Source of the DNA: an uncultured delta proteobacterium | GTDB taxonomy: Bacteria; Desulfobacterota; BSN033; UBA1163 | Reading direction: 5' to 3' | Assembly (NCBI GenBank): GCA_963739325.1 | Contig: CAVTZZ010000036.1 | Span: forward strand, 1,777 to 65,776 | DNA: 64,000 bases | Part shown: positions 1 to 64,000 of the stretch, in pieces | Layout of the letters: the number at the start of each line of letters is the position of its first letter | How positions within the stretch are numbered: position 1 is the first letter of the stretch | The notes under the pieces: model-generated | The model's database searches: none | Seen by the model: the letters and a program-made list of their open reading frames with translations, nothing else | Told to the model about the DNA's origin: nothing | Program-made: the position numbers and the translations under genes

Positions 1-1
1 G

Positions 2-160
2 CACCTCCTCTCGGATGAAAGAGCACGGAAGGAGGTGGGAGAAAAAGGCTATCAATTTCTTCAGAAGCATCGAGGGGCAACCGAAAGGATGTTTGAGGAG
101 ATCAGACCGTTCCTCACTCAATTGCGGAATGCAGAATGCGGATTGCGGAATAGAGAGTAA
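2..160 (+). CDS. 3' end of a WaaA/KdtA-like Kdo transferase gene (partial; 5' end lies outside the window)
   Basis: The frame is open from the window edge: HLLSDERARKEVGEKGYQFLQKHRGATERMFEEIRPFLTQL..., stop TAA 158-160. It resembles a KdtA C-terminus and sits directly upstream of lpxK, its usual neighbour. Only 52 codons are visible. Confidence 0.4.
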   Translation, partial: HLLSDERARKEVGEKGYQFLQKHRGATERMFEEIRPFLTQLRNAECGLRNRE

Positions 161-255
161 TGGATTCGGATCTTTGAATAAGCTCAAAGTTCCTGCTGCA
201 GGGGCTGAAAGCTGAAAGTAAAAACTCTTTGAGCTTTGAGCTTGACGCTTTGAGC
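124..255. repeat. Stuttered intergenic repeat/hairpin locus 1
   Basis: GCGGAAT-GCAGAAT-GCGGATT-GCGGAAT (124-151). Then GCTCAAA (182-188), GCTGAAA x2 (204-217) opposed to TTTGAGC-TTTGAGC-TTGACGC-TTTGAGC (228-255). Confidence 0.7.
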
Positions 256-280
256 TAAGAAATGAGCTATTTTTTAACAT

Positions 281-1349
281 ATGCGAATTGACCGATTCCT
301 ATATCAAAAAGAAAAATCCTTCTGGATAAAGGTGCTTCTCTTCCCACTTTACATTCTCTCTTTTCCTTACGGAGGAGTGGTTCGGGCAAGAGGCCTTTTC
401 TATACTCTCGGTCTCAAGAGGCCTAAACGTCTCTCCTGTCCAGTCATCAGTGTGGGTAACATCACCGTAGGAGGGACTGGGAAAACCCCTTTAGTGATGG
501 CCTTAGCAAAGGGGTTGACGGAAAGGAAAATTCCAGTAGCCATTCTGAGCAGAGGGTATAAGGGAAAGAAGTCTTCTGGATCATTGGTGAGCGATGGCCA
601 GACTGTCTCTTCTCTCACCGGAGGAGTCAGGTGATGAACCTTTTCTGATGGCCAACTCCCTTAAAGGCATTCCTGTGTTCATCGGGAAAGACCGTTTCGT
701 CACTGGTCAGATGGCTCTTCAACGATTCAGTGTTCGTGGACTGCTCCTGGACGATGGTTATCAGCATCTGCAACTTTATCGAGATTTAAATATCCTGCTC
801 ATCGACTCACACATGGGTTTTGGAGACCGTCATCTTCTTCCGAGAGGTATCCTGAGGGAACCCTTGTCTCATCTTCGCAGGGCCCATCTCTTCCTCCTCA
901 CCAAAGTGGAAGATCCTGAGGAATGCCAATCTCTGGAAGCAAAACTCCGCGAGATCCATCCTTCATCACCCATTTTTCATAGCCATTATGAACCATTAGG
1001 TCTGATGGGTCCCCTGGGGGAATGGGAGCAACTTCATTCCCTCAAGGGGAAGAAGGTGCTCGTCTTTTCCGGAATCGCTAACCCTAACTACTTTTCATCC
1101 CTATTGAAGAAATGCGGGATGGAGATCGTAAAAGAAGTCATCTTCCCGGATCATCATCTTTATACCCCCAACGATTTAGCTTCTCTCGAAAAGCAAGGAA
1201 GAGGAACGGATGGGTTTGTTACGACGGAGAAGGATATGGTAAAATTAACGAGATTCGATATCCATCATCTTCCTATTCGAGCCCTTCGCATCGAAGTAAG
1301 AATATGGAAGGAAGAAGAATTTTATCAAAGGGTGATGGAAATATTTTGA
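281..1349 (+). CDS. lpxK: Tetraacyldisaccharide 4'-kinase LpxK, reading frame broken by a +1 shift near 605-635 (pseudogene or assembly indel)
   Basis: ORF 281-634 carries the LpxK P-loop [12 protein letters not shown] and ILSRGYKGK...[11 protein letters not shown] 594-1349, in the +1 frame, continues with [16 protein letters not shown]..., the expected next LpxK block. Together they make a normal-length (~355 aa) LpxK. Confidence 0.85.
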
Positions 1350-1387
1350 GTTATGAGTTAAGAATGACCTGAAGGAGAATTAAGAGG

Positions 1388-2914
1388 ATGAGTGAACTCG
1401 TTAAAATCTTTGATACGACTCTACGGGATGGGGAACAATCTCCAGGGGCGACGATGAATGTGGCCGAAAAGGTGAGGATCGCCCAGCAGTTGGAAAAGCT
1501 TAATGTGGATATTATTGAGGCAGGTTTTCCAATTTCTTCAGAGGGGGATTTTGAGGCTGTCAAGGTCATCTCTCAAACAATCAAGCGGTCAGAAGTAGCT
1601 GCTCTGGCCAGGGCAAATCCTCAAGATATTGATCGAGCCTGGGAAGCGATCAAAGAAGCAAAGTTTCCTAGAATCCATACTTTTATTTCTACCTCCGACA
1701 TCCATCTTAAATACCAATTGAAAAAATCGAAAGAGGAGGTCATCAAAATTGCTACCCAGTCTGTAGAGAGGGCAAGGCGTTATACGCCCAATATCGAATT
1801 TTCAGCCATGGATGCCACACGAAGTGATGTTCGATTTCTCTCTCGAGTGATCGAAGCAGCCATCCAAGCAGGAGCAAACACCATCAATATCCCTGACACA
1901 GTGGGTTACGCCATCCCTTCAGAATTCGGAAAACTTATCCAGACCCTTCGGCAGCAAGTGAAGAGAATCGAAAAAGTAATCCTAAGCGTCCACTGCCATA
2001 ATGATTTAGGATTGGCCGTTGCAAACTCTCTTTCTGCGGTCGAAAATGGTGCCAGACAGGTAGAGTGCACAGTCAATGGAATTGGTGAGAGGGCAGGTAA
2101 TGCTTCGCTCGAAGAAGTCGTGATGGCTATTCGGACACGAAAGGATCTGTTCCAGTTTCAAACACGACTCAACCCGAAGCACATCTTTTCCACAAGTCGA
2201 TTGGTTTCCAAAATCACCGGTATGTTGGTCCAGCCCAATAAAGCGATCGTGGGTGCCAATGCCTTTGCCCATGAATCTGGAATTCATCAGGACGGAATTC
2301 TAAAAGAGAAACTGACCTACGAAATCATGACTCCTGAATCGGTTGGAATCCCGAAAACTTCTCTTGTCTTAGGGAAACTCTCTGGCCGACATGCTTTCCG
2401 AGATCGGTTAAAGGATTTGGGATATTCGCTTTCTGATGAGGACTTGGAAAAAGCCTTTAATCGATTTAAACAGCTGGCGGATAAAAAACGCGACATCTAT
2501 GATGAGGATATCGAGTCGATCGTGGTGGAGGAAATCCTCCGGATGCCTAAGCGGTTTAAATTGGACTATCTCAATGTTATTACTGGAAATATCACCGTGC
2601 CGACGGCTACCGTCAAGATGGAAGTGGATGGAAAACTCATTCAAGAGGCTGGTTTTGGCGATGGACCTGTAGATGCTGTCTTCAAGACGATCAAAAAGAT
2701 TACCCGCACAAGATCAAAACTCTTGCAGTTTGCCATTAACGCCATCACCGGCGGAACAGAGGCGCAAGGTGAGGTAACCGTCAGACTGGAGGAGAAGGGA
2801 CAGACGGTCATCGGTCAAGGCGCGGACACCGATGTGATCGTAGCCAGTGCCAAGGCTTATATCAATGCCCTCAATAAGATGGAATTCAAAAAGCAGAAAT
2901 TAGTGGGAATGTAA
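1388..2914 (+). CDS. leuA: 2-isopropylmalate synthase (LeuA/CimA family)
   Basis: 508-aa ORF starting MSELVKIFDTTLRDGEQSPG (HMGL-like TIM barrel), with HCHNDLGLAVANS and a C-terminal LeuA dimerisation/regulatory domain. It lies next to leuCD. Confidence 0.92.
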   Translation: MSELVKIFDTTLRDGEQSPGATMNVAEKVRIAQQLEKLNVDIIEAGFPISSEGDFEAVKVISQTIKRSEVAALARANPQDIDRAWEAIKEAKFPRIHTFISTSDIHLKYQLKKSKEEVIKIATQSVERARRYTPNIEFSAMDATRSDVRFLSRVIEAAIQAGANTINIPDTVGYAIPSEFGKLIQTLRQQVKRIEKVILSVHCHNDLGLAVANSLSAVENGARQVECTVNGIGERAGNASLEEVVMAIRTRKDLFQFQTRLNPKHIFSTSRLVSKITGMLVQPNKAIVGANAFAHESGIHQDGILKEKLTYEIMTPESVGIPKTSLVLGKLSGRHAFRDRLKDLGYSLSDEDLEKAFNRFKQLADKKRDIYDEDIESIVVEEILRMPKRFKLDYLNVITGNITVPTATVKMEVDGKLIQEAGFGDGPVDAVFKTIKKITRTRSKLLQFAINAITGGTEAQGEVTVRLEEKGQTVIGQGADTDVIVASAKAYINALNKMEFKKQKLVGM

Positions 2915-2923
2915 CGCATTCGC

Positions 2924-3000
2924 AGGTTGAGGTTCAGGTTTAGGTTAAGAGGAAGATCAAAATCTTATTTCTTTCTTAACCTTAGCCTCAGCCGTAACCT
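2924..3000. repeat. Stuttered hairpin locus 2 (leuA-leuC spacer)
   Basis: AGGTTG-AGGTTC-AGGTTT-AGGTTA (2924-2947) opposed to TAACCT-TAGCCT-CAGCCG-TAACCT (2977-3000). Confidence 0.75.
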
Positions 3001-3039
3001 TTTGTGCAATGTAGACAGTATATGAAGAAAAAGAATCCA

Positions 3040-4311
3040 ATGACGATTACTGAAAAGATCCTCTCGGCCCATGCAGGTAAGAAGCACGTTTCTCCTGGCG
3101 ACCTCATTGACGCTCGGGTCGATCTGGCCCTCGGCAATGATATTACCGCGCCGCTTGCCATTCAGGCCTTTGAGGAGATGGGCGCAAAAAAAGTATTCAA
3201 TCGGAATCGTGTCGTCTTGGTCCCTGATCACTTTACACCTGCTAAGGACATCCTTTCTGCAGAACAATGTAAAATTCTCAGGAATTTTGCGAAGACCTAT
3301 CGCATCACCCATTATTTTGAAATTGGAGAATGTGGGATCGAACATGCCCTTCTCCCCGAGAAAGGGTTGGTTCTGCCGGGCGATGTGGTGATTGGGGCAG
3401 ACAGTCATACATGTACCTATGGTGCCCTTGGGGCCTTTTCAACCGGAGTAGGCAGCACAGACCTCGGGGCAGTCATGGCCACAGGGAGGCTCTGGTTTAA
3501 GGTTCCGGAGAGCATCAAGTTCATCTTTTATGGAAAGCTCAATCCCTGGGTCTCTGGAAAGGATCTCATTCTCTTCACGATCGGGCAGATCGGGGTGGAT
3601 GGAGCCCTCTATCAAGCAATGGAATTCTCTGGAGAGACGATCAGGACGTTGCCCATGGAGGGTCGATTCACAATGGCCAATATGGCGATTGAAGCCGGAG
3701 GAAAGAGTGGCATTTTTGAACCCGATCGAATCACCCTTCACTACATAAAGAAGAGGGCCAAGAGACCCTATAAGCTTTACTACAGTGATCCTGATGCTAA
3801 ATACAGAGAGGTGTATGAATATGATGCGTCGAAGATCTACCCACAGGTTTCACTTCCTCACATCCCTTCCAATACCAAAGATGTGAGGAAGGTTGGGAAG
3901 ATCGAGATTGATCAAGTCGTCATTGGCTCCTGTACCAATGGCCGTCTTGAAGACCTCCGCGTGGCAGCAAAGATTTTAAAAGGGAAAAAGATCGCCCCTT
4001 CGTTGCGACTCATTATCATCCCTGCCACTCAAGAGATTTATCGTCAGTCTTTGAAGGAAGGGCTCTTCGAAATATTTCTTTCAGCAGGCGCTGTCATCAG
4101 TCCGCCTACCTGCGGTCCCTGTCTTGGAGGACATATGGGCGTTTTGGCAGAAGGGGAGAAGTCATTGGCCACAACCAACCGCAATTTTCGCGGAAGGATG
4201 GGCCATGCCCAGAGCGAGGTCTATCTCGCTAGCCCCGCGGTAGCCGCAGCCAGTGCAGTCAAAGGAAGAATCTGCCATCCGGAAGAAGTGGTTAAGAAAA
4301 CCAGTCATTGA
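3040..4311 (+). CDS. leuC: 3-isopropylmalate dehydratase large subunit (aconitase family, short LeuC/HacA type)
   Basis: [13 protein letters not shown]..., [22 protein letters not shown] and CGPCLGGH (aconitase Fe-S ligand motifs). The start is placed at the third in-frame ATG, where homology begins; the ORF opens at 3004. Confidence 0.9.
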
Positions 4312-4336
4312 GTCATTGGATTATTGAGTTATTAGG
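4303..4336. repeat. Stuttered tandem repeat locus 3 (leuC stop to leuD RBS), no inverted partner
   Basis: GTCATTGA-GTCATTGG-ATTATTGA-GTTATTAG. The same word occurs at 16299-16330 and 58651-58680. Confidence 0.7.
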
Positions 4337-4361
4337 AGACTAAAACAGAACGGTAAAAAAC

Positions 4362-4865
4362 ATGAAGATCGAAGGAAGAATCTGGAAATTTGGATCTGAT
4401 ATCGATACGGATGCGATCATTCCCGCTCGTTACCTCAATCAGTCAGATGCAAAGGAACTGGCCAAACATGCGATGGAGGATGAAAGACCAGAGTTTCCAA
4501 AAGCAGTAAGAAAAGGAGATATTCTATTGGCCAGAAAGAATTTCGGCTGTGGTTCCTCCCGGGAACATGCACCCCTTGCCCTAAAGTCGGCCGGAATCTC
4601 CTGCATCATCGCAAAAAGTTTTGCTCGAATCTTCTATCGAAACGGGCTCAATCTCGGTCTTCCTCTTCTCGAATCCCCAGAAGCTTCGGAGGCTATCCAG
4701 GAAGGGGATCGGGTTCGAGTGAATCTTACGATGGGTGAGATCTTTGACATCACGCAAAAGAGAAAGTTTTTTGCAAAACCCATCCCAGCTTTTATGCAAG
4801 ATTTAATCAGGGATGGGGGCTTGATCCGCCATCTTCGGAAAAAAGGACAAAAAGGGAAGAGGTAA
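4362..4865 (+). CDS. leuD: 3-isopropylmalate dehydratase small subunit
   Basis: 167 aa with IWKFGSDIDTDAIIPARYL and NFGCGSSREHAP (aconitase swivel domain). It directly follows leuC. Confidence 0.9.
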   Translation: MKIEGRIWKFGSDIDTDAIIPARYLNQSDAKELAKHAMEDERPEFPKAVRKGDILLARKNFGCGSSREHAPLALKSAGISCIIAKSFARIFYRNGLNLGLPLLESPEASEAIQEGDRVRVNLTMGEIFDITQKRKFFAKPIPAFMQDLIRDGGLIRHLRKKGQKGKR

Positions 4866-5014
4866 ATTAAGATTTTCAGAAAACCACTCTTCCCTAATTA
4901 AAATGTTTTCCCAACCATTCTGAATCTTGCCCTGTTAAATATTAATTTTCGTAGTTTTCCTCGAGATTTGATCAAAAACTCCTCCGCTACCCCCTTTTTT
5001 TCCGTCTTGACATT

Positions 5015-5043
5015 TATATATAAAACATATATTTTTATATATA
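5015..5043. promoter_or_regulatory. Perfect 11-bp inverted repeat (TATATATAAAA-N7-TTTTATATATA) overlapping the vapBC promoter; putative VapB operator
   Basis: TTGACA at 5007-5012, the palindrome at 5015-5025/5033-5043, AAGGAG at 5044-5049, ATG at 5059. Type II TA operons are typically autoregulated at such palindromes. Confidence 0.45.
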
Positions 5044-5058
5044 AAGGAGAAACCGGGT

Positions 5059-5298
5059 ATGAGAACATTAGTAGATATCAATGAAAATGTTTTAAGAGAA
5101 GCCATGGAAGTGTCAGAAGCGACCACTAAAAAAGAGACGATTACACTGGCCTTGGAAGAACTTATCAAATCGAGGCTTCGGCAGAAATTAAAAGGTATGG
5201 CTGGAAGTGGAATCATAGAAACAAGGCTTTCTGAATTAAAAAGGCTTCGTAAGAGGCGAGAAAAAGGTCACAAGAGTCTTCGGACCGCAAAAAACTGA
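5059..5298 (+). CDS. vapB: Type II antitoxin, VapB-like
   Basis: 79 aa starting MRTLVDINENVLREAMEVSEATTKKETITLALEELI (typical VapB-family N-terminus). Its stop overlaps the start of the PIN toxin gene by 1 nt (TGATG). Confidence 0.75.
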   Translation: MRTLVDINENVLREAMEVSEATTKKETITLALEELIKSRLRQKLKGMAGSGIIETRLSELKRLRKRREKGHKSLRTAKN

Positions 5299-5696
5299 TG
5301 GATGACCTCGTCTTGATCGATACCAGTGGATGGATATGCTTCTTCTCCCGTCGAGGGTTCGAAGAGATTAAAAAGACTATATCCACTCTTCTTGATGAAG
5401 ACAGGGCTGCAATAGCAGGTCCTATCCTTGTTGAACTCATTCAGGGAACCCGAACCGAAAAAGAAAAAGAGAGCATCATGAGATATATAAGAGGTATTCA
5501 TTGGCTTTCAGTATCCGACGACCACTGGCACAAGGCAGCCGAGATGGCTTTCGATCTAAGAAGGAAAGGCATTACAAGTTCTGCCATCGATACCCTGATC
5601 GCTACATTGGCTATCGAATATCGCTGCATTCTGTTGCACAAAGATTCCCACTTTGAACTGATCGCACAAAATTCTTCATTGAAGTGTTATCAATAG
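5298..5696 (+). CDS. vapC: PIN-domain ribonuclease toxin VapC
   Basis: 132 aa with an N-terminal LIDTSGWI (first PIN acidic residue), later acidic residues, and the size and position typical of VapC. Confidence 0.82.
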   Translation: MDDLVLIDTSGWICFFSRRGFEEIKKTISTLLDEDRAAIAGPILVELIQGTRTEKEKESIMRYIRGIHWLSVSDDHWHKAAEMAFDLRRKGITSSAIDTLIATLAIEYRCILLHKDSHFELIAQNSSLKCYQ

Positions 5697-5827
5697 AAAC
5701 TTTTTCGCATTGGGAATATGGTAATTTTGTCTCCTTGGATTCAAACTTATTACCAATGTCCATTTATACGTGCTGGAACAAGTTCAAGATGACAAGAATT
5801 GAGACTTTACCGTATGGATGAAGAATA

Positions 5828-6994
5828 ATGGAAAGACTCTTTGCTGTCTGTGCTCCAGGACTGGAGCAATTCACCGCACTGGAACTTGATCAGTTAGGCC
5901 TGATTGGCAACCACTCCCCTTCCCAGTCAGAAAATTTTCTAACAGAAAGTGTGCCTCAATATGAATATGGGGGCATAGAATTTCAAGGCTCCCTTCATGA
6001 CGTCTATCGGGCCAATCTCTTTCTCCACACTGCAAGCCGCGTGTTAGTCCGGCTTGGCGAGTTTTACGCCTCCGCATTTCCTGAGTTCCGGCGGAAGGCG
6101 AGTCATCTGCTTTGGGGAAATTATCTTGTACTGGAACGACCGATTGCATTACGGGTTACCTGCCAAAAATCACGTTTGTATCACGAGGGCGCTGTAGCCG
6201 AACGGATAGCAGGGGCGATTGCCGACAGGCTGGGGAAGCCTCCATCCATTCAGAAAGTCCACGAAGACTTGGGCACAGAACTTCCCCAGTTGATCGTTGT
6301 ACGGTTAGTGGATAATCTCTGTACCATCAGCATTGATTCCTCCGGAGCGCTTCTTCACAGGCGAGGTTATCGGCTTGCCACAACGAAGGCACCTCTCAGG
6401 GAAACCCTTGCATCTGCAATGGTGATGGCTTCCGGATGGGATACAATCTCCCCCTTTCTTGATCCATTTTGCGGCTCAGGGACCATTCCTATTGAAGCGG
6501 CACTATTGGCCAGAAGGGTTCCGGCAGGTTATACCCGGCGCTTTGCATTTATGGATTGGCCTAATTTCGATTCCAAGCTCTGGGATAAGTTGCTGGCTGA
6601 TGCTGGTAAGGCGATCGTATCAGACATCCCAAAAATTATTGCCTCAGACAGGGATGCAGGGGCAATCCAGGCCTCACAAGCCAATGCAGAGCGGGCAGGT
6701 GTGGCAGATTGCATTGAGTTTTCAGGAAAAGCTATCTCTGCAATAGACCCTCCCCCTAGTCCTGGCTGGGTGGTGACTAATCCGCCCTATGGGGTACGAT
6801 TGAGTAAAACGAACGATTTGCGAAATTTGTACGCGCAACTTGGCAAAGTCCTCCGTACCAAATGCCCCGGCTGGCATGTGACCATGATCTGTGACAGTAT
6901 TCAGCTTATTCGCAGTACTGGGTTGGAGTTCGATAAGGGAATATCCATAATGAACGGCGGATTGAAGGTGAGGTTGGTAAGGTGTTTGGTTTAA
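5828..6994 (+). CDS. THUMP-domain class I SAM-dependent RNA (or N6-adenine) methyltransferase, RlmL/COG0116-like
   Basis: 388 aa. The N-terminal THUMP-like region is followed by FLDPFCGSGTIPIEAA (SAM motif I) and VVTNPPYG (motif IV). Confidence 0.8.
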   Translation: MERLFAVCAPGLEQFTALELDQLGLIGNHSPSQSENFLTESVPQYEYGGIEFQGSLHDVYRANLFLHTASRVLVRLGEFYASAFPEFRRKASHLLWGNYLVLERPIALRVTCQKSRLYHEGAVAERIAGAIADRLGKPPSIQKVHEDLGTELPQLIVVRLVDNLCTISIDSSGALLHRRGYRLATTKAPLRETLASAMVMASGWDTISPFLDPFCGSGTIPIEAALLARRVPAGYTRRFAFMDWPNFDSKLWDKLLADAGKAIVSDIPKIIASDRDAGAIQASQANAERAGVADCIEFSGKAISAIDPPPSPGWVVTNPPYGVRLSKTNDLRNLYAQLGKVLRTKCPGWHVTMICDSIQLIRSTGLEFDKGISIMNGGLKVRLVRCLV

Positions 6995-7031
6995 TCTTCC
7001 TTAACTTCTCGATCATCGCCCTGAGATGCTA

Positions 7032-7060
7032 GTGTAATGTTACAGTAATATCTTTACAAC
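7032..7060. repeat. IS630 left terminal inverted repeat
   Basis: GTGTAATGTTACAGTAATATCTTTACAAC compared with the reverse complement of the right end, GTGTAGTGTTACAGTAACGGCTTTACAAC. Confidence 0.85.
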
Positions 7061-7076
7061 TATCGAGTTTCGTGTT

Positions 7077-8172
7077 ATGCATGGGTTCATGTGGAACCCA
7101 GCCGAAAAATTGTCCATAACGGAAGAGGAGCTCAAGACCCTGAAAGCCTGGGTTACGGCCAAAACTAGTCCCCAACGGACCGTTTTGCGTGCGCGCATCT
7201 GCCTGTTGGCTGCGGAGGGTTTGCCCAACAGGGCCATTGCCAAAGCCTTGAAGACCAGTCGTCCGACAGTTGTGCAATGGCGCAAGCGGTTTGAAGAACG
7301 AGGCTCGCAGGGGCTGGCAGAAGATGCCCCCCACGGCCTGAGTTCCCGCGCCCTGCCCGCTGATAAGGTCAAGGCGATTGTGGAGGCTACTTTGCATACG
7401 ACGCCTCCTGATGCGACTCACTGGTCTACGCGGACGATGGCCGAAGCCATGGGCGTCAGCAACGCCACAGTCTCTCGGATTTGGGATGCGCACGGGCTGC
7501 AACCGCACCGCGTGGAAGGGTTTAAGCTTTCGAAGGATAAACGGTTTGTGGAAAAGTTGACGGACGTGGTGGGGGTATACCTGAACCCACCGGACAAGGC
7601 CGTCGTTCTGTGCGTGGATGAGAAATCGCAGGTGCAGGCTCTGGACCGGACGCAGCCCGGATTGCCGATGAAGAAAGGGCGTTGTGGGACGATGACGCAC
7701 GATTACAAACGCAACGGGACCACTTGCCTGTTTGCGGCATTGAATGTGCTGGAGGGGAAGGTCATCGGCTCTTGTTATCCACGGCATCGGAACATCGAAT
7801 TCCGAAAAATTTCTGCGACAGATCGACCGTGAAACCCCCAAAGACTTGGCCATCCATATGGTTCTGGACAACTACGGCACGCACAATCACCCCAAGGTCA
7901 GGGCATGGTTGCAAAAGCATCCCCGCTTTCATTGCCACTTCACCCCGACTTCCTCCTCGTGGCTGAATCTCGTTGAACGGTGGTTTGGGGAGATCACTCG
8001 TAAACGTATTCGGCGTGGTGTGTTCAGAAGTGTATCGGATCTGGTGTCTGCCATTGAAGAGTTTATCCGAGTGAACAACGCAAATCCAAAACCATTCGTG
8101 TGGACGAAAAACGTGGACGCAATCTTGGAAAAGGTCGCACGTTGTAAAGCCGTTACTGTAACACTACACTAG
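7077..8172 (+). CDS. IS630-family DDE transposase, encoded in two overlapping frames (7077-7832 and 7744-8172) joined by a +1 shift at an A5 run (7805-7809)
   Basis: The N-terminal HTH region, CVDEKSQ (first D), MVLDNYGTHNHPKV (second D) and SSWLNLVERWFGE (E) are all present. Skipping one A gives RHRNIEFRKFLRQIDRETPKD, which fits the family pattern RHR..EF..FL..ID. Confidence 0.88.
8141..8169. repeat. IS630 right terminal inverted repeat
   Basis: GTTGTAAAGCCGTTACTGTAACACTACAC followed by TA-G. Confidence 0.85.
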
Positions 8173-8333
8173 TGCGGTGTCTCAATAACGGCTTTACAAT
8201 AATCTGAGACCTGTCATTCCCGCCCCGTATCAAGTACGGGGTAAACTCCAGCGGGAATCCAGATTGAAAAGACTGGATTCCAGATCAAGTCCGGAATGAC
8301 AAAATGGGCAAATTCATTTCTGAGAAAGCACAC
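8172..8333. mobile_element. MITE-like element with IS630-type ends, directly abutting the IS and sharing its TA
   Basis: 8172-8200 matches the IS terminal repeat at 23/29 positions in left-end orientation. The far end, ...TTTCTGAGAAAGCACAC-TA-G (8333-8336), is a weaker right end (about 16/29). There is no ORF. The interior (8213-8300) folds as a closing stem GTCATTCC/GGAATGAC enclosing two hairpins: ATTCCCGC[CCCCGTA-TCAAG-TACGGGG]...GCGGGAAT and GGAATCCAG-N10-CTGGATTCC. Confidence 0.55.
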
Positions 8334-8436
8334 TAGAGCCATGCCATTGTTTTCTAATGATATCTTTAAAAAAGAAACTTAAAGATTCTTCATTTCCTGG
8401 ACTGACCCCTTTTCCTTTTCCCCATTAATTATTATT

Positions 8437-8739
8437 TTATTCAACTTTCAACTCAAGCCCGTCTTCAAATACAGGAACTCTGTCCAATAATTCCCTGAGA
8501 ACCGGGCGTATATAGATCTGGTCGAGGTCAAAATGTTTTACCGCCATTACCAAGGTCTTAATCCTATCCTTTACTGTTGCCTTAGAATTGATTATTAACA
8601 CATATTCTCCTTTTAACAGGCACAGCCCTCCGACCACATTTATTGAGTCCTCATCTTGCTTGATAGCTTCATAGCGGATTTGTATGCCAAATCTTTCAGC
8701 TAATTCTTCAAGATGATCAATGATGGTTCCTTCATCCAT
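8437..8739 (-). CDS. Hypothetical small protein (100 aa)
   Basis: Clean ORF with coding-like composition. I recognise no motif. Confidence 0.45.
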   Translation of the reverse strand: MDEGTIIDHLEELAERFGIQIRYEAIKQDEDSINVVGGLCLLKGEYVLIINSKATVKDRIKTLVMAVKHFDLDQIYIRPVLRELLDRVPVFEDGLELKVE

Positions 8740-8953
8740 ACCGTGTTCCTCAGAGACTAAACCTAACGCGGTATTTAGTCAATGGAAACATCCATAAAGT
8801 TATAAATTATTTAAATTTCGAGTCTCTGTTCCTTTGCTAATTTCTTTCCGCTCCTGACCGCAATGCTCACCGCCGACTACGGAGAGATGTTATCTTAAGA
8901 ACAGTAAAATGGAAAGCCTATTCAAATCATGTCTGTTTTTTTAAAATCCCTCC

Positions 8954-8982
8954 TTGACAATATCTCCTTTTTCTTCTATTAA
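8954..8982 (+). promoter_or_regulatory. Putative sigma70-type promoter upstream of asd
   Basis: TTGACA (8954-8959), a 17-nt spacer, TATTAA (8977-8982). Confidence 0.4.
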
Positions 8983-9010
8983 TAAAATGAATACGAGGGA
9001 GTATCTCGGG

Positions 9011-9044
9011 ACGGGGATGTCTTAAAAGATGTCCCCGTTTGTTT
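9011..9044 (+). terminator. Terminator-like hairpin plus U-tract inside the asd 5' leader (possible attenuator)
   Basis: ACGGGGATGTCTT / AAGATGTCCCCGT gives an ~11-13 bp stem including two G-U pairs. It is followed by TTTGTTT and ends about 17 nt before the asd start codon. Confidence 0.4.
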
Positions 9045-9060
9045 AAAAATGGAGAATTCG

Positions 9061-10083
9061 ATGAAGAAGGATAAGTACAATGTGGCCGTGGTAGGGGCAA
9101 CCGGTGCGGTCGGAAATGAGATGGTTGCCATTCTGCAGCAGAGAAACTTTCCCGTGGACAACCTAAAACTTCTTGCCTCCACAAGAGGTGCAGGCACGAG
9201 GATAGAGTTCAAAGGAAAGTCCCATGCGGTACAGGTGTTGGACGAGAACTCCTTTTCCGGAGTAGATATCGGCCTCTTTTCTCCAGGAGGTTCGGTGAGT
9301 GAAAAATTTGCGCCTATCGCTGGCAAGGCAGGCTGTGTGGTCATTGACAACACCAGCGCCTTCCGGATGGACCCTGAAGTCCCTCTGGTGGTACCAGAGG
9401 TGAACGCCCATGCGATTGCCCAATATTCAAAAAAGAATATTATTGCAAACCCGAATTGTTCAACGATCCAGATGGTCGTCGCTCTGAAGCCCATCCATGA
9501 TGTGGCACGGATTAAACGAGTTGTGGTCTCAACTTACCAAGCCGTTTCAGGTACCGGAAAGAGGGCGATCAAAGAATTGGAGTTACAGGTCCTTGCCATC
9601 TATAACCAGCAGGAGATCAAGAAGGAGGTCTATCCCCATCAGATCGCTTTCAACTGCCTCCCCCACATCGATGTCTTCTTTGATAATGGTTACACGAAAG
9701 AAGAGATGAAGATGGTCAATGAGACAAAGAAGATTATGGAGGATAATTCGATCGGTGTGACGGCCACCACAGTGAGGGTGCCGGTTTTCTATGGCCATTC
9801 GGAATCGGTCAATATCGAAACGGAGAAGAAATTGACAGCCCAAGAGGTGAGGGAGATTCTCTCGAAGGCACCGGGCGTGGTCGTCGTGGACAATCCCAAA
9901 AAGTTCGAATATCCTCTGGCCATTCATGCAGCAGGCAAAGACGAAACCTTTGTCGGAAGAATCCGGGAGGACGAGTCAATCCCGAATGGAATTAATATGT
10001 GGATCGTTTCGGACAATATCCGGAAGGGCGCTGCACTCAATGCCGTCCAGATCGCCGAGATCCTGATTCAGAAATATTTATAA
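9061..10083 (+). CDS. asd: Aspartate-semialdehyde dehydrogenase
   Basis: MKKDKYNVAVVGATGAVG (NAD(P) fold), IIANPNCSTIQ (active-site Cys) and VRVPVFYGHSE. The start is placed at the ATG preceded by GGAG; the ORF opens at 9049. Confidence 0.93.
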   Translation: MKKDKYNVAVVGATGAVGNEMVAILQQRNFPVDNLKLLASTRGAGTRIEFKGKSHAVQVLDENSFSGVDIGLFSPGGSVSEKFAPIAGKAGCVVIDNTSAFRMDPEVPLVVPEVNAHAIAQYSKKNIIANPNCSTIQMVVALKPIHDVARIKRVVVSTYQAVSGTGKRAIKELELQVLAIYNQQEIKKEVYPHQIAFNCLPHIDVFFDNGYTKEEMKMVNETKKIMEDNSIGVTATTVRVPVFYGHSESVNIETEKKLTAQEVREILSKAPGVVVVDNPKKFEYPLAIHAAGKDETFVGRIREDESIPNGINMWIVSDNIRKGAALNAVQIAEILIQKYL

Positions 10084-10112
10084 AAATCTTGTTCCATTTC
10101 AAAAGTATCTGA

Positions 10113-10143
10113 AAAGGCCGACCTTTGGATCGGCCTTTTTTAT
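10113..10143 (+). terminator. Rho-independent terminator after asd
   Basis: AAGGCCGA-N9-TCGGCCTT followed by a T-run. Confidence 0.7.
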
Positions 10144-10261
10144 TAATCTTATATGAAATACGACCATGCCCCATGGTCTTTATCATTTTTTGACAGGATA
10201 TGCATTGGAGTATTAAAATGCCTCTATACCTGAAAAAGTTAGGAAAATAGGACATCAAAAG

Positions 10262-10984
10262 ATGTATGAAAAACGGACCTATCGAAATTTGGTCAAGACC
10301 GATGATCTCGTCAAATTTGAGGTCATTGTTAAGGAGACAGACCTTCTTGTTCGGGCAGAGAGGGATCTTTCCAATGAGACCAGAGAATCGGTATTGAAAT
10401 ATCGTCATCAACTCGAAACCTATATCGAAGCAAACCCTGAGTTCCAAAGGAGCCTCATTCCCCTGAAGGATGATTCTTATGCCCCGGAGATCGTTCGAGA
10501 GATGATCCGAACCTCTCAGTTGGCTCAGGTAGGCCCGATGGCGGCTGTGGCTGGAGCCATGGCAGAATTTGTTTCCAAAGATCTGTTCCCCATCTCAAAA
10601 GAGGTGATCGTTGAGAACGGTGGGGATATCTATCTCGCTACCTCAAGAGAGCGCACCATCGGAATCTATGCTGCTGATTCTCCTCTCAGCCTTAAAGTAG
10701 GGGTTGTGATCAGCCCCAAAGATTCCCCTCTTGGCGTTTGTACCTCTTCAGGAACGGTTGGTCCCTCCCTCAGTTTTGGAAAGGCAGATGCTGTCTGTAT
10801 CCTCTCCAAATCTGCAGCGCTTGCCGATGCTGCAGCCACATCGGTTGGAAATATCGTCAAGGAAAAGAAAGATGTCGAATTGGGTCTGGAGAGAGGAAAA
10901 GAGATCGAGGGAGTTTCAGGAGTGCTCATCATCGTTGGGGAAAAGATGGGCGTCTGGGGAAATGTGAAACTGATACAGCTTTGA
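10262..10984 (+). CDS. UPF0280 / ApbE-like family protein
   Basis: 240 aa. The MYEKRTYRN... N-terminus and the Ala/Gly-rich core (PMAAVAGAMAEFV, ENGGDIY) resemble the UPF0280 family as I remember it. This is not verified. Confidence 0.5.
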   Translation: MYEKRTYRNLVKTDDLVKFEVIVKETDLLVRAERDLSNETRESVLKYRHQLETYIEANPEFQRSLIPLKDDSYAPEIVREMIRTSQLAQVGPMAAVAGAMAEFVSKDLFPISKEVIVENGGDIYLATSRERTIGIYAADSPLSLKVGVVISPKDSPLGVCTSSGTVGPSLSFGKADAVCILSKSAALADAAATSVGNIVKEKKDVELGLERGKEIEGVSGVLIIVGEKMGVWGNVKLIQL

Positions 10985-10991
10985 GTACATT

Positions 10992-11105
10992 AGAATTCAG
11001 AAGTCAGTAGCCAGAATCCAGAATAGAACCGATCAAATTTTGGAAATCCTTTGTGGACTTTTTTCCATTCTGGATCCTGACTTCTGGATTCTGGATTCTT
11101 GAATT
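10992..11105. repeat. Stuttered hairpin locus 4
   Basis: AGAATTC-AGAAGTC-AGTAGCC-AGAATCC-AGAATAG opposed to CATTCTGGATCCTGACTTCTGGATTCTGGATTCTTGAATT. Confidence 0.75.
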
Positions 11106-11111
11106 AAAGAT

Positions 11112-12449
11112 ATGACGACCATTTCCGTAGTCACCCTTGGTTGTAAGGTCAATCAATTTGAATCTGAGGCCCTCATGAGTGCCTTGGAACAGAGGGGGTA
11201 TGGTCTCGTCCCCTTTGGAGAAGGGGCGGATATTACGATTATCAACACCTGTACGGTCACTCATCGGGCTGACTTTCAATCGAGACAGATGATCCGAAGG
11301 GCTTTCCGTTCCAATCCAAACTCCCTGATCATCGTCACCGGATGTTATTCACAGGTAGAGCCTGAGGTGATGAAAAAGATCGAGGGAGTTCAATACCTTT
11401 TTGGAAATAAAGAAAAGGGTCAAATTCCTGAGCTTCTTCCCCTGATGCAAAAAGGCGAACTTCCACAAATTCAAGTTTCAGATATTCAGGAGGAGACGGT
11501 TTTTCGAGATATTCCTCTCCACTCTTTCCATCATCACACTCGGGCCTTCCTAAAAATTCAGGATGGCTGCAATGCCCGTTGCTCTTACTGCATCGTCCCT
11601 CATGCCAGAGGTCCATCGAGAAGCCTCTCTCCGGAGAAGCTCATCGAACATCTGAGGGTCTTGAAGGAAAAGGGATTTAAAGAGGCTGTGCTTACTGGAA
11701 TCCATATCGGCTCATATGGGTTGGACCTTACTTCTCCCTTCCCTTTAGAGACACTGCTCAAACGAATCGAAGAGGAGGAGACTCCTGATCGCATTCGGCT
11801 CAGTTCAATCGAGCCATTGGATTTTTCAGCCGATCTTATCTCCTTTCTCTCCCGATCGACCAAGGTCTGCCCTCATCTTCACATTCCCCTCCAGAGCGGA
11901 GACGATGAGATTCTAAGAAGGATGAATAGAGATTATAATCGTTCTTTCATCTCCAGTCTCATCCAAGAACTCCATCAGAAGATTCCAAAACTTGCAATCG
12001 GTGGGGATGTGATCGTCGGATTTCCAGGGGAGACAGAAGAGAAGTTTGAACGTACCTATGAGTTGATTGAATCCCTCCCTTTTTCTTATCTCCATATCTT
12101 CCCCTTTTCAAAGAGAAAGGGAACACCTGCCTCCCAATTTCCACAGAGAGTAGATGAGGCAGTGATTAAAAGGAGGGCCGAGAAGATGAGGGAGTTAGGG
12201 AAACAGAAACGCCAGGCCTTCTATCGTCAGTTTCTTCATCAGGAGTTGAGGGTTCTGGTTGAGGATCGCAAAGAAAAAGAGACTGGAAGATGGAAAGGAT
12301 TTTCACGCAACTACATCTCTGTATTCCTCTCTTCCGAAAGTGTCTCCCAAGAAAACCCAAATTGGATCAACCAGGAATGTCCGGTCATGGTGACTGAATT
12401 GACTGAAAATGGCGTGGTCGGAAGCCTGGTGGAGAGGTCGTATGGATGA
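11112..12449 (+). CDS. mtaB: MiaB-like tRNA methylthiotransferase (MtaB type), radical SAM
   Basis: UPF0004 N-domain (VVTLGCKVNQFESE, IINTCTV), radical-SAM CNARCSYC, and a C-terminal TRAM-like region. Confidence 0.82.
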   Translation: MTTISVVTLGCKVNQFESEALMSALEQRGYGLVPFGEGADITIINTCTVTHRADFQSRQMIRRAFRSNPNSLIIVTGCYSQVEPEVMKKIEGVQYLFGNKEKGQIPELLPLMQKGELPQIQVSDIQEETVFRDIPLHSFHHHTRAFLKIQDGCNARCSYCIVPHARGPSRSLSPEKLIEHLRVLKEKGFKEAVLTGIHIGSYGLDLTSPFPLETLLKRIEEEETPDRIRLSSIEPLDFSADLISFLSRSTKVCPHLHIPLQSGDDEILRRMNRDYNRSFISSLIQELHQKIPKLAIGGDVIVGFPGETEEKFERTYELIESLPFSYLHIFPFSKRKGTPASQFPQRVDEAVIKRRAEKMRELGKQKRQAFYRQFLHQELRVLVEDRKEKETGRWKGFSRNYISVFLSSESVSQENPNWINQECPVMVTELTENGVVGSLVERSYG

Positions 12450-13179
12450 GAAGAGATTAGCCTCATTAAAGGAATTGGAGGGGCGTCTCAGTTACCAATT
12501 TAATGAGATCGGATTGCTGGATAAAGCATTTACCCATCGGTCTTTTATCAATGAAACAGATTCCTCGGGGAAACAGTCCAATGAAGTCTTGGAATTTCTT
12601 GGCGATGCTGTCCTCAACCTTGCAGTGAGTCGTATGCTCCTCCAGAAATTTCCAGAGGCTCGAGAAGGAGCCCTTTCGATATGGAGGTCACATCTCGTCA
12701 AACAGAGCTCTCTTGCATTCCTTTCGAGGGAACTTCGTTTGGAAGAACATCTCCTCCTCGGAAAGGGAGAACTGCTCAATGGCGGGATGGAAAAATCCTC
12801 TATCTTGGCCAATGCCTATGAAGCCTTAATTGGGGCCATCTTCATGGATTCAGGATTCCATCGAGCCTTAGAAATCATCCAAGGTCATCTCGAACCCTAT
12901 CTCCAAACTCAAACTCCATCGGTACTATTTAATGATTATAAAAGCCTTCTCCAAATACATTCTCAACAGTTTCATGGATCCTCTCCTCAATATAAAGTTT
13001 TGAAAGAGTCCGGCCCAGACCATGATAAACGATTTCAGGCCTCTGTGGTCATCAGTGGCGAAGTCAAGGGAATCGGATGGGGAAGGACCAAAAAAGAGGC
13101 AGAGCAGGAAGCCGCCCAAAAAGCCCTAGAAGAGCTTAAATTGTCAAATGACAAAGTTCAAAGTTCAAATGAAATCTAA
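12442..13179 (+). CDS. rnc: Ribonuclease III
   Basis: NEVLEFLGDAVLNL (RNase III signature), ANAYEALIGAIF, and a C-terminal dsRBD (GPDHDKRF...KKEAEQEAAQKAL). The start is placed at the MDEKRL ATG and overlaps the mtaB stop. Confidence 0.92.
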   Translation: MDEKRLASLKELEGRLSYQFNEIGLLDKAFTHRSFINETDSSGKQSNEVLEFLGDAVLNLAVSRMLLQKFPEAREGALSIWRSHLVKQSSLAFLSRELRLEEHLLLGKGELLNGGMEKSSILANAYEALIGAIFMDSGFHRALEIIQGHLEPYLQTQTPSVLFNDYKSLLQIHSQQFHGSSPQYKVLKESGPDHDKRFQASVVISGEVKGIGWGRTKKEAEQEAAQKALEELKLSNDKVQSSNEI

Positions 13180-13336
13180 ATGACCAAGGTCAAAGCTCAT
13201 CCTTCGCCAAGGTCAGGATGGTGCTGTCCTGAAAAGAATTATGTATGAACAAATCATGGTGAGCCTGTCGAACCATGAAATTTGGAATTTGACATTGATT
13301 TGACATTTGGATTTTGAAATTTGACATTTGAGGTCT
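13141..13336. repeat. Stuttered hairpin locus 5 (starts inside the rnc 3' end)
   Basis: GTCAAATGACAAAGTTCAAAGTTCAAATGAAATCTAAATGACCAAGGTCAAAG opposed to AAATTTGGAATTTGACATTGATTTGACATTTGGATTTTGAAATTTGACATTTGAGG. The central hairpin is TCAGGA-N8-TCCTGA. Confidence 0.7.
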
Positions 13337-13337
13337 T

Positions 13338-14396
13338 ATGATCCCATTAATTATTCCCATTTTCCTTCCCAATCTGGGTTGTCGCGAACACTGTCTTTTC
13401 TGCAATCAAAAGGCAACGGCAGAAGGACCCCCATCCCCATCTTCCGTTCGGAGTTTCATCGGAGCCTCTCTTAACAATCTTCCCTCAGATAAAAAGTATA
13501 GAGAGAAACAGGTTGCTTTCTACGGTGGGAGTTTTACCGCAATCGCTAAAGAAGACCAAACCTGTTATTTAAAAGAGATTCAACCCTTCATCAATTCTGC
13601 TTTGATCGATTCGATTCGTATCTCCACTCGGCCTGATGCCCTTGACGAAGAAATCCTTGACCTACTTAAAGAGTATGGAGTAAAGACCGTAGAGCTTGGA
13701 ACTCAATCGATGATCGACGAAGTTCTCCTTCTTTCCAAGAGAGGCCATTCTTCAGAGGATACCATCTCTGCTATCTTACGATTAAAACAATGGGATATTG
13801 AGGTAGGTATTCAACTAATGATTGGGCTTCCGGGTGATACTTTCGATCGTTTCCTACAGACCCTCGATCGGATCATCGAACTCAAACCCGATTTCGTCAG
13901 GATTCATCCAACACTCGTGCTCAAGGGAGCCCTTCTCGAAAACCTCTGGAGGGTAGGAGAATATTCTCCAATATCTTTGGATGAGGCGATTCAATGGCTT
14001 AAAAAAGGAATCCTCAAATTAGAGAGCGCGGCCATTCCAGTAACCCGAGTTGGACTTCAGCCAACCAGGGATTTAGAAAGAAACCTCCTTGCAGGGCCTT
14101 ATCATCCCGCCCTTCATCAACTCGTCGATTCAGAAATCTTTTTTGATATGGCAAAACGTCTTCTTCAAATCTCTTCGAATGGATCTCAAGCTTTCTTTCA
14201 ATGTAATCCCAAAGAGGTCTCAAATCTTCGGGGACAGAAAAACGAGAATATTTTGAGACTAAAGGAGCACTTCAAACTCAGCGAGATCCTCATTCGTGAA
14301 AGAAAGGAATTGCCAAGAGGATGTCTTGTGATTCAGACCCAATCAGGAGAGGTTTCGATTCAAAGGGGCGAAAAAGGGGCAAGTTCTCTTTTTTAA
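13338..14396 (+). CDS. Radical SAM protein, ELP3-like family
   Basis: IPIFLPNLGCREHCLFCNQ (CxxxCxxC next to the N-terminus) and a TIM-barrel-like remainder. Confidence 0.7.
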   Translation: MIPLIIPIFLPNLGCREHCLFCNQKATAEGPPSPSSVRSFIGASLNNLPSDKKYREKQVAFYGGSFTAIAKEDQTCYLKEIQPFINSALIDSIRISTRPDALDEEILDLLKEYGVKTVELGTQSMIDEVLLLSKRGHSSEDTISAILRLKQWDIEVGIQLMIGLPGDTFDRFLQTLDRIIELKPDFVRIHPTLVLKGALLENLWRVGEYSPISLDEAIQWLKKGILKLESAAIPVTRVGLQPTRDLERNLLAGPYHPALHQLVDSEIFFDMAKRLLQISSNGSQAFFQCNPKEVSNLRGQKNENILRLKEHFKLSEILIRERKELPRGCLVIQTQSGEVSIQRGEKGASSLF

Positions 14397-14422
14397 AGAT
14401 TAGAACAACCCCTTTGTTATTC

Positions 14423-15220
14423 CTATTTGCCAAGCAATCCCTTTACCTTGTCGAGAACCTTCCCCCCTTCAGTCCCCTTGACGACAGATTCCACTTGCTT
14501 TTTTGCACCTTCGGTCGCTTCTTCTAAGTTCGTTCCCAGTGCCTTTAGTTCCTTATTCAGGGTATCGGTTACGGCAGAGGAAGTGATCTTTCCGTAGAGT
14601 GCCGCTAATATCTCCTCGGATACCTTGGCAGGTGATGCACCTCCTTTTTCGCCTCCTATATTCTTAAGATGGATATCCGGAAGTGCTACACTTATGCTTT
14701 TGCTCCCAAGGAATGCCGTGACGAGGGACACCTTCCCATCTTTTAAAACGAAATCTCTGATCAGCAATTTTTTGCCCTTCCCTTCCTCCTTTGATTTTTC
14801 TTTAGGAGACTCATCCATGCCCGCAGTTTTTTGAACATTGTCGATGATGGCCCTAAAGTTATCTGTACCTTTCGCCTTCTCATAGGTGATTTCAGGACCG
14901 GTAATCTCAATCCTGTCAATAATCATTGGGTCTTTCATCAGCGACTTCTCGTCAACATTCACGAAGATGGATCTCACTTTCATGGCTTCTGGTGACTTGA
15001 ATCCCTTTGGATTACCGAGATAAAACCCTTTGAGCTTAGCCTCCCCAGAAAATATCGATACACTCACATCTTCCAGGCGTACATCGGTTTTGGTTATGCC
15101 GGGACCGTAGGTATTCACTGCAGTCTTGATCAAGGGACCGATATTCGAAATCCCTATCACAAGGATGAGGATGATGATAACGATGACAGCCCCACTACCT
15201 ATAAGAATCCATTTTTTCAT
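14423..15220 (-). CDS. Membrane-anchored hypothetical protein (AsmA/DUF748-like N-terminus)
   Basis: 265 aa with an N-terminal TM helix, then repeated beta-rich segments and a Lys/Glu-rich linker. The family assignment is tentative. Confidence 0.4.
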   Translation of the reverse strand: MKKWILIGSGAVIVIIILILVIGISNIGPLIKTAVNTYGPGITKTDVRLEDVSVSIFSGEAKLKGFYLGNPKGFKSPEAMKVRSIFVNVDEKSLMKDPMIIDRIEITGPEITYEKAKGTDNFRAIIDNVQKTAGMDESPKEKSKEEGKGKKLLIRDFVLKDGKVSLVTAFLGSKSISVALPDIHLKNIGGEKGGASPAKVSEEILAALYGKITSSAVTDTLNKELKALGTNLEEATEGAKKQVESVVKGTEGGKVLDKVKGLLGK

Positions 15221-15461
15221 AATTTTCCCTCCCTTCTTAGGACTGAAAGATCTCTCTCGTAATCGTTAAATGGTTTCGATAACCTTGCCACTTCAGCCAT
15301 CGCGACTTCAAGAGCACAGTTGTAACCCAAAAGATTTCTACTTGAACGACCTTGTTCTAGGCGCGGCAATCAGTGTATGCTTGGAACATTTATTTATTCT
15401 ATGAATGGAGATATTTTATTTTGAAAAAAGGAGGGTGTCAATAAATATTGCTAAGAATTCA

Positions 15462-15490
15462 TTGAAATCAATAGATATCTTCGGTATAAT
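15462..15490 (+). promoter_or_regulatory. Near-consensus sigma70 promoter for rlpA
   Basis: TTGAAA (15462-15467), a 17-nt spacer, TATAAT (15485-15490), about 60 nt upstream of the rlpA ATG. Confidence 0.5.
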
Positions 15491-15553
15491 CGCACTACTT
15501 TGATGATTATCCCGAATTGATCATTCTCGGAGAGCTCTTCCAAGGAGTACTAC

Positions 15554-16261
15554 ATGAAGAGAATTTTTTTTATAGTCTTCTGTTTCTTGTTGATAGCTTG
15601 TGGATCGAAGCATCGCATCATCATTGAAAGAGAGAAGCCTCTTCCTGAAAAAAAAGAGGTGGTGAAGGAGGAGAGCAAGGAAGAGAAGCCGGCTTCTCCA
15701 GAAAAGATTGAGAAGAGGGAGAGCAAAGGGGTTCAATATGGGATTGCCTCCTGGTACGGAAGCGATTTCCATGGAAAACCAACCTCAAGTGGGGAAATCT
15801 ACGATATGTACCAACTCACCTGTGCCCATAATACCTTTCCTCTGGGCACCACGGTGATGGTCACCAATCTGGAGAATGGGAAATCCCTTGAGCTGAAAGT
15901 GAATGACCGGGGCCCTTTTGTTAAGGATAGGATCATCGACCTTTCCTATGCCGCCGCCAAGATTTTAGGAATGTGGGAAAAAGGAACGGCTTATGTCAAA
16001 GTAGAGGTCTTCGGTCCGTTGATCGAGCAAATTCAGCGATTCACCTTACAAGTGGGTTCCTTCATCGATGAAACCAATGCCAAGAAATTAGCTGATGAGT
16101 TGAAAAAAAGTTTTGAGAATGTCTACGTGACGACTGTGGAGACTCTCACCGAGAAATATCATCGGGTCAGAGTGGGACAATTCGAAACCAGGGAATCGGC
16201 CTTAAGCATAGCAGAAAAACTCTCCCAGATGGGCTTCAAGGTATTGGTGACGAGCCGGTAA
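15554..16261 (+). CDS. rlpA: Septal ring lytic transglycosylase RlpA (DPBB domain + SPOR domain lipoprotein)
   Basis: Lipobox LLIACG. GIASWYGSDFHGKPTSSGEIYDMYQLTCAHNTFPLGT...VNDRGPF (RlpA DPBB). C-terminal SPOR-like FTLQVGSF...YHRVRVGQF. Confidence 0.9.
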   Translation: MKRIFFIVFCFLLIACGSKHRIIIEREKPLPEKKEVVKEESKEEKPASPEKIEKRESKGVQYGIASWYGSDFHGKPTSSGEIYDMYQLTCAHNTFPLGTTVMVTNLENGKSLELKVNDRGPFVKDRIIDLSYAAAKILGMWEKGTAYVKVEVFGPLIEQIQRFTLQVGSFIDETNAKKLADELKKSFENVYVTTVETLTEKYHRVRVGQFETRESALSIAEKLSQMGFKVLVTSR

Positions 16262-16268
16262 TGAGAAT

Positions 16269-16368
16269 AAGCACCAAATTCCAAGCACCAATCCATGAAG
16301 TAATTAGGTCACTAAGTCATTAGTCATTAAATGATATAATTACTTAGTAACTTAATAACCTAAGGACT
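16269..16368. repeat. Stuttered hairpin locus 6
   Basis: AAGCACC-AAATTCC-AAGCACC-AATCC, then GTAATTAGGTCACTAAGTCATTAGTCATTAAATGATATAATTACTTAGTAACTTAATAACCTAAGGAC. Confidence 0.7.
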
Positions 16369-16460
16369 AAAAAATGTTTGGCATTTAGAACATAGGTTGT
16401 GAAGGGGTAATTTTTCTTCTATAATGGTTTTAAAAACCTCGTCTTGAAAGGAATTTCGTT

Positions 16461-18095
16461 CTGAAGACCAAAACCATTCTCCTCGCCTCTCCCATTCTCT
16501 TCCTCATCCTTCTGGTAATCAATATTGTCTTTGTTGGTTCTCGACCTCCACAGAAGGTCAACCAATTGATCATCAGTTCGATCGGCGATGCCTCCTTTCT
16601 CAATCCTATCCTTTCTCAAGACTCAGCCTCCAGTGATATCAACGGTTTTATTTTCAACGGACTGATCAAGTATGACAGGGATCTTCAAAACTTAATTGGA
16701 GATTTGGCAGAGTCCTGGAAGGTCAGGGAAGGGCCTGAACCTGAGATTACCTTCTTCCTCCGAAAAGGAGTCTTCTGGCATGACGGAAAGGAATTCACTG
16801 CGCAAGACGTAAAGTTTACTTTCGATAAGATTATGGATGAGAAGACCAATACTGTCCGCCGAAGTAGCTATGAATTAGTAAAAAAGGCCGAGGTGTTGGA
16901 TCCATACACTTTCAGAGTCACCTATAAACAACCCTTCTCCCCGGGGTTAGAGAGCTGGGGGATGGGAATCATTCCAAAACACCTTCTCGAAAAAGAGAAT
17001 ATCAATACGACTTCGTTTAATCGTAAACCCGTTGGGACAGGTCCATTTCGTTTTGTAGAATGGATCACGGACGAAAAGATTGTTGTTGAAGCCAATCCTC
17101 AATATTTCGAAGGGAAACCAAAGTTGGATCGTATCATCTACCGGATCATTCCTGAAACCGCTCTCAGTGAGATGGAGATTCTCACACAAGGAATTGACTA
17201 TTCAGGCATCTATCCATACCAATTCCAACGAATGACCCAAACCCCATATCTGAAGACCTACTCCCAGCCGAGCCTTGGATATACTTATATTGGTTATAAT
17301 CTCAAAAATCCTTTCTTTCAGGACAAACGCGTCCGACAGGCATTCACTTATGCGATCAACCGTGAGGAGATTGTCCAATATGTCCTCTATGGTCTGGGCA
17401 CCGTGGCGAGCGGCCCTTTTCCTAACCATCTTTGGTATGCAAACCCCTCTGTGAAACCCATTCCATACGACCCAACAAAAGCCCGCCAACTCTTGGCTGA
17501 AGCTGGGTGGAAGGATACCGATGGAGATGGAATTTTAGAAAAAGATGGGAAACTCTTTCGTTTTACCCTCATTACCAACAGCGGTAACGACACCCGTCGG
17601 GATGTGGGCGTCCTGGTTCAGAGGCAGCTTCGGGAGATCGGGATCGATGCTAAATTTGAACTTTATGAATGGAGTGTCTTTCTTAAAGATTTTGTCAATG
17701 TAAAACACTTCGACGCCTGCATCCTTGGTTGGTCTCTCTCTGTGGATCCGGATGCCTATGAGATCTGGCACTCCAGCCAGATTGAGAAAGGGTTCAATTT
17801 TGTCTCCTATCGAAATCCTGAGATCGATCGCCTCTGGGAGGAAGGGAGACGCGAATACGACATCGAGAAAAGAAAACGAATTTATTGGCGGATTCATGAA
17901 TTGATGGCTGAAGATCAACCCTATACTTTTCTCTATGTCCCTTTGAGCATCTCTGCACTTCAGAAGAAATTTTCCCTCATGGAAAAAGACCGAACAGGCA
18001 GGGAGACACTCAATGAAATTAAAATGGAGAAAGCCGGTTTGATGTACGATCTTATCAAATGGTATGTACCGAGGGGGATCGTTTTAGAAAGATAG
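16461..18095 (+). CDS. ABC transporter substrate-binding protein, family 5 (peptide/nickel; OppA/DppA-like); the start is probably a CTG
   Basis: The track ORF begins at TTG 16566 inside the mature domain and has no signal sequence. The same frame is open back to 16434 and encodes (M)KTKTILLASPILFLILLVINIVFV from CTG 16461, with GAAAGGA 8 nt upstream. Confidence 0.85.
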   Translation: MKTKTILLASPILFLILLVINIVFVGSRPPQKVNQLIISSIGDASFLNPILSQDSASSDINGFIFNGLIKYDRDLQNLIGDLAESWKVREGPEPEITFFLRKGVFWHDGKEFTAQDVKFTFDKIMDEKTNTVRRSSYELVKKAEVLDPYTFRVTYKQPFSPGLESWGMGIIPKHLLEKENINTTSFNRKPVGTGPFRFVEWITDEKIVVEANPQYFEGKPKLDRIIYRIIPETALSEMEILTQGIDYSGIYPYQFQRMTQTPYLKTYSQPSLGYTYIGYNLKNPFFQDKRVRQAFTYAINREEIVQYVLYGLGTVASGPFPNHLWYANPSVKPIPYDPTKARQLLAEAGWKDTDGDGILEKDGKLFRFTLITNSGNDTRRDVGVLVQRQLREIGIDAKFELYEWSVFLKDFVNVKHFDACILGWSLSVDPDAYEIWHSSQIEKGFNFVSYRNPEIDRLWEEGRREYDIEKRKRIYWRIHELMAEDQPYTFLYVPLSISALQKKFSLMEKDRTGRETLNEIKMEKAGLMYDLIKWYVPRGIVLER

Positions 18096-18105
18096 AGTTA
18101 AACAT

Positions 18106-18207
18106 CAATGAAAATTGTAAAATGCAAATTGAAAAATTCAAATTGGTTGAATTAAACTGTTGAGCCTTTTTCATTTTGCATTGTTAATTTTGTAATTTGC
18201 ATTGAGG
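18106..18207. repeat. Stuttered hairpin locus 7 (opp binding-protein/permease spacer)
   Basis: CAATGAAAATTGTAAAATGCAAATTGAAAAATTCAAATTGG opposed to TTTTTCATTTTGCATTGTTAATTTTGTAATTTGCATTGAGG. Confidence 0.75.
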
Positions 18208-18220
18208 AATTTCAAAGATT

Positions 18221-19180
18221 ATGGCTCAATACCTTTTTAGACGCCTCCTCTATACCCTGATCACTCTTATCGGGATCAGCATCCTTTCTTGGTTGATCAT
18301 TACCCAGGCCCCAGGAAGCCCGATCGCACTGACCCTCGACCCCAAGGTCTCACCCAAAATCATCGAACAGATGGAGAAGAATTACGACCTGGATAAGCCC
18401 GTCTACCAACAATACTTCCTCTGGCTGAAACGCCTCTTCACCGGGGAACTATACTCCTTCAAAGATGGAAGGCCAGTGATGAAAAAGATTGGTGAAAGGA
18501 TATGGAATACACTCCTTCTCAATCTCGTGGCTATCATCATCATCTTCTCACTCGCAATCCCTCTCGGCATCTTTTCAGCAAAACGACAGTACAGCTTCTT
18601 GGACAACCTGGGGACATTCGGAGCCTATCTGGGAATCTCCATTCCGAGTTTCTGGCTCGCCTATCTTCTCATTCTTGGAACGGTCAAACTTTTCGGCTAT
18701 CCTGTGCTTGGAATGAGATCCTTTGTCACCGAAGACTTCACCGGAGCCGAAGTCATTTTGGATCGCCTCTGGCACCTGATGCTTCCCTCGATCATTCTGG
18801 CGATCGGAGGCATTGCTGCCCTCTCCCGATACACACGCTCCAGCATGCTCGAGGTGATCCGACAGGATTATGTCCGCACTGCCAAGGCTAAAGGACTTCC
18901 AGAGGAGACCGTCTATTATAAACATGCCCTACGGAATGCACTGCTTCCCATTATCACTCTCTTCGGATTTCTCATCCCGGGACTCATCGGTGGTTCTATC
19001 ATTATGGAGACCGTCTTTGCATGGCCTGGGATTGGACGATTAGCTTATCAAGCCGTCCTCGCCAGGGACTATCCTGTGGTGATGACGATTAATACAATTA
19101 CAGCCGTGCTCGTGCTCATTGGAAACTTCGTGGCAGATATACTTTATGGGATCGCAGATCCAAGAATTCGATATGGATAA
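18221..19180 (+). CDS. ABC peptide transporter permease (OppB/DppB-like)
   Basis: 319 aa, six TM segments, N-terminal MAQYLFRRLLYTLITLIGIS, and an EAA loop region (RTAKAKGL). Confidence 0.9.
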   Translation: MAQYLFRRLLYTLITLIGISILSWLIITQAPGSPIALTLDPKVSPKIIEQMEKNYDLDKPVYQQYFLWLKRLFTGELYSFKDGRPVMKKIGERIWNTLLLNLVAIIIIFSLAIPLGIFSAKRQYSFLDNLGTFGAYLGISIPSFWLAYLLILGTVKLFGYPVLGMRSFVTEDFTGAEVILDRLWHLMLPSIILAIGGIAALSRYTRSSMLEVIRQDYVRTAKAKGLPEETVYYKHALRNALLPIITLFGFLIPGLIGGSIIMETVFAWPGIGRLAYQAVLARDYPVVMTINTITAVLVLIGNFVADILYGIADPRIRYG

Positions 19181-20031
19181 TGATGGAGTCTCAATTAAGA
19201 ACCTTTTGGCGCTATTTTAAAAGGAATCGGCTGGCAGTTGGAGGCATGGCCATGATTTTGGTCACCTTCCTGATCGCAGGCTTTGCTTCAGTTCTCGCCC
19301 CTAACGATCCCGGAAAAACAGAAGTTTCTCTCAAATTGAAACCTCCTTCCTTCGAGCATTACTTAGGGACAGACCAGTTGGGCCGGGATGTCTTCAGCCG
19401 GATGCTCTACGGGTCCAGAGTCTCTCTATCTGTCGGATTCGTCGCCGTTGCTATCTCCATTCTCATTGGGATCTTGGTGGGAGCGGTGGCGGGATACTAT
19501 GCTGGATGGGTGGACTCTTTTCTGATGCGCTTTGTTGATATCATGCTTTGTTTTCCTTCTTTTTTCCTCATTCTGACGGTTGTTGCCCTTCTGGGCCCCA
19601 GCCTCTTCAAGGTCATGGTTGTCATCGGAATCACATCGTGGATGGGAACCTCTCGGTTCGTCCGGGCAGAATTTCTTTCTCTGAGAGAGCGTGATTATGT
19701 CCAGGCCGCCAAAGCCCTTGGGATAAAGGATTCCAGGATCATCTTTCGACACATCCTCCCCAATGCGTTGGCCCCGGTCTTCGTCACTGCTACACTCGAT
19801 GTGGCCACAGCGATTCTGGTCGAGGCTGGCCTTAGTTTCCTGGGATTCGGAGTCCAGCCCCCTGCCCCCAGTTGGGGAAACATCCTCACTGAAGGGAGGA
19901 CATACATCTTCGATGCCTGGTGGTTGACTATCTTCCCAGGGATAGCCATTCTTATCACGGTTCTCTCTTTCAATCTTTTGGGGGAAGGATTAAGGGATGC
20001 ACTCGATCCGAGGCTTCGAGGAAGACGATAA
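19180..20031 (+). CDS. ABC peptide transporter permease (OppC/DppC-like)
   Basis: 283 aa with HYLGTDQLGRDVFSRMLYGSR and AAKALGIKDSRIIFRHILPN. Translationally coupled to the preceding gene. Confidence 0.9.
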   Translation: MMESQLRTFWRYFKRNRLAVGGMAMILVTFLIAGFASVLAPNDPGKTEVSLKLKPPSFEHYLGTDQLGRDVFSRMLYGSRVSLSVGFVAVAISILIGILVGAVAGYYAGWVDSFLMRFVDIMLCFPSFFLILTVVALLGPSLFKVMVVIGITSWMGTSRFVRAEFLSLRERDYVQAAKALGIKDSRIIFRHILPNALAPVFVTATLDVATAILVEAGLSFLGFGVQPPAPSWGNILTEGRTYIFDAWWLTIFPGIAILITVLSFNLLGEGLRDALDPRLRGRR

Positions 20032-20035
20032 CGTA

Positions 20036-20127
20036 TCATTGCATATTGCAAAATGCAAATTGCAAAATTCAAAATTAAGATAAAAACATTTTAAATTTTA
20101 CAATGCTAACTTTTCATTTTTCATTGA
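20036..20127. repeat. Stuttered hairpin locus 8 (opp permease/ATPase spacer), paralogous to locus 7
   Basis: CATTGCATATTGCAAAATGCAAATTGCAAAATTCAAAATT opposed to TTTTAAATTTTACAATGCTAACTTTTCATTTTTCATTGAG. Confidence 0.75.
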
Positions 20128-20134
20128 GTTACTT

Positions 20135-21133
20135 ATGAAGAATCCTCTTTTAGAAATTCGTTCCCTTTCCACTCATTTTTTTACAGAAGAAGGAGTGGTC
20201 AGGGCCGTGGAAAATGTGAGTTTTGAAATTCATCCTGGAGAGATCCTGAGCCTCGTGGGCGAATCCGGATGCGGGAAGAGCGTGACCGGTCTCTCCATTT
20301 TGAGGCTCATCACCAGTCCACCCGGCCAAATCGTCAGCGGCGAGATCCTCTTCAATGGAAGGAACCTATTGCAGTTAGAAGAAAAGGAGATGGAGCGGGT
20401 GAGAGGAAATGAGATCTCTATGGTCTTTCAGGAACCGATGACCTCTCTCAACCCAGTCTTTACGATTGGAGACCAGATCATGGAGACCCTTCTCCTCCAC
20501 CAGTCAGGATCGACCCGTACCGGGAAGCTGGATAAAACAGAGGCCAGAAGAAGGACCATGGAGATGTTGGATCGGGTGAAAATCCCTTCTCCTGAAATGA
20601 GGATCGATGCCTATCCCCACCAGTTGAGCGGAGGGATGAGACAAAGGGCGATGATCGCTATGGCTCTCTCCTGTCAACCGAAGCTTCTCATCGCTGATGA
20701 GCCTACGACCGCTCTGGATGTGACGATTCAGGCTCAGATCCTTCACCTGCTCAAAGAGATCCAGAAGGGGATGGGAATGGCCGTGATGTTGATTACCCAT
20801 GACCTGGGAGTGGTTTCAGAGATAGCCGATCGGGTAGCGGTGATGTACGCAGGTCGAATGGTGGAGGTTGCACCCATCGAACTTCTCTTTGGTCAGATGC
20901 GCCATCCCTACACCAAGGGGCTTCTCGACTCCATCCCTCAATTACAGGAGAAAAGAAGAAGACTGAATGCGATCCCGGGTCAGGTTCCGAACCCTATGGA
21001 TCTACCCGTGGGTTGCAAGTTCCATCCAAGATGTTATCTGATGATTGAAGAATGTAAAAAGGAAGAACCTCCTCTCTTCCAGATCAATGGGAATCACTAC
21101 AGTCGATGCATTCGGTGGAAAGATTGTTGCTAA
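20135..21133 (+). CDS. ABC peptide transporter ATP-binding protein (OppD/DppD-like)
   Basis: Walker A GESGCGKS, signature LSGGMRQR, Walker B LLIADEPT, and the oligopeptide C-terminal Cys-rich extension. Confidence 0.9.
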
Positions 21134-21137
21134 AAAA

Positions 21138-21210
21138 GCATAGCGCATGGAGCATAGGGCATAGCGTTTTCTTACTTCAAACGCTTTGCGCAATGAGCTT
21201 TGCTCTTTGC
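21138..21210. repeat. Stuttered hairpin locus 9 (between the two opp ATPase genes)
   Basis: GCATAGCGCATGGAGCATAGGGCATAGCG opposed to CGCTTTGCGCAATGAGCTTTGCTCTTTGC, with one mismatch per ~8-nt unit. Confidence 0.75.
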
Positions 21211-21224
21211 AAAGAAGAATAGAG

Positions 21225-22190
21225 ATGGCTGAAAACAATTTTTTGATTCAGGTTCGAGATCTTAAAAAATATTACTACAGGGAGCGGATCTTCTCTTCGG
21301 ATAAGAAGCCAACCCGTGCGGTCGATGGCATCTCCTTCTCTATCCGAAAAGGAGAGACACTCGGTTTGGTGGGAGAGAGTGGTTGCGGAAAGACCACTAT
21401 AGGCAAATCGATCTTGAGATTGATCGAACCGACCTCTGGCCAGATCTTCTTTAAAGACCAGGATATCCTCTCTCTCGATCGGAAGGCCATGAGAGGATTA
21501 AGACCCTTCATGCAGTTCATCTTTCAGGATCCCTATGAATCCCTCAATCCCAGGATGAAGGTGGGAGAGATCGTAGGAGAGGGCATGGAGGTCCATCGAT
21601 CTGCCCAAGGGAAAGAGAAGATTCGAAGAGTCTCAGACCTTCTGGAGAAGGTAGGCCTCTATCCCCAGGATGCCTTTCGTTATCCTCACGAGTTCAGCGG
21701 TGGACAGCGCCAGAGGATCGGAATTGCCAGGGCCATCTCACTCAATCCAGAATTGATCGTCGCGGATGAACCCGTTTCTGCCTTGGATGTCTCCATTCAG
21801 GCTCAAATTCTCAATCTCCTGATGGATTTAAGAGATCAATTGGGCCTCACCTATCTCTTCATCTCTCATGATCTTCGGATCGTCAAACATATTAGTGATC
21901 GAATTGCCGTGATGTATATGGGGAAGATAGTGGAGATGGCCAATGGGGAAGACCTCTTCCGTCGATCCTTACACCCATATACCCAGGTCTTGCTCGCTGC
22001 CATCCCGAAGTTGACGCCTCAAAAAAGAGAAGAAGCTCTTGTGAAAGAGGAACATCGTCCCATCCTTTCGGAAGGAGGATGTATCTTTCAGTCCAGATGT
22101 CCCCACCCGAGAGAGAGGTGCCAAATGGAAGAACCTCTCCTCTTAGACGAGGGGAATGACCACTTCGTCGCCTGCCATTTCTTATCCTAA
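21225..22190 (+). CDS. ABC peptide transporter ATP-binding protein (OppF/DppF-like)
   Basis: GESGCGKTT, FSGGQRQR, IVADEPVSALD. The start is placed at MAENNF; the ORF opens at 21186 inside a repeat hairpin. Confidence 0.9.
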   Translation: MAENNFLIQVRDLKKYYYRERIFSSDKKPTRAVDGISFSIRKGETLGLVGESGCGKTTIGKSILRLIEPTSGQIFFKDQDILSLDRKAMRGLRPFMQFIFQDPYESLNPRMKVGEIVGEGMEVHRSAQGKEKIRRVSDLLEKVGLYPQDAFRYPHEFSGGQRQRIGIARAISLNPELIVADEPVSALDVSIQAQILNLLMDLRDQLGLTYLFISHDLRIVKHISDRIAVMYMGKIVEMANGEDLFRRSLHPYTQVLLAAIPKLTPQKREEALVKEEHRPILSEGGCIFQSRCPHPRERCQMEEPLLLDEGNDHFVACHFLS

Positions 22191-22278
22191 TAACCCATAC
22201 CCTTTTACAACACTGAGGAAGTTCCTTGACCGAAGACCGGGAAGAAATCGAGAAGGAATGGCCAGAATGTGCAGGCAT

Positions 22279-23361
22279 TCACCGGCAGAGCACTGCCAGC
22301 TGATCTGGATCGAGCTTAATGGCGATTCTTTCGCTCACCGCATACGGAGTACGAACTTCACCCCTGGCACGAATCAGGTGGTTTTTGATTTTCAACTGAT
22401 AATCGATCAGCTCGCCTATATAGGATGCTCTGACCACCTCTGCTTCATAGAGGTTGGGCTCGTGTGGAGTAGTCTTAGCTTCGGCCGGGGATAAAAATTT
22501 TATGCTTTCAGGTCGTATCGCCACATCCACCTCATCGCCTTTCTTAAGCTCGTGGCCGCGGCCGGTGAGCGTGACACCATCATCGGTGGTCACTTCTGCA
22601 TAGTCCTTATCGAAGCTGATTACTTTGCCGTGAATGAAATTGGTCGTGCCCATAAAGCCTGCGACAAATTTATTGGCCGGTTTGGAGTAAATCTCCAACG
22701 GTATACCGAGCTGCATGATCCTGCCTTTTTCAAGGACCACGATCCTGTCAGAGATAACCATCGCCTCGGTTTGATCGTGGGTGACATAGATGGTCGTGAT
22801 CCCCGCCTGCTTGTGGATCTGGGCGATTTCGAATCGCATCTGCTCTCTGAGTAAGGCGTCAAGATTGCTGAGGGGTTCGTCGAGAAGGAGGATCTCCGGT
22901 TCCAAGACCAGAGCCCGAGCCAGGGCCACTCTCTGTTGCTGACCGCCGCTTAGTTGACGGGGATAGCGGTCTCCAAAACCCTCTAACTGGACAAGGGCCA
23001 GAGCACGCTCCACCTTCTGACGGATCTCGTTCTTGGAGAGCTTCTTAATCTGAAGGCCAAAGGCCAGGTTCTGAAATACTGTCATATGGGGCCATAGGGC
23101 ATAGTTTTGAAAGACCAGCCCAATCCCCCGCTTCTGTGGAGGAATTTCAGTGATTTTGCGATCTCCGAGGTAGATATCACCACTGTCAGGCTTGACGAAC
23201 CCTGATACACACCTCAAGACGGTCGTCTTCCCACACCCCGAAGGACCGAGCAAAGTCAACAATTCCCCCTCTCGGACTTCGAGACTCAGATCGTCTACCG
23301 CTTTCACTTTGCCGTATTTTTTTACGATGCGTTCCAAGTGGAGTGTGGGCATTGAATCCAT
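22279..23361 (-). CDS. ABC importer ATP-binding protein with C-terminal TOBE domain (PotA/FbpC-like)
   Basis: GPSGCGKTT, LSGGQQQRVALARAL, LLLDEPLSNLD, and a C-terminal OB-fold tail. Confidence 0.9.
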   Translation of the reverse strand: MDSMPTLHLERIVKKYGKVKAVDDLSLEVREGELLTLLGPSGCGKTTVLRCVSGFVKPDSGDIYLGDRKITEIPPQKRGIGLVFQNYALWPHMTVFQNLAFGLQIKKLSKNEIRQKVERALALVQLEGFGDRYPRQLSGGQQQRVALARALVLEPEILLLDEPLSNLDALLREQMRFEIAQIHKQAGITTIYVTHDQTEAMVISDRIVVLEKGRIMQLGIPLEIYSKPANKFVAGFMGTTNFIHGKVISFDKDYAEVTTDDGVTLTGRGHELKKGDEVDVAIRPESIKFLSPAEAKTTPHEPNLYEAEVVRASYIGELIDYQLKIKNHLIRARGEVRTPYAVSERIAIKLDPDQLAVLCR

Positions 23362-23388
23362 TCCTCCTGAAAAGAAGAATCAAGCACG

Positions 23389-24222
23389 TCAGCCCATCCC
23401 GCCTACGTACTCGGCCTTGAGCACCCTCTGGATCAGCGTCATGAATAGGATGCTGGGGATAAGTAAGATGATGGCGATCACTGAAGCAAACTGCATGTTG
23501 TAACCGCTGGACGAGTAAAGTGTCATCGGCAGGGTATTGACGAAAGGAAGGCCGATGAAGAAGGTCCCGGTGAACTCATCCAGAGAGGTGATGAACACGA
23601 ATACGCAACTGGCTAAAAGTCCAGGCGCTGCCAATGGCAGGGTAATGTGGAAAAATGTGTAAAGACTGCCTGCGCCCACGCTGTGGGCCGCTTCTTCCAG
23701 GTAGCTGGGGATGGATCGAAAGGTGGCGCTGGTGATCCAGACGCCAAAAACAAGGCCCACTAAAATGTGTACCAGGATGACCCCCTGAACGGTACCAGCC
23801 AAGCCCCAACGGGTGAAGATGTGCAGCAAATTGACGAAGATAGGCTGCTGCGGAAAGGCATTAGGCATCAAAAAGAGAAACATAATAAACGCGCCAAAAG
23901 GAATGCGGTACTTAGCCAATGCGTACCCTGCAGGGATGGCGATGAGCATGGAGATGATGACGACCACAACGGCGATCAACAGACTCAGAAGGAAGGCCGG
24001 CACAATACTGATGGTTCCGATGGCCAAACTCGTGTGCAATCCCAGGGCCTGCTTCCAATACTCAAAGCCCACCTCCTGGGGCAGGGTGTGCGGCCAATAC
24101 CAGCGGTGAGCGACAGACCAGATGAAGAGGCTCATCATCGGTCCTATAATGATCAGGAAGACCAGCACGAGCATGACGATCTCAGCGGTAAGGATCAGAA
24201 TGCGCTTGACAGACATGTTCAC
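23389..24222 (-). CDS. ABC importer permease (PotC-like)
   Basis: 277 aa, six TM segments, EAA-type loop (EEAAHSVGAGSLYTFFHITLP). Confidence 0.87.
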   Translation of the reverse strand: MNMSVKRILILTAEIVMLVLVFLIIIGPMMSLFIWSVAHRWYWPHTLPQEVGFEYWKQALGLHTSLAIGTISIVPAFLLSLLIAVVVVIISMLIAIPAGYALAKYRIPFGAFIMFLFLMPNAFPQQPIFVNLLHIFTRWGLAGTVQGVILVHILVGLVFGVWITSATFRSIPSYLEEAAHSVGAGSLYTFFHITLPLAAPGLLASCVFVFITSLDEFTGTFFIGLPFVNTLPMTLYSSSGYNMQFASVIAIILLIPSILFMTLIQRVLKAEYVGGMG

Positions 24223-25013
24223 CTCTCACTGGCTTGCGAACCGGTCACCTTTTTCACCGATGACTTCAGATAATAGACCGCTGTGGCCAAAACCAGAAGG
24301 TAGGAGAAGACGCCCAGCGTATTGGCAACACCGAAATCTCGAAAATAGTTGATGCGATGGGCGATGTCGACCGTGATGGTGGTAGGGATCTTCCCTCCGA
24401 TCAACATGTAGGGCAAGGTAAAGGTACCGACGATCTGGGAATAGACGAGGACGAGAGCGACCACGATGCTCGAACGATTCATTGGGATCAACACACGAGT
24501 GATGACCCTCATCAAGCCCGCGCCACAACTGCGGGCAGCTTCGATGTAGCTGTTGTCGATCATCTGGAAGCCGCCGTGAATAATCAGGACGGAGAAGGGT
24601 ATCATCTTCCAGATGAACCCGAAAGTCAGTCCATAAAAGTTGAAAAGCTGGAGAGGGTTTTTGATGTCGACCATCCCTACCTTAGCCAGGGTCAGGTTAA
24701 GCAATCCATGGGGAGCAAGAAAGGTGGTCATCATCTGGGCTACGACCACAAAAGGGATGAAGATGGGCAGCCTGTACAATCCTCCCAGTACTCGAGAAAT
24801 GGAGTTCTGTCTTAAGCGAAGATAGACAGCCAGAAGGATCGCCAGTCCAGCAGAAACCGCTGTGCTGAGAACAGTGACTGCGAAGGTGAACCCGATGTCT
24901 TTGAGATAGAGGTCCACCGTCTTCTGGTAGTTCTCAAAGGAAAATTGGCCCTGGCTATTGATGAAGCTCCGAGTGATGGATGAAAGGAAGGGGTAACCAT
25001 ACATGAGAAACAT
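24219..25013 (-). CDS. ABC importer permease (PotB-like)
   Basis: 264 aa with IEAARSCGAGLMRVITRVLIP. Overlaps the next permease by 4 nt. Confidence 0.87.
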   Translation of the reverse strand: MFLMYGYPFLSSITRSFINSQGQFSFENYQKTVDLYLKDIGFTFAVTVLSTAVSAGLAILLAVYLRLRQNSISRVLGGLYRLPIFIPFVVVAQMMTTFLAPHGLLNLTLAKVGMVDIKNPLQLFNFYGLTFGFIWKMIPFSVLIIHGGFQMIDNSYIEAARSCGAGLMRVITRVLIPMNRSSIVVALVLVYSQIVGTFTLPYMLIGGKIPTTITVDIAHRINYFRDFGVANTLGVFSYLLVLATAVYYLKSSVKKVTGSQASER

Positions 25014-25046
25014 GAAGGTTACCGCCGGGAGAAGTCAGTAGAAGGT

Positions 25047-25072
25047 AAGGAGGGAGAGAGATCCCCCTCCTT
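25047..25072. other. Intercistronic hairpin between the binding-protein gene and the permease genes
   Basis: AAGGAGGG-N10-CCCTCCTT (8-bp stem) sits 23 nt after the binding-protein stop on the minus-strand transcript. This is the classic position for differential-expression hairpins in ABC operons. Confidence 0.4.
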
Positions 25073-25094
25073 ACGGTTTGCTTTGCTTGCACAG

Positions 25095-26270
25095 CTACTT
25101 GACCCACTTCTCGTACGACTCCAGCATGGCGCTAAAGTATTCGCCCAGAGGGAAAGCACGTCCCTTCTTGGCAAGGTCGGCGGGTGTAACGTCCTTATAG
25201 ATCTTATTGAATGTTTCAGGTGGGATCGCTCCCTTCAGATGGGAGCCGTCGATTCCGGGATACCAGTTGAAGCGCGTAACGATTTCTTTAGCCTGGGTTT
25301 CTGGACTGGTGACGAACTCGACGAACCTCTTGGCTTCTTTTGGATGCGCTGCTTTCTTGAAAATCACGAAGAACATCGGCTGGCCGGGCATGCCAGGCTC
25401 AGGGAGAACCATCCTGGTCTTGGGATCCAGCTTGCCCTCGTTCATGAAGGTGAAGAACATGTCCACCCAGACAGGGCCCATCCAGATCTCCCCCCGGTTC
25501 AAGGCATCCAGGGTACCAACGTTGCCTCCCGTGATGGTCACATTTTTGTTGAACTCCCCTAAATCTTTAAAAGCCTGCTCCCATGTGGCTGCTTCGGCTT
25601 TGTCAAAGGGGCCAGTGACCGCATACTTTTCGTATTTACCCGTCTTCCAGTAGATCCAACCTACGGAAAATGCCACGCCGGACATGCCGCCCTTAATTCC
25701 GTTATAACCAAACTTGCGGGGATTCTGTTTGACCCATTCTACCAGATCGGCATAGTTTTTAGGTGGATCCTTCACGAAATCAGGATTGTAGGCCAGGGCT
25801 GTCTGGCTGTGGAACATGGGCATCACGTACCCTTCCACAGGAACACCTAAGGAATTCTTGGCAAAGGGAGAGGTGACGTACTTCCAGGTGCTGAGCTCCT
25901 TGGCGTAGGGCAGGAGGAGGTCTTTTCCTTCAGCCCATTTCAAAAAAATCTGGTGGACCATAGCCACGTCGACATCCCAGGTTGGCTTCTTAGACTCGGC
26001 CTCAGCCGAGATCTTCTCGAAGATCAGTCTTGAGCCCGCATCGCCAGGTCCGGTATGGACGGTCATCAGAGAGACGCCTGGATACTTTTTGGAGAATGCA
26101 GGACCGAGCACATTCTGTCCCAGCGCCAGCATGTTGACGTCACCCGCTGTCATGTAGACCAGCTTGATGGGTGCGGGTGCTGCTTTGACTTCCTTTTGAC
26201 CTCCCAGAACAAGGAGGCCGATTACCCCGAGGACGAAAAGGCAAACCAAAATAAATCTTTTTGGACTCAT
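25095..26270 (-). CDS. ABC importer periplasmic substrate-binding protein (family 1; PotD/AfuA-like), substrate unknown
   Basis: 391 aa with a signal peptide (MSPKRFILVCLFVLGVIGLLVLGG). Its size and position at the head of the PotABC-like operon fit this role. Confidence 0.82.
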   Translation of the reverse strand: MSPKRFILVCLFVLGVIGLLVLGGQKEVKAAPAPIKLVYMTAGDVNMLALGQNVLGPAFSKKYPGVSLMTVHTGPGDAGSRLIFEKISAEAESKKPTWDVDVAMVHQIFLKWAEGKDLLLPYAKELSTWKYVTSPFAKNSLGVPVEGYVMPMFHSQTALAYNPDFVKDPPKNYADLVEWVKQNPRKFGYNGIKGGMSGVAFSVGWIYWKTGKYEKYAVTGPFDKAEAATWEQAFKDLGEFNKNVTITGGNVGTLDALNRGEIWMGPVWVDMFFTFMNEGKLDPKTRMVLPEPGMPGQPMFFVIFKKAAHPKEAKRFVEFVTSPETQAKEIVTRFNWYPGIDGSHLKGAIPPETFNKIYKDVTPADLAKKGRAFPLGEYFSAMLESYEKWVK

Positions 26271-26366
26271 AAGAACCTCCTTTCTTAAAAAGTATTATAT
26301 GGATCAATAGAAATTGACCTACCTTATTCCTACTGCAATCTTGAGAAACTGTCAAGTTGTTTAAAA

Positions 26367-26402
26367 GGGATTCAACCCCCCGACCCCCAGAGTGCGATTC
26401 TG
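26367..26402 (-). pseudogene. Degenerate partial copy of tRNA-Ala(CGC) covering the anticodon arm to the T-arm; putative att-site remnant
   Basis: A 16-nt exact match, CCAGAGTGCGATTCTG, links 26387-26402 to 30746-30761 in the same orientation. By eye about 31 of 36-37 positions match across GGGATTCAACCCCCCGACCCCCAGAGTGCGATTCTG. The acceptor and D arms are absent. Confidence 0.55.
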
Positions 26403-26784
26403 AAAAGGTCAATTTGGTAATCCTTGGAAATCGAATGATTTCTTGGAATTATTTTTTTTGAGTGTATAGGTGATTGGGTCAGTTTAAGGTAGTTTGGATA
26501 ATTTTGGTGAGAAGATAGTGAAAAGAAATAGGTGTGGAGGAGAAGGGTTTGCGGGGATGCGGGGGTCGAAATAGGCTTATATCTGCTTTAGAAACTCTCC
26601 TCCCAAAAAGTTAAAGGGTCTATGAACCATCTTCTCCGAGTCCTTAATTAGTTCGCCTTAAAGACTCCTTCCTGAAGTCGAGATTCTTGAATTTTATCGG
26701 ATGCTGCAACCTTTCAACCAGTAATCCGCAATAGGATATATGGAGAAGGTAATAAAAGACGGGACTTCATTAAATCGAGAATAA

Positions 26785-27996
26785 TCAAGTGAGACTACGA
26801 TTCTGCAAAGAAGGGATACTGCTGAATTGCTCTGAGAGTTCATACGGAAGCAGTATCGGAATCAAGCCCTTCGAAAGAGCCGACTCGGCCTCTTCATTTG
26901 TGGAAACCCGTCTAATGAGGTCTCCTTTAGCCTCAAGCCCTAAGACCTCTACAAATGTGTCCAACATCCCTTTTGGAAAGGCGTATACAAAAAGGTGTCC
27001 CTCAACAATAGTGAATGTCGGGTTGAACTCAATTGTGAGTCCTCCTCCCACGGGTTTTGTCTTGAGCATACCCGCTTCTATAAGCTTTTCGGCAAACTTT
27101 TTCCGTGCCACCGACGATCTCTCGAGCAACTTCGCAATCTCCAGAAAGAGCTGCGGCATCCTTTGAGTCATTAGCTTTCTCGAAACATCGAACCGGAACC
27201 ACCACAGATCATAGCTAAAGAGAGATTTTCTTCTAGATACCTCGCTCATTTCTCCTGCATACATGTTTCTTATGTAGAGTTGGTTAGGGAAGTCAAAAAT
27301 AGCAGAAGGCATTTCCCTTGGGCAATCCTCAGAAGGAAATCTTTCTTCTACGATCAGTTTAGTTACGAGATCTTTGTTCCAGAAGCGCACTATCTTCTCC
27401 ATGAATCCCTGGTCTGCCTTGTAGCCAGACAGAAGAATTTTCGTTCCCTTGATCGCTTCTTTAGAGCTTCCCAGCAGAATAAAGATCCCAGGATTTTGCC
27501 CATCTCGTGGGAGAGCAATAAATCTGAAGACCATCTGTCCTGTGAAAAGGTAGACTGGAACTTGATTGAGAGTCAGGTAGGATGCCGCCAGTTTCAACCC
27601 CTCTCCGTAATATCCCCGCATCCAACATTCCTTGTCGCTTCCGCCTATACGAAGTGCTTCCACCGTAATCCCGCGTCCGCTATCTACGATCCATGTTCCG
27701 TGAGAGTCTTGCTCGATCCGGACATCAGGTCGGCCGTTTATCCTCTCCTCTTCGTCCAAAGCGTTTTGAAGTAGTTCCCTTATCGATATAAATAGGCTGA
27801 ACTCCCGCTTGTCCACGTAGTCCTTTGACAATCCGGTGGAGAAGAGAGCATCGTACCCGGCAATTTTAGACGCCAACTCGAGAGGTTCTTCAAGGTCTAA
27901 AAGGAGCCCTCTGCTTTCAGCTTCTTTCAGAGGTATGATTGACGCAGACATGGTAGGCGAGATATTGTAGGTGCGGAAGACGTCACTCATTTCCAT
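26785..27996 (-). CDS. Orphan GHKL (HATPase_c-like) ATPase-fold protein, function unknown
   Basis: 403 aa. N-box-like IRELLQNALDE, G1-like DSGRGIT, G2-like GYYGEGLKLA. No kinase dimerisation, MutL or HSP90 middle domains are recognisable. It is flanked by 0.4-0.5 kb of non-coding DNA on each side. Confidence 0.55.
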   Translation of the reverse strand: MEMSDVFRTYNISPTMSASIIPLKEAESRGLLLDLEEPLELASKIAGYDALFSTGLSKDYVDKREFSLFISIRELLQNALDEEERINGRPDVRIEQDSHGTWIVDSGRGITVEALRIGGSDKECWMRGYYGEGLKLAASYLTLNQVPVYLFTGQMVFRFIALPRDGQNPGIFILLGSSKEAIKGTKILLSGYKADQGFMEKIVRFWNKDLVTKLIVEERFPSEDCPREMPSAIFDFPNQLYIRNMYAGEMSEVSRRKSLFSYDLWWFRFDVSRKLMTQRMPQLFLEIAKLLERSSVARKKFAEKLIEAGMLKTKPVGGGLTIEFNPTFTIVEGHLFVYAFPKGMLDTFVEVLGLEAKGDLIRRVSTNEEAESALSKGLIPILLPYELSEQFSSIPSLQNRSLT

Positions 27997-28369
27997 AAGA
28001 GAACCGATTACATCCTCGTTATGTAGTATAACAAATAATACCCTTTTTGCCCAAGAAGATATGTCGGCAAATCAATTCCTGAAACAGCCTGCTAATTTTC
28101 TCTTGACACAGAATATGTTCTGCTTGGCCACATGGGTAATTAAGACCGGGGTAATACTCTTGCCGCTGTATAGGACTGGTTAATCTTTGCGATCGATTGT
28201 TTTCTTCCTGTAATTGTGATTTTTAAGTTTCTCTTCTTGAGACAACATTTCAAATGGAAATTAATAAGAAAATAAAATGATTGCCTCCACATTTTGACTC
28301 CACAAAGGAAGAGTCGAAAACCCCTTTACAAAGAAGGCACTATAAAATTAAAATACACAGAAACAAGAT

Positions 28370-29512
28370 ATGCCAATACATAGGATATTAACCCGTGATT
28401 TCATCCTCGGTTTTTTTGCACAATTTACTCTGGCATTCGTTACCCACATCCTCACCCCTACCCTTCCGATCTATCTTTCACGATTGGGATCTACAGAAGT
28501 AGAGATCGGGGTCCTTATTGGGATCTTCGGCGTCTCCTCATTGGTCCTCAGACCATTTATTGGAAGAGCCCTTTTAAAAATTCCCGAAAAAAAATTTATG
28601 ATCGCCGGGACCCTCCTCTTTGCCCTCACCTCCATTGCCTTTCTCTTAGCTCCCCCTTTTTGGCCTTTTTTGATAGTGAGGGTATTTCAAGGAATGGGGT
28701 TCGCATTCTTCCAAACTGCCTCATTTATATTGATCGCCAATATCAGTCCAGAGACCCATCGGGGACGAAGTCTCGGTTACTTTTTACTGGCCCCCAATAT
28801 CTCTTTAGCCCTGGCTCCTTCCTTAGGGATGTTCCTTATCAACCACTTTAATTTTACCCTCCTCTTCTTGGTTTGTTTAGGTATATCGTTATGCTCTCTA
28901 TTTATTACCAATAAATTGGGAAGGAGACAGGTCGTTCCATTGGAGGATTCCCCCATTGAGGATGGTTTCTTTCTCAGTTGGAAAGCGCTTCCACCGTCGA
29001 TCATCAGTTTCTTTTTCAGCTTCACCTTGGGAGCCATAACCGCCTTCTTCCCTCTTTATGCAATAAATCAAGGGGTATCTAATCCCGGGCTTTTCTTTAC
29101 CGCTATTGCCATTATGCTTATTTTGGGTCGTGCTTTTGGAGGGAAGATATTGGATCTCTATAGCAGAGAAAGGGTAATCCTACCTTGCCTCATTATGTCT
29201 ATTATTTCGATGAGCATCCTCGCTTTTTCCAAAACTCTACCAATGTTTATTCTTGTTGCAGTGATTTGGGGGATTGGACATGCCTTCATCCTCCCTTCTT
29301 TGGTGATCTATGTTCTTGATCGTACGGGTTCTTCTCGAGGTCCAGCTGTGGGGACATTCACAGCAATCACGGATTTGGGGATAGCCCTTGGGCCAGTGAT
29401 CATGGGGATCGTCATCCATTTGACCAGCTATCCGATAATGTTCCTCTGTTTAGTTCTCACTGGCGTAATCAATTTCAATTATTTCTATTTTTTCGTGAGA
29501 AAAAAAGAATAA
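28370..29512 (+). CDS. MFS transporter
   Basis: 380 aa, about 12 TM helices, with an MFS loop motif GRALLKIPEKK between TM2 and TM3. Confidence 0.85.
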   Translation: MPIHRILTRDFILGFFAQFTLAFVTHILTPTLPIYLSRLGSTEVEIGVLIGIFGVSSLVLRPFIGRALLKIPEKKFMIAGTLLFALTSIAFLLAPPFWPFLIVRVFQGMGFAFFQTASFILIANISPETHRGRSLGYFLLAPNISLALAPSLGMFLINHFNFTLLFLVCLGISLCSLFITNKLGRRQVVPLEDSPIEDGFFLSWKALPPSIISFFFSFTLGAITAFFPLYAINQGVSNPGLFFTAIAIMLILGRAFGGKILDLYSRERVILPCLIMSIISMSILAFSKTLPMFILVAVIWGIGHAFILPSLVIYVLDRTGSSRGPAVGTFTAITDLGIALGPVIMGIVIHLTSYPIMFLCLVLTGVINFNYFYFFVRKKE

Positions 29513-29850
29513 ACTTTTAATTATGAATAGTTACACCGATAATCGTTACTTCTAAAGCTATCTTAAAATGAACATTAGTAGGTGCTATACGTAACATATC
29601 CTGCTTTTTCTTGTGATATTAGTTAGTTACGAACTATTTTCCATTATCCATTTCCCCTTTATCCCTGTCAAACATTTCCGTTGACTTTTATCAACCAATT
29701 CAATACGCTTTTATCGAGACTAAGGCCCTCTAACAATAACCTTTAACCCCAGAGGGTAATATGTTGATAGATCATTATTAGACCCCATTTCTGAAAAGGG
29801 AATGGGGTTTTGTTTTAATAGCACTTGAATTTAGGGAGGAGAAACCAGCT

Positions 29851-30006
29851 GTGAAAATGAAAAATGTTGGAAAAGGAGAAGGAATTTTTCGTTCAATCAT
29901 AGGAGTTATATTGATAATCCTTGCTTTTTTCATTTCGGGAGTTTTTCAGTGGATTCTCGGATTAGTCGGGGTGGTAGTAATCCTTACGGCCATATTTGGA
30001 TACTGA
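29851..30006 (+). CDS. Small two-TM membrane protein, DUF2892 (YgaP C-terminal)-like; below the ORF-track cutoff
   Basis: GTG 29851 (or ATG 29857) lies 9 nt after AGGGAGGAG. The product is (V)KMKNVGKGEGIFRSIIGVILIILAFFISGVFQWILGLVGVVVILTAIFGY, stop 30004-30006. The preceding hairpin CCCCATT-N11-AATGGGG-TTTTGTTTT (29783-29818) isolates it as its own unit. Confidence 0.4.
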   Translation: MKMKNVGKGEGIFRSIIGVILIILAFFISGVFQWILGLVGVVVILTAIFGY

Positions 30007-30663
30007 CCCTGAAAAGGATTTATGCTGAAGGTCTTCAGCAAAGAAGGCGAAAAAAAGAGATAGGCATTTGGAGAATAAACACACTGTCGCACACAACAAG
30101 GTTCTGGTTATTGATGTTGAAACAGTTATTAGGGAAAATGGGTTAGAATTGGGGAGAGAGTAAAAAGAAAAAGAGGATGCCGTGAAAAAGATGAGAGCTT
30201 TGTATAAATAGAAATTAGGGGTTGGAGTGAGTCGATACAAATGAACCCAAGATTCAAAATTATTCTGACCCTCTTGATTTTAGCAGCAATGTTCGTAGTT
30301 TTTCTCCTTATCCCCATGTTTTTGGTGAAAAGATAGAAAACGCTGGAAGCCGGTGTTTACCCTAGAACCCCTTACGAGTTTGCTTGTGGAGAAGGGGATA
30401 TTCACAAAGGAGGAGTTTTTGGAGATGGTAAGAGTGGTAGATCGGGAGATGAAGAGAAAGGAGGTGAGTTGAATTACAATCCCCTCGGCCCTAAATAAAT
30501 CATCTCCTTAACCTTCAATGATAGAGACTTCCTGAACATCTGTTAAAAAAAGACACTCACTATCCCTCCATAACAGGGACGAATTTAACGTTCATGCAGA
30601 GCGTGCTGATAAAAAGATTCGGAACGGTCTCCTACCTGCGGCGAGGGTTTCTTTAGAAATGCT

Positions 30664-30700
30664 GAAAAAAGAAAAAAGGGTCGACCTATGTGTTCGACCC
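30664..30700 (-). terminator. Rho-independent terminator downstream of tRNA-Ala
   Basis: On the minus strand, GGGTCGA-N9-TCGACCC is followed by TTTTTTCTTTTTTC. Confidence 0.7.
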
Positions 30701-30712
30701 CTTGATTTCATT

Positions 30713-30788
30713 TGGTGGAGCAGAGCGGGATCGAACCGCCGGCCTCCAGAGTGCGATTCTGGCGCTCTCCCAGCTGAGCTACTGCCCC
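30713..30788 (-). tRNA. tRNA-Ala (anticodon CGC), CCA encoded
   Basis: Reverse complement: GGGGCAG-TA-GCTC-AGCTGGGA-GAGC-G-CCAGA-ATCGCAC-TCTGG-AGGCC-GGCGG-TTCGATC-CCGCT-CTGCTCC-A-CCA. It folds as a cloverleaf with the G3:U70 alanine identity pair and a TTCGATC T-loop. Confidence 0.93.
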
Positions 30789-30831
30789 ATTATTTAAAGT
30801 CAACTACCATCTGCTAATAACGATGGCTTGA

Positions 30832-30942
30832 GGGTTCGTGGATTCAAGGGATCAAGGGTTCAAGTAAAACCTTTTTAATCTATAATAATTCTTGAACCCT
30901 CGAATCCCTGCCTACGGCAGGCAGGCTTGGCCCCTGGAACCC
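30832..30942. repeat. Stuttered hairpin locus 10 (response-regulator stop to tRNA-Ala)
   Basis: GGGTTCGTGGATTCAAGGGATCAAGGGTTCAAG opposed to CTTGAACCCTCGAATCCCTG, plus CCTGCC-TAC-GGCAGG and CTTGGCCCCTGGAACCC. Confidence 0.7.
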
Positions 30943-31299
30943 TTATACAAGTCCTAAGAGTTTTCGGATCGTCGTTTTTAACTCGGTTAAATCAGCACAC
31001 TTGACCACATAGGCATCTGAAGCCCAGGTGGTGATATCTTGCTTATATTCACCATACGCAGAGCACATGATGATGGGAAGATGTCTCTCTCTTTCTCGGA
31101 TTCGTTTCAAGGTTTCAATCCCATTCATCCCTGGCATCTTGATATCGAGGGTGATGATGTCGGGTTTAAAGAGAGGAAGTTTCTCGAGGGCCTCCTCCCC
31201 ATTCTTTGCCAATTCTACCGTAAAGCCTTCCTCTTCCAATTCCTCTTTATAGAGAAATCGGATATTCTCTTCATCATCGACAATCAGGATCCTCTTCAT
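30943..31299 (-). CDS. Single-domain response regulator (CheY-like receiver)
   Basis: 118 aa with MKRILIVDDE, phospho-acceptor D in DIITLDIKMPGMNG, and the KCADLTEL region containing the conserved K. Confidence 0.9.
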   Translation of the reverse strand: MKRILIVDDEENIRFLYKEELEEEGFTVELAKNGEEALEKLPLFKPDIITLDIKMPGMNGIETLKRIRERERHLPIIMCSAYGEYKQDITTWASDAYVVKCADLTELKTTIRKLLGLV

Positions 31300-31357
31300 T
31301 GTTCTTTCTCCTACGAGTTGAAGGCTTTGCTCACAGGGTAATAGAACTTAAAACTTA

Positions 31358-33685
31358 TTACTTCTTCCTCTCTTCAGCGACCGGAAGGGTGATGATGAAC
31401 GTGACACTCTTTCCAGGGTGGTTGTCCACTTCGATCTGGCCCTGATGCGAGATGATAATTTTGTGGACAGTGGCCAGTCCTAAACCCAAACGGCCATCTT
31501 TCGTTGAATAGAAAGGGTTGAAGATGTTGTGAAGATTTCCGGGATCGATCCCCTTTCCAGTATCCTCCACCTCCACTCGGATAAAGGAAGAGCCGTTCTT
31601 TGATATGGGATGAATGCGGATGGAGAGCATTCCCTCCCCATTCATAGCTTGGTAAGAATTGCTGACCATGTTGAAGAAGGCATGCTTTAATTGATGGTAA
31701 TCTCCTTTCATCTTAGGAAGATCTTCAGCAAACTCCTTGGAAACAACAATTCCCCCATCATCAAATTTTTCTGAGATCATTGAGAGGGTATCCTCTAAGA
31801 TATTTCGGAGGTCACATTCTTGATAGGCCATGGATTCATTTCGAGTATATTGGTAAAGGTCGTTGAGAACTCTCTCGAGCCGTCCTACCTCTATCATAAT
31901 GCTTTGAGCATATCGTTTTTCGGACGCTTCGTCTTGTATTGCCCGATACAGTCGACGTGCAAATCCCCCAATGGAGACGAGAGGGTTTTTAATCTCGTGA
32001 GCAACAGCATCGCACAATTCTCCCAAGGCAGCCATCTTTTCTTGATGGACCAAAAGGTTCTGTGTCTCTTTAAGTTCCTGATGAATCTCCTCAAGATTTC
32101 GATAAAGAAGAACATTCTCAATGGCCAACCCTGCCTGGTTGGTAAACATACTGAGATATTGGATATCCTCATCTGTAATGGGGTTCCGATTGTAGAGGTT
32201 GTCCACCAGAATCACCCCAATCACCTTTCCTTTTCCCCAGAGGGGCATGGTTGCAAAGGAGTAGACTTTGGGATCGCGGCTGAGATGTTCGCTCACATAA
32301 CATCCCACCTCTGAACCCAAGTGGCAACCCCTTTCGCATCGGGTTTGAAGCCAAGCCTCTTCTGACTGGGGGAGTTGGATGTTGAAAGGTCTTCCTTCGA
32401 GAACGGTTCGTGAGAGAATGCATTCTTCCTGTTCGAGAGGAATCCGAAGCCCCTTCACAATCGAATTTAAAAGGGAGTTGCCCTGAGAGGGGAGTTGAGT
32501 AATTAAGTCTAAAATGGGCTCTTTCTTTTGGGAAAGAGTAGGCCAGATCCTCCCCGCCTCTTCGGCACTATCTGGCCCTACAGCCAGGGTTCCCTCTAAA
32601 ACTTGGTCTTTTTCATTGACCATAAAGAGCATCGCACGGTTGAAGCCCAATCCATCGCCAATGGTGATGGCGGTTAATGTCATATGGACGATCCGTTCAA
32701 AATTCACCGAGGTCAGGAGGGCCTTGTTGAGTTCCCAAAGGGTAGAGAGTTGTTTTACCCTCTTCCCATGTTCCTGTGCCATCTCCGAAGTTTCATGATG
32801 AATAAGGGCATTTTCAATGGCACAGGATATCTGGTTCGCCATGGCCAACAACAATTGAAAATCCCTCTCATTAAATTTTGGAGGATCGGCCTCTTTATCA
32901 TAAAAGGTCAGGGTCCCAAAACCTTTTCTATTGGAGAGAAACGGGGCACAGAGGACGGAGAGGGAAGGTTTCTCTTCACCGAAATGGTGGAGGAGAAGGG
33001 AGGTTTGGGTGTGAAAGACCCTTTTGGCTATCTTCTCATCAAGAGGGTTCAGAGGGACCTCTCCCAGACTACATTTGACATCCAGTTCTCCGGTTCTTCT
33101 ATCTAAAACTCTCAATACGCCAGTCTTGGCCTTCAAGGTTTTTAAACCGGTTGCGATGATTAATTTGAAAAGTTCTTCTAACTTCAATGACGAAGTGATC
33201 GCTTTTCCCATTTCGTGGAGAGCAGTTAATTCAGAGATGGTCTGCTCGGCCTTTTGATGAAGATGTCCATTTCGAATCGCCCCTTCTATCTCCTTTGCAA
33301 TGAGGAGGATGAGATCGGTCTCTTTTCCAGAGAACTTCCGTTCCTTTGAGAAACCGATATAGAAAATGCCTTGGCAAGAAGTCTCATCATACAAAGGGAT
33401 GCAACCAAACGAAGGGCAGAGAAGATCTTCCTCTTCTGAAAGAACTTCTTTTTTATTAAAAGAGGATCCCTGATCTACCCATAAGGGTTTTTTTTCTGAG
33501 GCGATACGGGAAAGAAATCCATTTTTATTGATCTGATCCTGCCTCAGGAAAAAACAACGGTTTGATTCAAAGGCATCTGAGATGGTTTGGAGAATGCCAT
33601 TCAGTTTGGCCTCGATGGAGATAGATGATGTGGAAAGGGGAATGATTGATTTCAGAAGATCATAGGGATCGGGATGAGTGGTCAT
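31358..33685 (-). CDS. Multi-GAF sensor histidine kinase (cytoplasmic)
   Basis: 775 aa with several GAF-like repeats, H-box AVAHEIKNPL, N-box FFNMVSNSYQAM, G1 DTGKGI and G2 GLGLATV. No TM helices are evident. Confidence 0.87.
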   Translation of the reverse strand: MTTHPDPYDLLKSIIPLSTSSISIEAKLNGILQTISDAFESNRCFFLRQDQINKNGFLSRIASEKKPLWVDQGSSFNKKEVLSEEEDLLCPSFGCIPLYDETSCQGIFYIGFSKERKFSGKETDLILLIAKEIEGAIRNGHLHQKAEQTISELTALHEMGKAITSSLKLEELFKLIIATGLKTLKAKTGVLRVLDRRTGELDVKCSLGEVPLNPLDEKIAKRVFHTQTSLLLHHFGEEKPSLSVLCAPFLSNRKGFGTLTFYDKEADPPKFNERDFQLLLAMANQISCAIENALIHHETSEMAQEHGKRVKQLSTLWELNKALLTSVNFERIVHMTLTAITIGDGLGFNRAMLFMVNEKDQVLEGTLAVGPDSAEEAGRIWPTLSQKKEPILDLITQLPSQGNSLLNSIVKGLRIPLEQEECILSRTVLEGRPFNIQLPQSEEAWLQTRCERGCHLGSEVGCYVSEHLSRDPKVYSFATMPLWGKGKVIGVILVDNLYNRNPITDEDIQYLSMFTNQAGLAIENVLLYRNLEEIHQELKETQNLLVHQEKMAALGELCDAVAHEIKNPLVSIGGFARRLYRAIQDEASEKRYAQSIMIEVGRLERVLNDLYQYTRNESMAYQECDLRNILEDTLSMISEKFDDGGIVVSKEFAEDLPKMKGDYHQLKHAFFNMVSNSYQAMNGEGMLSIRIHPISKNGSSFIRVEVEDTGKGIDPGNLHNIFNPFYSTKDGRLGLGLATVHKIIISHQGQIEVDNHPGKSVTFIITLPVAEERKK

Positions 33686-33691
33686 AGAGAA

Positions 33692-34687
33692 TTATTTTGC
33701 CTCCCTCAAATACCGGGCTGCCTCTTCAGGAGGGGTGGGGTTGATATAAAATCCTGTCCCCCATTCAAAACCTGCCACCTTGGTCAGCTTAGGCATGATC
33801 TCAAAATGCCAGTGGTAATGGTCGTTTTCCAGCCCTGAAAAGGAGGAGGTATGGATGATGTAGTTATAGGGAGGGTCGTTGAGCACCTGACGCAACCGGT
33901 GAAGGGTCTCGGAAAGGATTTGAGCAGCCTGTTCATAGAGAGGGGATTCCATATGCTCGAAACTCGGATAATGGGTTTTTGGGAGAATCCATGTCTCAAA
34001 TGGAAATCGGGAGGCGAACGGGGCGATCGAGAGGAAGGCTTGATTTTCAATGATAAGACGGTTTTTCTGCTGAAGCTCTTGCCGGATGATATCACAGAAG
34101 ACACAGCGGTCTTTATAATGAAAATAATTTTTTGCCCCTTCGATCTCTTCGTTCACCCTTGTTGGGACGATGGGGAGGGCGATGATCTGAGAATGGGAAT
34201 GCTCCAGAGAGGCGCCGGCTGCCACCCCGTGGTTTTTAAAGACGAGAACGTATCGAAGCCGCTGATCACGCCTCAGATCGGTCATCCGCTCACGGTAGGC
34301 CCAGAGGACATCCTTCACAGCCTTCAACGGGAGCGTAGATAACGTCTCATGATGCCGAGGCGTCTCGATCACCACTTCATGGGCGCCCAGTCCGTTCATT
34401 TTATCGTAAATTCCATCTCCCTCTCGGTTCAACTCTCCTTCTATCCGGAGGGCAGGGAATTTATTGGAAACGACTCGAAGTGTCCAGCCAGGGCTGTTTG
34501 GAGGGGTTCCATTGTCTCGAAATGCAATGATCTCCGGAGGGGTTTTATCCTCATTTCCTTCGCAGAGAGGACAGAAGCCACCGATCGGTCTTTGCTCTTC
34601 TGTAACGAAATCAGAGGGTCTTCTTCCCCTCTCTGTGGAGATGATCACCCACCTTCCATGGATGGGATCTCTTCTGAGTTCGGGCAT
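33692..34687 (-). CDS. galT: Galactose-1-phosphate uridylyltransferase family (GalT/HIT superfamily) nucleotidyltransferase
   Basis: N-terminal zinc motif CPLCEGNE and active-site HSHSQ (HxHxQ) in GASLEHSHSQIIALP. 331 aa. Confidence 0.82.
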   Translation of the reverse strand: MPELRRDPIHGRWVIISTERGRRPSDFVTEEQRPIGGFCPLCEGNEDKTPPEIIAFRDNGTPPNSPGWTLRVVSNKFPALRIEGELNREGDGIYDKMNGLGAHEVVIETPRHHETLSTLPLKAVKDVLWAYRERMTDLRRDQRLRYVLVFKNHGVAAGASLEHSHSQIIALPIVPTRVNEEIEGAKNYFHYKDRCVFCDIIRQELQQKNRLIIENQAFLSIAPFASRFPFETWILPKTHYPSFEHMESPLYEQAAQILSETLHRLRQVLNDPPYNYIIHTSSFSGLENDHYHWHFEIMPKLTKVAGFEWGTGFYINPTPPEEAARYLREAK

Positions 34688-34718
34688 GATGGATTTCCTT
34701 TGGAAGGGAGACAGGAGT

Positions 34719-35117
34719 TTAAGAAGGGAAACTACCTCTGGCCTTCCCCCCTCTCAACCTTTCTGTCCGCTCTTTCTTTTCTTCCTCTGTTTTGCAATCG
34801 ATGCATTGGGTCGTCACAGGTCTGGCCATCAGTCTCTTTTCAGAAATGGGCTTTCCACAGGATTCACAAATTCCAAACGTTCCGTTGTCAATCCGATCTA
34901 ATGCCTCTTTAACCTTCATGATCAACTTCCTCTCACGATCCTTAATCCTGAGAAGGAAATTTCGGTCCGATTCCAAAGAGGCTCGATCCGTTGGGTCAGG
35001 AAAATCTCCATTATTGTCCTGGCGCATGTCGCTGCATGTCTTGCCGGCTTCCTCTAATAGGACATGAAGTCTTTCCTCAAGCAACCCTTTAAAGAAGAGA
35101 AGCTTTTCTTGATCCAT
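34719..35117 (-). CDS. DksA/TraR-family C4 zinc-finger protein
   Basis: Coiled-coil N-terminal half, then CESCGKPISEKRLMARPVTTQCIDC (the CxxC-N17-CxxC of DksA). Confidence 0.85.
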   Translation of the reverse strand: MDQEKLLFFKGLLEERLHVLLEEAGKTCSDMRQDNNGDFPDPTDRASLESDRNFLLRIKDRERKLIMKVKEALDRIDNGTFGICESCGKPISEKRLMARPVTTQCIDCKTEEEKKERTERLRGGKARGSFPS

Positions 35118-35319
35118 TCAGATCCTCCTAAGGCGTTCACCAACTCCTCAAAAGGAAGAGTATCTTTAAATCTCATAAGATTAATATATCTCTTCGAAGA
35201 AAGTCAACTCTTCGACACCTTTCGACCTCTTTTCGACTTCTCAAAAATTTATAGGAGGCTAAATTCCAATGAGGCTTAAGGGGGGACGATCTATCGATAT
35301 GTATCCAAAGCTCATTTTC

Positions 35320-35880
35320 TTAAAATGGGATAAAGAAATTCACTCCTTTGTCAGAGGAAGGGGTTATATTCATCTCTATAAAAATCAATTCCGCTTTTGG
35401 GTTAAAAGAAAGATTGAATAATATAAATATTTCTGTCTTCTTTAATTTAGATTGGAGCAGTTCAAATGTAACCTGGGCTCCCCCTTCTTCAAGATATCGA
35501 TTCCCATTTGAATACGGATTCAAAATGGATGGTCCATATTCTAAATTGAGGTGTTTTGTTTCTTTGAATCCTTGGGAATCTAAAAATTTATATCTCCATT
35601 TAGGTTCAGCAAACTTGTAGATCGAGAAAATTTTCTCGAGGGATTCAGTCAATGTGAGTTTCTTTTTTACTTTTGGTCTTTCAAAAAAAGCGCTCTCTGG
35701 TACTTCCTCATCGTCTTTGCATGATATACCAGGGTGAGGCCTCTCTTCAATTTCGTTCATTTTAATGACACTTCCTTCATAAAAAGTCCCTTTTAAAGTT
35801 CCAGTTGTATCGGCCCATACCTGGATGACTATGCAAAAAATGAACAGTGTTAACAAAATTGCGATTCTTTTAATGATCAT
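35320..35880 (-). CDS. Hypothetical secreted protein
   Basis: 186 aa with an N-terminal signal-like helix (MIIKRIAILLTLFIFCIVIQVWA). I recognise no motif. The gene is AT-rich. Confidence 0.4.
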   Translation of the reverse strand: MIIKRIAILLTLFIFCIVIQVWADTTGTLKGTFYEGSVIKMNEIEERPHPGISCKDDEEVPESAFFERPKVKKKLTLTESLEKIFSIYKFAEPKWRYKFLDSQGFKETKHLNLEYGPSILNPYSNGNRYLEEGGAQVTFELLQSKLKKTEIFILFNLSFNPKAELIFIEMNITPSSDKGVNFFIPF

Positions 35881-36180
35881 CCCTCCAAAAATCCTCCAAC
35901 ATATTTTAAGAAAAAACTTTTTTTGACAAGGACTTACTCTCTTTTATGATTTTTGTTCATAAAAATGGTCAAATTCTATTTAAAGAATGAGCAATTTAGA
36001 TGCCAAATATATCCATTGTTAGAATACGTAAAAAGGAATAAAATGAATGAAAAGGGAATCAATGGGAGACCATTCAATTTTTCCAAGGTATTTAATTTTT
36101 TCCTATCCCAACCTTTAAACTTTTATGAACATTCTTTTATAATAAAGCATAGCCATTGCCATCGAAAGGATGAAACCATC

Positions 36181-37081
36181 ATGAGAATTCGAAATCCAGG
36201 AAAAGTTCGAGACCGACTCTGGTTTTTGGGCCGTGAAGAATCAGGAGTCTATCTTCTGGAGGGGAACGATGAATTCATGATCCTGAGTGGAGGCATGAGC
36301 TACATCATTCCGGACTTGCTTCAGCAATTTAAGGAATTCGATATCGATGAGAAGAGGATTAAAAAACTTTTAATCCTCCATGCCCATTTCGATCATGTGG
36401 GAATCGTCCCCTTCTTCAAGCGCCGGCATCCAAAACTGGAGGTCTATGCCTCCCAAAGGGGCTGGGAGATCCTTCAGATGGAGAAGGCCATCAACACGAT
36501 CAATGAGTTCAGCCAAACCGTTACAAAAAAATTGGGAAAAGAAGAGGTCTATTCCACCTATGATCTGGATTGGCGAGAGGATGTAGTGGGTAAGACCGTC
36601 TGTGAAGGGGACCGAATCGATCTCGGCGGTTTGGAGGTCACCATCCTGGAGATCCCAGGCCATTCCTCCTGCTGTATCGCAGCCTATGTCCCTGAGTTCA
36701 AGGCCTTGTTCCCAACAGATGGAGGGGGCATCCCTTTTGATAAAACCATTATCACCTCTGGAAATTCCAATTACACCAAATATCAGCAAAGTCTCGAAAG
36801 ACTGAAGACTCTTGAGGTGGAGTACTACTGTGCTGACCACTATGGATACGTGACAGGAGAGGAGGCCAGGGAATTTATCCCGAGAACGATCGAGATGGCA
36901 AGACAACATGCGTGCCTGTATCGAGGAGGCTTACCGAAGCACGAAAGATATCGATAGGACCGCCCAGAAATTGATCTCCTCCTTTTATGATGAAAGCCCT
37001 GACTACTTCCTTTCTCCTGAGATCTTTCTGGACGTCTACCGCCAGATGGTTCGTCATATTGCCAATGTGATGGAAGGATGA
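36181..37081 (+). CDS. MBL-fold metallo-hydrolase; the 3' end continues in the +1 frame after ~36900 (frameshift or indel)
   Basis: MRIRNPGKV..., HAHFDHVG (HxHxDH), GHSSCC. The track ORF ends at 36957 with an implausible tail. The +1 frame reads MRACIEEAYRSTKDIDRTAQKLISSFYDESPDYFLSPEIFLDVYRQMVRHIANVMEG to TGA 37079-37081. The N-terminal extension from 35953 is rejected because it is AT-rich and has no homology pattern. Confidence 0.72.
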
Positions 37082-37126
37082 TAATACAATTTTAAAAACG
37101 TATCGAAAATGAAGAAAGGAGCAAAG

Positions 37127-37984
37127 ATGGAACCCTCACGAGGAACGGCCTTGGTAACAGGAGCAAGCAGCGGGATCGGAAGGGAAACGGCCATCCGACT
37201 GGCCAAAGAGGGCTTTCAGGTAATCGCTGTTGCCAGAAGGAACGAACGCCTGGTAGAACTTGCAAACAAAACTCAAAACATCGTTCCCAAGGTGATCGAC
37301 CTTTCGGATGCTCCAGCCTTAGAAAATTTCTGTCATGAAATCTCAGAACTTCCCGAACCTGTTTCTGTTCTCATCAACAGTGCGGGATACAGTATTCGTG
37401 GGGCCATCGAAGATGTCTCCCTCGCTGTAATCAAGCGTCTCTTTGAGGTTAACCTCTTCGCTCTCATCCAAGTGACCCAGGCCTGTCTGCCAGGGATGCG
37501 ACGGCTCAGGAAGGGAACAATCGTCAATCTCAGTTCCATGGTAGGGAAATTCCCTTTCCCCACAGGCGGAGTCTATTCAGCCACGAAGCATGCTGTGGAG
37601 GCCATCAGCGATGCCTTGCGCATGGAGGTACGCCCCTTTGGTATTCGGGTGGTGACGATCCGTCCCGGTGTGATTGCCACTGAATTTAACGAAGTCGCCA
37701 ATCGTCTGACTGGAGACCTCTTCTCCAGGACCACTCCTGACTACAAACCTGTGTACCAGGCTTACGGCGGAGGAATGGCCAAACTCTTTTCTAATGTCTC
37801 CATTCCGGGCCCAGCGGTCATTGCCGACCTCATTCTCGAGGCTGTGCTTTCAGGCTCTCCTAAGGCTGTCTATGCCGCAGGTCCTTTTGTCAAGGAAATT
37901 CTTGGATCCCGAAACCAATTGGATGACGACGCCTTTGATCTGTTCCTGACTGAAATGACGGGCTTGAAGGGCCTGAAGGTTTAA
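37127..37984 (+). CDS. Short-chain dehydrogenase/reductase (classical SDR)
   Basis: TGASSGIG (cofactor motif), NSAG and YSATKHAV (catalytic YxxxK). The start is placed at the ATG 5 nt after AAGGAG; the ORF opens at 37109. Confidence 0.9.
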   Translation: MEPSRGTALVTGASSGIGRETAIRLAKEGFQVIAVARRNERLVELANKTQNIVPKVIDLSDAPALENFCHEISELPEPVSVLINSAGYSIRGAIEDVSLAVIKRLFEVNLFALIQVTQACLPGMRRLRKGTIVNLSSMVGKFPFPTGGVYSATKHAVEAISDALRMEVRPFGIRVVTIRPGVIATEFNEVANRLTGDLFSRTTPDYKPVYQAYGGGMAKLFSNVSIPGPAVIADLILEAVLSGSPKAVYAAGPFVKEILGSRNQLDDDAFDLFLTEMTGLKGLKV

Positions 37985-37997
37985 GAGAAAGGTCTTT

Positions 37998-38498
37998 CTA
38001 TTTTTTTAGGACTTCGACGACTTCAAATTTACTGAAAAGCCATTTCTTTTCGACCTTTTTGAGGAGGGATTCAAGTTCGTGGGCCTCGTCGATATATTCT
38101 CCACTGCTCGACTTTCCTGTCACCCTGGCCGTTAAGGTAACTTTTGCGATTCCCTTATCTGGAAAGGTAATATCAAGGTCATAAAATTTCAAATCGAGTT
38201 GTGATAATGATAACCGGCCGCTGCCGGCATAACCAGAGATCTCTTCAGGCGTATAATTTCCTGAAAATGAATATGCAGGAATCTTAATTTCACAGGTTCC
38301 ATCGAAGAGCGTCCCGATATTTTTGATCTTATAGACCATGGTGATGGGGTTCTCGCCAGGCTCTTTCGAAACCCACCCCGCCAGTAGACGAAACTGCTTC
38401 TTGACCTTCTTCTCTTCACTTGGAAAGAGATAGAGGATCACCCATATTCCAACCACCACAATCAATGCACCTACGATGATCGATCTGAACTTTACCAT
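37998..38498 (-). CDS. Membrane-anchored hypothetical protein (possibly NTF2/SnoaL-like fold)
   Basis: 166 aa with an N-terminal TM helix. Overlaps the lepB stop by 7 nt, suggesting an operon. Confidence 0.4.
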   Translation of the reverse strand: MVKFRSIIVGALIVVVGIWVILYLFPSEEKKVKKQFRLLAGWVSKEPGENPITMVYKIKNIGTLFDGTCEIKIPAYSFSGNYTPEEISGYAGSGRLSLSQLDLKFYDLDITFPDKGIAKVTLTARVTGKSSSGEYIDEAHELESLLKKVEKKWLFSKFEVVEVLKK

Positions 38499-38992
38499 AA
38501 TGGCCCACCGATGATACGTTTCATGGAAGTCTGCCCAAAGAGATGATTTTCTATCGCCATATTTCGATTATCTCCCACAATATAAACATGATCTTTTTCC
38601 ACTTGTCGAGGTGGAAGGTTCCAGTGACAGGGGTAGCGAACATAAGGTTCACCCATCTCTTTCTCATTCAGGAAAAGTTTTCCATGACGAAATTCGACTC
38701 GTTCACCCTCCAATGCCACGATGCGTTTCAGAAGCATGATCTTGCTACCGGCAAACCGCACGGCGACCACGTCATATCTTTTAGGCTTTGAAAAGAGGGT
38801 GCCCCACTTCCAACAGAAATTGACACTTCCATCTCGATAAGTGGGCTCCATACTGCTTCCCTTAATGCGTATGGGAGTACAGATGTGACCGAAAAATAGA
38901 TAAGCAAAGAGTGCAACAACTGAGACTCTGATCAAGAATTTAGGAGTGAAGGAAGGAAAGAAGAATTGGCGAATCTTTTTGTTCACAACCAT
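38492..38992 (-). CDS. lepB: Signal peptidase I (S26 family)
   Basis: TM helix, then IKGSSMEPT (catalytic Ser box), LKRIVALEGE (Lys box) and YIVGDNRN. Confidence 0.8.
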   Translation of the reverse strand: MVVNKKIRQFFFPSFTPKFLIRVSVVALFAYLFFGHICTPIRIKGSSMEPTYRDGSVNFCWKWGTLFSKPKRYDVVAVRFAGSKIMLLKRIVALEGERVEFRHGKLFLNEKEMGEPYVRYPCHWNLPPRQVEKDHVYIVGDNRNMAIENHLFGQTSMKRIIGGPLW

Positions 38993-39029
38993 TTGTCAGA
39001 GACGAGCTTTCCCGTATCTCCGTACACCC

Positions 39030-39572
39030 TTACCAAGTGGGTGGGAATATTCTTTCAATCTTAGTGATCACTCCATTCTTGAAATGAATCACGGTGGTCC
39101 TTTCTCCGAGGTCGGGATCGCCAATATAATAGTACCTTTTCACCAGGACTTCCCTTTTTAAAATTCCCTTCTGAGTGAAATGACCTTCTACTTCAGTTTC
39201 ATCTTTCGTCACCTGAGTAGGTGGGCCAACCCGGCTCAAAACCTCAGCTTCGCTCATTCCCTCCGTAAGGTATATGAATTTATTAAAAGGTATGAACCCA
39301 GAAGGGGGTCGTAAGGGTGCAATCTTTGGTTTCTCCGGTTCAGCGATAGAAGGCACGGGAGTCTTTTCTGAAGGTTGCACGGGTTCATCAACACTATCCG
39401 GAACAATGATCTTTTGGATCTGATCTCTAAGTTTCTCTGGGATTTGGTACAAGTCATCGCTCAGATGAATGAGTCCTTTCTCATCAACCCATTTATAAAC
39501 CACTTCGGCTAATGCCAAGGCTGGCACCCATGGCAAAGCCAAGCAGCAGATGAATATGAGAATCCTTTTCAA
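39030..39572 (-). CDS. DUF4124-domain periplasmic protein
   Basis: Signal peptide followed by VYKWVDEKGLIHLSD, the DUF4124 signature. Pro-rich linker. 180 aa. Confidence 0.6.
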   Translation of the reverse strand: MKRILIFICCLALPWVPALALAEVVYKWVDEKGLIHLSDDLYQIPEKLRDQIQKIIVPDSVDEPVQPSEKTPVPSIAEPEKPKIAPLRPPSGFIPFNKFIYLTEGMSEAEVLSRVGPPTQVTKDETEVEGHFTQKGILKREVLVKRYYYIGDPDLGERTTVIHFKNGVITKIERIFPPTW

Positions 39573-39814
39573 CGGGCCGCTTCGTATCCTATCGTCCTCA
39601 TTTATTTATAACACCCTGAAACAAGAATGCAATGATTTTAATAGGGCAGCAATGGGGAGTTGCCTTCTCTCACTTTTCTTTGTAAGATGGAAAATACAGA
39701 AAGAGTTTACGGATGGATTTTAATCGCTTGGTTTGAAAAAGGGAATGGGATGATTTGCCCACCCGATTGATTCAGATCCCAACTGAAAATCAAAGTGATG
39801 GAGAGGAGGAATAG

Positions 39815-40390
39815 ATGTTAATGAGACCTTTTTCGATGGATCTCGATTTTAAAACAGGTGAACTGACCCCCCATGACCGAACCAACATAAGAAAGCTGAG
39901 TGATATGAAGGGAATGTTTCTCGATGCCGAGTCAGAGCGTCGAATTCTTGAAAAGGAAGACCCGATGATCTACTCTTTTAGCGAAAGGATATTACCTGAA
40001 CAGAATGGTCATCTCCAGCTCGCTACCACCTCGATTCGCCCTGGAAAGATTGGCCATGAATATTTCATGACCAAAGGCCACTACCACAAACGACCTGATA
40101 CTTCAGAGGTCTATCTGGGATTGGAAGGGGAAGGGTGCCTTTTGATTCAGACCGAGAAAGGAGATCTGGAATCCATCGACATTCGACCAGGCGTTGTGGC
40201 TTACATCCCTCCCTACTGGGGACACCGCATGGTGAATACGGGATCAACACCTTTTGTTTTCTTTGCTGTCTATCCTGGAGATGCAGGCCATAATTATGGT
40301 GATATTGAGAAAACCGGGTTTGCTAAGATCCTTATCGAAAGGAATGGGAAACCTCTTTTCATCAATAACCCAAAATGGAAAAGAGGATGA
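39815..40390 (+). CDS. pgiA: Cupin-type (archaeal-type) glucose-6-phosphate isomerase
   Basis: 191 aa. By eye it is collinear with Pyrococcus-type cPGI as I recall it: RKLSDMKGMF, EKEDPMIY, TKGHYH...SEVY, YIPPYWGHRMVNTG, YPGDAGHNYG, NNPKWK. Confidence 0.85.
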   Translation: MLMRPFSMDLDFKTGELTPHDRTNIRKLSDMKGMFLDAESERRILEKEDPMIYSFSERILPEQNGHLQLATTSIRPGKIGHEYFMTKGHYHKRPDTSEVYLGLEGEGCLLIQTEKGDLESIDIRPGVVAYIPPYWGHRMVNTGSTPFVFFAVYPGDAGHNYGDIEKTGFAKILIERNGKPLFINNPKWKRG

Positions 40391-41004
40391 AACTCGACCT
40401 TCAAAAAATTTTAAAGGAGTTAAGTGCTTATCGGGAGAGGAAGGCCGTGATAGACCCAAAGCATGTTGCTCTCCTTGTCATCGATATGCAGAACTATTTC
40501 CATCAGATTATTCAACCCGTTTTGGGCAATATCTTGGAGGCCATTCAATCCTGTCGGAAGACGAATATTCCGATTATCTTTACCCAGCATGGTCATACGG
40601 ATCCGGCCTCAGATGGAGGACTCCTTGGGAAGTGGTGGGGGCAGATGATCATTGAAGGAACAGAGGATTGGAAATTCCTTCCAGAGATCAAAATCGAACC
40701 AAAGGATATCATCCTTCCTAAGAAACGTTACAGCGCCTTCTTTGAGACCGATCTGGAAACGACTCTACGATCAAGAGGGATTCAAGACGTTATCCTCTCA
40801 GGAGTGATGACGAATCTCTGTTGCGAAACCACCGCCCGAGATGCCTTCGTGAGAGATTACCGAATCTTCTTTCTGATTGACGGGACAGCGACTGGAAGAA
40901 GTGAGCTCCACCTCGCCACCCTGAAGAACTTAGGATTTGGCTTCGCCTACCTCATTACCTGTGACGAATTGATTAAGACCTTAAGCACTTTGAGACGTTC
41001 CTGA
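40375..41004 (+). CDS. Isochorismatase-family cysteine hydrolase
   Basis: ALLVIDMQNYF, FTQHGH, and GVMTNLCCETTARDA (catalytic Cys). Overlaps the pgiA end by 16 nt. Confidence 0.8.
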   Translation: MEKRMKLDLQKILKELSAYRERKAVIDPKHVALLVIDMQNYFHQIIQPVLGNILEAIQSCRKTNIPIIFTQHGHTDPASDGGLLGKWWGQMIIEGTEDWKFLPEIKIEPKDIILPKKRYSAFFETDLETTLRSRGIQDVILSGVMTNLCCETTARDAFVRDYRIFFLIDGTATGRSELHLATLKNLGFGFAYLITCDELIKTLSTLRRS

Positions 41005-41119
41005 AAACAGTTTCATTCCAATTTGGACTCTTCAAGTCTCTTCTTTCTGGGAAAGAAGACCAAGGCCTGCAGGTACACTTGCCCGTTTAAGAACCGTCTT
41101 CCTTTTACTCCGCAAGCGA

Positions 41120-42463
41120 TCAACCCTTCTCAACCTTCCTTAGAACCTCCTCTAAGATCGTGAGGGCAATATCCGCTTCTCTCTGGGTCATAATCAAAGG
41201 CGGGCTAATGCGGATCACATTCTCTCCGCATCCTAAGATAAGGAGCCCCTTTTCGAAACAGCCTTGAATGACCGCATTCCTCTCTTCGATTGCCTTCTTC
41301 TTTGTTTTCCTATCCTTGACCATTTCGATTCCAATCATCAACCCCTTTCCCCTCACATCGCCAATCAGACGAAATTGTTTTTGGAAATCTCTCAGATTTT
41401 TGAGAAGGTACTCCCCCTGTAGGATGGCATTTTGGATAAGTCCTTCTTCAAGAAGTTCGATCGTTGTCAGGGCAGCTTGGCAACTGATGGGATTGCCACC
41501 GAACGTGCTTGCATGAGAGCCGCGCACCCAATCCATCACCTCGCTTTGAGAGACCATGGCTCCCAGTGGCATTCCAGAGGCGATTCCTTTTGCCAAGGCA
41601 AAGATATCGGGTATGACACCCCAGTGTTCAATGGCCATCATCTTCCCGGTTCGTCCCATTCCACTCTGAACCTCATCGGCTACGAAAAGAATCCCGAATT
41701 CCTTTGCCAGGTCATAGAGTTTTTTGTGAAACTCTGGGGGAGGAACGACATATCCACCTTCTCCTTGAATGGGTTCCACAAAAATGGCGGCAACCTCCTC
41801 TGGAGGAATGCTCCGTTTGAAGAGGTCTTCACGAATCCACTCCACGCAGGCAAGACTGCATTCCGGGTATTCGTGCTGATGATAAGGACAGCGATAGCAA
41901 TAGGGGTAAGGGACGTGTGTCACTCCGGGAAGAAGGGGGGAAAACCCTTTCTCGAAAATTGCTTTGCTTGCCGTTAAAGAGAGAGCGCCCATGGTACGTC
42001 CATGGAAGGCTCCGAGGAAGGCCAAAATGAAGGGTCGTCTTGTATGAAACCTCGCCAGCTTGAGGGCAGCCTCAATGGCCTCTGCTCCAGAATTCCCGAA
42101 GAAAACCTTCTTCTCTTTTGGCCCGGGAGTGATCTCGGCTAATTTGGCAGCAAGGGTAGACTGCGCCTCATAGTAGAAATCGCTGCCTGACATATGGATG
42201 AGTTGTTCGGCCTGACGATGAATGGCCTCTACCACCTTTGGATGGCAGTGGCCAGTATTGCAGACAGCTATCCCTGAATTAAAATCGAGGAATCGATTTC
42301 CATCGACATCCTCTACCCACATCCCTTTGGCCTTTTTAACCACCAAGGGATAGACTCGGGTATAGGATTGAGAAACGAATTCTTGATCCCTCTCGAGGAC
42401 CCTCTTTGCGCAAGGTCCGGGAAGTTCTGTAAGGATGGAAGGAATCTGTTCAAATTTTTTCAT
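41120..42463 (-). CDS. Class III pyridoxal-phosphate aminotransferase (GABA/acetylornithine type)
   Basis: 447 aa with NSGAEAIEAALKLAR, FVADEVQSGMGRTGK, and ALAKGIASGMPLGA (PLP Lys). Confidence 0.88.
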   Translation of the reverse strand: MKKFEQIPSILTELPGPCAKRVLERDQEFVSQSYTRVYPLVVKKAKGMWVEDVDGNRFLDFNSGIAVCNTGHCHPKVVEAIHRQAEQLIHMSGSDFYYEAQSTLAAKLAEITPGPKEKKVFFGNSGAEAIEAALKLARFHTRRPFILAFLGAFHGRTMGALSLTASKAIFEKGFSPLLPGVTHVPYPYCYRCPYHQHEYPECSLACVEWIREDLFKRSIPPEEVAAIFVEPIQGEGGYVVPPPEFHKKLYDLAKEFGILFVADEVQSGMGRTGKMMAIEHWGVIPDIFALAKGIASGMPLGAMVSQSEVMDWVRGSHASTFGGNPISCQAALTTIELLEEGLIQNAILQGEYLLKNLRDFQKQFRLIGDVRGKGLMIGIEMVKDRKTKKKAIEERNAVIQGCFEKGLLILGCGENVIRISPPLIMTQREADIALTILEEVLRKVEKG

Positions 42464-42641
42464 AGAAAATCCTTTTTTGAATATATTTTGTTTTTATAGT
42501 CAAGTCACGGCTCTCTTCCCCCTTAAAGGTTGAAGATTACCCTCGGTCCCAAGACATGGGTACTGTCAAAGGCCCAATGCAATTCTATCTACTCTTTTTA
42601 TATATTATATATCTCTTTTGGTTTGAATGAAAACAAGAAAA

Positions 42642-42664
42642 GCCCATTTTTTTCAGAATGGGCC
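42642..42664 (-). terminator. Rho-independent terminator after rex
   Basis: On the minus strand, GGCCCATT-N8-AATGGGC is followed by TTTTCTTGTTTTC. Confidence 0.6.
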
Positions 42665-42684
42665 TTCTTACCCCAATCTACTCT

Positions 42685-43327
42685 TTATGGGTTTGATAAA
42701 AGGTAGGCCAGATTGTCAAGGATGGTGGTGAAAAAGACATCTTTCACCACAAATCCATCTGGGACTGTAATCTGTACCGGCGCAAAGTTTAGAATTCCTC
42801 TTATTTCTGCATCGACCAAGAGATCGGCTACACTCTGAGCCTCTAAAGGAGGAGCTGCAATGAGACCGATTTCGATCTTCCTTTCTTTCGCTACTTCCTT
42901 GAGTCGATTGATGTGAAGGACCTCCACGGGTTTGCCCAACTTTTCCGAAACCCTCCCGATCACTTTTGGAGGATCGATATCAAATGCCGCCACGATCTTA
43001 TAATTCTGTTTTAGAAAATCCTTGTAGGAGAGGAGGGCAGAGCCCAAATTTCCAACACCGATGAGGGCCATCCTCCACTCTTTGTTCAATCCCAATATCC
43101 GTCTAATATCGGAGAGTAGGTCTTTTACATAATACCCTACACCTCGAACTCCAAACTCACCGAAATAAGCCAAGTCTTTTCTCACCTGAGCGGCATTCAC
43201 CATGCATCTGTTGGCTAATTGCGCAGAAGAAACGACCTTTTCCCCCTTTTCATCCATCTGTTCCAAACACCTTGCATATCTCGATAATCTCCGAATGGTC
43301 GCTTCTGGAATCTTTAGAATACTTCAA
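42685..43327 (-). CDS. rex: Redox-sensing transcriptional repressor Rex; the 5' end needs a 1-nt frame correction near 43312 (or a non-canonical start)
   Basis: VSSAQLANRCMVNAAQVRKDLAYFGEFGVRGVGY (wHTH) and ALIGVGNLGSAL (Rossmann). The in-frame upstream codons read SILKIPEATIRRLSRYARCLEQ but have no start codon. A TTG at 43327 gives MKYSK in the adjacent frame, and joining the two yields MKYSK-IPEATIRRL, the canonical Rex N-terminus. Confidence 0.85.
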
Positions 43328-43329
43328 TT

Positions 43330-43347
43330 TTGTGACTCCCTTCACAA
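43330..43347. promoter_or_regulatory. Rex operator (ROP box) immediately upstream of rex
   Basis: TTGTGACTCCCTTCACAA compared with the published consensus TTGTGAA-N4-TTCACAA: 1 mismatch. A putative promoter on the minus strand has -35 TTGACA (43384-43389), a 17-nt spacer and -10 TAAATT (43361-43366), which places the box just downstream of the start site. Confidence 0.65.
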
Positions 43348-43438
43348 GATATTTGAAAAAAATTTAATAAATTCTCAATTCTTTGTCAAGCTTTCTGTTT
43401 ATATTAAAAAATCCCATTTAAATCCAACTCTTACGTTC

Positions 43439-45574
43439 CTACTTCTTTTTGGCCAACTGTTTGATCGCTTCATCCAATCGATTATTTGCAAATTCTAATA
43501 ACTCTTCTGTATATTCGAGGTTATGGACGCCTTTCCCATTCTTCGCCAGATTATAATTAAATTCTGCCTCTCCAAACAATTTCCGATAGACAAAAGTATG
43601 TCCTCTTCGGCGATCAATCTTCTCTATCTCTTCACGGACACGATCGATCTTAGGGGCCACCTTCTTCAATAAATCCTCAGTAACCGTTTTCCACCGGACG
43701 ACCATCTCCCCATAACTCTGGTCATGACATTCGATACAACGTTTCTTAATCGCATCGAAGGTGTCCCTCTTTTTGCTACTTATACCACGATGACAATCGA
43801 TACATTCAACAACATCGAGCTTATTGCTCGGTCTCTCTTTAACACCAATGCCTCCCTTTCCCTGAACCAGTCTTTTAACAGAGACATGGCAGTCTTCACA
43901 TTTGACTTTCTTTCCCACTTTTCCATGATGGCATTCTGCACAATTCTTCTGAAATGTCTTTCCGTGGTTTTCGCGTGGGGAATGGCAGTCGGAACATCTC
44001 ATCCCGTGGCCTGCTACATGGGTGTCATGGGAAAATTTAGTATCGTTGAAGGGAACGGTCCGCCTCTCCATTCCAACATGGCAGAGGGATGTACAGGTTA
44101 AATGAGTCTTGAACTCCCGAGACTTGTAACCTTTATCGATTGCCGCCAGAGCTTGTTCGGTCTTATTATTAGCCGCATTGAGGAGTTTGAAGGCATATTC
44201 AATGTTATGAGTGCCTTTACCCAACAGGACAAAGCTGTAATTGTGGCGTGCCTCATTGAGAAGGTTTTGGGCTTTTTTGAACTCCGTGGCCTCCCCTTTA
44301 TTTCTCTCAAGATCGTATAACATCTTCTGAACATTAAAGATCCGTTGATCGGTCTCATTCTGCGCTTTTGAAAGAAGGGCTTTCCAATGTTTCAAGGTAT
44401 CATCAAACCCTTCACCATGGCAATCCACACAGGCTTTCCCGATTGCCATTTCCATATATTTTGTGGTATGAAGTGCAGCCTGACTCTCTTCACCCTTTCG
44501 ATGGCAGGCGATACAGTCGACGTTGGTGATAAACATCAGACTGGGAGAGTCAGGAACTCCAATCCCCCCTCTCCCACGGTATAACTCTCCTGGCCCCAAA
44601 TGGGTCTCCTGGCTATGGCACTTATCACAACTCGATGGGGCAGGATGAATAGTTGGAATCGTCCCAATCTCATGTCGGAGCGGGGTGTGGCAATCGGTGC
44701 ATTCGATCTTATGGTCAGTGACATGATTCTTGTGCATGAATTGAGAGGTATACTTGGTGCTCAGTATCTCTGGTTCATTATGACACTGGACACATTTTCC
44801 TTCCGGAACATGTCCATCCCCTTGAACAACACTAAGATGGCATTTCTCACAGGTAACCCCTCTTTCAATATACTTCCGATGATTGAAACTCCATCCATCA
44901 ATTTTAATATCTCCTTGTGGTGCGAAGTGACAAGAGGTGCAACTCCCTACAGCACATGAAAGGCACTCCCCTTCCCCTTTGGGACCAGCCTTGTAGTAGT
45001 GGCAGATGAAACAGTTGGTTTCATGAACGGTGAGGTGCACTCCCTGAACGAGCTGGGCGTGACAGGAGGTGCATCGAAGTTCCATCCCCCTTCTCAACTC
45101 ACCTAAATGTTTTCTGTGTGAGAATGCAACATTCTTATAAATCATATCCTTTTGTAGATCATCGACCCTGTGACAACCTTTTTGGAGGCAACTCGCATCA
45201 CTGATCTCTGCATGGGGCCTCTCTGGCGTCTTGCCAGAAATGAAATAAGCTACTGATACCTGGCCATCCACCCATTTGCCCTTCAGATGATTGAAAAAAC
45301 CAGGCTCATAGTGACATTTCGTACAGTTCACATGCTTATGACTTGAGGCCCTCCATGATGCCATATAAGTATTCATCTGGTGGCAAAGGCCACAAAAGGT
45401 TGGACTCTCTGAAAATTTAAGTAAAACTGCAGAGATAACAAGAAAGGAAATGATGCAGAAAACAAGTAAGACCTTTATTGCTTTTAGGTGGGTTTGGGTC
45501 CCTCTCTTTAACGCTTTAAAAAAATCGATCCAAAGGATTTTGACTAAATGATAATAATTTTTCAATTTCTCCAT
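43439..45574 (-). CDS. Membrane-anchored multihaem cytochrome c, NapC/NirT-type N-terminus, 16 CxxCH + CX4CH + CX3CH (paralogue B)
   Basis: 711 aa. One TM helix, then SPTFCGLCH...CTKCH. I counted 16 canonical CxxCH, plus CLQKGCH and CTSLCH. Two internal helical modules end in GxHNxEY. Confidence 0.9.
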   Translation of the reverse strand: MEKLKNYYHLVKILWIDFFKALKRGTQTHLKAIKVLLVFCIISFLVISAVLLKFSESPTFCGLCHQMNTYMASWRASSHKHVNCTKCHYEPGFFNHLKGKWVDGQVSVAYFISGKTPERPHAEISDASCLQKGCHRVDDLQKDMIYKNVAFSHRKHLGELRRGMELRCTSCHAQLVQGVHLTVHETNCFICHYYKAGPKGEGECLSCAVGSCTSCHFAPQGDIKIDGWSFNHRKYIERGVTCEKCHLSVVQGDGHVPEGKCVQCHNEPEILSTKYTSQFMHKNHVTDHKIECTDCHTPLRHEIGTIPTIHPAPSSCDKCHSQETHLGPGELYRGRGGIGVPDSPSLMFITNVDCIACHRKGEESQAALHTTKYMEMAIGKACVDCHGEGFDDTLKHWKALLSKAQNETDQRIFNVQKMLYDLERNKGEATEFKKAQNLLNEARHNYSFVLLGKGTHNIEYAFKLLNAANNKTEQALAAIDKGYKSREFKTHLTCTSLCHVGMERRTVPFNDTKFSHDTHVAGHGMRCSDCHSPRENHGKTFQKNCAECHHGKVGKKVKCEDCHVSVKRLVQGKGGIGVKERPSNKLDVVECIDCHRGISSKKRDTFDAIKKRCIECHDQSYGEMVVRWKTVTEDLLKKVAPKIDRVREEIEKIDRRRGHTFVYRKLFGEAEFNYNLAKNGKGVHNLEYTEELLEFANNRLDEAIKQLAKKK

Positions 45575-45667
45575 AAAACATACTTGCTCCAGACAAATAT
45601 TTTAACGACTTTTTATAAATGATCCCATGGAGTATTTCAAGTTGAATAGGGATTATAATTTGGAGAG

Positions 45668-47764
45668 CTACTTCTTTTTGGCCAACTCTTTGATAGCCTC
45701 ATCCAATCGATGATTAGCAAACTCCAATAATTCTTCTGTATATTCCAGGTTATGGACGCCTTTCCCATTCTTAGCTAAATTGTAATTAAATTCTGCCTCT
45801 CCGAATAATTTCCGGTAGACAAAAGTATGTCCTCTCCGGTGATCAATTTTTTCTATCTCTTCCCTGACACGATCGATTTTAGGGACCACCCTCTTTAATA
45901 AATCCTCAGAGGCCGTTTTCCACCGGACGACCATCTCACCATAACTCTGGTCATGGCATTCGATACAACGTTTCTTAATCGCATCGAATGGGTCTCTCTT
46001 TTTGGCACTCACGCCACGATGGCAATCGATACATTCGACCACATCGAGCTTATTGCTTGGCTTCTCCTTGACGCCGATGCCCCCTTTCCCTTGAACCAAT
46101 CTTTTGACCGAGACATGGCAGTCTTCGCATTTGACCTTTTTGATCTCCTTCCCGTGATGGCATTCAGCACAATTCTTCATAAACGTTTTGCCATGATTTT
46201 CACGGGGAGCATGACAGTCAGAACACTTCAGCCCTTTGCCTGCACTGTGGGTTTCATGAGAAAATTTGATGTCGTTAAAAGGGACGGTCCGCTTCTCTAT
46301 CCCAACATGGCAGAGGGTCGTACAGGTCATCTGGGTTTGAAATTCCTTTGGCTTATAATTTTTGTCGATAGCCGCGAGAGCCTGTTCAGTCTTATTGTTC
46401 GTCGCATTGAGGAGTTTGAATGCATATTCGATATTGTGAACGCCCTTCCCCAAAAGAACAAAGTTGTAATTGTGACGGGCTTCGTTGAGAAGATTTTGGG
46501 CCTTTTTGAACTCCGCGGACCCCCCTTTATTCTTCTCAAAATTGTATAACACCTTCTGAACATTAAAGATCCGTTGATCAGTCTCATTCTGTGCTTTTGA
46601 AAGGAGCGCCTTCCAATGCTTCAGTGTATCATCGTATCCCTCACCATGACAGTCCACACAGGCTTCCCCTATCGCCCTTTCAACATATTGGGTGGTATGG
46701 AGAGCAGCTTCACTCTCCTCACCCGTTCGATGGCAGGCAATACAATCCACATTCGTCGTAAACATAAGGCTTGGGGAGTCAGGAACTCCAATCCCCCCAC
46801 TCCCGCGGTATAACTCTCTCGGCCCCAAATGGATTTCCTTACTGTGGCACTTGTCACAATGGGTGGGAGAATGAACAAAGGTGAGAATCGGTCCGATCTC
46901 ATGACGAATGTAAGTGTGGCAATCTGCGCATTCGATCTTGTGGTCGGTGACATGATTCTTATGCATGAATTGAGAAGTGTATTTGGGGCTTAGTCCTTCA
47001 GGTTCCTTATGGCACTGGAGACACTTTCCTTCAGGGACATGGCCATCCCCTTTAACGACATTGATATGACACTTTTCACATGCCACCCCTCTTGCAATAT
47101 ATTTCCGATGATTGAAGCTCCAGCCTTTGACATTAATATCCCCTTTGGGCTCAATGTGGCAAGATGAACAATCACCTACGGCACACGAAATGCACTCTTC
47201 TTCCCCTCTTGGACCAGCTTGATAGAAGTGACAGACAAAACAGTTAGTTTCGTGAACAGTGAGATGGGCTCCCTGGACGAGCTGAGCATGGCAGGTGGTA
47301 CACCGGAGTTTCATTCCTCTCCTCAACTCGCCCAGATGTTTCCCATGGGGAAAGTTTACATTCTTAAATATCATATCCCTTTTTAGGTCTTCGCTTTTAT
47401 GACACCCTTTTTGCAAACAATTACCATCATCAATTTCATAATGGAGTTTCTTTATGCCTTTCCCGATAATGATATAAGTCAATGCGAGTTGGAGATCTTC
47501 CTTTTTTCCTTTGAGATGATTCAAAATACCTGGCCTGCGGTGACAACTGAGGCAGGCCACTTCATTGTGCGAGGAGGTTTCCCAAGACTCGACATATTCC
47601 TTCATATTGTGACATAGGCCACAAAATGATGGGCTTTCTGAATATTTAAAAATTCCTGCAAAAAATACTAACAAAAGCAAAAAAAGAAGGCCATAAAGAG
47701 CCTTCTTTTTACCTTTATAAAACCATTGCATTATCCTAAGTGGAAGGCTTAATAAAGGATTCAT
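45668..47764 (-). CDS. Membrane-anchored multihaem cytochrome c, NapC/NirT-type N-terminus, 16 CxxCH + CX4CH + CX3CH (paralogue A)
   Basis: Same architecture as 43439-45574. The start is placed at MNPLLSL (47764) because the longer ORF (to 47821) would overlap the upstream gene. Confidence 0.9.
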   Translation of the reverse strand: MNPLLSLPLRIMQWFYKGKKKALYGLLFLLLLVFFAGIFKYSESPSFCGLCHNMKEYVESWETSSHNEVACLSCHRRPGILNHLKGKKEDLQLALTYIIIGKGIKKLHYEIDDGNCLQKGCHKSEDLKRDMIFKNVNFPHGKHLGELRRGMKLRCTTCHAQLVQGAHLTVHETNCFVCHFYQAGPRGEEECISCAVGDCSSCHIEPKGDINVKGWSFNHRKYIARGVACEKCHINVVKGDGHVPEGKCLQCHKEPEGLSPKYTSQFMHKNHVTDHKIECADCHTYIRHEIGPILTFVHSPTHCDKCHSKEIHLGPRELYRGSGGIGVPDSPSLMFTTNVDCIACHRTGEESEAALHTTQYVERAIGEACVDCHGEGYDDTLKHWKALLSKAQNETDQRIFNVQKVLYNFEKNKGGSAEFKKAQNLLNEARHNYNFVLLGKGVHNIEYAFKLLNATNNKTEQALAAIDKNYKPKEFQTQMTCTTLCHVGIEKRTVPFNDIKFSHETHSAGKGLKCSDCHAPRENHGKTFMKNCAECHHGKEIKKVKCEDCHVSVKRLVQGKGGIGVKEKPSNKLDVVECIDCHRGVSAKKRDPFDAIKKRCIECHDQSYGEMVVRWKTASEDLLKRVVPKIDRVREEIEKIDHRRGHTFVYRKLFGEAEFNYNLAKNGKGVHNLEYTEELLEFANHRLDEAIKELAKKK

Positions 47765-47784
47765 CTTAAGTTTTTTGTAAAAAA

Positions 47785-48366
47785 TTAAGAGGAGGATTTC
47801 ACTGGGATCTTCGTATGGCATTTCATGCAGGATTCAGGTCCTCCTTGAATCGCCTCTTCATGGCACTCGATACAGGTTAATCTGCGGGGCCGGTTCGTTC
47901 CGGCTTCCATTTTTTCGTGTGCGATATTTCTATGACAATCGATGCATTTCAGCTTTGATTCTTCGACATGGAGCTTATGGGCGATCTTCATATGGTGAGT
48001 TTCTTCTATCTCTTTCCCCGCCACATGTTTATGACAAACAAGGCAATTATCATTGACTTTCTCATCGGCGTAAAAATCTCGGGGAAACAATTGACCGGGT
48101 CTTGCATGACAATTCACACAGGTCACACGGACAGGATGAGTGGCAGAGCGCGACCACATGGAGATACTGCTCTGTCTTGCATGACATGAAAGACAGATCG
48201 TCGGATGGGCAGTCAACGTGTGCCCCACCCAGATCACCAAGATGACTCCTATCAGAGTGAGGATGGGGCCGACACCAAAAATAACCCATTTTGATTTCAA
48301 TAGGAGCATGATGTTTTTGACGTTTATCGTCGACATCAACCATTTTCTCATACTCAATACTTTCAT
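47785..48366 (-). CDS. Membrane-anchored hexahaem cytochrome c (NapC/NirT/NrfH-like)
   Basis: 193 aa. TM helix, then six CxxCH (CLSCH, CVNCH, CLVCH, CIDCH, CIECH, CMKCH). Confidence 0.85.
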   Translation of the reverse strand: MKVLSMRKWLMSTINVKNIMLLLKSKWVIFGVGPILTLIGVILVIWVGHTLTAHPTICLSCHARQSSISMWSRSATHPVRVTCVNCHARPGQLFPRDFYADEKVNDNCLVCHKHVAGKEIEETHHMKIAHKLHVEESKLKCIDCHRNIAHEKMEAGTNRPRRLTCIECHEEAIQGGPESCMKCHTKIPVKSSS

Positions 48367-48378
48367 CGACTCATTCCC

Positions 48379-50634
48379 TTACGCCTTCGAAATTATGACC
48401 AAAGTATCGTTCCAGGCCTCTCCACCACCAATTGGGTCTGAATTTCCCGAGATGATGTGATTGGGTGAGATGCCATTCCCTTCTTTTTCCCACCAGACTA
48501 AATTGGTGTTAGGATCCTTACTCTTGAATCTTTTGGCGCGAGCAATATGTCCATATCCCCAATGACCGAAATTTCTTTCGATAGCGACTACTCTTGGGTG
48601 GATGCCAAAGGTTAAACGAGCATCCGTCACAAACGATCCGGTTTTTGTAGAAATTTTAATACGATCTCCTTCTTCAATATGAAGCTGTCTAGCAACATCC
48701 TTATTGAGCCAAACAGGATTTTGATGTTTGATCTCGGCCAGCCATCGAAAATTTCCTGTTCTTGGTCCCATCACATTCGGTTCAAAAGTCACGAGGACGA
48801 ACTTACCTTTAAGATCTCCATGATCTGGAATAGGTTCATAGGTGGGAAGAGGTTGAAATCCTTTCCTTCTCAAAGTCTCTGAATAAATCTCAATCTTTTT
48901 CGAAGGGGTGTTAAACCCTTTCGACTCATACGATTTGTATCTGGGTTTTACATTGGGATCGAACCAGACTCCATTCTCTTTTAAGTATTTGAAACCCCCC
49001 GCTTTTTCCAATTTCTCAATTCCTGAGGCGACCTTCTTGATATACTCTTCTGTGGAATTGAACTTGAAGTATCGCGGTAGGCTTCCACCGATCCTGTGAG
49101 CAAGCTCTATACAAATATCTGAGATCGGGACAGATTTGCCAAACGGGGGCACGATGGGCTGCTGGAGTCCAATAAAAGGAATCAAGTCCAACGCGGGAGA
49201 TGAATCGATCCTCCAGCTCTCCAAGTAGGTGGCAGTGGGGAGGACGATGTCAGCTAATGCAGCCGTTTCGGTCATATAGTTATCTGCAACCACAATATAG
49301 GGAACCAACTTTTCATTCTTCAATACTTCAGAGGTCAACCCGCTCTCAGGGTTTTTATAAGCAGGATTGGATTCATAAACGAAATAAAATTGGGGGGTTA
49401 ACTTTCCACGTTTCACCATGGAGATAAACTTCTGTGGAGTGACCCTGATCTTTTCCAAATCGAAGGCCTTCTCTTTTTGGGGAGATGGCTTTAAGTCTGG
49501 TTCTTCAAGACGGTAAGCCTTAGGAAGACAATATCCCCCTAGGCTGTCAATACCTCCTACAAGGGTATTCAAAAGGAAGATACACCTTTCATTATAGACT
49601 CCGTTCAAATGGCTACTGACACCACGGCCCGAAATGGCTACAGCAGGCATCGAGAGAGCAAATTCCTTGGCAATCCTTTCGATATCCGATGCGGCAACCC
49701 CGCTTGTCTTCTCCGCCATCTCAGGAGTAAACTGAGATAAGTGCTGTTCGATTGAAGAGATAGGGGTATTCGTCCACTTTTGGATAAAATCTTTATTGTG
49801 AAGATTAGCCTTGACGATGACATGGGCCATAGCCAAGGCTACGACTCCATCGGTTCCCGGGCTGATCGGAAACCATTCCTCGCTATTACCAGCTGTATAG
49901 GATAGCCTCACATCAAAAGTCACTAGCTTGGCCTTCTTTTGCATCCGGCCTTCAATCAATCTTCCTATGAAACCTGTGTAATATTCGTGTGTCTCGTAAA
50001 AATTGGAGCCGAAGTTGAGGATATAATGACTATTCGCTACATCAGGGACTCCCCTTTCCTCCCCCCAGGTAAGCCGTTGACCCCAGTCCCTATTACCAAA
50101 GTTGAGGCTATCCTCATTGAGGATGAGGGTTTTACCAAAGGCTTCCAAGAACCGCTCTATGATGCCATCAGGCTCGTGTTCTGATTGGAAGACGAAGTCC
50201 TCCCTCTTTCCGCTCTGATATATTGCTTTCAATCTGGACGCGATTTCACTATATGCCTTCTCCCAAGAGATCTTCTCCCATTGCCCTTTTCCTCTTTCTC
50301 CCTTCCTGATCAATGGAGAGGTCATTCGATCCGGATCATACGCCATATTCACGGCGGCCAGACCTCTGGCACATAATTTTCCGAGATTGTTGGGATGTTT
50401 TGGATTCCCTCCAATCTTCACCAGCTGATCGCCCTCTAAAAAACCGATGATTCCGCAATGGGCAGGACAAAGTTGGCAGATGCTTGAAATCCCTTTCAGG
50501 GGCTTCCCCGTATGTCGCGATACCTGTTTTCCTCCAAACACCTCCTTGGCATAGGCAGAGAGCCCAAGATAATGCTGGAACAGGAATACCTGCATGCTGA
50601 CCAGACAAAATTTCAAAAAATCGCGACGAATCAT
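48379..50634 (-). CDS. Tat-exported molybdopterin (bis-MGD) oxidoreductase catalytic subunit, Psr/Phs/Ttr/Arr-like; substrate unknown
   Basis: 751 aa. Twin-arginine MIRRDFLKF. N-terminal FS0 motif C-X2-C-X3-C-X27-C (CQLCPAHC...KLC). MopB-type domains and a C-terminal barrel. Confidence 0.88.
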   Translation of the reverse strand: MIRRDFLKFCLVSMQVFLFQHYLGLSAYAKEVFGGKQVSRHTGKPLKGISSICQLCPAHCGIIGFLEGDQLVKIGGNPKHPNNLGKLCARGLAAVNMAYDPDRMTSPLIRKGERGKGQWEKISWEKAYSEIASRLKAIYQSGKREDFVFQSEHEPDGIIERFLEAFGKTLILNEDSLNFGNRDWGQRLTWGEERGVPDVANSHYILNFGSNFYETHEYYTGFIGRLIEGRMQKKAKLVTFDVRLSYTAGNSEEWFPISPGTDGVVALAMAHVIVKANLHNKDFIQKWTNTPISSIEQHLSQFTPEMAEKTSGVAASDIERIAKEFALSMPAVAISGRGVSSHLNGVYNERCIFLLNTLVGGIDSLGGYCLPKAYRLEEPDLKPSPQKEKAFDLEKIRVTPQKFISMVKRGKLTPQFYFVYESNPAYKNPESGLTSEVLKNEKLVPYIVVADNYMTETAALADIVLPTATYLESWRIDSSPALDLIPFIGLQQPIVPPFGKSVPISDICIELAHRIGGSLPRYFKFNSTEEYIKKVASGIEKLEKAGGFKYLKENGVWFDPNVKPRYKSYESKGFNTPSKKIEIYSETLRRKGFQPLPTYEPIPDHGDLKGKFVLVTFEPNVMGPRTGNFRWLAEIKHQNPVWLNKDVARQLHIEEGDRIKISTKTGSFVTDARLTFGIHPRVVAIERNFGHWGYGHIARAKRFKSKDPNTNLVWWEKEGNGISPNHIISGNSDPIGGGEAWNDTLVIISKA

Positions 50635-50650
50635 ATCGTTTCTCCTCCCC

Positions 50651-51565
50651 TCAACTCAAAGGAACGTATTGCCCGCCGAAAACCATCACATATCTCATGA
50701 TGAATACGCCGATGGAGGCCAATATAGCAGCAATCAATAATAAGAGAAGAGATTTCCGTGTCCTCTTAAAAATAATGATGATGGAAGGGACAATGTTCCC
50801 CAAGACATTATCTACCCAGATGTATAAGAAGCTGAATTTACCAAGACGGACAAGCTCCACCGTCTCAAAGGCATCCTCAGTATGGTAATACATCACGGTG
50901 AGGTCAGAAAACACATAGAAGACATTTAGAATCATGAACCCTGCCATCCATTTTGCAAGGAGATCGATGATATTGAGATCCTTCTCCCTCTGCTCCAGGG
51001 TTTTATCGTTATATGTGAAACGGTAACGAATCAACGCTACGATGAGCATAAAGGCCATCCCGGAAATCATTGCCGAGGCCAAGAAGTAAGAAGGCATAAC
51101 AGCGGTGTTCCATAAGACCCTGGCTTTGGCGAATCCTAAGACGAAACCTGTATATCCGTGAACACCAATAGCAGTAGGGAGGCTGATGACTCCGAAAATT
51201 TTTGACCATTTCACATTGTTTTTAAATAAAAAGTAGATATAGATCCCTGTGAAGGTGGGGTAAGCGCAAAGGATGAAAGTTCCCCAACTGAGGGGCGAAG
51301 TGGGATTGAAGTGGAGGAAGAGATACCAGAAACGTAAGGGTTGAAAAAGATCGGTTAAAAGAAAGATAGGGGATATGGAAAAGAGGATGATGACAAATAT
51401 GGCTCCGATCTTCGCCACCGGTTTATATTCATTTTTTCCAAGTAAGGTGGCAGTAATCGACACGATGGAACACCCGGCATGGAGTCCAACGATGTGAAAG
51501 TAGATGGCAATCAACATGCTGACCGCTTCATAATGGAATACATTGTAGAGAACTTGTACTTCCAT
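50651..51565 (-). CDS. NrfD/PsrC-family integral membrane quinone-interacting subunit
   Basis: 304 aa, about 8 TM helices, located between the FeS and molybdopterin subunits. Confidence 0.82.
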   Translation of the reverse strand: MEVQVLYNVFHYEAVSMLIAIYFHIVGLHAGCSIVSITATLLGKNEYKPVAKIGAIFVIILFSISPIFLLTDLFQPLRFWYLFLHFNPTSPLSWGTFILCAYPTFTGIYIYFLFKNNVKWSKIFGVISLPTAIGVHGYTGFVLGFAKARVLWNTAVMPSYFLASAMISGMAFMLIVALIRYRFTYNDKTLEQREKDLNIIDLLAKWMAGFMILNVFYVFSDLTVMYYHTEDAFETVELVRLGKFSFLYIWVDNVLGNIVPSIIIIFKRTRKSLLLLLIAAILASIGVFIMRYVMVFGGQYVPLS

Positions 51566-51582
51566 AATTTTCCCTTTTTCAA

Positions 51583-52275
51583 TTATAATTTTTCATATTC
51601 CGGATGGTAGTAGTGTTTTTCCCATCCTTTTAGCGGATCAGCCACATCCTTGTCCAGGCCAATATAATAGACATTTGGATAGGTAGCCATTTCTTTTTTA
51701 AGAACTTGGACTTTCTCCTTTGAAAGCAGTTGAGACACTTTACTGCTCGGATCCTTCAAATTCCCAAATACCATTGCATTGGTTGGACAGGTCTCCACAC
51801 AGGCCGGTAGAAGTCCAGAATCAACCCGATGAACACAGAAGTCACACTTCTGGATCATACCGGTAATTGGGTTCGCGAATCTCACATTATAAGGACACGC
51901 CGCTCTACAATAGTTACAACCGATACAGCGGTGAGGATCAATCAAAACAATACCATCTTCTTTCCGCTTATAGGCAGCCCCTACTGGACATACAGTATTA
52001 CAGATAGGTCGATCGCAATGGTTACACAGCCACGGCAGGAAAAGAACAGACATTCGAGGGTACCTCGCTTCTTCGGGACGCTCACAGTATGCGCAATCCC
52101 AGGGCAATTTAAGGGTAGCCATTTCCGGGTACGTTCCTTTTTGAATGGTTTTCACCCAAATTCTCCAAACACCGAGAGGGGTCTCATGTTCAGCTTTACA
52201 CGCCACTTGGCAGGCAAAACATCCCACACAACGCTTGAGATCAATCACCATTCCCCATTTAACTTCTTTTTGCAT
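51583..52275 (-). CDS. 4Fe-4S ferredoxin-type electron-transfer subunit (PsrB/TtrB/NrfC-like)
   Basis: CVGCFACQVACK, CNHCDRPICNTVCPVGA, CIGCNYCRAACPYN, CDFCVHR...PACVETCPTNA. These are four cluster motifs. Confidence 0.9.
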   Translation of the reverse strand: MQKEVKWGMVIDLKRCVGCFACQVACKAEHETPLGVWRIWVKTIQKGTYPEMATLKLPWDCAYCERPEEARYPRMSVLFLPWLCNHCDRPICNTVCPVGAAYKRKEDGIVLIDPHRCIGCNYCRAACPYNVRFANPITGMIQKCDFCVHRVDSGLLPACVETCPTNAMVFGNLKDPSSKVSQLLSKEKVQVLKKEMATYPNVYYIGLDKDVADPLKGWEKHYYHPEYEKL

Positions 52276-52302
52276 GAAAATCTCTCCTTGAACAGTAAAG
52301 AT

Positions 52303-53136
52303 TTATTTAACCTTAGAAGTGATTTGATATTTCTTGCTGAGATCCTTATCGAAGGCAACATCTCTCACGGTATTCGAATCAAGATCTACCTCAAAATACC
52401 ATCCCTGGGTCTTATTTTTGACCCTATCTTCCTGAGTTTGATATCGAAAAGTCACAAAATATATGGCGTCACTATAGTGGTAAAAATGTGTCATGATCCC
52501 CGAGGCCTTCTCTATTTCTTTGTCGATATCATCCACCACTTTTTTTGCCTCTTCGGATAGATCTTTTGCTTTAACTATACCTTTACCTCGGGGGACTAAA
52601 TAAAACTGAATGGACACATATTCCTCTTTGAGTCTCTTAATCCTTGAAGCAAAATATTTCGGATCGTTTTCAAGGAGCAATTCGGAAGCTGGACTTCCAT
52701 CTATTAAAAAACCTAAATCTTTCAGTTTGACTAACCCTCTTTTGATCTTCTCCATAGACCCCTTGAAATCATCTATTAATCTGCCCCCGAATCTTTCGGA
52801 ATCATACAATTGACCCGAATGGATGGCACTGTCAGCTTGCCATCCAATGATTTTCACATCCCCTTTAATCTTTTCCGCTATATTTTGGGCATCCCCATAG
52901 ACTTCATCCTTTCCTCTTGCATACTTTTTCGCCAATTCTATCGCCCTCTCTTTTCTCTCCATCTCCGCTTCAAAAAATCTCTTTGTCTCTTTAGAGGGAG
53001 GCTCAACAGGAAACCTATCAAGAACAATCGATTTATAATGGTAAAAAGCCGTAATCTGATAGACAAGAAAAAGGAAAATTGCTATCGCCACTGCCAACAT
53101 TGATATCACTACAATCTTGTTACTTGTCCCCGGCAT
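52303..53136 (-). CDS. Membrane-anchored hypothetical protein, first gene of the oxidoreductase/cytochrome operon
   Basis: 277 aa with an N-terminal TM helix and a Lys/Glu-rich soluble part without Cys/His motifs. It ends 27 nt before the FeS gene. Confidence 0.45.
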   Translation of the reverse strand: MPGTSNKIVVISMLAVAIAIFLFLVYQITAFYHYKSIVLDRFPVEPPSKETKRFFEAEMERKERAIELAKKYARGKDEVYGDAQNIAEKIKGDVKIIGWQADSAIHSGQLYDSERFGGRLIDDFKGSMEKIKRGLVKLKDLGFLIDGSPASELLLENDPKYFASRIKRLKEEYVSIQFYLVPRGKGIVKAKDLSEEAKKVVDDIDKEIEKASGIMTHFYHYSDAIYFVTFRYQTQEDRVKNKTQGWYFEVDLDSNTVRDVAFDKDLSKKYQITSKVK

Positions 53137-53444
53137 CTTGCACCCGTCCCTTTCTGAAAAGGAAGATTCCTTTCTTGAATATTCCTAACCACGTCAATGA
53201 ACTAGGTTAATGTAGAGATAAACTTAACTTAGGTTACTTCTTCGAAAACCCCACCCTTATAAAATAATAACCTTCTATCACCTTTTTATTATTATTTCAA
53301 GAAAAAATATTTTTCCACAAACAAGAGACCGATTGACTTGATTTCAAACTTGAAACTTGGTAAATTTGAAATTAGAAAAATTGGAGGGGTTAGAGTTTTT
53401 ACTTTTTTTTGGTAATTCTTTCAAAGGTTTATATTGGAAGACTG

Positions 53445-54125
53445 ATGGACAAATATTTTTTATTTGATCGTAAATGGCTCCTATTGGGGATTTCAGGCTT
53501 TTGCCTCCTTCTTTTAGGGGGAAAGGCCGATCTTTTTCTCCCCAAAGAGGGAGAAGATCCAATGGAGCGGAGAGAAGAAAGATTAAAAGTATTTCGAGAA
53601 CATAAGGATCGGTTTTTTAAAGAAGACACTCACTCTCCGTTGAAGGAAACTGACCGAAAGAAATTTAAAGGTCTCCTTTACTACCCGATCAATCTTCGAT
53701 ATGCGATGACCGGACCCATTGAACGATATCCGACTGAACCCAAACCCACCTATGTCAGCCTCCCTACCAGTAAAGGAAGGGAAAAAAAATATGTGAAATA
53801 TGGTCGGTTCCGATTTAAATGGGAGGCGAAAGAATATGTACTCCAGATCTACCGGCCTTTGGGAGGTGGGGAACTTTTTCTCCCCTTCAAGGATAAAACT
53901 TCGGGAACGGATACCTATTTGGATGGTCGTTATCTCTTTATCGAACCAATCCCTGGAGGGTCGGAATCGACTCGTACCGAGAAGGTTCTGATCGATTTCA
54001 ATCGGGCCTATAATCCCTTCTGCGCCTACAATGAAAAATATACCTGCCCTTTTGCACCGAAGGAAAATTGGTTGGAGATTACTATTCCAGCAGGAGAGAA
54101 GCATTTCCCACTATCCAAAAAATAA
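53445..54125 (+). CDS. DUF1684-domain protein with signal/anchor sequence
   Basis: FKEDTHSPL, FKGLLYYPIN, YNPFCAYNEKYTCPFAPKENWL and IPAGEK are all DUF1684-typical. The start is placed at MDKYF. Confidence 0.78.
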   Translation: MDKYFLFDRKWLLLGISGFCLLLLGGKADLFLPKEGEDPMERREERLKVFREHKDRFFKEDTHSPLKETDRKKFKGLLYYPINLRYAMTGPIERYPTEPKPTYVSLPTSKGREKKYVKYGRFRFKWEAKEYVLQIYRPLGGGELFLPFKDKTSGTDTYLDGRYLFIEPIPGGSESTRTEKVLIDFNRAYNPFCAYNEKYTCPFAPKENWLEITIPAGEKHFPLSKK

Positions 54126-54179
54126 CTTTTCTTGATTTCATAATATCAATCTGGTAGATAAATCAAAGGTGGGGTTCCC

Positions 54180-55763
54180 TTGAAAATCAGAAGAGTTCCA
54201 ATCCTCTTGGTTGCGGTTCTGTTGATGGGTTTGTCTCAAACACCACTTGGTCAAACTGCACCCAAAGTCCAATTCAGTATCGTTTACACTAATGATGTAA
54301 TGGGTGAGGTCGAGCCCTGTGGGTGATTCAGGAGCCCTCTTGGTGGTATCGCCAAGAAATCGACTCTTATCTCCCAGATAAAAAAAGAGGGGAGAAAGAT
54401 CCTTCTCCTCGACACTGGAAACCTCCTCTTTCGAAAACTTCCTCAAACGGAAACCAAACGAAGAGATGCTCTTCTTCGTGTTGATCTCCTCCTTCAATCC
54501 TATAATGATATGGGATATGATGCGGTCAATGTGGGTGAGAAGGATTTGATGATGGGGCTAAAATTCCTCTCCGATCTGAGCCAAAAGGGCAAATTTCCAT
54601 TCATTTCAGCCAACCTTGTGGATAAAAAGACTCAGAAGGAAGTTTTCAAACCTTTTGTGATCAAAGAAATGGCTGGGCTGAAGATTGGGATTATTGGACT
54701 CCTGGATGACTTATACAACCCAACTCTTCAGGAAAAAGACCCTGGACTGATCATCTTAGAACCTCTATCGAGATCAAAAGCTCTGACTAAGAGCCTTAGG
54801 GAATATTGTGATGTGATCGTCGCCCTCTCCCAATTGGGCGAGTCAAAGGATAAAAAACTGGCCAGAGAAAATCACGAGATCGATCTGATTCTGGGAGGAG
54901 GGGGGGAATCCAAAAGGGCTGTCATTGAAAGGGTGAACGAAGTCCCCATTTATCGAATGGAACCAAGGGGAGGATATTTAGGTCGGATTGACTACTCCTT
55001 GGTCGATGCTAAAAAACCTGTCAAATTTATCATTACCAGTGAACGGGATGAGATGGAAAAGAGATTGGAAAGGTTGATCACCCGGTCAACACAACTTAAA
55101 TCAGAGATAGCGAAATCTGCGAAACAAGATGATATGAAGGTCAAGGAACTGAAGGTCTTGGAATCGAAACAGAAGGAATTGGAGAAGACCCTCTTGGCCT
55201 TCCAAGATAAAAATTTTTATAAACACATTTCGATCCCTGTCCAACTCTCTGTGAAGGACGATCCTAATATCATGAAGGGAGTGGAGATCTACCGAGCCGA
55301 ATCAGCAAAATTATACAAACCAAAAGTGGCGGCCCTGCCAGAAAAAGAGCTACCGGAGAAAGAGATGGTCGCCCGAATTCCTAAAGAGAGCCCTTTTATT
55401 GGAGCGATCTCTTGCAAACGATGCCACGAAACAAATTATCGAAATTGGCTGAAGACCAAGCATGCGAAGGCCTCCCAGACTATCGTCGCCTCTCCTAAAT
55501 ATGCCCAAGAGGAGTGTCTCATTTGCCACTCCACCGGTTATGGAAAGATGGGAGAATATGCCACAGTGGAAGAAATCCCTTTCTTCCTACGAGGGGTACA
55601 ATGTGAAGCCTGTCATGGGGAAGGAAAGGGACATCCTGGAAAGGGAGGAATTGAGAGAAAAGTTACCCTCGGCATCTGCCGAAACTGCCACACCAAAGAT
55701 CAGAGTCCTGTTTTTAATTACGTTGCCTATCTCGAAAAGATCGGTTGTAAAATCTCAAAATAA
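54180..55763 (+). CDS. Secreted degenerate metallophosphatase/5'-nucleotidase-like domain fused to a tetrahaem cytochrome c domain; in-frame TGA at 54324-54326 (candidate selenocysteine)
   Basis: TTG 54180 follows AGGTGGGG. The signal peptide is (M)KIRRVPILLVAVLLMGLSQTPLGQTA, followed by FSIVYTNDVMGEVEPCG-TGA-FRSPLGGIAKKSTLI. This is in the same frame as track ORF 54510-55763. The C-terminus carries CKRCH, CLICH, CEACH and CRNCH. Confidence 0.6.
54338..54357 (+). promoter_or_regulatory. SECIS-like hairpin downstream of the in-frame UGA
   Basis: UCUUGG-UGGUAUCG-CCAAGA starts 11 nt after the UGA, and its apical loop contains GGU. Flanking GAG/CUC could extend the stem across an internal loop. 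Confidence 0.35.
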
Positions 55764-55767
55764 AAAA

Positions 55768-55850
55768 GGGTTCAAGGATTCGAGTCATAGTCTAAGTGTT
55801 TCCTTTTAAGATTTTCACTCGAACCCTCGACCACTTGGCCCCTTGAATCC
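55768..55850. repeat. Stuttered hairpin locus 11, same word family as locus 10
   Basis: GGGTTCAAGGATTCGAGTC opposed to ACTCGAACCCTCGACCACTTGGCCCCTTGAATCC. Confidence 0.7.
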
Positions 55851-56009
55851 TTCCAATTTACTATCCAAGGAATTCCCACCCAATCAGGAAGACGCAGAGA
55901 AGCCCGATGGCCAGCATGGCAAATCCTACGACGGTTGAGAAAAGATCGGCCATTGCACTGGGATATTTATCCCTGATAGGTCTCCAATGTCTTCTCTGCC
56001 AACATACGC

Positions 56010-57836
56010 TTATACTGCTCCGATCCGTTCCTCCACCAGTTCATATTTGGGAAATCTTCCTGTGAAGATCACCGTATCGATCGGGAACTTCGAAGGCCGA
56101 AAATGGGTATTGAAGAAATGGACTGTAAAGATGAAGCCAGAGGCTAACAATGCCTCATCCGAATGGACGATCGTTGCAATATTGAGTATCCATCCTGGCA
56201 TGAAGATGGTGAAGAATTCCGGAAACCAGAGCATCAGTCCAGAAAGTCCGATGGCGAACATCCCCCAAAAGACAGCTAAAAAGTCGAACTTCTCCCAGTA
56301 GGTCCATCGATCAAACTGGGGTTTTGGCCCTTTGTTAAAGAACCATTGGATCATACCAATGATGTCTTGCACATCCTTCCAACGAGGGCAGAGAGAATCT
56401 GGACCAAAAAGTCGCTGGAGTGGATTGGGATTTCCTTTAATCTTTTTGAAGAAGAGGAAGTAGAAGATATAGGTGATAGTGCTGCCAAAATAGCCAAAGG
56501 TAATGGCTGCACAGATGCGATGGATTAATCCTGCCATTTTAGCCCCTCCCAGAAAATGCATCAACCCACTGGCCCAGGGCGCATGGGAGAATTTTAAAGG
56601 AAGCCCGGTGAGAACAAGACCGATGAAGGTGACCATCATGGTAAAGTGAATCACGATGTCGAAGGTACTAAATCGACGATAGATGTGACCCGCTTCATCC
56701 GGCCTCACATGTTGTGGGAAGAATATTCCTTTGGCCCTTAACTCCCTCTTCTCCCAGAAGTCTTTCCGCCACCAGAAAAAGGTATGGATCCAAAAGACTC
56801 CAAAGACAGAAACCAGGAGGCCAGTCATCAGAATGAAAGTCCCATAAAGGACTGGCTCCCGCTCTGGATCGGTATGGGTTGCATGTGCGAGCCACTGAAC
56901 GAAGTTGACATTGGCCCGTGGGTGGCACTTTCCACAGGTCTCTACCAACCGAGCCTCAGAGATAAGGGACTTTGGATTATCTGGAGGCAGAATGCTATGA
57001 AAACCATGGCAGTCCGCACAACCTGCCACCAATGAAGGATAGCCTAATTCCTCAACTTTTCCGTGGTAACTTTCATAATAGGTCTGGGTAGCAATGAGAA
57101 AAACCTTATTTCGTTCCATCATCTCGTTATCGGCATGGCACTTCTGACAGACCTCTGTATGAAACTCCTTCCGCAATGCCACCACTTTTGGCTCATCCCC
57201 CTTTAATATGGGAACCTTGTGAAGACCATGACAATCACTGCAGGTAGCAGAATCCGGGTTCCCAGCAAGGACAGATTTGCCATGGACGCTTTCAGAGTAA
57301 CCATCGTCGGAATGGCAAGTTGTGCATTTCTGGACCACTCGGGTTTTATCCCCTTTCCATGGGGTCATCTCATGGATATCTTGATGGCAGTCCTTACATT
57401 GAACATCGTTGATGAAGTGGGCGCTTGCATAATGTTCGGCCCCTTCCTTTTTATGACATCGATGGCAGGTAATTGGTTCGGCTTGGATTCTTGCCCCTTT
57501 TGCCTTCACATGGGTTTTGACGTCAGTAATGTCCCAGTGGCAACCGTTGCAGGAATTGGCTCCATGAACCGACTGTGCAAATTTCCTCTCGCTGATCTTA
57601 TTGTGGCACCCGAGACATTCCGAGTTGTCGATACACTCTAAACAATATTCTCGACCCTTAATAATAAATTTCTCCCCCTTTTTTCCGGGTTCGGGAGTTT
57701 TGGTCACCCCTTCCGGTTTAGGACTCTCTTTTTCAGCAACAGGATTTGCAGACCAAATTAATCCAAGGCTTAAAGATAGAAGAATACCAGAAATGATAAA
57801 AAAGATGAAAATTGAAATTTTAAACTTCGATTTCAT
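56010..57836 (-). CDS. CbcL-like fusion: periplasmic nonahaem cytochrome c domain + HydC/FdnI-type dihaem cytochrome b membrane domain
   Basis: A signal/anchor, then nine CxxCH, then IYRRFSTFDIVIHFTMMVTFIGLVLTGLP (the b-type cytochrome entry motif). Further TM helices carry conserved His residues (IHRICA, IVHSDEA, FTVHFFNTH). An alternative start lies at 57854. Confidence 0.82.
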   Translation of the reverse strand: MKSKFKISIFIFFIISGILLSLSLGLIWSANPVAEKESPKPEGVTKTPEPGKKGEKFIIKGREYCLECIDNSECLGCHNKISERKFAQSVHGANSCNGCHWDITDVKTHVKAKGARIQAEPITCHRCHKKEGAEHYASAHFINDVQCKDCHQDIHEMTPWKGDKTRVVQKCTTCHSDDGYSESVHGKSVLAGNPDSATCSDCHGLHKVPILKGDEPKVVALRKEFHTEVCQKCHADNEMMERNKVFLIATQTYYESYHGKVEELGYPSLVAGCADCHGFHSILPPDNPKSLISEARLVETCGKCHPRANVNFVQWLAHATHTDPEREPVLYGTFILMTGLLVSVFGVFWIHTFFWWRKDFWEKRELRAKGIFFPQHVRPDEAGHIYRRFSTFDIVIHFTMMVTFIGLVLTGLPLKFSHAPWASGLMHFLGGAKMAGLIHRICAAITFGYFGSTITYIFYFLFFKKIKGNPNPLQRLFGPDSLCPRWKDVQDIIGMIQWFFNKGPKPQFDRWTYWEKFDFLAVFWGMFAIGLSGLMLWFPEFFTIFMPGWILNIATIVHSDEALLASGFIFTVHFFNTHFRPSKFPIDTVIFTGRFPKYELVEERIGAV

Positions 57837-57872
57837 AATCCCCCCAAAATCCAAACTTGATTAATTACCAAT

Positions 57873-57975
57873 GAGATTGCTTCCCTGCCTGCCGTCAGGC
57901 AGGGGTTCCACCTCGCAATGACATGAGTGATTATTGTCATTTTGACCCCGTATTAAATACGGGGGAGGAATCTCG
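57873..57975. repeat. REP/MITE-like structured palindromic element related to 8213-8300
   Basis: It contains the hairpins CCCTGCCTG-CCGT-CAGGCAGGG, AATGACA-N11-TGTCATT and CCCCGTAT-TAA-ATACGGGG. The last matches CCCCGTA-TCAAG-TACGGGG at 8223-8241. The closing arms are GAGATT.../...AATCTC. It accounts for the spurious ORF 57861-58043. Confidence 0.55.
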
Positions 57976-58263
57976 TTTTTAAAAAGTTTTGAAATCAATA
58001 GAGTTAAAAAATCTATGAGGAAAGAATGTGAATTTTTTAACACAATGAAACTGTGAAGTCAATAAATTTTCTCCTTTTTAACCAACCAACGTCATTCAAT
58101 TGTCCTCTTGAATCTTTTGAGCAATTTGCATAGATCTTCGATTCAATCGCTTGTCGATCTCTTCAGCATTCTATTATAATAACACAAGGCTTTCTCTCTT
58201 GACAATTTATAAGCCAATACTCAATATATAATCTAAAAACGTTGGGCGCATCGCTGAAAAAAT

Positions 58264-58599
58264 ATGCCAACTTATGAGTACAGAGCCGCTGATCCAGAAA
58301 AAAGTTGTGACTATTGCAGATCTGGTTTTGAGGTTACCCAGAAAATAACCGAACCTGCTTTAACTCTCTGCCCTCATTGTAAAAACCCAATTTTTAGAGT
58401 TCTCTTCGCTCCTGCCGTGGTAATTAAAGGAGGTCCGGTCACGGAAACGGAACGAAAGGTCAAGGAGTATGAAAAAGAGGGGAAATGGAGCCATGCTGCC
58501 GAATTAGCAGATAAAGAGTCGGAAAAGACGAAGAGAGAGGATCTGAAGACCCGCGCCTTAGAAAATTACAAGAAAGCAGGATATCATTTTGATAAATAG
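58264..58599 (+). CDS. FmdB-family zinc-ribbon protein
   Basis: MPTYEYR...CDYCRSGFEV...CPHCKNP (the CxxC...CxxC FmdB signature) with a charged C-terminal tail. Confidence 0.8.
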   Translation: MPTYEYRAADPEKSCDYCRSGFEVTQKITEPALTLCPHCKNPIFRVLFAPAVVIKGGPVTETERKVKEYEKEGKWSHAAELADKESEKTKREDLKTRALENYKKAGYHFDK

Positions 58600-58617
58600 G
58601 ATACCTAACCCACGCCC

Positions 58618-58738
58618 AAATGGAATGTCAAAGTCTAAATTGCCCATATAGTCATTGAGTCATTGGTCATTAGTTATTGAATGACCTAATGACTGAATAA
58701 CTTAATGACCAAAATTATATTTAGACATTTGAAATTGG
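58618..58738. repeat. Stuttered nested hairpin locus 12
   Basis: The outer arms are AAATGGAATGTCAAAGTCTAAAT / ATTTAGACATTTGAAATTGG. The inner sequence is GTCATTGAGTCATTGGTCATTAGTTATTGAATGACCTAATGACTGAATAACTTAATGAC. Confidence 0.75.
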
Positions 58739-58744
58739 AATCAA

Positions 58745-60757
58745 ATGATTACTCTTAGTCATGTTCAGAAACAGTTCGGAAGTAAAATCCTTTTTAAGGA
58801 TTGTTCCCTTCAGATCGGGGTGAGAGATCGGCTCGGCCTCATCGGTCCTAATGGCTCTGGAAAGACGACCCTCTTTAGGATGATCTTAGGAGAAGAACCG
58901 ATGGATGGAGGAGAGATCCTTGTTGCCAAAGGAGTAAAGATTGGCTATCTCCCCCAGGAAGTCATCTCTCTTACAGGAGATAGAGTCCTGGATGAGGTGT
59001 TAAAAAGTTTGATAAGCATCACATCCCTCCAGGATAAGATGAAAATTTTTGAAGAAGAATTGTCATCCATAGAGGATCCGAAAGAACAAGAGAGGCTGGC
59101 GAAAGAATATGGGAAACTTCAAGAAAGGTACACCCTCCTCGGAGGATATGGACTGGAGGCTGAGGCTAAGCGTATCCTTCAAGGATTAGGATTTAAAGAG
59201 AGGGATTTCAATCGGGCAACCGATGAGTTGAGTGGCGGCTGGTTGATGCGAATTGCTTTAGCAAAGATTCTTCTTCAATCTCCTGACCTTCTTCTTTTAG
59301 ATGAACCCACCAACCACTTAGATCTATCATCTCTCATCTGGCTGGAAGAATTTTTAATCAATTATCCAGGTGCCATGATCATCGTCTCACACGATCGGGT
59401 ATTTCTCAACCGTCTCATCGATCGAATTGCAGAGATTGGGACCCAAAAGATCGATCTCTATTATGGTGATTATGACCAATACTTAGAGGAGAAAGAGGCC
59501 CGAGGGCAAATCCTCGAGGCTACTTATAAAACCCAGCAAAAGAAAATTGAACAGACAGAAAGGTTTATCGAGCGATTCCGGGCTAAAAATACAAAATCGA
59601 GCCAAGTTCAAAGCCGAATCAAGATGCTCGAAAAAATTGAGCGGATCGAGCTTCCGCAAGAGAAAAAAGAGATTCGTTTTCATTTTCATGCTCCTGAAAG
59701 AAGTGGACATAAAGTTGTGGAGGTTAAAAATCTTCACAAAAGTTATGGTGAAACAGTCGTCTACCAAGGAATTGGCCTCCATCTCTACCGAGGAGATAAA
59801 GTGGCTCTGGTTGGCCCCAATGGAGCTGGTAAATCAACACTTCTCAAGATCTTGGCTGGCGTTCTTGATTTTGAGGAGGGAGAAGTAGAATGGGGGAAGA
59901 ATGTGACCCGGGCTTACTTCGCCCAACACCAGTTCGATCTCCTTCATCCCGGAAACACAGTTTTCGAAGAACTCCTCTCTGTCGCCACCGATGAAAGCCA
60001 GACAGAACTCAGGACCCTCCTGGGCACATTTCTCTTCAGTGGGGATGAGGTTGAAAAGAAAGTCTCTGTGCTGAGTGGCGGCGAGAAGAGTCGACTGGTC
60101 TTAGCAAAGATGCTCCTCAAACCTGCCAACTTCCTTCTCTTGGATGAGCCGACCAGCCATCTCGATATTCCTTCGCGAAATGTCTTAGAGATGGCCCTCA
60201 AGCAATTTCAGGGGACCCTCTGCCTGATCACCCATGACCGTCATCTGATCAACCAGATGGCTAACAAAGTAATTGAAGTTGATGATGGAGTCCCTCATCT
60301 CTTTTTTGGAAATTATGACGATTACCTATATAAAAAGAAACAAATCCAATTGGAAGAAGCGAAGAAAGAAGTGAAAGAAGAGGTTAAGGTTAAGCATGAG
60401 GAAAAAGGAAAATCTGAAAAAAAGAAGTCAAACGATAGGGTTAAAGAGGAGAGGAGAAGGACGGTTCAACAGATGGATCAATATCGACGGCAACTTGCAA
60501 GTCTCGAAAAGAGATTCCAGGAGGTCGAAAAATCCTTACAAGATGCCACACAAACTTTGGATCGTCTGAATCAAAGACTGTCCGATCCAAATCTTTATTT
60601 AAATCAGAAAGAGACTTTCGAGACCATTGGGACTCATAAGCGGGTGAAGGAGCAGGTAAAAGAACTGACCCAAGTTTGGGAATTTCTCGCTTTAGAACTA
60701 GAAGAGATGAAAATGATGAATCTCATGTCCAGTGCCAAAGATCAAAGTTCAAATTAG
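58745..60757 (+). CDS. ABC-F family ATPase (two ABC domains, no TM; translation-factor type) with a long coiled-coil C-terminus
   Basis: GPNGSGKTT and GPNGAGKST (Walker A twice), LSGGWLMR and [19 protein letters not shown] and [11 protein letters not shown]. 670 aa. Confidence 0.92.
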
Positions 60758-61056
60758 ACAATAAAACAGAAGACTTCAAGATGTGAACCCAGCATCACTC
60801 GTTCTTCCTTACTTCCAAAAATTCAAAATGAGGTGTATATTACAACCAGAAATTGACAATGGGAATATACCCCAAGCTCTAATTTCGGTTGGCAGAGTGA
60901 CCACGGTGAAAACACTGCGGGTTATCGCAGCCGGTGGGCTTACATTACCTACATCTGGATTGATGAAGTGCTAAAGAAATGAATGGGATATTAGGCTTAG
61001 ATTGTGCTCCCTATGGTCATCAGGTCGATGAAGAAGGGGGAGGAAAGGAATACAAA

Positions 61057-62013
61057 ATGGGAACTGTATTAGTCACTGGGGGAACGGGTTTTATCGGCAG
61101 GCATACTGCCCGCAGTTTGGCCGACGCGGGGGAACAGGTCGTGGTCACTTACCGAAGGGCATTCCGTGTCCCTCAACTCTTCTCAGATGTTATAGGATCC
61201 CGGGTCAAAGCAATACGCTGTGATGCCTTAGACCTCCCTGAACTTTATAGAGTGATTTGTGACCATGGTGTGGAAAGTATAGTACATTTTACACACATCT
61301 CCCTCTATGAGGGGACATTATATCAAGCGATGCAAACGAACGTGCTGGGCACGGTCAACATGATGGAAGCAGCCGCTTTCGGATCTGTCAAGAAGGTCAC
61401 TTATATCAGCTCTGGAGGAGCAACGAGTGATCCGGAAGGGTATTCCGTGGGAGCTGAAGACGAGATTGTACCCATTGCCTCAGTTGCTGGCAATGTGGTC
61501 TCACCCTCTAAGAAGGCCGGAGAGGTTCTGAGCCTCTTTTACGGGGCCACATTTGGTATCCCGGTCATCATTGTGAGACCCGGTGGTAATTCTTACGGCC
61601 CTTATAGTGAATCGGAAATGGATCACACCAAAGTATTGCGTAGTATTTTAGAAGAGGTGCTTAAGGGAAAACCTGTTGACTTGCCTCATGTAGGCAAAGA
61701 TTATCAGTTCCATCTAACCTATGTGCGGGATATGGCCGCAGGTATCAGCCTGGTACACAAAGCTCCTAGGAATCAGTACCGGGTGTATTGCATCACTGAA
61801 GAGAAACCGACCAGCTGGGGGGAGATCGCAGAAGTCATAAAGGAACTCGTCCCCGGCTCAACCATAAAATTCGGCCGGAGTATCCTGCCGACGAGAGTTC
61901 AACCTCTTCCTGAGGAACTGAGAATAACCAGTGAATTTGGATTTAAGCCAAAGTACGGGCTGAAGGAAGGGTTGCGGGAGTATATCGAGTGGTACAAGAA
62001 TGGGCAGCCTTAG
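61057..62013 (+). CDS. NAD-dependent epimerase/dehydratase (extended SDR)
   Basis: MGTVLVTGGTGFIGRH. A variant catalytic region reads SPSKKAGE instead of YxxxK. The start is placed at MGTV; the ORF opens at 60979. Confidence 0.8.
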   Translation: MGTVLVTGGTGFIGRHTARSLADAGEQVVVTYRRAFRVPQLFSDVIGSRVKAIRCDALDLPELYRVICDHGVESIVHFTHISLYEGTLYQAMQTNVLGTVNMMEAAAFGSVKKVTYISSGGATSDPEGYSVGAEDEIVPIASVAGNVVSPSKKAGEVLSLFYGATFGIPVIIVRPGGNSYGPYSESEMDHTKVLRSILEEVLKGKPVDLPHVGKDYQFHLTYVRDMAAGISLVHKAPRNQYRVYCITEEKPTSWGEIAEVIKELVPGSTIKFGRSILPTRVQPLPEELRITSEFGFKPKYGLKEGLREYIEWYKNGQP

Positions 62014-62031
62014 ACAAAAGGAGGCGTCGTT

Positions 62032-63252
62032 ATGCAGAATAAACCTTATCTCAGTTTGAAAGAGCGTGACCGGCGTTATAAGCTGGTCAGACAGGCCATG
62101 CGAGAGCGCGGCCTGGATGCGCTGCTGGTCTGGGGTGACTCGGGGAAGTGGGATTGGAAGATGGCTAACATACATTATCTGAGCGGGATGGGTGGCAACG
62201 GAGACGAAGGACTTATGGTCTTTCCGCCCGAAGGGGACCCGATCATCATTCTATGGAGTGGTCAAATGGCATCCATGGTTGAGGCTTGGATTGAATACGG
62301 TTCCTGGATCAAAGACTTCCGTTCCCGAGAGGATGGCATGTATGTTAAGCCCTTAGTTGGAATATTGAAGAAATTAAAGCTTACAAAGGCCACCATCGGT
62401 ATTCCTGGGCTCCTCGAACAAGACAGAATCATGTTCCCCTCGGGTATCTCCACAGCGCTACGTGCGGAGTTGCCCAAGACAGATTTCAGAGATGCTTCCG
62501 GTCTTATTGAAAATATCCGTGCGGTGAAAAGTCCCGAGGAGATCACTCTAATGGAAAAGGCAAATCAGATCGGCGAGGCCGCGATCGACACTGTGGGTAA
62601 AGTAGCCAGGCCTGGAGTCCCTGAGAACGAAGTGGTCGCGGCCATGTTCAATACCATGGTTTCCCAAGGAGCAGACCTCCCGGTCATGTTCCTTTGGAAC
62701 ACGGGGAGACCTAACTATGTGGCTCGTCTTGTTTTTACCCGGAGGCGCCCTCTTCAAAAAGGAGACATCATCTGCATTGAGTTCAGTCCCAGGGTTCACG
62801 GCTATGCTTCTCATTTGAATCAGTCGGCGGTGGTCGGTGATTGGCCAGATGATATATACGAGAAGCTTTACTATGCGTCCATGGCTACAAACCGTGCTGG
62901 CTTTAAGGCTATGAAGGCCGGTATTACTGTTGGCGAGGTTTCCAAGGCTTGTCATGAGGCACTGGCGGTGACTGGCTTCAAATGGTCTGAGGGAGGGGCT
63001 CCTGGTGGCTTTAGATACGGTTCGGCTTTCTTTCATGGAGTGGGCCTGGGCAATGAGGCACCGATAGGCAGCTGGCCAATCCCGAAAGAACAGGCTTCAA
63101 TAGTGATACGAGAAGGGACGACTTTTGGTTTTGAATCGGGGGCATGCTCACTGGACAATAAAAAAGGAATTAATATGGGGGATACGGTGGTCATAACCCG
63201 TGATGGCGCACGTCGGCTGGGGAAAGAGGCTAAAATCGTGATATGTAAGTAA
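62032..63252 (+). CDS. M24-family metallopeptidase (Xaa-Pro aminopeptidase/creatinase-like)
   Basis: 406 aa with a creatinase-like N-domain and a pita-bread C-domain (GDIICIEF, HGVGLGNEAP, GTTFGFESG). Confidence 0.82.
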   Translation: MQNKPYLSLKERDRRYKLVRQAMRERGLDALLVWGDSGKWDWKMANIHYLSGMGGNGDEGLMVFPPEGDPIIILWSGQMASMVEAWIEYGSWIKDFRSREDGMYVKPLVGILKKLKLTKATIGIPGLLEQDRIMFPSGISTALRAELPKTDFRDASGLIENIRAVKSPEEITLMEKANQIGEAAIDTVGKVARPGVPENEVVAAMFNTMVSQGADLPVMFLWNTGRPNYVARLVFTRRRPLQKGDIICIEFSPRVHGYASHLNQSAVVGDWPDDIYEKLYYASMATNRAGFKAMKAGITVGEVSKACHEALAVTGFKWSEGGAPGGFRYGSAFFHGVGLGNEAPIGSWPIPKEQASIVIREGTTFGFESGACSLDNKKGINMGDTVVITRDGARRLGKEAKIVICK

Positions 63253-63458
63253 CTGCGTCAGGGCATATAAACGAGGACTTTGGGAACGTTAGCACATGGT
63301 AGGCACATCGAGGATTACTATGGGGGCTCTTAGATAGAGGGCCTTTCTCGAGTTCAGGTTATTATGAGTGGTTTTAGTATAGGCAATAGATATAATCATT
63401 GCTATCAGGTTATTGTGATTGGCGAGGAAAGAATCTTCGCCTATGGAGGCAGGAAACA

Positions 63459-63917
63459 ATGACGGAACAGTTACCATTTTCAAAAGTCGACCAAATTGGC
63501 GTAGTCGTCAGGGATCTAGACAAGGCTGTTGAGCATTATCAGTCGTTGGGTATAGGACCATTTAGTAGCGTACGAAACGTAATTCGTATAGAAGCAGAAA
63601 TGTGGGGGAGGCCGGTTGATGTTGATAGTTTTAAGGTAAACATAAGAAGTGCCAGGATAGGTGCAGTCGTTCTCGAGTTGATGCAGCCCATTGAAGGAAA
63701 GTCTTTTTGGAAAGATTTTCTAGACACTCATGGTGAAGGCGTACACCACCTCGGCTTCTACGTGGATGATGTGGAAAAGGAAACGGCAAAACTGGAAAAG
63801 AAAGGTTTCAAGGTGATTTACAGAGCTCGGTTCCGAGACGGCGGCGCCGCTACGTTCATCGATACGAGCAGGGTCGGGAGCTTTTTTATGGAACTCATCC
63901 AGCGGGGACCCGAATAG
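63459..63917 (+). CDS. VOC/glyoxalase-family protein (methylmalonyl-CoA epimerase-like)
   Basis: VDQIGVVVRDLDKAVEHY, GVHHLGFYVDD, FMELIQ. The start is placed at MTEQL. Confidence 0.78.
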   Translation: MTEQLPFSKVDQIGVVVRDLDKAVEHYQSLGIGPFSSVRNVIRIEAEMWGRPVDVDSFKVNIRSARIGAVVLELMQPIEGKSFWKDFLDTHGEGVHHLGFYVDDVEKETAKLEKKGFKVIYRARFRDGGAATFIDTSRVGSFFMELIQRGPE

Positions 63918-64000
63918 TGTTTAACCCACTGTCTTTCTCTTTATATGAAACCACCCTATTTTCTAAACAATCCTAAGAGATTCCTCTATCACTTTCTCAG

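Follow-up and report, generated by a model that had tools for sequence, protein, structure and literature searches.

Several intergenic gaps in the window, that is, the whole 64-kb stretch of DNA analyzed here, carry short degenerate words in tandem, mostly followed by their approximate reverse complements, and raise the question of what such stuttered hairpins are and what they do. TRF and sequence inspection located tandem 6-8-nt words at all 12 loci named in an earlier note on this DNA. With a detector that calls a hit when a tandem segment (lag 5-9) has a second tandem segment at most 130 nt away matching it as the reverse complement, nine word-array hairpins were found in the window (204-250, 2924-2993, 10992-11102, 13139-13331, 16295-16363, 18109-18199, 20038-20125, 21138-21210, and 58645-58709), against 0.00 in 30 dinucleotide-preserving shuffles, which places the architecture far above chance. 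Tandem clusters numbered 63, compared with 23.4 +/- 3.5 in dinucleotide shuffles. Folding energies compared with controls gave z = -2.3 to -5.4 at all 11 hairpin loci but one, 20032-20132 (z -0.7); two of these loci, 30825-30945 (z -3.2) and 55766-55852 (z -3.1), lay below the detector threshold yet were well folded. The arms, claimed to form imperfect stems of 25-40 bp, form imperfect stems of 25-45 bp with about one mismatch per unit. An inverted partner, supposed to occur at every locus, is present at the 11 hairpin loci and lacking at 123-151 and 4303-4334 (z > 0), which with 60735-60754 make up the three solo arrays in the window. No comparable arrays were seen in 23 other intergenic gaps inspected in the window. 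As had been stated, the elements are neither CRISPRs nor simple microsatellites, and they match none of the Rfam families. The individual elements are as follows.

123-151, plus strand: solo array E1a, ~4 GCGGAAT-type heptads without inverted partner (TRF; z +0.4), within the final 12 codons of the upstream ORF (stop 158-160; tail ending in LRNAECGLRNRE).
181-256, plus strand: hairpin E1b upstream of lpxK (detector; MFE -34.7, z -5.1), left arm AGCTCAAAG ... GCTGAAAGCTGAAAG (181-218), right arm 3-4 copies of CTTTGAGC (227-256).
2924-3000, plus strand: leuA-leuC intercistronic hairpin E2 (detector; z -5.4), four AGGTTN hexads (2924-2950) and AACCT-type hexads (2974-3000).
4303-4334, plus strand: solo array E3, ~4 GTCATTGN octads (GTCATTG x4; TRF; no folding, z > 0), starting in leuC's final codons, with the TGA stop inside the first GTCATTGA unit.
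10990-11105, plus strand: hairpin E4 between a 240-aa ORF (10262-10984) and mtaB (detector; z -5.3), five left-arm heptads (AGAATTC, AGAAGTC, AGTAGCC, AGAATCC, AGAATAG) and five GGATTCT-type right-arm heptads.
13138-13331, plus strand: hairpin E5 at the rnc 3' end (detector; z -3.6), TGACAAA/TTCAAAG heptads (13138-13185) forming the last 13 codons of RNase III (tail ending in ALEELKLSNDKVQSSNEI), a loop of ~90 nt, and TTTGACA/TTTGAAA heptads (13277-13331).
16269-16388, plus strand: composite E6 (detector; z -3.5), a GTCATTNN-octad hairpin (16297-16367) inside CCAAAT-family remnants (16269-16294, 16373-16388).
18103-18207, plus strand: oppA-oppB intercistronic hairpin E7 of AATGCAAA/ATTGAAAA heptads (detector; z -2.5), with the downstream Shine-Dalgarno GAGG in the base of its right arm.
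20035-20128, plus strand: oppC-oppD intercistronic element E8 of ATTGCAAA heptads with a weaker TTTTCAT right arm (detector; z -0.7).
21138-21210, plus strand: oppD-oppF element E9 (detector; z -2.3), GCATAGNG units (21138-21166) and CGCTTTGC-type units (21182-21210) running into the oppF start.
30825-30945, minus strand: GGGTTCAAG-octad hairpin E10 in the gap separating the minus-strand genes for tRNA-Ala and a response regulator (z -3.2 plus, -4.8 minus), its right arm enclosing the GC-rich palindrome CCTGCCTACGGCAGGCAGG (30907-30925).
55766-55852, no strand assigned: GGGTTCAAG-family hairpin E11 in the convergent spacer of two cytochrome genes (z -3.1; sub-threshold in the detector).
58620-58741, plus strand: nested composite E12 upstream of an ABC-F gene (detector; MFE -37.1, z -4.9), outer arms of TGTCAAA/GTCTAAA heptads (58620-58642, 58718-58741) around an inner GTCATTNN octad hairpin (58650-58709), predicted to fold as one continuous nested stem.
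60735-60754, plus strand: short solo array E13 (CCAAAG, ATCAAAG, TTCAAAT), encoding the final codons of ABC-F (SAKDQSSN).

Two intervals are composites rather than single-word hairpins: 58616-58741 is a nested composite of GTCATT octads within TGTCAAA heptads, and 16269-16388 is a GTCATT hairpin within a degenerate CCAAAT element. The odd C-terminal tails reported for the first ORF, leuC, rnc, and ABC-F were confirmed from the located stop codons and translations.

The architecture had been called genome-specific, a description refuted by its occurrence throughout a clade of ~100 related Syntrophaceae-like genomes, in which word-array hairpins occur at about one per 10 kb, being 7-20x rarer outside. 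Per 10 kb, the clade has 0.76-1.41 elements, other Desulfobacterota have 0.14, and Selenomonadales 0.06; no shuffle contained any. An element consists of two inverted arrays of one degenerate 6-8-nt word, mostly an A-rich heptad, with a loop of ~20-130 nt, and of 217 unique arrays counted in co-directional spacers, 155 are paired with an inverted one no more than 200 nt away. Nor is a shared consensus lacking, as had been supposed: word families, and long composites too, turn up again at sites that are not orthologous and in further genomes, examples of such recurring words being CCAAAT, TGACAAA, GCAGATT, GTCATTNN, and GGGTTCAAG. The 19-mer GCAGAATGCGGATTGCGGA of E1a is found also in a solo array at a non-orthologous L005 site, an E6-type composite lies at a different locus in L086 and occurs in L128 and L131 as well, and the E10 word family is common to L005, L147, L092, L137, and L114; E2 occurs in L147 and L100 too. 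Certain word families are scattered across numerous loci and genomes and others are restricted to a single locus, the E4 motif being found at this locus only. Collectively, the window loci are members of a lineage-wide superfamily of small intergenic palindromic repeats in Syntrophaceae-like Thermodesulfobacteriota.

Orthologous elements are 82-93% identical, as against 0.38-0.54 at saturated four-fold sites. Thus, E2 shares 93% identity with its L005 orthologue (four-fold sites 0.38-0.47), E3 84% with L001 (0.52-0.54), E7 86% with L005 (0.39-0.40; the L081 copy is nearly identical), and E8 90% with L002 (0.51-0.52), while E5 is 82% identical to L003 and alignable with L081. Orthologous copies of E4 (n = 25, gathered by pattern) are scattered across deep branches of the MtaB tree, and the pairwise identity of the E4 left arm in 17 species is 0.84, compared with 0.53 at four-fold sites and 0.78 for mtaB nucleotides. 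By part, the arms score 0.84 and 0.77 and the loop 0.60, nearly neutral against the four-fold value of 0.53. The E4 left arm has an AG-N-A-N-Y-C skeleton, and its unit-specific variants are conserved too. Such identity beside saturated synonymous sites means that the host selects for the retained copies; once established, a copy can be under purifying selection across species, which benefits the host and not the element alone.

The same conservation data have already largely refuted the reading in which the arrays arise neutrally, by slippage at small hairpins that were there before, and have neither function nor mobility; we regard this reading as very improbable. It would fit the whole-unit indels described below, L010, where nothing but a minimal GAATTC hairpin is left at the E4 site, and the prevalence of heptamers, which are more common in bacteria than any other class of long simple-sequence repeat (literature summarised in PMC4679880). 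It fits neither the strong conservation relative to synonymous sites, nor identical families at unrelated loci and in unrelated genomes, nor a density ~7-20x higher in the clade than in other loci sampled.

The earlier note had proposed slippage plus palindromisation as the generative mechanism. The slippage part was borne out, since orthologues differ by whole units: L087 and L089 by one 7-nt unit, the window and L002 by 7 nt, and the E4 right arm varies from 2 to 7 units; the window and L005 orthologues differ in length by 12 nt. Growth and shrinkage of arms by whole units indicate replication slippage. Palindromisation as a copying step failed, in that complementarity between arms was no better than with the units of one arm in permuted order (24 elements, mean z -0.38), so that the arms behave like one degenerate word arrayed twice, in opposite orientations.

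Whole elements are also gained, lost, nested, or swapped exactly between the stop and the next start codon, and collapse, nesting, and replacement are seen between genome pairs with 93-98% identical flanks. The same spacer holds different word families, or is empty, depending on the species. Five spacers differ wholly between the window and L081 though oppC and oppD are 97.7% identical in nucleotide sequence; there, L081 has a TGACAAA-family element in place of E8 and a different element at E9, whose left array is common to the window and L005. E7 is missing (7-nt spacer) in L002, L008, L013, L014, L114, L123, L142, and L154. Since the spacer at the same junctions is empty in many species, any function would be dispensable. 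At the rnc 3' end, the expected turnover of words within a retained architecture was found, the word family varying by species, and some array family occupies this junction in 59 of 62 species, as judged by eye. E5 does start inside rnc, as had been pointed out, but the suggested link to RNase III lacks specificity: arrays occupy several other spacers just as frequently. Other active small palindromic elements are present in these genomes as well, as in the case of L087 vs L089 and a MITE of ~210 nt.

Could the elements be purely selfish? Miniature mobile DNA of the MITE/REPIN type, spread by transposase or recombination without host function, would account for the conserved sequence as what the mobilising enzyme must recognise. 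Cassette-like replacement between near-identical genomes, nested insertions, dispersal of families over loci and genomes, the GTCATT-in-CCAAAT composite at different loci in the window, L086, L128, and L131, and the co-resident active palindromic elements all speak for this reading, which we nevertheless consider unlikely: neutral decay would be expected at orthologous sites, whereas high identity is found there with four-fold sites saturated, and E4 is single-locus yet ancient. Moreover, we saw neither terminal inverted repeats nor convincing target-site duplications, no transposase next to elements, and no gene flanked by an array pair within 8 kb.

The genomic context bears on function. In a spacer census all 82 elements fell between co-directional genes; the 96 divergent and 106 convergent spacers had none, the counts being pseudo-replicated. 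With nearly all copies lying between co-directional genes, and E4/E5, opp, and leuA-leuC elements within operons, the elements would therefore be transcribed and would fold, the stems beginning within ~10 nt of the upstream stop and ending ~7-22 nt before the next start codon. The terminator role once suggested finds no support in the operon containing E4 and E5, which is bracketed by a classical GC-rich terminator (10111-10140) and a strong promoter (10190-10219). Leaky or bidirectional intrinsic terminators or attenuators, in which mimicry of A-tract, hairpin, and U-tract sets polarity within operons, are likewise quite improbable, even though a purine/A-rich arm lies 5' and a T-rich arm 3' in 89 of 96 elements and many right-arm words contain T3 runs (ATTTGG, TTTGTCA, CTTTGAA). 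A terminator scan flagged no word-array element, the organism using classical GC-rich stems with T tracts elsewhere; the element stems are AT-rich and mismatched; the U-rich 3' arm is missing in several families (AGGTTN, GGGTTCAAG, GTCATTNN); and elements split one transporter needing co-expression (oppA-B, C-D, D-F).

We read the arrays as REP/STRR-like elements of intergenic DNA whose most likely mode of action is as RNA stem-loops between cistrons, as has been suggested for REP elements and for the STRR hairpins of cyanobacteria; we put this explanation forward tentatively, at a little short of an even chance. Transcribed elements would form 25-45 bp imperfect RNA stems between cistrons, which could hold up 3' exonucleases or be processed by double-strand-specific cleavage (RNase III), and might thereby tune the relative stability and translation of adjacent cistrons; the odd C-terminal tails would be by-products of arrays overrunning the stop codon. 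However, a plain requirement for a paired stem explains neither the conserved solo arrays, such as E3, nor the lone E4 left arm, which is kept where the right arm has two units or none (L140, L014, L139, L094, L103).

A serious rival, possible though doubtful in our estimation, is that the elements are DNA-level protein-binding arrays, each 6-8 bp word being the site for one subunit of a cooperative nucleoid-associated or ribbon-helix-helix-type protein, arranged head-to-head, with hairpin potential arising only incidentally from the inverted symmetry. Proteins known to bind short tandem sites include the omega repressor, on arrays of 7-bp heptads in direct or inverted orientation, and MetJ, on tandem 8-bp metboxes. 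Besides the solo arrays, the E4 skeleton conserved without a full partner, and the conserved arms around a nearly neutral loop, this reading is favored by unit variants that are not mirrored between arms and by the absence of G.U vs A.C asymmetry among sense-strand stem mismatches (27 vs 27, transversion mismatches predominating); a precedent exists in G. metallireducens (PMC2700814). In the comparison of compensatory substitutions, the arms scarcely varied and the register of their alignment was ambiguous. On the other hand, the word families, at least 10 of them and unrelated to one another, would call for an equal number of specificities or for a single, highly tolerant reader; elements lie between cistrons within operons and are absent from divergent (promoter) spacers; and conservation covers unit-specific variants, not the skeleton alone. 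Weak sense-strand biases also argue for RNA: mean MFE is -37.1 sense vs -35.4 antisense (Wilcoxon p 0.036, non-independent orthologous copies), G.U pairs number 316 sense and 235 antisense (a small bias, likewise from non-independent orthologous copies), and solo arrays on the sense strand are purine-rich in 16 cases and pyrimidine-rich in 4 (p 0.012, small and from non-independent copies).

Lineage-wide and conserved in evolution, the window elements are relatives of the poorly understood REP and cyanobacterial STRR repeats. Roles proposed for REP are mRNA stabilisation and gyrase/IHF binding, and Newbury and colleagues reportedly found in 1987 that REP stabilises upstream cistrons. The REP/BIME/REPIN elements of Proteobacteria are likewise extragenic imperfect palindromes after stop codons and between cistrons, with multiple families per genome, nested or clustered arrangement, and long vertical persistence. 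They differ in that REP is a single 20-40 nt palindrome, whereas the arms here are direct short-word arrays, with stems interrupted by a mismatch at intervals of roughly 6-8 bp, without GTAG or CGTC tag and with no RAYT gene identified. The TAACTGA repeats of marine Beggiatoaceae and some cyanobacteria and Bacteroidetes (MacGregor 2015) are also heptamer arrays between genes, with 2-6 copies to a set, some overlapping the upstream ORF end and with a proposed post-transcriptional role, but they comprise a single word, sit immediately upstream of start codons, and are almost all direct (inverted sets 1/170; PMC4679880). In Geobacter metallireducens, Aklujkar et al. (2009) described classes 1-3 of 'predicted global regulator binding sites', pairs on opposite strands with variable spacing, each site having 3-5 tandem 7-9 nt repeats (GTTGCTYN x4, 24 pairs; TCTCCGTS[Y] x3, 21 pairs; MTYCTGA x5, 8 pairs), intergenic as in the proB/proA spacer, lacking in a sister species, and suggested, as an untested proposal, to bind IHF/HU-type global regulators (PMC2700814). 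Their words are GC-richer and unrelated to those of the window, and the comparative and selection analysis made here is absent from that study (PMC2700814).

The layout resembles that of STRR repeats, intergenic tandem 7-nt words in several families and many copies per genome, in which an array is followed by its reverse-complement array to give a foldable hairpin between the co-transcribed hupS and hupL of Nostoc and Anabaena, as with ttgtcagttgtcagttgtca then ccactgactactgac in Nostoc PCC 7120 (PMC2408588; PMC2670836). It has been suggested that the heptamer hairpins between hupS and hupL influence the stability of the transcript or the coupling of translation (PMC2670836). STRR repeats are from another phylum, the cyanobacteria, and their words differ; here the inverted pair dominates (155/217 arrays), periods 6 and 8 occur too, and there are purifying selection and cassette-like turnover, neither of which we found stated in these STRR papers (PMC2408588, PMC2670836).

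The window, with a G+C content of about 45%, carries the housekeeping genes lpxK, leuA, leuC, leuD, asd, mtaB and rnc, the oppABCDF operon, cytochrome genes and an ABC-F gene. At every locus that the earlier note had named, runs of degenerate 6–8-nt words were found by Tandem Repeats Finder, by a search for inverted repeats and by reading the sequence itself. These tandem runs (arrays) were usually followed by a loop and then by runs of the reverse complement, and the C-terminal tails quoted in that note were correct. An element was called when a tandem segment, defined by self-match at a lag of 5–9, had another tandem segment at most 130 nt away with a reverse complement matching the first; a mismatch score of −2 returned one element only, being too strict for the degenerate units, and the detector was relaxed and calibrated on shuffles. 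Nine elements were thus called in the window as against none in 30 dinucleotide-preserving shuffles, and tandem clusters numbered 63 as against 23.4 ± 3.5, bearing out the expected excess over shuffled sequence. Moreover, single long imperfect stems were predicted by folding, with z values of −2.3 to −5.4 at 10 of 11 hairpin loci. Comparable arrays were absent from the other 23 intergenic gaps of the window that were examined. Some arrays stand without a partner, and some elements are nested.

Solo arrays and nested composites in the window
123–151, solo array, no partner
4303–4334, solo array, no partner
60735–60754, solo array, no partner
16269–16388, nested composite
58620–58741, nested composite

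The hairpins were confined to intergenic spacers, at about one per 10 kb. The typical element begins ahead of the upstream gene's stop codon or no more than about 10 nt past it, and ends 7–22 nt ahead of the next start codon; the ORFs annotated beside elements, among the part of the window's ORFs that was scanned, are housekeeping genes. The element upstream of mtaB (E4) and that at the rnc 3′ end (E5) lie within an operon bracketed by a classical GC-rich terminator (10111–10140) and a strong promoter-like site (10190–10219). On a crude gene map and with largely orthologous replicates, 82 elements were assigned to co-directional spacers, and the 96 divergent and 106 convergent ones were free of them, a contrast that is suggestive only; in the window, E11 lies in the convergent spacer between cytochrome genes. 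No array pairs flanking a gene were found within 8 kb, and arrays as ends of autonomous transposons were rejected, the pairs 200–8000 nt apart being only cross-matches between separate elements. Inspection of the E4 left arm showed no conserved small ORFs, promoters or anti-Shine-Dalgarno pairing.

In several species, GAGTTAT heptads form a conserved solo array that overlaps the lpxK stop codon (window 1344–1363; in relatives, L001 1190–1215, L147 3632–3675 and L092 636–663). lpxK itself is split into two overlapping ORFs, 281–634 and 594–1349, which match the N-terminal ~88 positions and positions 89–309 of its profile, respectively; the split is a frameshift, a sequencing error or a pseudogene. 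A minus-strand ORF of 265 aa (14423–15220) has no counterpart in the close relative L081, in which the genes on either side of it are direct neighbours. The palindrome at 8142–8199 (TTGTAAAGCCGTTACTGTAACACTACACT / AGTGCGGTGTCTCAATAACGGCTTTACAA) has 29-nt arms, no loop and 83% complementarity, with no tandem words in its make-up.

Relatives were collected through an MtaB search, one genome per species, and 80 further loci of the same clade through a metagenome scan. The nearest MtaB relatives, 64–83% identical and with conserved gene order, belong to Syntrophaceae / Thermodesulfobacteriota metagenome-assembled genomes. Detector-positive elements occur in these relatives, so that the hairpins, which had been thought genome-specific, are instead a clade-wide superfamily of inverted word-array elements.

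Density of word-array elements
Window: 1.41 per 10 kb
Clade species-representative genomes (L001–L016): 0.76 per 10 kb
Clade metagenome contigs (L081–L160): 1.05 per 10 kb
Other Desulfobacterota: 0.14 per 10 kb
Selenomonadales: 0.06 per 10 kb
Dinucleotide shuffles of every set: 0

Among 96 elements, the period was 7 in 73, 8 in 16 and 6 in 7, and the loop had a median length of 44 nt (range −2 to 128). An inverted partner lay within 200 nt for 155 of the 217 unique arrays in co-directional spacers, while 29 were clearly solo. Exact-protein look-up of OppC and LeuD returned no record of strain-level variants of the window's genome.

Some word families have dispersed, recurring at non-orthologous loci and across genomes.

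Word families
CCAAAT, with a CGAAAT variant that has the matching right-arm change
TGACAAA/TTCAAAG
GCAGATT
GCGGAAT
GTCATTNN
GGGTTCAAG
GCATAGNG
GTTCGGAG

The earlier view that no consensus is shared does not hold for families such as CCAAAT and GCAGATT, which are found at unrelated loci and genomes. One composite, a GTCATT hairpin within a CCAAAT element, recurs in different places: ahead of oppA in the window, ahead of mtaB in L086, and behind rnc in both L128 and L131. Mobility of some word families is likely. Exact copies of the CCAAAT-family 22-mer AAGCACCAAATNCCAAGCACCA are also present in two GC-rich IMG/VR viral contigs (L161, 1012–1033; L162, 2046–2067 and 5936–5957), where they form solo arrays that follow a stop codon and precede a start codon, and L162 is dense with other solo 6–9-nt arrays (CGCCAAGGA, GAGTGAT, CGATTA, CACGAAATG and ACGCAAAA).

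Slippage had been proposed as the generative mechanism, and arm lengths indeed vary by whole units between orthologues: a single heptad separates L087 from L089, 7 nt separate the window from L002 and two hexads separate it from L005, and the number of units in the E4 right arm ranges from 2 to 7. Change in whole units is the signature of slippage, by which the arrays vary unit by unit. Elements are, moreover, gained, lost and replaced within bounds set by the stop and start codons. Among species, the spacer upstream of mtaB holds E4 in 25 (collected by pattern) and, in others, other word families, unrelated GC-rich palindromes or a MITE of ~210 nt; in some it is empty, the stop and start codons nearly abutting. 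E4 lies on several deep branches of the MtaB tree with empty sites interleaved, a scatter indicating an old element with many losses. In L081, the closest relative, with coding DNA 89–98% identical to the window, E5 and the oppA–oppB element (E7) are retained; the spacers oppB–oppC, oppC–oppD and oppD–oppF and those upstream of mtaB and oppA are wholly different, and identity returns at most a few bases from the stop and start codons. In pairs with 93–98% identical flanks, E4 has collapsed to a minimal GAATTC hairpin, it carries a second E4 copy in its loop, its interior has become a GC-rich palindrome, or the whole of it has given way to a MITE. The nested second copy is seen in L132 and L145, and yet no locus other than that upstream of mtaB was found to carry the E4 motif.

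The same spacers hold other palindromes. A GC-rich REP-like palindrome, CCTGCCTGCGCGAAGCCGCTTCGGCGAAGGCAGG, with shorter variants, lies repeatedly within right arms of word-array hairpins (window 30907–30925; L002 and L004 in the rnc spacer; L001 in oppD–oppF; L014; L156), as if the arrays attracted its insertion. Another family of GC-rich palindromes, CCCCTCACCCC...GGGGAGAGGG..., occupies many of these spacers (L081, L088, L096, L100, L144, L155, L157 and others), at times nested in word-array elements. A MITE of ~160–210 nt, whose terminal inverted repeats are CAGGNTGCTGAAAAAG...CTTTTTCAGCAGCCTG, sits at a TTAG immediately before E4 in the mtaB-upstream spacer of L090, L129 and L133, E4 being replaced in L133. 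The palindromic element ACCCCGTTAGAAAT...ATTTCTAACGGGGT occupies 3361–3545 in L087 and 4072–4200 in L089, positions ~100 nt apart between flanks that are 99–100% identical, which points to recent mobility of a small non-array palindrome.

Selection on retained copies was gauged by comparing spacer identity with identity at four-fold sites in the flanking genes.

Identity of spacers and of flanking four-fold sites
E2 (leuA–leuC) vs L005: spacer 0.93, four-fold 0.38–0.47
E8 (oppC–oppD) vs L002: spacer 0.90, four-fold 0.51–0.52
E7 vs L005: spacer 0.86, four-fold 0.39–0.40
E3 (leuC end) vs L001: spacer 0.84, four-fold 0.52–0.54
E4 vs L004: spacer 0.84, four-fold 0.45–0.50
E5 vs L003: spacer 0.82, four-fold 0.45–0.48

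Mean pairwise identity of E4 over 17 species was 0.84 in the left arm, 0.77 in the first right-arm units and 0.60 in the loop, the values for the same species being 0.78 for MtaB nucleotides and 0.53 for four-fold sites. Because a copy that was inserted and then ignored would have decayed, the conservation of these copies indicates that the host selects for the sequences; retained copies are, as judged from these identities, under purifying selection. A purely selfish or a purely neutral origin is at odds with this conservation.

The position of the elements inside transcription units favours action at the RNA level and counts against the main rival explanation, a cooperatively binding protein that recognises the words in DNA. 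The mean folding energy was −37.1 kcal/mol for the sense and −35.4 kcal/mol for the antisense strand (p 0.036), a small advantage, with 316 and 235 G·U pairs, respectively, and this sense-strand edge likewise favours RNA. Since a palindrome is the same on both strands, orientation relative to transcription is undefinable for whole elements, and solo arrays were used instead; their sense strand was purine-rich in 16 vs 4 (p 0.012), and they lay at a median of 13 nt from the upstream stop, both of which again favour RNA-level action. For the DNA-binding protein, on the other side, speak the stem mismatches, which show no preference for G·U over A·C (27 vs 27) and are mostly transversions, against RNA-level action, and the finding that arm-to-arm complementarity was no lower when the units of one arm were put in permuted order (mean z −0.38 over 24 elements). 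In E4, moreover, the left arm keeps its five heptads nearly invariant even where the right arm has two units or none, and solo arrays are conserved too. RNAalifold gave no usable covariation for 17 E4 orthologues, because the arms are near-invariant and the varying number of right-arm units makes the register ambiguous. With moderate to low confidence, we infer that the elements act as intercistronic RNA stem-loops, as proposed for REP and STRR; they would serve as stability barriers or processing sites.

A role as terminators, suggested earlier, finds no support, as no element was called in the terminator scan and the elements lie inside operons, whereas an intrinsic terminator closes a transcription unit with a short GC-rich stem and a U tract directly after it. 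The purine/A-rich arm is the 5′ arm in 89 of 96 elements, a strong, strand-symmetric property that resembles the A-tract, hairpin, T-tract layout of bidirectional terminators, with several families lacking T runs. An array was present at the rnc stop in 59 of 62 species by eye and in 48 of 57 (84%) by an automated measure, and leu and opp operon junctions were occupied at 70–100%, equally high at leuA–leuC, leuC–leuD and oppD–oppF. The suspected RNase III link is therefore not specific, other junctions being filled as often as that of rnc, and the idea of rnc-specific autoregulation by RNase III was dropped on this ground.

REP, BIME and STRR intergenic repeat hairpins have been known for some forty years, their function being unsettled. 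The present elements resemble REPs and REPINs, which are mobilised by a cognate RAYT (an IS200-like Y1 transposase), as extragenic, multi-copy imperfect palindromes, and REP, BIME and REPIN sequences in placement and persistence. REPs carry a conserved GTAG or CGTC tetranucleotide at one end (PMC3733652); no common tag of this type was seen on inspection, arm ends varying by family (TTAGAATTC..., AAATTGTCAAATG..., AAGCACCAAAT..., AGGTTG...). A REPIN consists of two inverted 20–40-nt palindromic units, whereas each arm here is a direct array of 6–8-nt words with no internal dyad. The elements thus lack these defining REP features. Nor are they CRISPR arrays, in which repeats of 23–50 nt alternate with unique spacers of similar length, the units here being 6–8 nt and directly abutting. 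A MITE has terminal inverted repeats (TIRs), a target-site duplication and a related autonomous IS; in a word-array element, the inverted repeat takes up the whole of it. A clean 158-nt insertion in L081, flanked by TAA...TAA, lacks a TIR and differs from the usual word-array hairpin; as this was the only insertion with a TAA target-site duplication, the duplication was discarded as a general feature. In Rfam, only tRNA passed the gathering threshold, and a scan of 1–22500 at E ≤ 1 gave no match on elements.

The inverted word-array architecture has two precedents, neither of them functionally resolved: the STRR heptamer hairpins of heterocystous cyanobacteria, which lie between co-transcribed genes (PMC2670836, PMC2408588), and the 'paired' tandem-repeat sites of Geobacter metallireducens, for which IHF/HU binding was a guess (PMC2700814). 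The latter share with the present elements 3–5 tandem 7–9-nt repeats, an opposite-strand partner at variable distance, and multi-copy intergenic occurrence; their words GTTGCTYN, TCTCCGTS[Y] and MTYCTGA were not among our word clusters. STRRs are likewise intergenic, present in many copies and built of tandem heptanucleotide units (the period of 73 of the 96 elements here), in a host group other than the Syntrophaceae / Thermodesulfobacteriota; the word census contained no STRR words, as compared with the STRR1–3 consensus sequences. To these descriptions, the present analysis adds a clade-wide census, the demonstration of selection, cassette-like turnover and arm polarity.

It is conceivable, though rather unlikely, that the elements constitute an undescribed, host-maintained, lineage-wide cis-regulatory system, in which a reader of periodic 6–8-nt words in RNA or ssDNA, or RNase III acting on mismatch-punctuated stems, uses intercistronic cassettes. 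Such exchangeable cassettes would arise by slippage, be placed exactly between a stop codon and a start codon, and govern how the cistrons of many operons are processed, stabilised or coupled, and the 5′-purine/3′-pyrimidine polarity, the solo left-arm conservation and the viral 22-mer would be signatures of the word reader.

The clade is unusually tractable: dozens of word families share one architecture, orthologous series are so clear that a single element is traceable through ~25 species, host-level purifying selection is demonstrable, and elements turn over fast, within limits set by the stop and start codons. These features make hairpin function, whether as RNA or as DNA, directly testable. 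For annotators, they are a reason not to dismiss such spacers, or the odd C-terminal tails arising from arrays, as noise. Post-transcriptional tuning within operons would be of physiological interest in slow-growing syntrophs.

Follow-up and report, generated by a model that had tools for sequence, protein, structure and literature searches.

A modular multihaem cytochrome island built around an NrfCD-type four-gene unit whose PsrA-like subunit lacks the molybdenum-ligand cysteine

The window analysed here, a stretch of 64,000 nucleotides from an uncultured anaerobic delta proteobacterium, contains an island of ten adjacent genes (43439 to 57854) that is rich in c-type haem-binding motifs. All ten ORFs that the earlier note had described were located (10 of 10), and Pfam and NCBIfam searches agreed with its domain calls, namely MopB, FeS, NrfD, three NapC/NirT-like cytochromes, a nonahaem/cytochrome b protein and a DUF1684 protein. 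Its tally of 51 CxxCH motifs in five proteins (16+16+6+4+9) was reproduced exactly. Six-frame translation of the island revealed 52 CxxCH motifs, whereas 200 shuffled versions of it gave 0.76 (maximum 4) and the remaining 49.6 kb of the window contained only 2. Because each of the two 16-haem proteins adds a CX4CH and a CX3CH motif to the 51 CxxCH motifs, the island likely specifies approximately 55 c-haem sites; the haem numbers of 6, 16 and 16 previously assigned to three of the cytochromes are thus correct as CxxCH counts, with two extra motifs in each 16-haem protein.

The island genes occupy both strands and at least four transcription units. Seven of them, encoding the FeS, NrfD and MopB subunits, three cytochromes and an anchored 277-aa protein, form an operon on the minus strand (53136 to 43439); further units comprise the DUF1684 gene together with the UshA-like gene (plus strand), the CbcL-like gene, and rex, which has its own promoter. 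Using nine aligned intergenic regions from related loci, we identified a conserved promoter-like element (TTTTTTCTTGAAAT, 15 nt, GTGATAGAA; 53271..53307, minus strand) that occurs once in the window, approximately 135 nt 5' of the first operon gene, and is followed by a leader that is likewise conserved. The rex gene (42685..43266, minus strand), for a redox-sensing repressor, is preceded by a −35/−10 match (43389-43361) and by a near-consensus Rex box (TTGTGACTCCCTTCACAA, 43330-43347) with one mismatch to the consensus, and the Rex homologue in one related locus (L001) matches PF06971 and PF02629. No comparable Rex box was found upstream of the cytochrome operon, and Rex is a conserved neighbour in the window's lineage only.

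Comparison with related loci established that the island is modular and not a fixed ten-gene block. A backbone, consisting of the genes for the CbcL-like protein, the UshA-like selenoprotein, the DUF1684 protein, one 16-haem cytochrome and Rex, stands alone in approximately three quarters of loci. An optional cassette, consisting of the genes for the 277-aa hypothetical protein, FeS, NrfD, MopB, the hexahaem cytochrome and a second 16-haem cytochrome, is present at 16 of 67 informative loci and absent from 49, with another gene at that position in the other 2. The UshA-like and DUF1684 genes are each absent at some loci.

The operon's three cytochromes are encoded in a row, as had been claimed, and each has an N-terminal anchor and a NapC/NirT-like domain. 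The hexahaem protein (47785..48366, minus strand; six CxxCH) is NrfH-like with two extra haems; it matches PF03264 with 34.6 bits, and its top PDB sequence match is NrfH (2J7A_C, E=7.6e-7), most of which is covered. The 16-haem proteins are paralogues with 79% identity, the backbone-associated MHC16a (43439..45574, minus strand) and the cassette-associated MHC16b (45668..47821, minus strand), whose gene stands next after that for the hexahaem protein at nearly every cassette locus. Each has 16 CxxCH motifs together with CX4CH (C129..C134-H135) and CX3CH (C494..C498-H499), and all 18 haem motifs of MHC16a are invariant among 37 homologues. MHC16a comprises an NrfH-like head (first motif CxxCHxM; 61.6 bits against NrfH TIGR03153, below cut-off), a c3/c7-like stretch and a tandem pair of OcwA/NrfA-type modules, both with a helical bundle at their end; residues 231-474 match OcwA (PDB 6I5B, E=8e-14), and residues 277-481 are repeated at 512-709 (E=3e-31). 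A structure model of a 16-haem protein (pLDDT 49) was too poor for use. Because the 16-haem cytochrome is found without the cassette at those 49 of 67 informative loci, it can, judging from gene content, work alone.

The CbcL-like gene (56010..57854, minus strand) encodes a CbcL/MtrH/MtoC-like fusion of a nine-haem periplasmic domain with a b-type cytochrome membrane domain, the architecture of CbcL (PMC6295460). The nine CxxCH motifs and the hydrophobic segments bear out the nonahaem/cytochrome b assignment (PF01292, 30.7 bits, cut-off 30.1; FdnI-like, 24.5 bits). The UshA-like gene (54180..55763, plus strand) specifies a secreted protein with a metallophosphatase-fold domain and a c554/OcwA-like tetrahaem domain, and its PDB matches are to 5'-nucleotidases, cytochrome c554 and OcwA. 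The earlier note had suspected a selenocysteine in this protein, and the in-frame TGA (54324-54326) is a genuine selenocysteine codon: it lies within PCG-U, the frame reads through, an eight-pair hairpin starts 14 nt past it, and the protein scores 368 bits (cut-off 275) against NF041198, 'UshA-like (seleno)protein'. The start previously placed at 54510 is replaced by a TTG at 54180 preceded by a Shine-Dalgarno-like GGTGGGG. In place of the usual TNDxHxH metal motif this protein has TNDVMGE. The divergently transcribed DUF1684 gene (53409..54125, plus strand) encodes a protein with an N-terminal hydrophobic segment (PF07920, 143 bits) whose solved relatives are all structural-genomics entries of unknown function. 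The operon's first gene (52303..53136, minus strand) encodes the anchored 277-aa protein, which has no cysteines, a hydrophobic segment at residues 8-26 and no family or sequence match in Pfam, NCBIfam or the PDB; it is 77-90% identical and holds the same position in cassette-bearing relatives, whereas the more distant loci L116/L118 and L009 lack its gene.

The FeS subunit (51583..52275, minus strand) has 18 cysteines, which form four complete [4Fe-4S] motifs and include an extra CxxC pair (Fer4_11, 111.5 bits); its best NCBIfam matches, to TtrB (217, cut-off 416), DsrO (178) and NrfC (178), are all below cut-off. Because it lacks a signal peptide, it presumably leaves the cytoplasm together with MopB. 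The NrfD/PsrC-type, quinone-interacting membrane subunit (50651..51565, minus strand; 304 aa; Pfam NrfD, 136.9 bits) reads as eight hydrophobic helices, of which a crude hydropathy scan gave six peaks only, and has weak PDB matches to 8K9E chain C (deposited as 'Polysulphide reductase NrfD') and PsrC. Together, FeS and NrfD are the most conserved subunits, with a median identity among cassette relatives of 93% versus 82% for MopB; NrfD is 90-95% identical in these relatives and 79-80% identical in a lineage in which MopB is at 56%.

Inspection of other genomes revealed that the FeS-NrfD-MopB-anchored cytochrome arrangement is a conserved, widespread and previously undescribed four-gene unit. 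In particular, we examined eight lineages (the window's clade, a ~55%-identity clade, Anaerolineales, two large chromosome-scale contigs, Acidobacteriota, KSB1 and Chloroflexi; the Anaerolineales, Chloroflexi, Acidobacteriota and KSB1 names are MAG labels). In the window's clade and in all seven others the order is FeS, NrfD, MopB, anchored multihaem cytochrome of NapC/NirT type with 5-16 haems, and in all eight an anchored multihaem gene lies directly 3' of the MopB gene wherever the downstream side is present.

MopB (48379..50634, minus strand) carries an RRDFLK Tat motif and a CxxCxxxC...C FS0 motif, and the solved structure closest to it by sequence is PsrA (2VPW). However, Asn178 of MopB aligns with the Mo-ligand Cys173 of Thermus thermophilus PsrA. 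Among 113 close homologues this column reads N45/H35/Y12/D11/S6 plus others, with Cys in PsrA itself only; Cys is found in none of 51 representatives (50% identity clustering) that form a monophyletic clade, and in none of 107 further clade members. The position is hypervariable (N, H, Y, D, S, G) even among proteins more than 70% identical, and nothing specific is therefore selected there. A Planctomycete sister clade retains the Cys within SLCSGNRR. The earlier description of a Tat-exported bis-MGD oxidoreductase with FeS and NrfD partners thus holds for the Tat motif, FS0 and the partners, but not for a conventional bis-MGD enzyme. Because the metal-holding residue has been lost, MopB is probably not the sulfur-compound reductase named by databases.

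Taken singly, the modules of the island all have known counterparts: cytochrome-bearing NrfCD-type complexes (Qrc/ACIII/Nrf/Mcc), NrfH, OcwA/NrfA, CbcL and NF041198. The whole combination, which the earlier note had set against the possibility that it maps onto one characterised system, matches none: no island protein reached the NCBIfam equivalog cut-offs for Psr/Phs/Ttr/Arr/Qrc/Nrf subunits, and a literature search found no description of such a gene combination. At little better than even confidence, we favour the reading that these genes specify a modular electron-transfer system, facing the periplasm and linked to the menaquinone pool, with a four-subunit complex of the Qrc/ACIII/Nrf-type quinone:cytochrome kind at its centre. 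We infer that the eight-helix NrfD, the four-cluster FeS subunit, the PsrA-like MopB (with FS0 and no Mo-ligating side chain) and the NrfH-like hexahaem protein associate, and that electrons could pass reversibly between menaquinol and haem through NrfD, the four FeS clusters, FS0 and the hexahaem protein, as in Qrc, ACIII and NrfBCD. To this complex would be appended the two ~18-haem paralogues, each with an NrfH-like quinol-dehydrogenase head and two OcwA/NrfA-type haem modules, and it would be accompanied by the CbcL-like bc cytochrome, the UshA-like Sec/tetrahaem protein and the DUF1684 protein. The NrfH-like heads and the CbcL-like protein may serve as parallel quinol-oxidising entries, and the final chemistry may involve haems of the OcwA-type modules, the UshA-like protein or an unlinked partner, rather than a Psr/Phs/Ttr-like Mo centre with a Cys ligand. 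Qrc and ACIII, cytochrome-bearing NrfCD complexes with a non-catalytic MopB and an architecture like that of the four-gene unit, provide a precedent (PMC6303296, PMC13059093, PMC10100899). The likeness to Qrc is architectural only, because QrcB lacks any cofactors and QrcD has 10 helices, whereas here MopB keeps FS0 and NrfD has eight; MopB scores 166.6 against QrcB (cut-off 440).

It is possible, if doubtful, that MopB is instead a working Mo/W-bisPGD enzyme of the Psr/Phs lineage that dispenses with a protein ligand, acting as a terminal reductase or oxidase on a periplasmic substrate, with the cytochromes and NrfD providing it with two connections, to the haem network and to the quinone pool. 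Throughout a deep clade, conservation of the Tat motif, FS0 and the cofactor-binding-type motifs, including GSNxxE, DxR, PGTD and D462/P466/E472, is as strong as in the Cys-bearing sister clade, unlike in the ActB-like fusions, where such motifs are degraded. Of 52 columns with at least 85% conservation among Cys-bearing relatives, 33 stay at that level in the clade and only 3, the ligand column among them, drop below 50%, and an AF2 model (pLDDT 87.6) has a confident, full four-domain fold with PsrA as top Foldseek match (TM 0.82). Because these motifs are kept and the Cys-bearing sister protein has equal Pfam scores, MopB may still bind bis-PGD, and by analogy with AioA and IdrA, whose Mo site has no protein ligand, it would potentially be catalytic. 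Periplasmic MopB enzymes usually receive their electrons from NapC/NirT-family cytochromes (TorC-TorA, DorC-DorA, NapC-NapAB), which also counts for such an enzyme. However, the ligand position varies freely, MopB evolves faster than NrfD and FeS, and the cytochrome subunit, with 5 to 16 haems, looks more like a variable output end. Moreover, the neighbourhood of the MopB gene contains neither Mo-cofactor nor dedicated chaperone genes, unlike the one sister-clade locus examined, where MobA and MoeA genes lie nearby and there is no NrfD or cytochrome gene. AioA and IdrA themselves belong to a different clade and have a [3Fe-4S] FS0 (PMC10100899), whereas the four FS0 cysteines never vary in the MopB clade described here.

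The extracellular role previously put forward drew no support from gene linkage: scanning or reading 31 flanking ORFs with a minimum length of 111 aa, 30 of them 5' and one 3' of the island, revealed no gene for a beta-barrel or outer-membrane cytochrome, in agreement with the earlier reading of the window, and no conduit gene lies beside those related loci that have gene tables (~120 related loci examined). We regard as unlikely the proposal that the island supplies the inner-membrane and periplasmic steps of an extracellular pathway ending on Fe(III), humics or a syntrophic partner, with an outer-membrane porin-cytochrome conduit specified at another locus, an account that overlaps with our preferred one and specifies the acceptor. 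In its favour, the record names of related contigs suggest sources that we take to be anoxic sediment, peat and aquifer metagenomes. In Geobacter and Shewanella, electrons enter the extracellular route at the inner membrane through CbcL-type and NapC/NirT-type quinol oxidases (PMC6295460), and the solved protein most closely related to the MHC16 modules, OcwA, acts as a terminal reductase at the cell surface (PMC6703420). On the other hand, each of the three large cytochromes has an inner-membrane anchor and, because OcwA also reduces soluble nitrite and hydroxylamine (PMC6703420), a soluble periplasmic acceptor is equally possible.

We consider it very unlikely that the ten genes are chance neighbours that share no function and happen to lie in a conserved chromosomal segment, even though the scarcity of the cassette, the loss of the UshA-like or DUF1684 gene at some loci, the multiple transcription units and the restriction of the Rex box to rex would all suit such a view. 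In a second lineage (L116-L119), in which MopB is ~55-56% identical and the CbcL-like protein 70% identical, the CbcL-like, UshA-like, DUF1684, FeS, NrfD, MopB and hexahaem genes, plus a 16-haem cytochrome gene in L118, are clustered in another order and with other flanks, and the DUF1684 gene adjoins these genes again in both lineages; inherited synteny alone is hard to invoke for this. The block is thus split at most informative loci, as the earlier note had allowed might count against it, yet its families cluster again elsewhere, and because they do so in a different order they are probably functionally linked.

Finally, a conventional PsrABC/PhsABC/TtrABC reductase of polysulfide, thiosulfate or tetrathionate beside unrelated cytochrome genes is scarcely tenable, being already contradicted by the ligand column: PsrA is the best match by sequence and fold, PhsA and TtrB are the top NCBIfam matches, and JGI labels homologues 'thiosulfate reductase/polysulfide reductase chain A', but the Mo-ligand Cys is missing throughout the clade, the scores fall far under the cut-offs (PhsA 318.8 versus 694, TtrA 115 versus 1750, and TtrB as above), and the gene after that for MopB encodes a membrane-anchored cytochrome in each of the lineages examined.

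All ten open reading frames (ORFs) that an earlier note had listed between positions 43439 and 57854 were recovered at the same coordinates, and its count of 51 canonical CxxCH motifs (16+16+6+4+9) proved exact. In six-frame translation the island contains 52 CxxCH motifs, against a mean of 0.76 and a maximum of 4 in shuffled versions of the island and 2 in the other 49.6 kb of the window. Searches of Pfam and NCBIfam bore out each of the module identities proposed in that note: a MopB-family protein (48379–50634, minus strand) with a Tat motif (RRDFLK) and an FS0 Cys motif, a four-cluster FeS protein (51583–52275, minus strand), an NrfD protein (50651–51565), three NapC/NirT-similar cytochromes with one N-terminal membrane helix apiece, a fusion of a nine-haem and a cytochrome b domain, and a DUF1684 protein (53409–54125, plus strand). 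The anchored hypothetical protein had no family or PDB match in Pfam, NCBIfam and PDB sequence searches. Both 16-haem proteins contain an additional CX4CH and an additional CX3CH motif and, because each of these is invariant in 37 homologues, the island likely encodes a total of 55 c-type haem sites. The genes from that of the anchored hypothetical protein to the second 16-haem gene form a seven-gene operon on the minus strand, with gaps of 12–93 nt or overlaps; the DUF1684 and UshA-like genes are divergent from this operon, and the CbcL-like gene is convergent with that pair. The flanking ORFs (30 of at least 150 aa on the 5′ side, of which 20 were scanned against Pfam and 10 others came from a listing with a 150-aa filter, and one of 111 aa on the 3′ side, which was read directly) are mostly housekeeping genes and transporters. 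These 31 ORFs of at least 111 aa include neither an outer-membrane barrel gene, as the earlier note had anticipated, nor any cytochrome gene.

The closest solved relative of the MopB protein is PsrA of Thermus thermophilus (27% identity), and Asn178 of MopB aligns with PsrA Cys173, which we take to be the Mo ligand of that enzyme; a literature search gave no paper that names it as such. Among 113 close homologues, all from uncultured bacteria (with MAG records labelled Syntrophaceae, Thermodesulfobacteriota, Desulfobacterales or Deltaproteobacteria), the ligand column is occupied by N, H, Y, D, S, G, R, Q or F and never by Cys (0/113), and the four FS0 Cys residues are invariant. An exhaustive search over 1.84 billion cluster representatives was followed by a neighbour-joining tree (131 sequences), in which MopB belongs to a monophyletic group of 51 representatives, again with no Cys at the ligand column (0/51); the sister group consists of Planctomycete-type proteins that retain SLCSGNRR. 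One locus of this sister group was examined (L025): its MopB gene is a neighbour of genes for MobA and MoeA, and NrfD and cytochrome genes are both absent. Profile searching with 16 divergent members brought in 107 further full-length proteins, none with Cys at the ligand column (0/107), from MAGs labelled Chloroflexi, Dehalococcoidales, Nitrospinae, Acidobacteriota, Binatia, KSB1 and Thermodesulfobacteriota; all five of these members that were checked individually have a Tat signal and a complete FS0 motif.

Much else about the MopB protein resembles its Cys-bearing relatives. Of 52 columns conserved at 85% or above in 50 such relatives, 33 are still at that level in the Cys-less clade and only 3, the ligand column included, drop below 50%. 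The motifs GSNxxE, DxR and PGTD, together with D462, P466 and E472, are the same as in the Cys-bearing sister and are altered in ActB-like MopB–FeS fusions. The AlphaFold2 model of MopB is confident (pLDDT 87.6), with PsrA as its top fold match (TM 0.82) and ArrA the next; ActB is not among the top 50. Our initial reading of MopB as a cofactor-less scaffold like QrcB or ActB was thereby weakened, since most conserved columns of the Cys-bearing relatives persist in the clade and only the ActB-like fusions show them degraded. These columns and motifs, taken with the confident PsrA-like model, support the wording ‘ligand-less’ and not ‘cofactor-less’; a bis-PGD, with or without a metal, may be bound. 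MopB, described in the earlier note as a Tat-exported bis-MGD oxidoreductase, has the Tat motif, FS0 and a PsrA-like fold, whereas the Mo-ligand Cys is absent from the whole clade. The idea that the Cys-less clade is QrcB can be excluded, as 10 representatives score 152–248 bits against a QrcB cut-off of 440 and PhsA is always the best match.

The MopB gene belongs to a four-gene unit that has the order FeS, NrfD, MopB, anchored cytochrome in every lineage looked up: the window's clade, a clade at 55% identity, an Anaerolineales MAG, two chromosome-scale contigs, and one MAG each of Acidobacteriota, KSB1 and Chloroflexi. In each of these the cytochrome has an N-terminal membrane helix with the first CxxCH immediately after it, and the number of haem motifs ranges from 5 to 16 across members. 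The hexahaem protein of the window (47785–48366, minus strand) matches almost the entire NrfH (2J7A_C, E=7.6e-7), and its counterpart in the Anaerolineales MAG (locus L009, 5260–6936) is a 558-aa protein with 16 motifs in which two class I cytochrome c domains and a further eight CxxCH repeats are joined to the hexahaem part; the cytochrome subunit is therefore the variable end of the unit. The NrfD subunit has 304 aa, with eight hydrophobic helices predicted from sequence and six peaks in a hydropathy scan. NrfD and the FeS protein are the most conserved subunits (median identity 93%, versus 82% for MopB and 80% for the hexahaem protein), and NrfD is still 79–80% identical where MopB is down to 56%. 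Psr, Phs and Ttr enzymes usually conserve their membrane anchor least, so that the pattern here would be the reverse of theirs. (Note that the FeS subunit has an extra CxxC, C61 and C64, in an insertion between its first and second cluster motifs, beyond the 16 cluster Cys residues.) In one of the two chromosome-scale contigs, which holds a distant member (L121, 10791–13162), the unit is followed directly by genes for a dihaem b membrane protein of NarI type and an FeS protein with a CCG domain (HdrD/DsrK-like); this arrangement resembles DsrMK and HmcEF, recalls Dsr/Hmc-type complexes and would give the complex a cytoplasmic outlet.

The earlier note also knew of no described system with this combination of genes, and we found no description of a unit of FeS, NrfD, ligand-less MopB and cytochrome in open-access papers and preprints; the combination is likewise absent from a preprint on multihaem cytochromes of peat. 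Nor does the unit map cleanly onto one characterized system such as Ttr, Psr or ACIII: for Psr, Phs and Ttr the profile scores and the ligand fail, and for ACIII the fusion and the subunit count. The closest relatives in sequence and fold are PsrABC and PhsABC, with which the unit shares the Tat signal, FS0, the four-cluster FeS protein and the eight-helix anchor (the Psr-type build of Tat-exported MopB fold with FS0 motif, four-cluster FeS protein and NrfD/PsrC anchor is complete, with Fer4_11 and NrfD matches in Pfam). It differs from them in that the Mo-ligand Cys is missing clade-wide, an anchored cytochrome is an obligatory fourth subunit, and the membrane subunit, not the catalytic one, is the most conserved. 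A canonical Psr, Phs or Ttr enzyme is effectively excluded by the ligand column and the equivalog scores of MopB (PhsA, 318.8 versus a cut-off of 694; TtrA, 114.9 versus 1750; ArrA, 145.6 versus 1600).

Two complexes in which the MopB-family protein is no ordinary Mo enzyme bear a different likeness to the unit. QrcABCD, the menaquinone reductase complex of sulfate reducers, whose periplasm-facing redox subunits join cytochromes c to menaquinone, shares an anchored multihaem cytochrome, a MopB-family protein that is no ordinary Mo enzyme, a four-cluster FeS protein and an NrfD-family subunit (PMC6303296, PMC13059093). QrcB, however, is without any cofactor, whereas MopB, judged from sequence, has lost the Mo ligand but not the FS0 Cys residues, which are invariant, and retains cofactor-type motifs; QrcD has 10 helices as opposed to the 8 of NrfD here, the gene order differs, and the cytochrome here is NrfH-like. 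All four Qrc equivalog scores fall below their cut-offs (QrcA, 18.1 versus 180; QrcB, 166.6 versus 440; QrcC, 124.2 versus 400; QrcD, 50.5 versus 570). ACIII (ActABCDEF), which links quinol to periplasmic acceptors, is likewise an NrfD-type complex with a MopB-like domain that lacks Mo-bisPGD and with c-type cytochromes (PMC10100899, PMC8076601). ActB, though, is a MopB–FeS fusion in which FS0 is lost and the cofactor motifs are degraded, whereas MopB and the FeS protein are encoded here by separate genes, and ACIII has two NrfD-like subunits versus the single NrfD gene of the unit. The ActB-like fusions found in loci L032–L035 are only 25–27% identical and differ in their motifs. The four-gene unit is a real and widespread member, apparently undescribed, of the NrfCD-type quinone:cytochrome complexes, and the few known NrfD complexes that couple to quinone and carry cytochromes (Qrc, ACIII, Nrf, Mcc and Hmc/Nhc) gain a further type with it.

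Beyond the unit, the island encodes two large cytochromes that are 79% identical to one another: MHC16a (43439–45574, minus strand) and its cassette-linked paralogue MHC16b (45668–47821, minus strand). Like the hexahaem protein, each has a single N-terminal hydrophobic segment; all three match PF03264 (34.6–35.0 bits versus a cut-off of 24.1), and none reaches the NrfH equivalog (at most 61.6 bits versus 134.2). The two MHC16 proteins consist of an NrfH-like head, whose first motif is CxxCHxM, a c3/c7-like stretch and two tandem copies of a module (residues 277–481 and 512–709, E=3e-31). Residues 231–474 match haems 5–9 and the three-helix bundle of OcwA (PDB 6I5B; E=8e-14), in an alignment that includes GIG-PDSPS and GxHN motifs; OcwA is a nine-haem terminal reductase of Thermincola from the NrfA/c554/MccA group that has two haems with open coordination (PMC6703420). 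Over OcwA haem 5, the first His of the His–His pair is the invariant H325 and the second is a Leu; this placement, like the assignment of MHC16 as a whole, comes from sequence matches (to OcwA and NrfH), since the AlphaFold2 model of MHC16a, built with 37 homologues, was poor (pLDDT 49.4) and confident in its helical inserts alone. OcwA is soluble and sits with its nine haems at a Gram-positive cell surface, whereas MHC16 is anchored in the inner membrane and has 18 haem sites and two copies of the module. A likeness also exists to NrfABCD and MccACD, in which FeS and NrfD subunits feed NrfA-family haem modules with electrons from quinol by way of a small multihaem protein, the modules having, as here, a C-terminal three-helix bundle (PMC8076601, PMC6703420). 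Those complexes are without a MopB subunit, and the NrfA-type modules here have no CxxCK, occur twice and share a polypeptide with an NrfH-like membrane head of their own. We found no description of such NrfH–OcwA fusion cytochromes in open-access papers and preprints. Most related loci hold a 16-haem protein without the cassette, so that the protein must be able to work on its own and MHC16 is presumably a self-contained quinol-oxidizing cytochrome. In both MHC16 proteins an invariant CxxC with no His after it (C204/C207 in MHC16a, at identical positions in MHC16b) immediately precedes a haem motif (ECLSCAVGSCTSCH); the two Cys residues may form a disulfide, bind a metal or attach haem in an unusual way. 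In MccA, a relative of OcwA, Cys residues hold Cu at the active site.

The UshA-like gene (54180–55763, plus strand) starts at a TTG (54180) with a Shine–Dalgarno-like sequence ahead of it, and its frame passes a TGA at 54324 within a PCG-U motif (EPCG-TGA), with a hairpin downstream. Even with the N-terminal 103 profile positions missing, the protein scores 368.1 bits (cut-off, 275) on NCBIfam NF041198, ‘UshA-like (seleno)protein’, and its tetrahaem domain also matches OcwA and c554. The in-frame TGA, the hairpin and the profile score together show that the selenocysteine suspected in this tetrahaem fusion is real and that the protein is a member of a curated family. Within 54180–54330, TNDVMGE stands in place of the TNDxHxH of 5′-nucleotidases and Cys-Gly-Sec follows a few residues on; the fold may therefore have changed from that of a dimetal hydrolase to a thiol/selenol redox site fed by the protein's own tetrahaem domain. 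The CbcL-like protein (56010–57854, minus strand) has nine CxxCH motifs, hydrophobic segments in its C-terminal half, and matches to PF01292 (30.7 bits versus 30.1) and to an FdnI-like model (24.5 bits), which is the CbcL/MtrH/MtoC architecture of a multihaem c domain with a HydC/FdnI-like dihaem b membrane domain, seen at the level of domains; at the level tested, both proteins fit known families. The pairing of a nine-haem/b-type fusion with a NapC/NirT-related inner-membrane quinol oxidase is shared with CbcL and ImcH of Geobacter sulfurreducens (PMC6295460). The island differs in that its NapC/NirT-type proteins contain 6 and 18 haem sites, not 7; the likeness to CbcL is one of architecture. 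Both the 18-site NrfH–OcwA fusions and the Sec-containing UshA-like cytochrome are presumably abundant in anoxic sediment metagenomes.

Window proteins were mapped onto all loci fetched, either from species-representative genomes with MopB or, for 80 metagenome loci, with the 16-haem protein; 67 loci had an informative left side. The backbone has the order ABC-F, zinc-ribbon, CbcL-like, [UshA-like], [DUF1684], 16-haem ‘a’, Rex, aminotransferase, and occurs without the cassette in 49 of the 67. The cassette (hypothetical, FeS, NrfD, MopB, hexahaem, 16-haem ‘b’) is present in 16/67, and another gene takes its position in the other two. An ‘a’ copy follows the cassette in 10 of the 16 cassette loci (as in the window, L001, L048, L058 and L095) and not in 6; the cassette is directly upstream of ‘a’ in nine of these ten double-copy loci, with two DUF1684 genes lying between them in L055. 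One genome locus (L006) has the cassette and no 16-haem gene whatever. The families of the island, which the earlier note had treated as one block, thus recur together, but the ten genes are not a fixed unit and the block is in part split among relatives. In a second lineage, whose MopB is only 55–57% identical, CbcL-like (70% identical), UshA-like, DUF1684, FeS, NrfD, MopB and hexahaem genes are clustered again, in L118 with a 16-haem gene as well, in a different order and among different flanking genes. That the co-occurrence survives rearrangement argues for functional linkage of these families over inherited synteny. The second-lineage cluster ends with a gene for a small two-helix membrane protein (L116, 13857–14111, 84 aa; L118, 15035–15406, 123 aa) with the common pattern WWT.Y..FL...ML.MCIAY..R..WYRLK, of which no counterpart was seen in the window.

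Every redox protein has a signal for export or for anchoring that puts it on the side of the periplasm, and three kinds of quinone-interacting module are present, namely NrfD, the NrfH-like heads and the b-type domain of the CbcL-like protein. The FeS, NrfD, MopB and hexahaem proteins could assemble as one complex in which the four FeS clusters and FS0 would carry electrons, in either direction, between menaquinol at NrfD and the hexahaem protein, in the manner in which Qrc, ACIII and NrfBCD pass electrons (PMC6303296, PMC13059093, PMC8076601), and the 18-site cytochromes would lengthen the chain and may bear reactive haems. We give this relay roughly an even chance of being correct. The main alternative, which we hold to be less likely, is that MopB is an active Mo or W enzyme without a protein ligand that acts on some periplasmic substrate; AioA and IdrA are precedents for Mo enzymes of this kind (PMC10100899). 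In its fullest form, which we likewise hold to be doubtful, the unit would represent a class of respiratory enzymes that is both new and widespread, with a Psr-lineage Mo/W-bisPGD centre that has no protein ligand and is wired to the quinone pool and to an anchored multihaem chain, catalysing a periplasmic redox reaction or coupling both routes energetically; such a class would occur in many anaerobes known from MAGs only (labelled Syntrophaceae, Chloroflexi, Acidobacteriota, Nitrospinae, KSB1 and Binatia). Extracellular electron transfer is a possible destination for the electrons, against which stands the lack of a conduit of the MtrCAB/PCC type, with no barrel gene among the 31 flanking ORFs and no outer-membrane component beside the related loci wherever a gene table existed. 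FS0 and an intact-looking cofactor cleft are kept here, unlike in Qrc and ACIII, so that the unit could represent an intermediate on the path from molybdoenzyme to electron-transfer scaffold, the other possibility again being a ligand-less Mo enzyme. Public metagenome annotations give proteins of this clade the names ‘thiosulfate/polysulfide reductase chain A’, ‘anaerobic selenocysteine-containing dehydrogenase’ or ‘molybdopterin-dependent oxidoreductase’. Because the clade is without the Mo-ligand Cys and always with a cytochrome, many MAG-based studies that deduce respiration of sulfur compounds from it are probably mistaken on this point.

The rex gene (42685–43266, minus strand) has its own promoter, with a −35/−10 match at 43389–43361 (minus strand) in a promoter scan, and a near-consensus Rex operator, TTGTGACTCCCTTCACAA, with one mismatch (43330–43347, plus strand), in the 172-bp gap just upstream, which suggests that rex is autoregulated through this predicted operator. 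The cytochrome operon, the DUF1684/UshA-like pair and the CbcL-like gene have no similar site ahead of them, and a scan with the Rex-box consensus found 5 sites where 4.6 were expected, which is the level of chance; we accordingly dropped the idea that Rex ties the island together, the sole convincing box being that at rex itself. Upstream of the operon (53137–53408, core 53271–53307, minus strand) lies a promoter-like element, TTTTTTCTTG[A/C]AAT ... GTG[A/T]TAGAA, that is conserved in nine related loci and is followed by a long leader with conserved GGGTGGGG and GGTTAGGAATATTCAAAGAAGGA blocks; this could be a regulatory RNA or a protein-binding site. An Rfam scan of the window found no RNA family other than a lone tRNA gene (30716–30788, minus strand). 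A 403-aa ORF at 26785–27996 (minus strand), which has no Pfam match at E≤1e-5 and was read directly, contains an ELLQNALDEE...GRGIT stretch that recalls GHKL/Bergerat-fold ATPases and is unrelated to the island.

Follow-up and report, generated by a model that had tools for sequence, protein, structure and literature searches.

We describe a gene cluster in a 64,000-nucleotide stretch of DNA (the window, by which the whole analysed stretch is meant) which would specify a membrane complex that faces the periplasm and descends from a Psr/Phs-type molybdoenzyme. The MopB subunit of this complex appears to have abandoned molybdenum chemistry, and a NapC/NrfH-like multihaem cytochrome would serve as the point of electron entry or exit. 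Because the residue that holds molybdenum has been lost and the MopB subunit is paired with a membrane-anchored multihaem cytochrome, the complex most likely carries electrons back and forth between the quinone pool and cytochromes of the periplasm. On balance, and judging from sequence comparisons, the cluster probably encodes a quinone:cytochrome oxidoreductase that resembles Qrc and ACIII but has its own, separate origin in a Psr-type enzyme.

Gene organization

Five genes lie tightly packed on the minus strand in the order hypothetical protein, FeS subunit, NrfD subunit, MopB subunit and hexahaem cytochrome, with gaps of 27, 17, 16 and 12 nt as calculated from the ORF coordinates; all five ORFs and their order are as the initial annotation had reported. 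The B-C-A arrangement (FeS, NrfD, MopB) to which it drew attention is real and is constant in the 105 loci fetched for comparison (numbered with the prefix L below) wherever the upstream genes can be scored. Each of the five genes evolves under purifying selection (dN/dS 0.04–0.11), with MopB (0.098) evolving by this measure about twice as fast as the FeS (0.046) and NrfD (0.043) subunits. No member of the cluster attains any NCBIfam equivalog cutoff. All genes described below have the same, minus-strand orientation.

The cluster begins with a gene (52303..53136) for a protein of 277 aa that has a single N-terminal TM helix (residues 8-26) and no recognisable domain, i.e., no match in Pfam or NCBIfam. 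Among the fetched loci its homologues occur only in the close relatives L001, L005 and L009, its dN/dS against L001 is 0.11, and it is possibly a lineage-specific accessory subunit. The FeS subunit (51583..52275, 230 aa) is a PsrB/TtrB-like four-cluster ferredoxin (Fer4_11, 2.4e-32) without a signal peptide of its own. In NCBIfam it comes closest to TtrB (217 bits, cutoff 416) and scores 124 bits for QrcC (cutoff 400), and the PDB matches include PsrB (2vpw_B, 8.7e-53) and ActB (~1e-19). It contains 16 cluster cysteines, which are retained in nearly all groups of the family, and a lineage-specific 21-aa insert with a CxxC motif.

The NrfD/PsrC-family integral membrane subunit (50651..51565, 304 aa) matches almost the whole PF03916 profile (1.6e-39), and reading its sequence gives eight hydrophobic helices, the number of TM helices counted previously. 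Its NCBIfam scores of 71 bits for DsrP, 67 for NrfD, 50 for QrcD and 49 for TtrC are all far under the cutoffs (570 for QrcD, 314 for TtrC), and its PDB matches are ActC (8k9e_C, 6.5e-07) and PsrC (2vpw_C, 1.6e-03). This is the most conserved subunit, with 95% identity to its counterpart in L001, and it is presumed to carry the quinone site.

The MopB subunit

The MopB subunit (48379..50634, 751 aa) is PsrA/PhsA-like, with the Pfam domains Molybdop_Fe4S4, Molybdopterin and Molydop_binding, and aligns over its full length with PsrA (PDB 2vpw_A; 5e-63 when the sequence is used by itself, 1.1e-77 when the family profile is used). Its NCBIfam scores are 318.8 bits for PhsA (cutoff 694), 167 for QrcB (440) and 115 for TtrA (1750). 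Both the Tat motif (M-I-R-R-D-F-L-K, then ...AYA/KE) and the intact FS0 motif C53-x2-C56-x3-C60-x27-C88 can be read from the sequence, and both are kept in homologues. The retention of FS0 and the Tat signal, to which the initial annotation pointed, is thus borne out; QrcB and ActB1, in contrast, are devoid of cofactor (PMC13059093, PMC5928083). However, cofactor-less ActB also has a Tat signal (PMC5928083), so the signal is no sign of catalysis.

The suggestion that this subunit is probably catalytic, in contrast, does not hold for an enzyme of the Psr/Ttr type, as judged from the loss of the Mo-ligand residue. In single-sequence alignments, the Mo/W-ligand cysteine of PsrA, ArrA and acetylene hydratase falls opposite Asn178, and PsrA Cys173 is found opposite position 178 in the family-profile alignment as well. 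This position varies freely: it is occupied by N, D, Q, H or Y in homologues of 54-85% identity and, across 38 clusters at 50% identity, forms a hypervariable column with A, Y, G, S, K, R, E, T, V and others. No Cys, Ser or Asp conserved specifically in the MopB family turned up in a search for a replacement ligand. PsrA His145 and Arg332, reported as active-site residues in the PsrABC structure paper, align with Glu152, in a column that is variable in the family, and with Arg337, in a column that holds G, S, D, R or P across the family. The domain-IV motif H-T-H-S-R-T is degenerate in the family.

It is very improbable that the cluster encodes a conventional reductase of polysulfide, thiosulfate or tetrathionate that happens to have cytochrome genes as neighbours. 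The top profile matches are indeed PhsA, PsrA, TtrB and PsrB, B-C-A is the ttrBCA order, and homologues are automatically annotated as thiosulfate/polysulfide reductase chain A. However, all equivalog scores are far under cutoff, the Cys ligand and the catalytic residues of PsrA are missing, and it is specifically the Cys-less clade that shows the cytochrome link, which it does across phyla; Cys173 opposite Asn178 contradicts such a function.

The main rival to the reading that we favour, which we regard as rather unlikely, is a Mo/W-bisPGD enzyme that works on a periplasmic substrate either unconventionally or, as arsenite oxidase (a Mo-bisPGD enzyme) does, without a protein ligand to the metal. 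Its connection with the quinone pool and other cytochromes would be made by the FeS/NrfD module together with NapC-like cytochromes. Consistent with such an enzyme are the conserved Tat signal and FS0 motif, a basic residue (Lys/Arg) after the fourth FS0 cysteine in 79% of members, the purifying selection on MopB, and the conservation of Asn181, three residues past the former ligand position, in 24 of the 38 clusters. The nucleotide-binding motifs GxNP-E, FD[VP]R-S-TA, PGTD and ADxxLP-x3-YLE are kept too: the Cys-less MopB proteins retain ~81% of the 72 columns, classical nucleotide-binding motifs included, that are conserved in Cys-containing relatives, and for this reason a pterin cofactor may still be bound by the MopB-like subunit. 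Furthermore, periplasmic Mo enzymes classically have cytochromes of the NapC/TorC type as partners (bioRxiv 10.1101/2023.05.03.539133).

One argument against this enzyme is that even in close relatives the ligand column, the columns equivalent to His145 and Arg332, and the domain-IV motif vary freely, which would be unexpected for a conserved active site. A conserved replacement ligand is wanting as well, and asparagine is not known as a Mo ligand. Relatives that lack FS0 share the gene set and retain the 72 columns to the same degree, so that the "cofactor" motifs are no proof of a bound cofactor and their retention does not discriminate cofactor binding. With respect to the quinone:cytochrome oxidoreductase that we favour, the conserved FS0 motif and the Lys/Arg that follows it count against it in turn, being what one would expect if electrons still reached the pterin site.

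Family distribution and linkage to cytochromes

The MopB subunit falls within a large clade that spans at least six phyla. Placement within a characterised clade, the outcome that would have spoken against the initial annotation, was looked for, and this clade has no characterised member; the sources searched gave no functional name or matching description for any of its members. Among loci with enough downstream sequence, the gene next after a Cys-less MopB encodes a multihaem cytochrome of the NapC/NrfH/TorC type in 52 of 57 cases, three of the five exceptions being truncated fragments that cannot be scored, compared to one of 27 for the Cys-containing sister MopB proteins (Fisher p ~1e-15, with phylogeny ignored). 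The multihaem gene usually starts -3 to +150 nt from the MopB stop, and a hexahaem gene follows MopB in relatives from several phyla. The cytochrome is a constant partner of this MopB clade and not a chance neighbour.

The family and its Cys-containing relatives form a graded series of three states, namely 1) MopB with the Cys ligand and FS0 (CCDC) and no cytochrome, 2) Cys-less MopB with FS0 and a 5-, 6- or 12-haem gene and 3) MopB without either the Cys or FS0, accompanied by a 5- or 7-haem NapC-like gene, FS0 having been lost besides the Mo-ligand Cys in one subclade. A subgroup (L008, L021 and L022) has the NrfD-MopB-cytochrome arrangement with FS0 kept and no adjacent FeS gene.

Multihaem cytochromes

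The hexahaem cytochrome c (47785..48366, 193 aa) is anchored by one TM helix at approximately residues 27-47, and the first of its six CXXCH motifs (residues 58, 83, 108, 141, 165 and 180) lies about 10 residues beyond. Its N-terminal part is NapC/NirT/NrfH-like and its C-terminal half c7/ActA-like, as reflected in the Pfam matches Cytochrom_NNT (PF03264; 34.6 bits, cutoff 24.1), Paired_CXXCH_1 and Cytochrome_C7 and in the PDB matches NrfH (2j7a_C, 7.6e-07) and ActA (6f0k_A, 1.3e-03). It scores 37.6 bits against the NrfH equivalog TIGR03153 (cutoff 134.2) and 18 against QrcA (cutoff 180). The first haem motif reads CLSCHAR and is without the NrfH signature CXXCHxM.

The cluster is larger than the span first described, with two more NrfH-headed cytochromes encoded directly downstream. 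The first (45668..47821) is a large membrane-anchored cytochrome c with an NrfH-like head, 16 CXXCH motifs, one CX4CH and one CX3CH; its true start is likely the ATG at 47764, and its central part is similar to PDB 6i5b_A (1.7e-13). The second (43439..45574) is a tandem paralogue with an identical layout of haem motifs (16 CXXCH, one CX4CH, one CX3CH). Both carry CXXCHxM, as CGLCHNM and CGLCHQM. A 16-haem homologue follows the hexahaem gene in one or two copies in many relatives (L002, L005, L006, L011, L016, L082, L084, L085, L092, L094, L097, L100 and L105, with two copies in L097 and L105).

The NrfH-like head raises the possibility, put forward in the initial annotation, of a complex with two quinone sites, in which the hexahaem cytochrome would be a true quinol dehydrogenase and the NrfD/FeS module a second quinone site or a proton-conducting site, operating as a redox loop or as two coupled quinone reactions with the FS0 cluster of MopB on the path. 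Besides the NrfH/NapC geometry of the head, L008, L021 and L022 fit such a complex in that they keep NrfD, an FS0-bearing MopB and the hexahaem cytochrome without an adjacent FeS gene, although that gene may lie elsewhere in their genomes. We consider this arrangement improbable: CXXCHxM is absent from the hexahaem cytochrome and present in the two large ones, oxidation and reduction of the same quinone pool would give a net reaction of zero, and ActA and QrcA are TM-anchored yet have no quinol sites (PMC5928083). The head geometry and the three loci also weigh against the quinone:cytochrome oxidoreductase, since the quinol-dehydrogenase layout of the hexahaem cytochrome would make the NrfD/FeS module look redundant, and the three loci without an adjacent FeS gene are not explained by a simple wire model.

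Neighbouring genes

A gene for a redox-sensing regulator of the Rex type is found at 42685..43347 (Put_DNA-bind_N, CoA_binding; N-terminus read by hand). A palindrome resembling a Rex box, TTGTGACTCCCTTCACAA, at 43330-43347 just upstream of the gene, has one mismatch to the consensus. A Rex homologue lies downstream of the cluster in L002, L004, L005, L006, L011 and L016 and nearby in L007. Upstream of the cluster, a CbcL-like fusion (56010..57854) joins nine c-type haem motifs (CXXCH) to a di-haem cytochrome b-type membrane domain (Ni_hydr_CYTB), the same architecture as in CbcL as described (bioRxiv 10.1101/2023.05.03.539133); it is syntenic in L001, L004, L005 and L009. In L084 and L085 the cluster is likewise preceded by a 9-haem gene of comparable type. 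The CbcL-like gene, the two NrfH-headed 16-18-haem cytochromes and the Rex gene are thus syntenic in relatives. OcwA-like cytochrome domains are also part of the cluster context.

Comparison with known complexes

By profile score the subunits are nearest to Psr/Phs/Ttr, none of them reaches a Qrc cutoff, and the PDB likeness to ACIII is weak. For the MopB and FeS subunits the closest sequences are those of PsrABC/PhsABC (T. thermophilus PsrABC, PDB 2VPZ family), with which the cluster shares an eight-helix NrfD-type anchor, the Tat signal and FS0 in the A subunit and four clusters in the B subunit. It differs in having no equivalent of the Cys173 ligand, in the lack of family-wide conservation at the His145 and Arg332 positions, and in its B-C-A order with an obligatory membrane-anchored multihaem subunit, whereas PsrABC has the order A-B-C. 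TtrBCA shares the B-C-A order, and TtrB heads the NCBIfam matches of the FeS subunit, but TtrA is Cys-ligated, catalytic and without a cytochrome partner, and TtrC has nine helices (PMC6303296).

The inventory of a MopB-like protein, FeS, NrfD and a membrane-anchored hexahaem cytochrome does parallel Qrc and ACIII, as had been proposed, both of which join FeS, NrfD and membrane-anchored penta-/hexahaem subunits to a MopB homologue devoid of cofactor (PMC6303296, PMC5928083, PMC13059093). QrcABCD is the menaquinone reductase of sulfate reducers, which exchanges electrons between periplasmic cytochromes and menaquinone and is built on the same plan: its MopB homologue is not catalytic, as is probably the case here, and is joined by an FeS protein with four clusters, a membrane subunit of the NrfD family and a hexahaem cytochrome anchored in the membrane. 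However, QrcB is without any redox cofactor and QrcD has 10 helices (PMC13059093), while the present cluster has an intact FS0 motif and eight NrfD helices; gene order differs, as does the cytochrome type, which here has a NapC/NrfH-like head. The Cys-less family scores no higher against QrcB than its Cys-containing relatives do.

ACIII is similar in having a MopB-like domain, which there is cofactor-less, an FeS domain, NrfD-type subunits and the TM-anchored pentahaem ActA, and its direction, from quinol to cytochrome, is the one favoured for this cluster. In ACIII, ActB1 carries no cofactor, ActB unites the MopB-like and FeS domains in one chain, the first cluster is [3Fe-4S], and two 10-helix NrfD subunits (ActC and ActF) are accompanied by ActD and ActE (PMC5928083). 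Here, in contrast, MopB and FeS are separate genes, there is a single eight-helix NrfD, FS0 is kept, and the FeS subunit has the 16 cysteines expected for four [4Fe-4S]; no homologues of ActD, ActE or ActF were found among the ORFs of the cluster with Pfam/NCBIfam profiles. The NapC/NirT/NrfH/TorC quinol dehydrogenases and ImcH, an inner-membrane cytochrome of Geobacter, resemble the single-TM NrfH-like head of the hexahaem and of the two large cytochromes, but members of the NapC family normally function without an FeS/NrfD module, and the hexahaem cytochrome has no CXXCHxM. The neighbouring fusion of nine haems and cytochrome b recalls CbcL, a Geobacter inner-membrane cytochrome. Of the earlier interpretation as a whole, gene order, subunit inventory and the retention of FS0 and the Tat signal stand, and the inference of catalysis is not supported.

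Proposed function

In the quinone:cytochrome oxidoreductase that we propose, menaquinone or menaquinol would be bound by the eight-helix NrfD subunit, the FeS subunit, through its four [4Fe-4S] clusters, would wire that site to the haems of the hexahaem cytochrome, and the latter would pass electrons to the co-encoded 16-18-haem cytochromes. The MopB-like subunit would act as a Tat-targeted carrier and scaffold for the FeS subunit, which has no signal of its own, and FS0 would be a side branch or a leftover. Since the CbcL-like gene and OcwA-like cytochrome domains adjoin the cluster, electrons likely run from menaquinol to periplasmic or extracellular cytochromes, which amounts to electron disposal; the reverse, Qrc-like direction is less probable. 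The cluster would then represent an intermediate stage of evolution, with the ligand gone and FS0 still present, within a widespread Cys-less family that bears no functional name.

Organization of the gene cluster

The cluster consists of five tightly spaced minus-strand ORFs for which Pfam and NCBIfam agree, which confirms the gene anatomy given in the initial annotation. In the order of transcription these are a hypothetical protein of 277 aa with one transmembrane (TM) helix and without a recognisable domain (52303-53136), an FeS subunit of the four-cluster ferredoxin type that lacks a signal peptide (51583-52275), an NrfD-family membrane protein with eight helices (50651-51565), a MopB protein of 751 aa (48379-50634), and a hexahaem cytochrome of 193 aa (47785-48366) that has six CXXCH and is anchored by one TM helix near its N-terminus. 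The intergenic gaps calculated from the ORF coordinates are 27, 17, 16, and 12 nt. The MopB protein starts with M-I-R-R-D-F-L-K, has a cleavage site at AYA/KE, and carries the motif for the N-terminal [4Fe-4S] cluster (FS0) in the form C53-x2-C56-x3-C60-x27-C88.

The span originally assigned to the operon holds for the five genes but not for its 3' limit, as two more cytochrome genes lie downstream on the same strand, namely bigcytA (45668-47821) and a second large cytochrome (43439-45574). They form a tandem pair of 717 and 711 aa with an identical layout of 18 haem-type motifs, each having an NrfH-like head with CXXCHxM and containing in total 16 CXXCH, one CX4CH, and one CX3CH. Most relatives have one large cytochrome; two are present in loci L097 and L105. 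The central region of bigcytA is similar to PDB 6i5b (1.7e-13), which we take to be OcwA, a surface cytochrome of Thermincola.

The FeS subunit contains, at about residues 50-70, an insert of 21 residues (PEMATLKLPWDCAYCERPEEA) that adds a CxxC pair and is limited to relatives with MopB identity of at least about 70%. CXXCH strings in FeS homologues were considered as haem sites and rejected, being the CxGCH of the cluster motif. A scan for promoters and terminators gave counts near the shuffle expectation.

All five genes are under purifying selection. In comparison with the closest genome locus (L001), dN/dS is 0.11 for the hypothetical protein, 0.046 for FeS, 0.043 for NrfD, 0.098 for MopB, and 0.11 for the hexahaem cytochrome; MopB thus changes at about double the rate of FeS and NrfD, yet it is clearly constrained. 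The range of 0.04-0.11 indicates that the operon is functional, and together with conservation across phyla it leads us to reject a decaying operon.

Loss of the molybdenum ligand in MopB

The solved structure nearest to MopB is PsrA of T. thermophilus (5e-63 for the sequence alone; 1.1e-77 for the family profile, in a full-length match). In both the single-sequence and the profile alignments, Asn178 of the window MopB (…EDSLN…) is aligned with the PsrA Mo-ligand Cys173 (…SVSLC…), and the ligand cysteines of ArrA and acetylene hydratase fall into the same column in single-sequence alignments (ArrA by profile, too). Column 178 is occupied by N, D, Q, H, or Y in 15 homologues of 54-85% identity, the same 15 in which the FS0 cysteines and the twin arginine are conserved, and by A, Y, G, S, K, R, E, T, V and others across 38 clusters formed at 50% identity. 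The equivalents of PsrA His145 and Arg332, which we take from the structure paper to have active-site roles, are as unconserved in the MopB family as the ligand column, and the domain IV motif H-T-H-S-R-T is unconserved in the clade lacking the ligand cysteine (hereafter Cys-less) whereas it is strongly conserved in the Cys-containing relatives. The initial annotation had considered this MopB probably catalytic; the missing ligand in a variable column and the decay of the other active-site positions speak against that, and from its sequence we judge that MopB is not a normal catalytic subunit.

Could another residue serve as the ligand? Among positions conserved in the clade but not in the Cys-containing relatives there is no Cys, Ser, or Asp fit to take its place, and the same search yielded only a C-terminal "DP…WW…G…PN" signature that is common to the Cys-containing sister group. 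A selenocysteine ligand is excluded because the MopB ORF is uninterrupted through the ligand region. MopB could still be a Mo or W enzyme that works without a protein ligand: the basic residue following the fourth FS0 cysteine is kept in 79% of members, and a pure scaffold would not need FS0 and its relay residue to be conserved. We consider such an enzyme unlikely. The 72 columns that are conserved in Cys-containing relatives, including the nucleotide-binding motifs, show about 81% retention in Cys-less MopB; however, a subclade that has also lost FS0 retains these canonical columns equally well (about 81%), and column retention therefore does not discriminate and was rejected as a test of cofactor (pterin) binding. 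The AlphaFold2 model of MopB, built on a 16-sequence alignment, did not have the quality needed to search for related folds or to inspect the pocket (mean pLDDT 51, pTM 0.41).

Distribution and gene context of the family

More than 100 metagenomic proteins have 53-98% identity to the window MopB. Where the sources name them, the names are generic or automated, the automated labels in metagenomes being "thiosulfate/polysulfide reductase" or "selenocysteine-containing dehydrogenase", and the sources searched contained no functional name or matching description of the clade. The titles of the metagenome-assembled genomes (MAGs) refer to Deltaproteobacteria, Syntrophaceae, and Thermodesulfobacteriota. 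Scanning one genome per species gave 25 loci, and 80 more came from metagenomes scanned with the FS0-less subclade as seed; ORFs were predicted at each locus, and their products were assigned by comparison with the proteins of the window. The clade occurs in sediments and groundwater, and its carriers include Syntrophaceae-like Desulfobacterota, Aminicenantes, Chloroflexi, Bacillota, and Actinomycetes.

The gene order FeS, NrfD, MopB (B-C-A, with A the catalytic, B the FeS and C the NrfD gene) is found at every locus with scorable upstream genes, and MAGs under the labels Bacillota, Chloroflexi, Actinomycetes, and Aminicenantes share it at 36-47% identity. Three more distant relatives, at 25-29% identity, keep the cysteine; in two of them, L020 and L023, the genes run in the usual order A-B-C. 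Among the B-C-A loci, the association of Cys-less MopB with a membrane-anchored multihaem gene is strict: such a gene follows MopB in 52 of the 57 Cys-less cases, its start usually lying -3 to +150 nt from the MopB stop, versus one of the 27 Cys-containing genes. Of the five exceptions, three are fragments that are truncated at the N-terminus and do not include the ligand column, and in another, L010, a 10-haem gene is located upstream instead. Fisher's test of cysteine loss against the multihaem gene gives about 1e-15, a value that overstates independence as the loci are phylogenetically related; the pattern recurs, though, in several distinct subclades with different cytochromes. A neighbour-joining tree of 122 full-length representatives, midpoint-rooted, without support values and hence indicative only, contains one large clade of Cys-less proteins around the window MopB, with the FS0-less proteins beside it.

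The cytochromes are of several kinds, namely hexahaem proteins like that of the window, often followed by a 16-haem protein; TorC/NapC-like pentahaem proteins, found with a MopB whose FS0 reads C-C-D-C; NapC-like heptahaem proteins with two extra class-I domains beside FS0-less MopB (CLNS, CINS, or SGNA); and proteins with 12 or more haems. The FeS chain is intact, with its 16 cysteines kept in nearly all subclades.

An FS0-less example is the set of loci L070-L079 (e.g., L075 6746-10229), where MopB retains the Tat signal although both the ligand cysteine and FS0 (CLNS or CINS) are gone. The downstream gene at these loci encodes a seven-haem protein in which a NapC-like head is joined to two class-I domains of cytochrome c (PdsA/QcrC-like). 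Identity of the FS0-less subclade with QrcB was rejected; all members are PhsA-like by score and fall under the QrcB cutoff. The Cys-containing B-C-A proteins carry the motif HTSxCESSKK and an FS0 of the form C-C-D-C and are about 860-890 aa long. They include the sister group L027-L069 (e.g., L037 6995-9634), a group without a functional name that has a PhsA-like score below the cutoff, the third FS0 cysteine replaced by Asp, a C-terminal extension of about 100 aa, and no cytochrome gene after MopB.

Loci L008, L021, and L022 (e.g., L021 5388-10783; about 47% MopB identity) comprise NrfD, a Cys-less MopB with intact FS0, and a hexahaem cytochrome, and no FeS gene was found adjoining these three. 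An NrfD without an FeS partner would be unusual. All three have a HemL-like aminotransferase gene upstream, and in L021 ATP-synthase genes (atpI/B/E-like, as read from ORF translations) lie directly upstream. These loci do not fit a model in which electrons cross the FeS subunit, and they keep in play both the ligand-less enzyme and a complex with two quinone sites. The latter draws on the quinol-dehydrogenase geometry of the hexahaem cytochrome, which would allow a second quinone site there; we regard it as very improbable.

Neighbouring genes

The neighbourhood of the cluster is syntenic down to 56% MopB identity. On the minus strand at 56010-57854 lies a gene for a CbcL-like fusion of 614 aa, which joins nine CXXCH to a membrane domain of the di-haem cytochrome b type (Ni_hydr_CYTB/FdnI-like); the architecture is as described for Geobacter CbcL, and the gene is syntenic with the cluster in several relatives. 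A DUF1684 protein (53409-54125, plus strand), which recurs near the clusters of relatives, separates the cluster from an UshA-like metallophosphoesterase (54180-55763, plus strand) with a C-terminal four-haem c554-like domain. The latter ORF is listed with a start at 54510, but its match to the NCBIfam model 'UshA-like (seleno)protein' begins no earlier than model position 104. The upstream in-frame reading, ...VEPCG-TGA-FRSPLGG with the TGA at 54324-54326, gives a PCGU motif, because of which we consider it very probable that the protein is a selenoprotein and has a signal sequence at its N-terminus. The gene is conserved beside the cluster in L001, L005, L009, L084, and L085.

Just downstream of the cluster is a gene for a Rex-type NADH sensor (42685-43347, minus strand). 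With its sole canonical start, a TTG at 43266, the product would lack about 17 positions at the beginning of the DNA-binding domain; the DNA 5' of this TTG reads in frame as the conserved KIPEATIRRL..., with a TGA five codons earlier and with ATG, GTG, and TTG all absent in between. The start may be non-canonical, the sequence may contain an error, or the gene may be truncated. A promoter-like site TTGACA-17-TAAATT is located just upstream of rex, and the search for Rex boxes detected a palindrome with one mismatch at 43330-43347, also upstream of rex. At up to 3 mismatches there were five hits, equal to chance expectation, none of them upstream of the operon; the one-mismatch palindrome is the sole hit of note. 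Beyond rex lies a class-III aminotransferase gene (41120-42463, minus strand), HemL-like (glutamate-1-semialdehyde aminomutase) by length and domain only, which recurs near the clusters of relatives including the distant L008, L021, and L022.

Comparison with known complexes

All NCBIfam scores of the operon subunits fall under the curated cutoffs. The best profile scores are those of the Psr/Phs/Ttr type (PhsA 319 bits, TtrB 217 bits), the Qrc models score lower (QrcB 167, QrcC 124, QrcD 50, and QrcA 18 bits), and the DsrP/NrfD models give about 70 bits for the window NrfD. There is no special affinity to QrcB, the clade's QrcB score being no higher than that of the Cys-containing relatives. 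In structure matches the FeS subunit hits PsrB (8.7e-53) and ActB (about 1e-19), and NrfD hits ActC (6.5e-07) and PsrC (1.6e-03); the hexahaem cytochrome matches NrfH (7.6e-07) and, with its C-terminal half, ActA (1.3e-03). The window NrfD has eight helices, in contrast to the ten of QrcD and ActC (PMC13059093, PMC5928083). Cofactors are absent from QrcB and ActB1 (PMC13059093, PMC5928083), and the composition seen here is not among the fourteen listed in a 2021 review of NrfD complexes (PMC8076601). The NrfD/cytochrome clusters of MBNT15, of Planctomycetota/KSB1, and of cable bacteria are different systems.

On account of the profile scores, structure matches, helix counts, cofactors, and the NrfD catalogue, we do not assign the complex to Psr, Ttr, Qrc, or ACIII. 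In its proposed working it is most like Qrc/ACIII, and in its descent most like Psr/Phs. The earlier reading of a hybrid architecture was right in outline. We favour the view that the complex is a third variant of the Qrc/ACIII type, with an independent origin.

Discussion

We propose that electrons would pass between the quinone site of NrfD and the haems via the FeS subunit, by analogy with ACIII, where about 11 Å separate ActA haem I from the cluster closest to the quinol site (PMC5928083). In this model FS0 would be a side branch or a remnant. Proteins without a signal can be exported by hitch-hiking with a Tat-targeted partner, and MopB may have survived because the signal-less FeS protein needs such a partner and a scaffold. 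The neighbours, i.e., the CbcL-like fusion, the large cytochromes, and the Rex-type NADH sensor, tentatively favour the direction from menaquinol to the cytochromes.

A more far-reaching reading, which we hold to be quite unlikely, is that the family is a living intermediate between a catalytic Psr-type molybdoenzyme and a cytochrome-coupled quinone oxidoreductase, with FS0, and possibly a ligand-free (metallo)pterin, in the electron path. If so, the pterin site would be a wire rather than a catalyst, and the family would represent a route to the same architecture independent of Qrc/ACIII, with stages before and after the loss of FS0 both extant.

To our knowledge, Qrc and ACIII are the only two molybdoenzyme scaffolds that have lost their cofactors and become coupled to a multihaem cytochrome. 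The family described here appears to have arrived at the same outcome from a Psr/Phs-like ancestor, and intermediate states are extant: cysteine kept and no cytochrome; cysteine lost, FS0 kept, and cytochrome gained; and FS0 lost as well. The evolutionary path is therefore testable. Sulfur-cycling inferences drawn from metagenome annotations of these genes are probably wrong. Because the family adjoins CbcL-like and large multihaem cytochromes, it may provide extracellular or interspecies electron transfer with a gateway at the inner membrane that has been overlooked.
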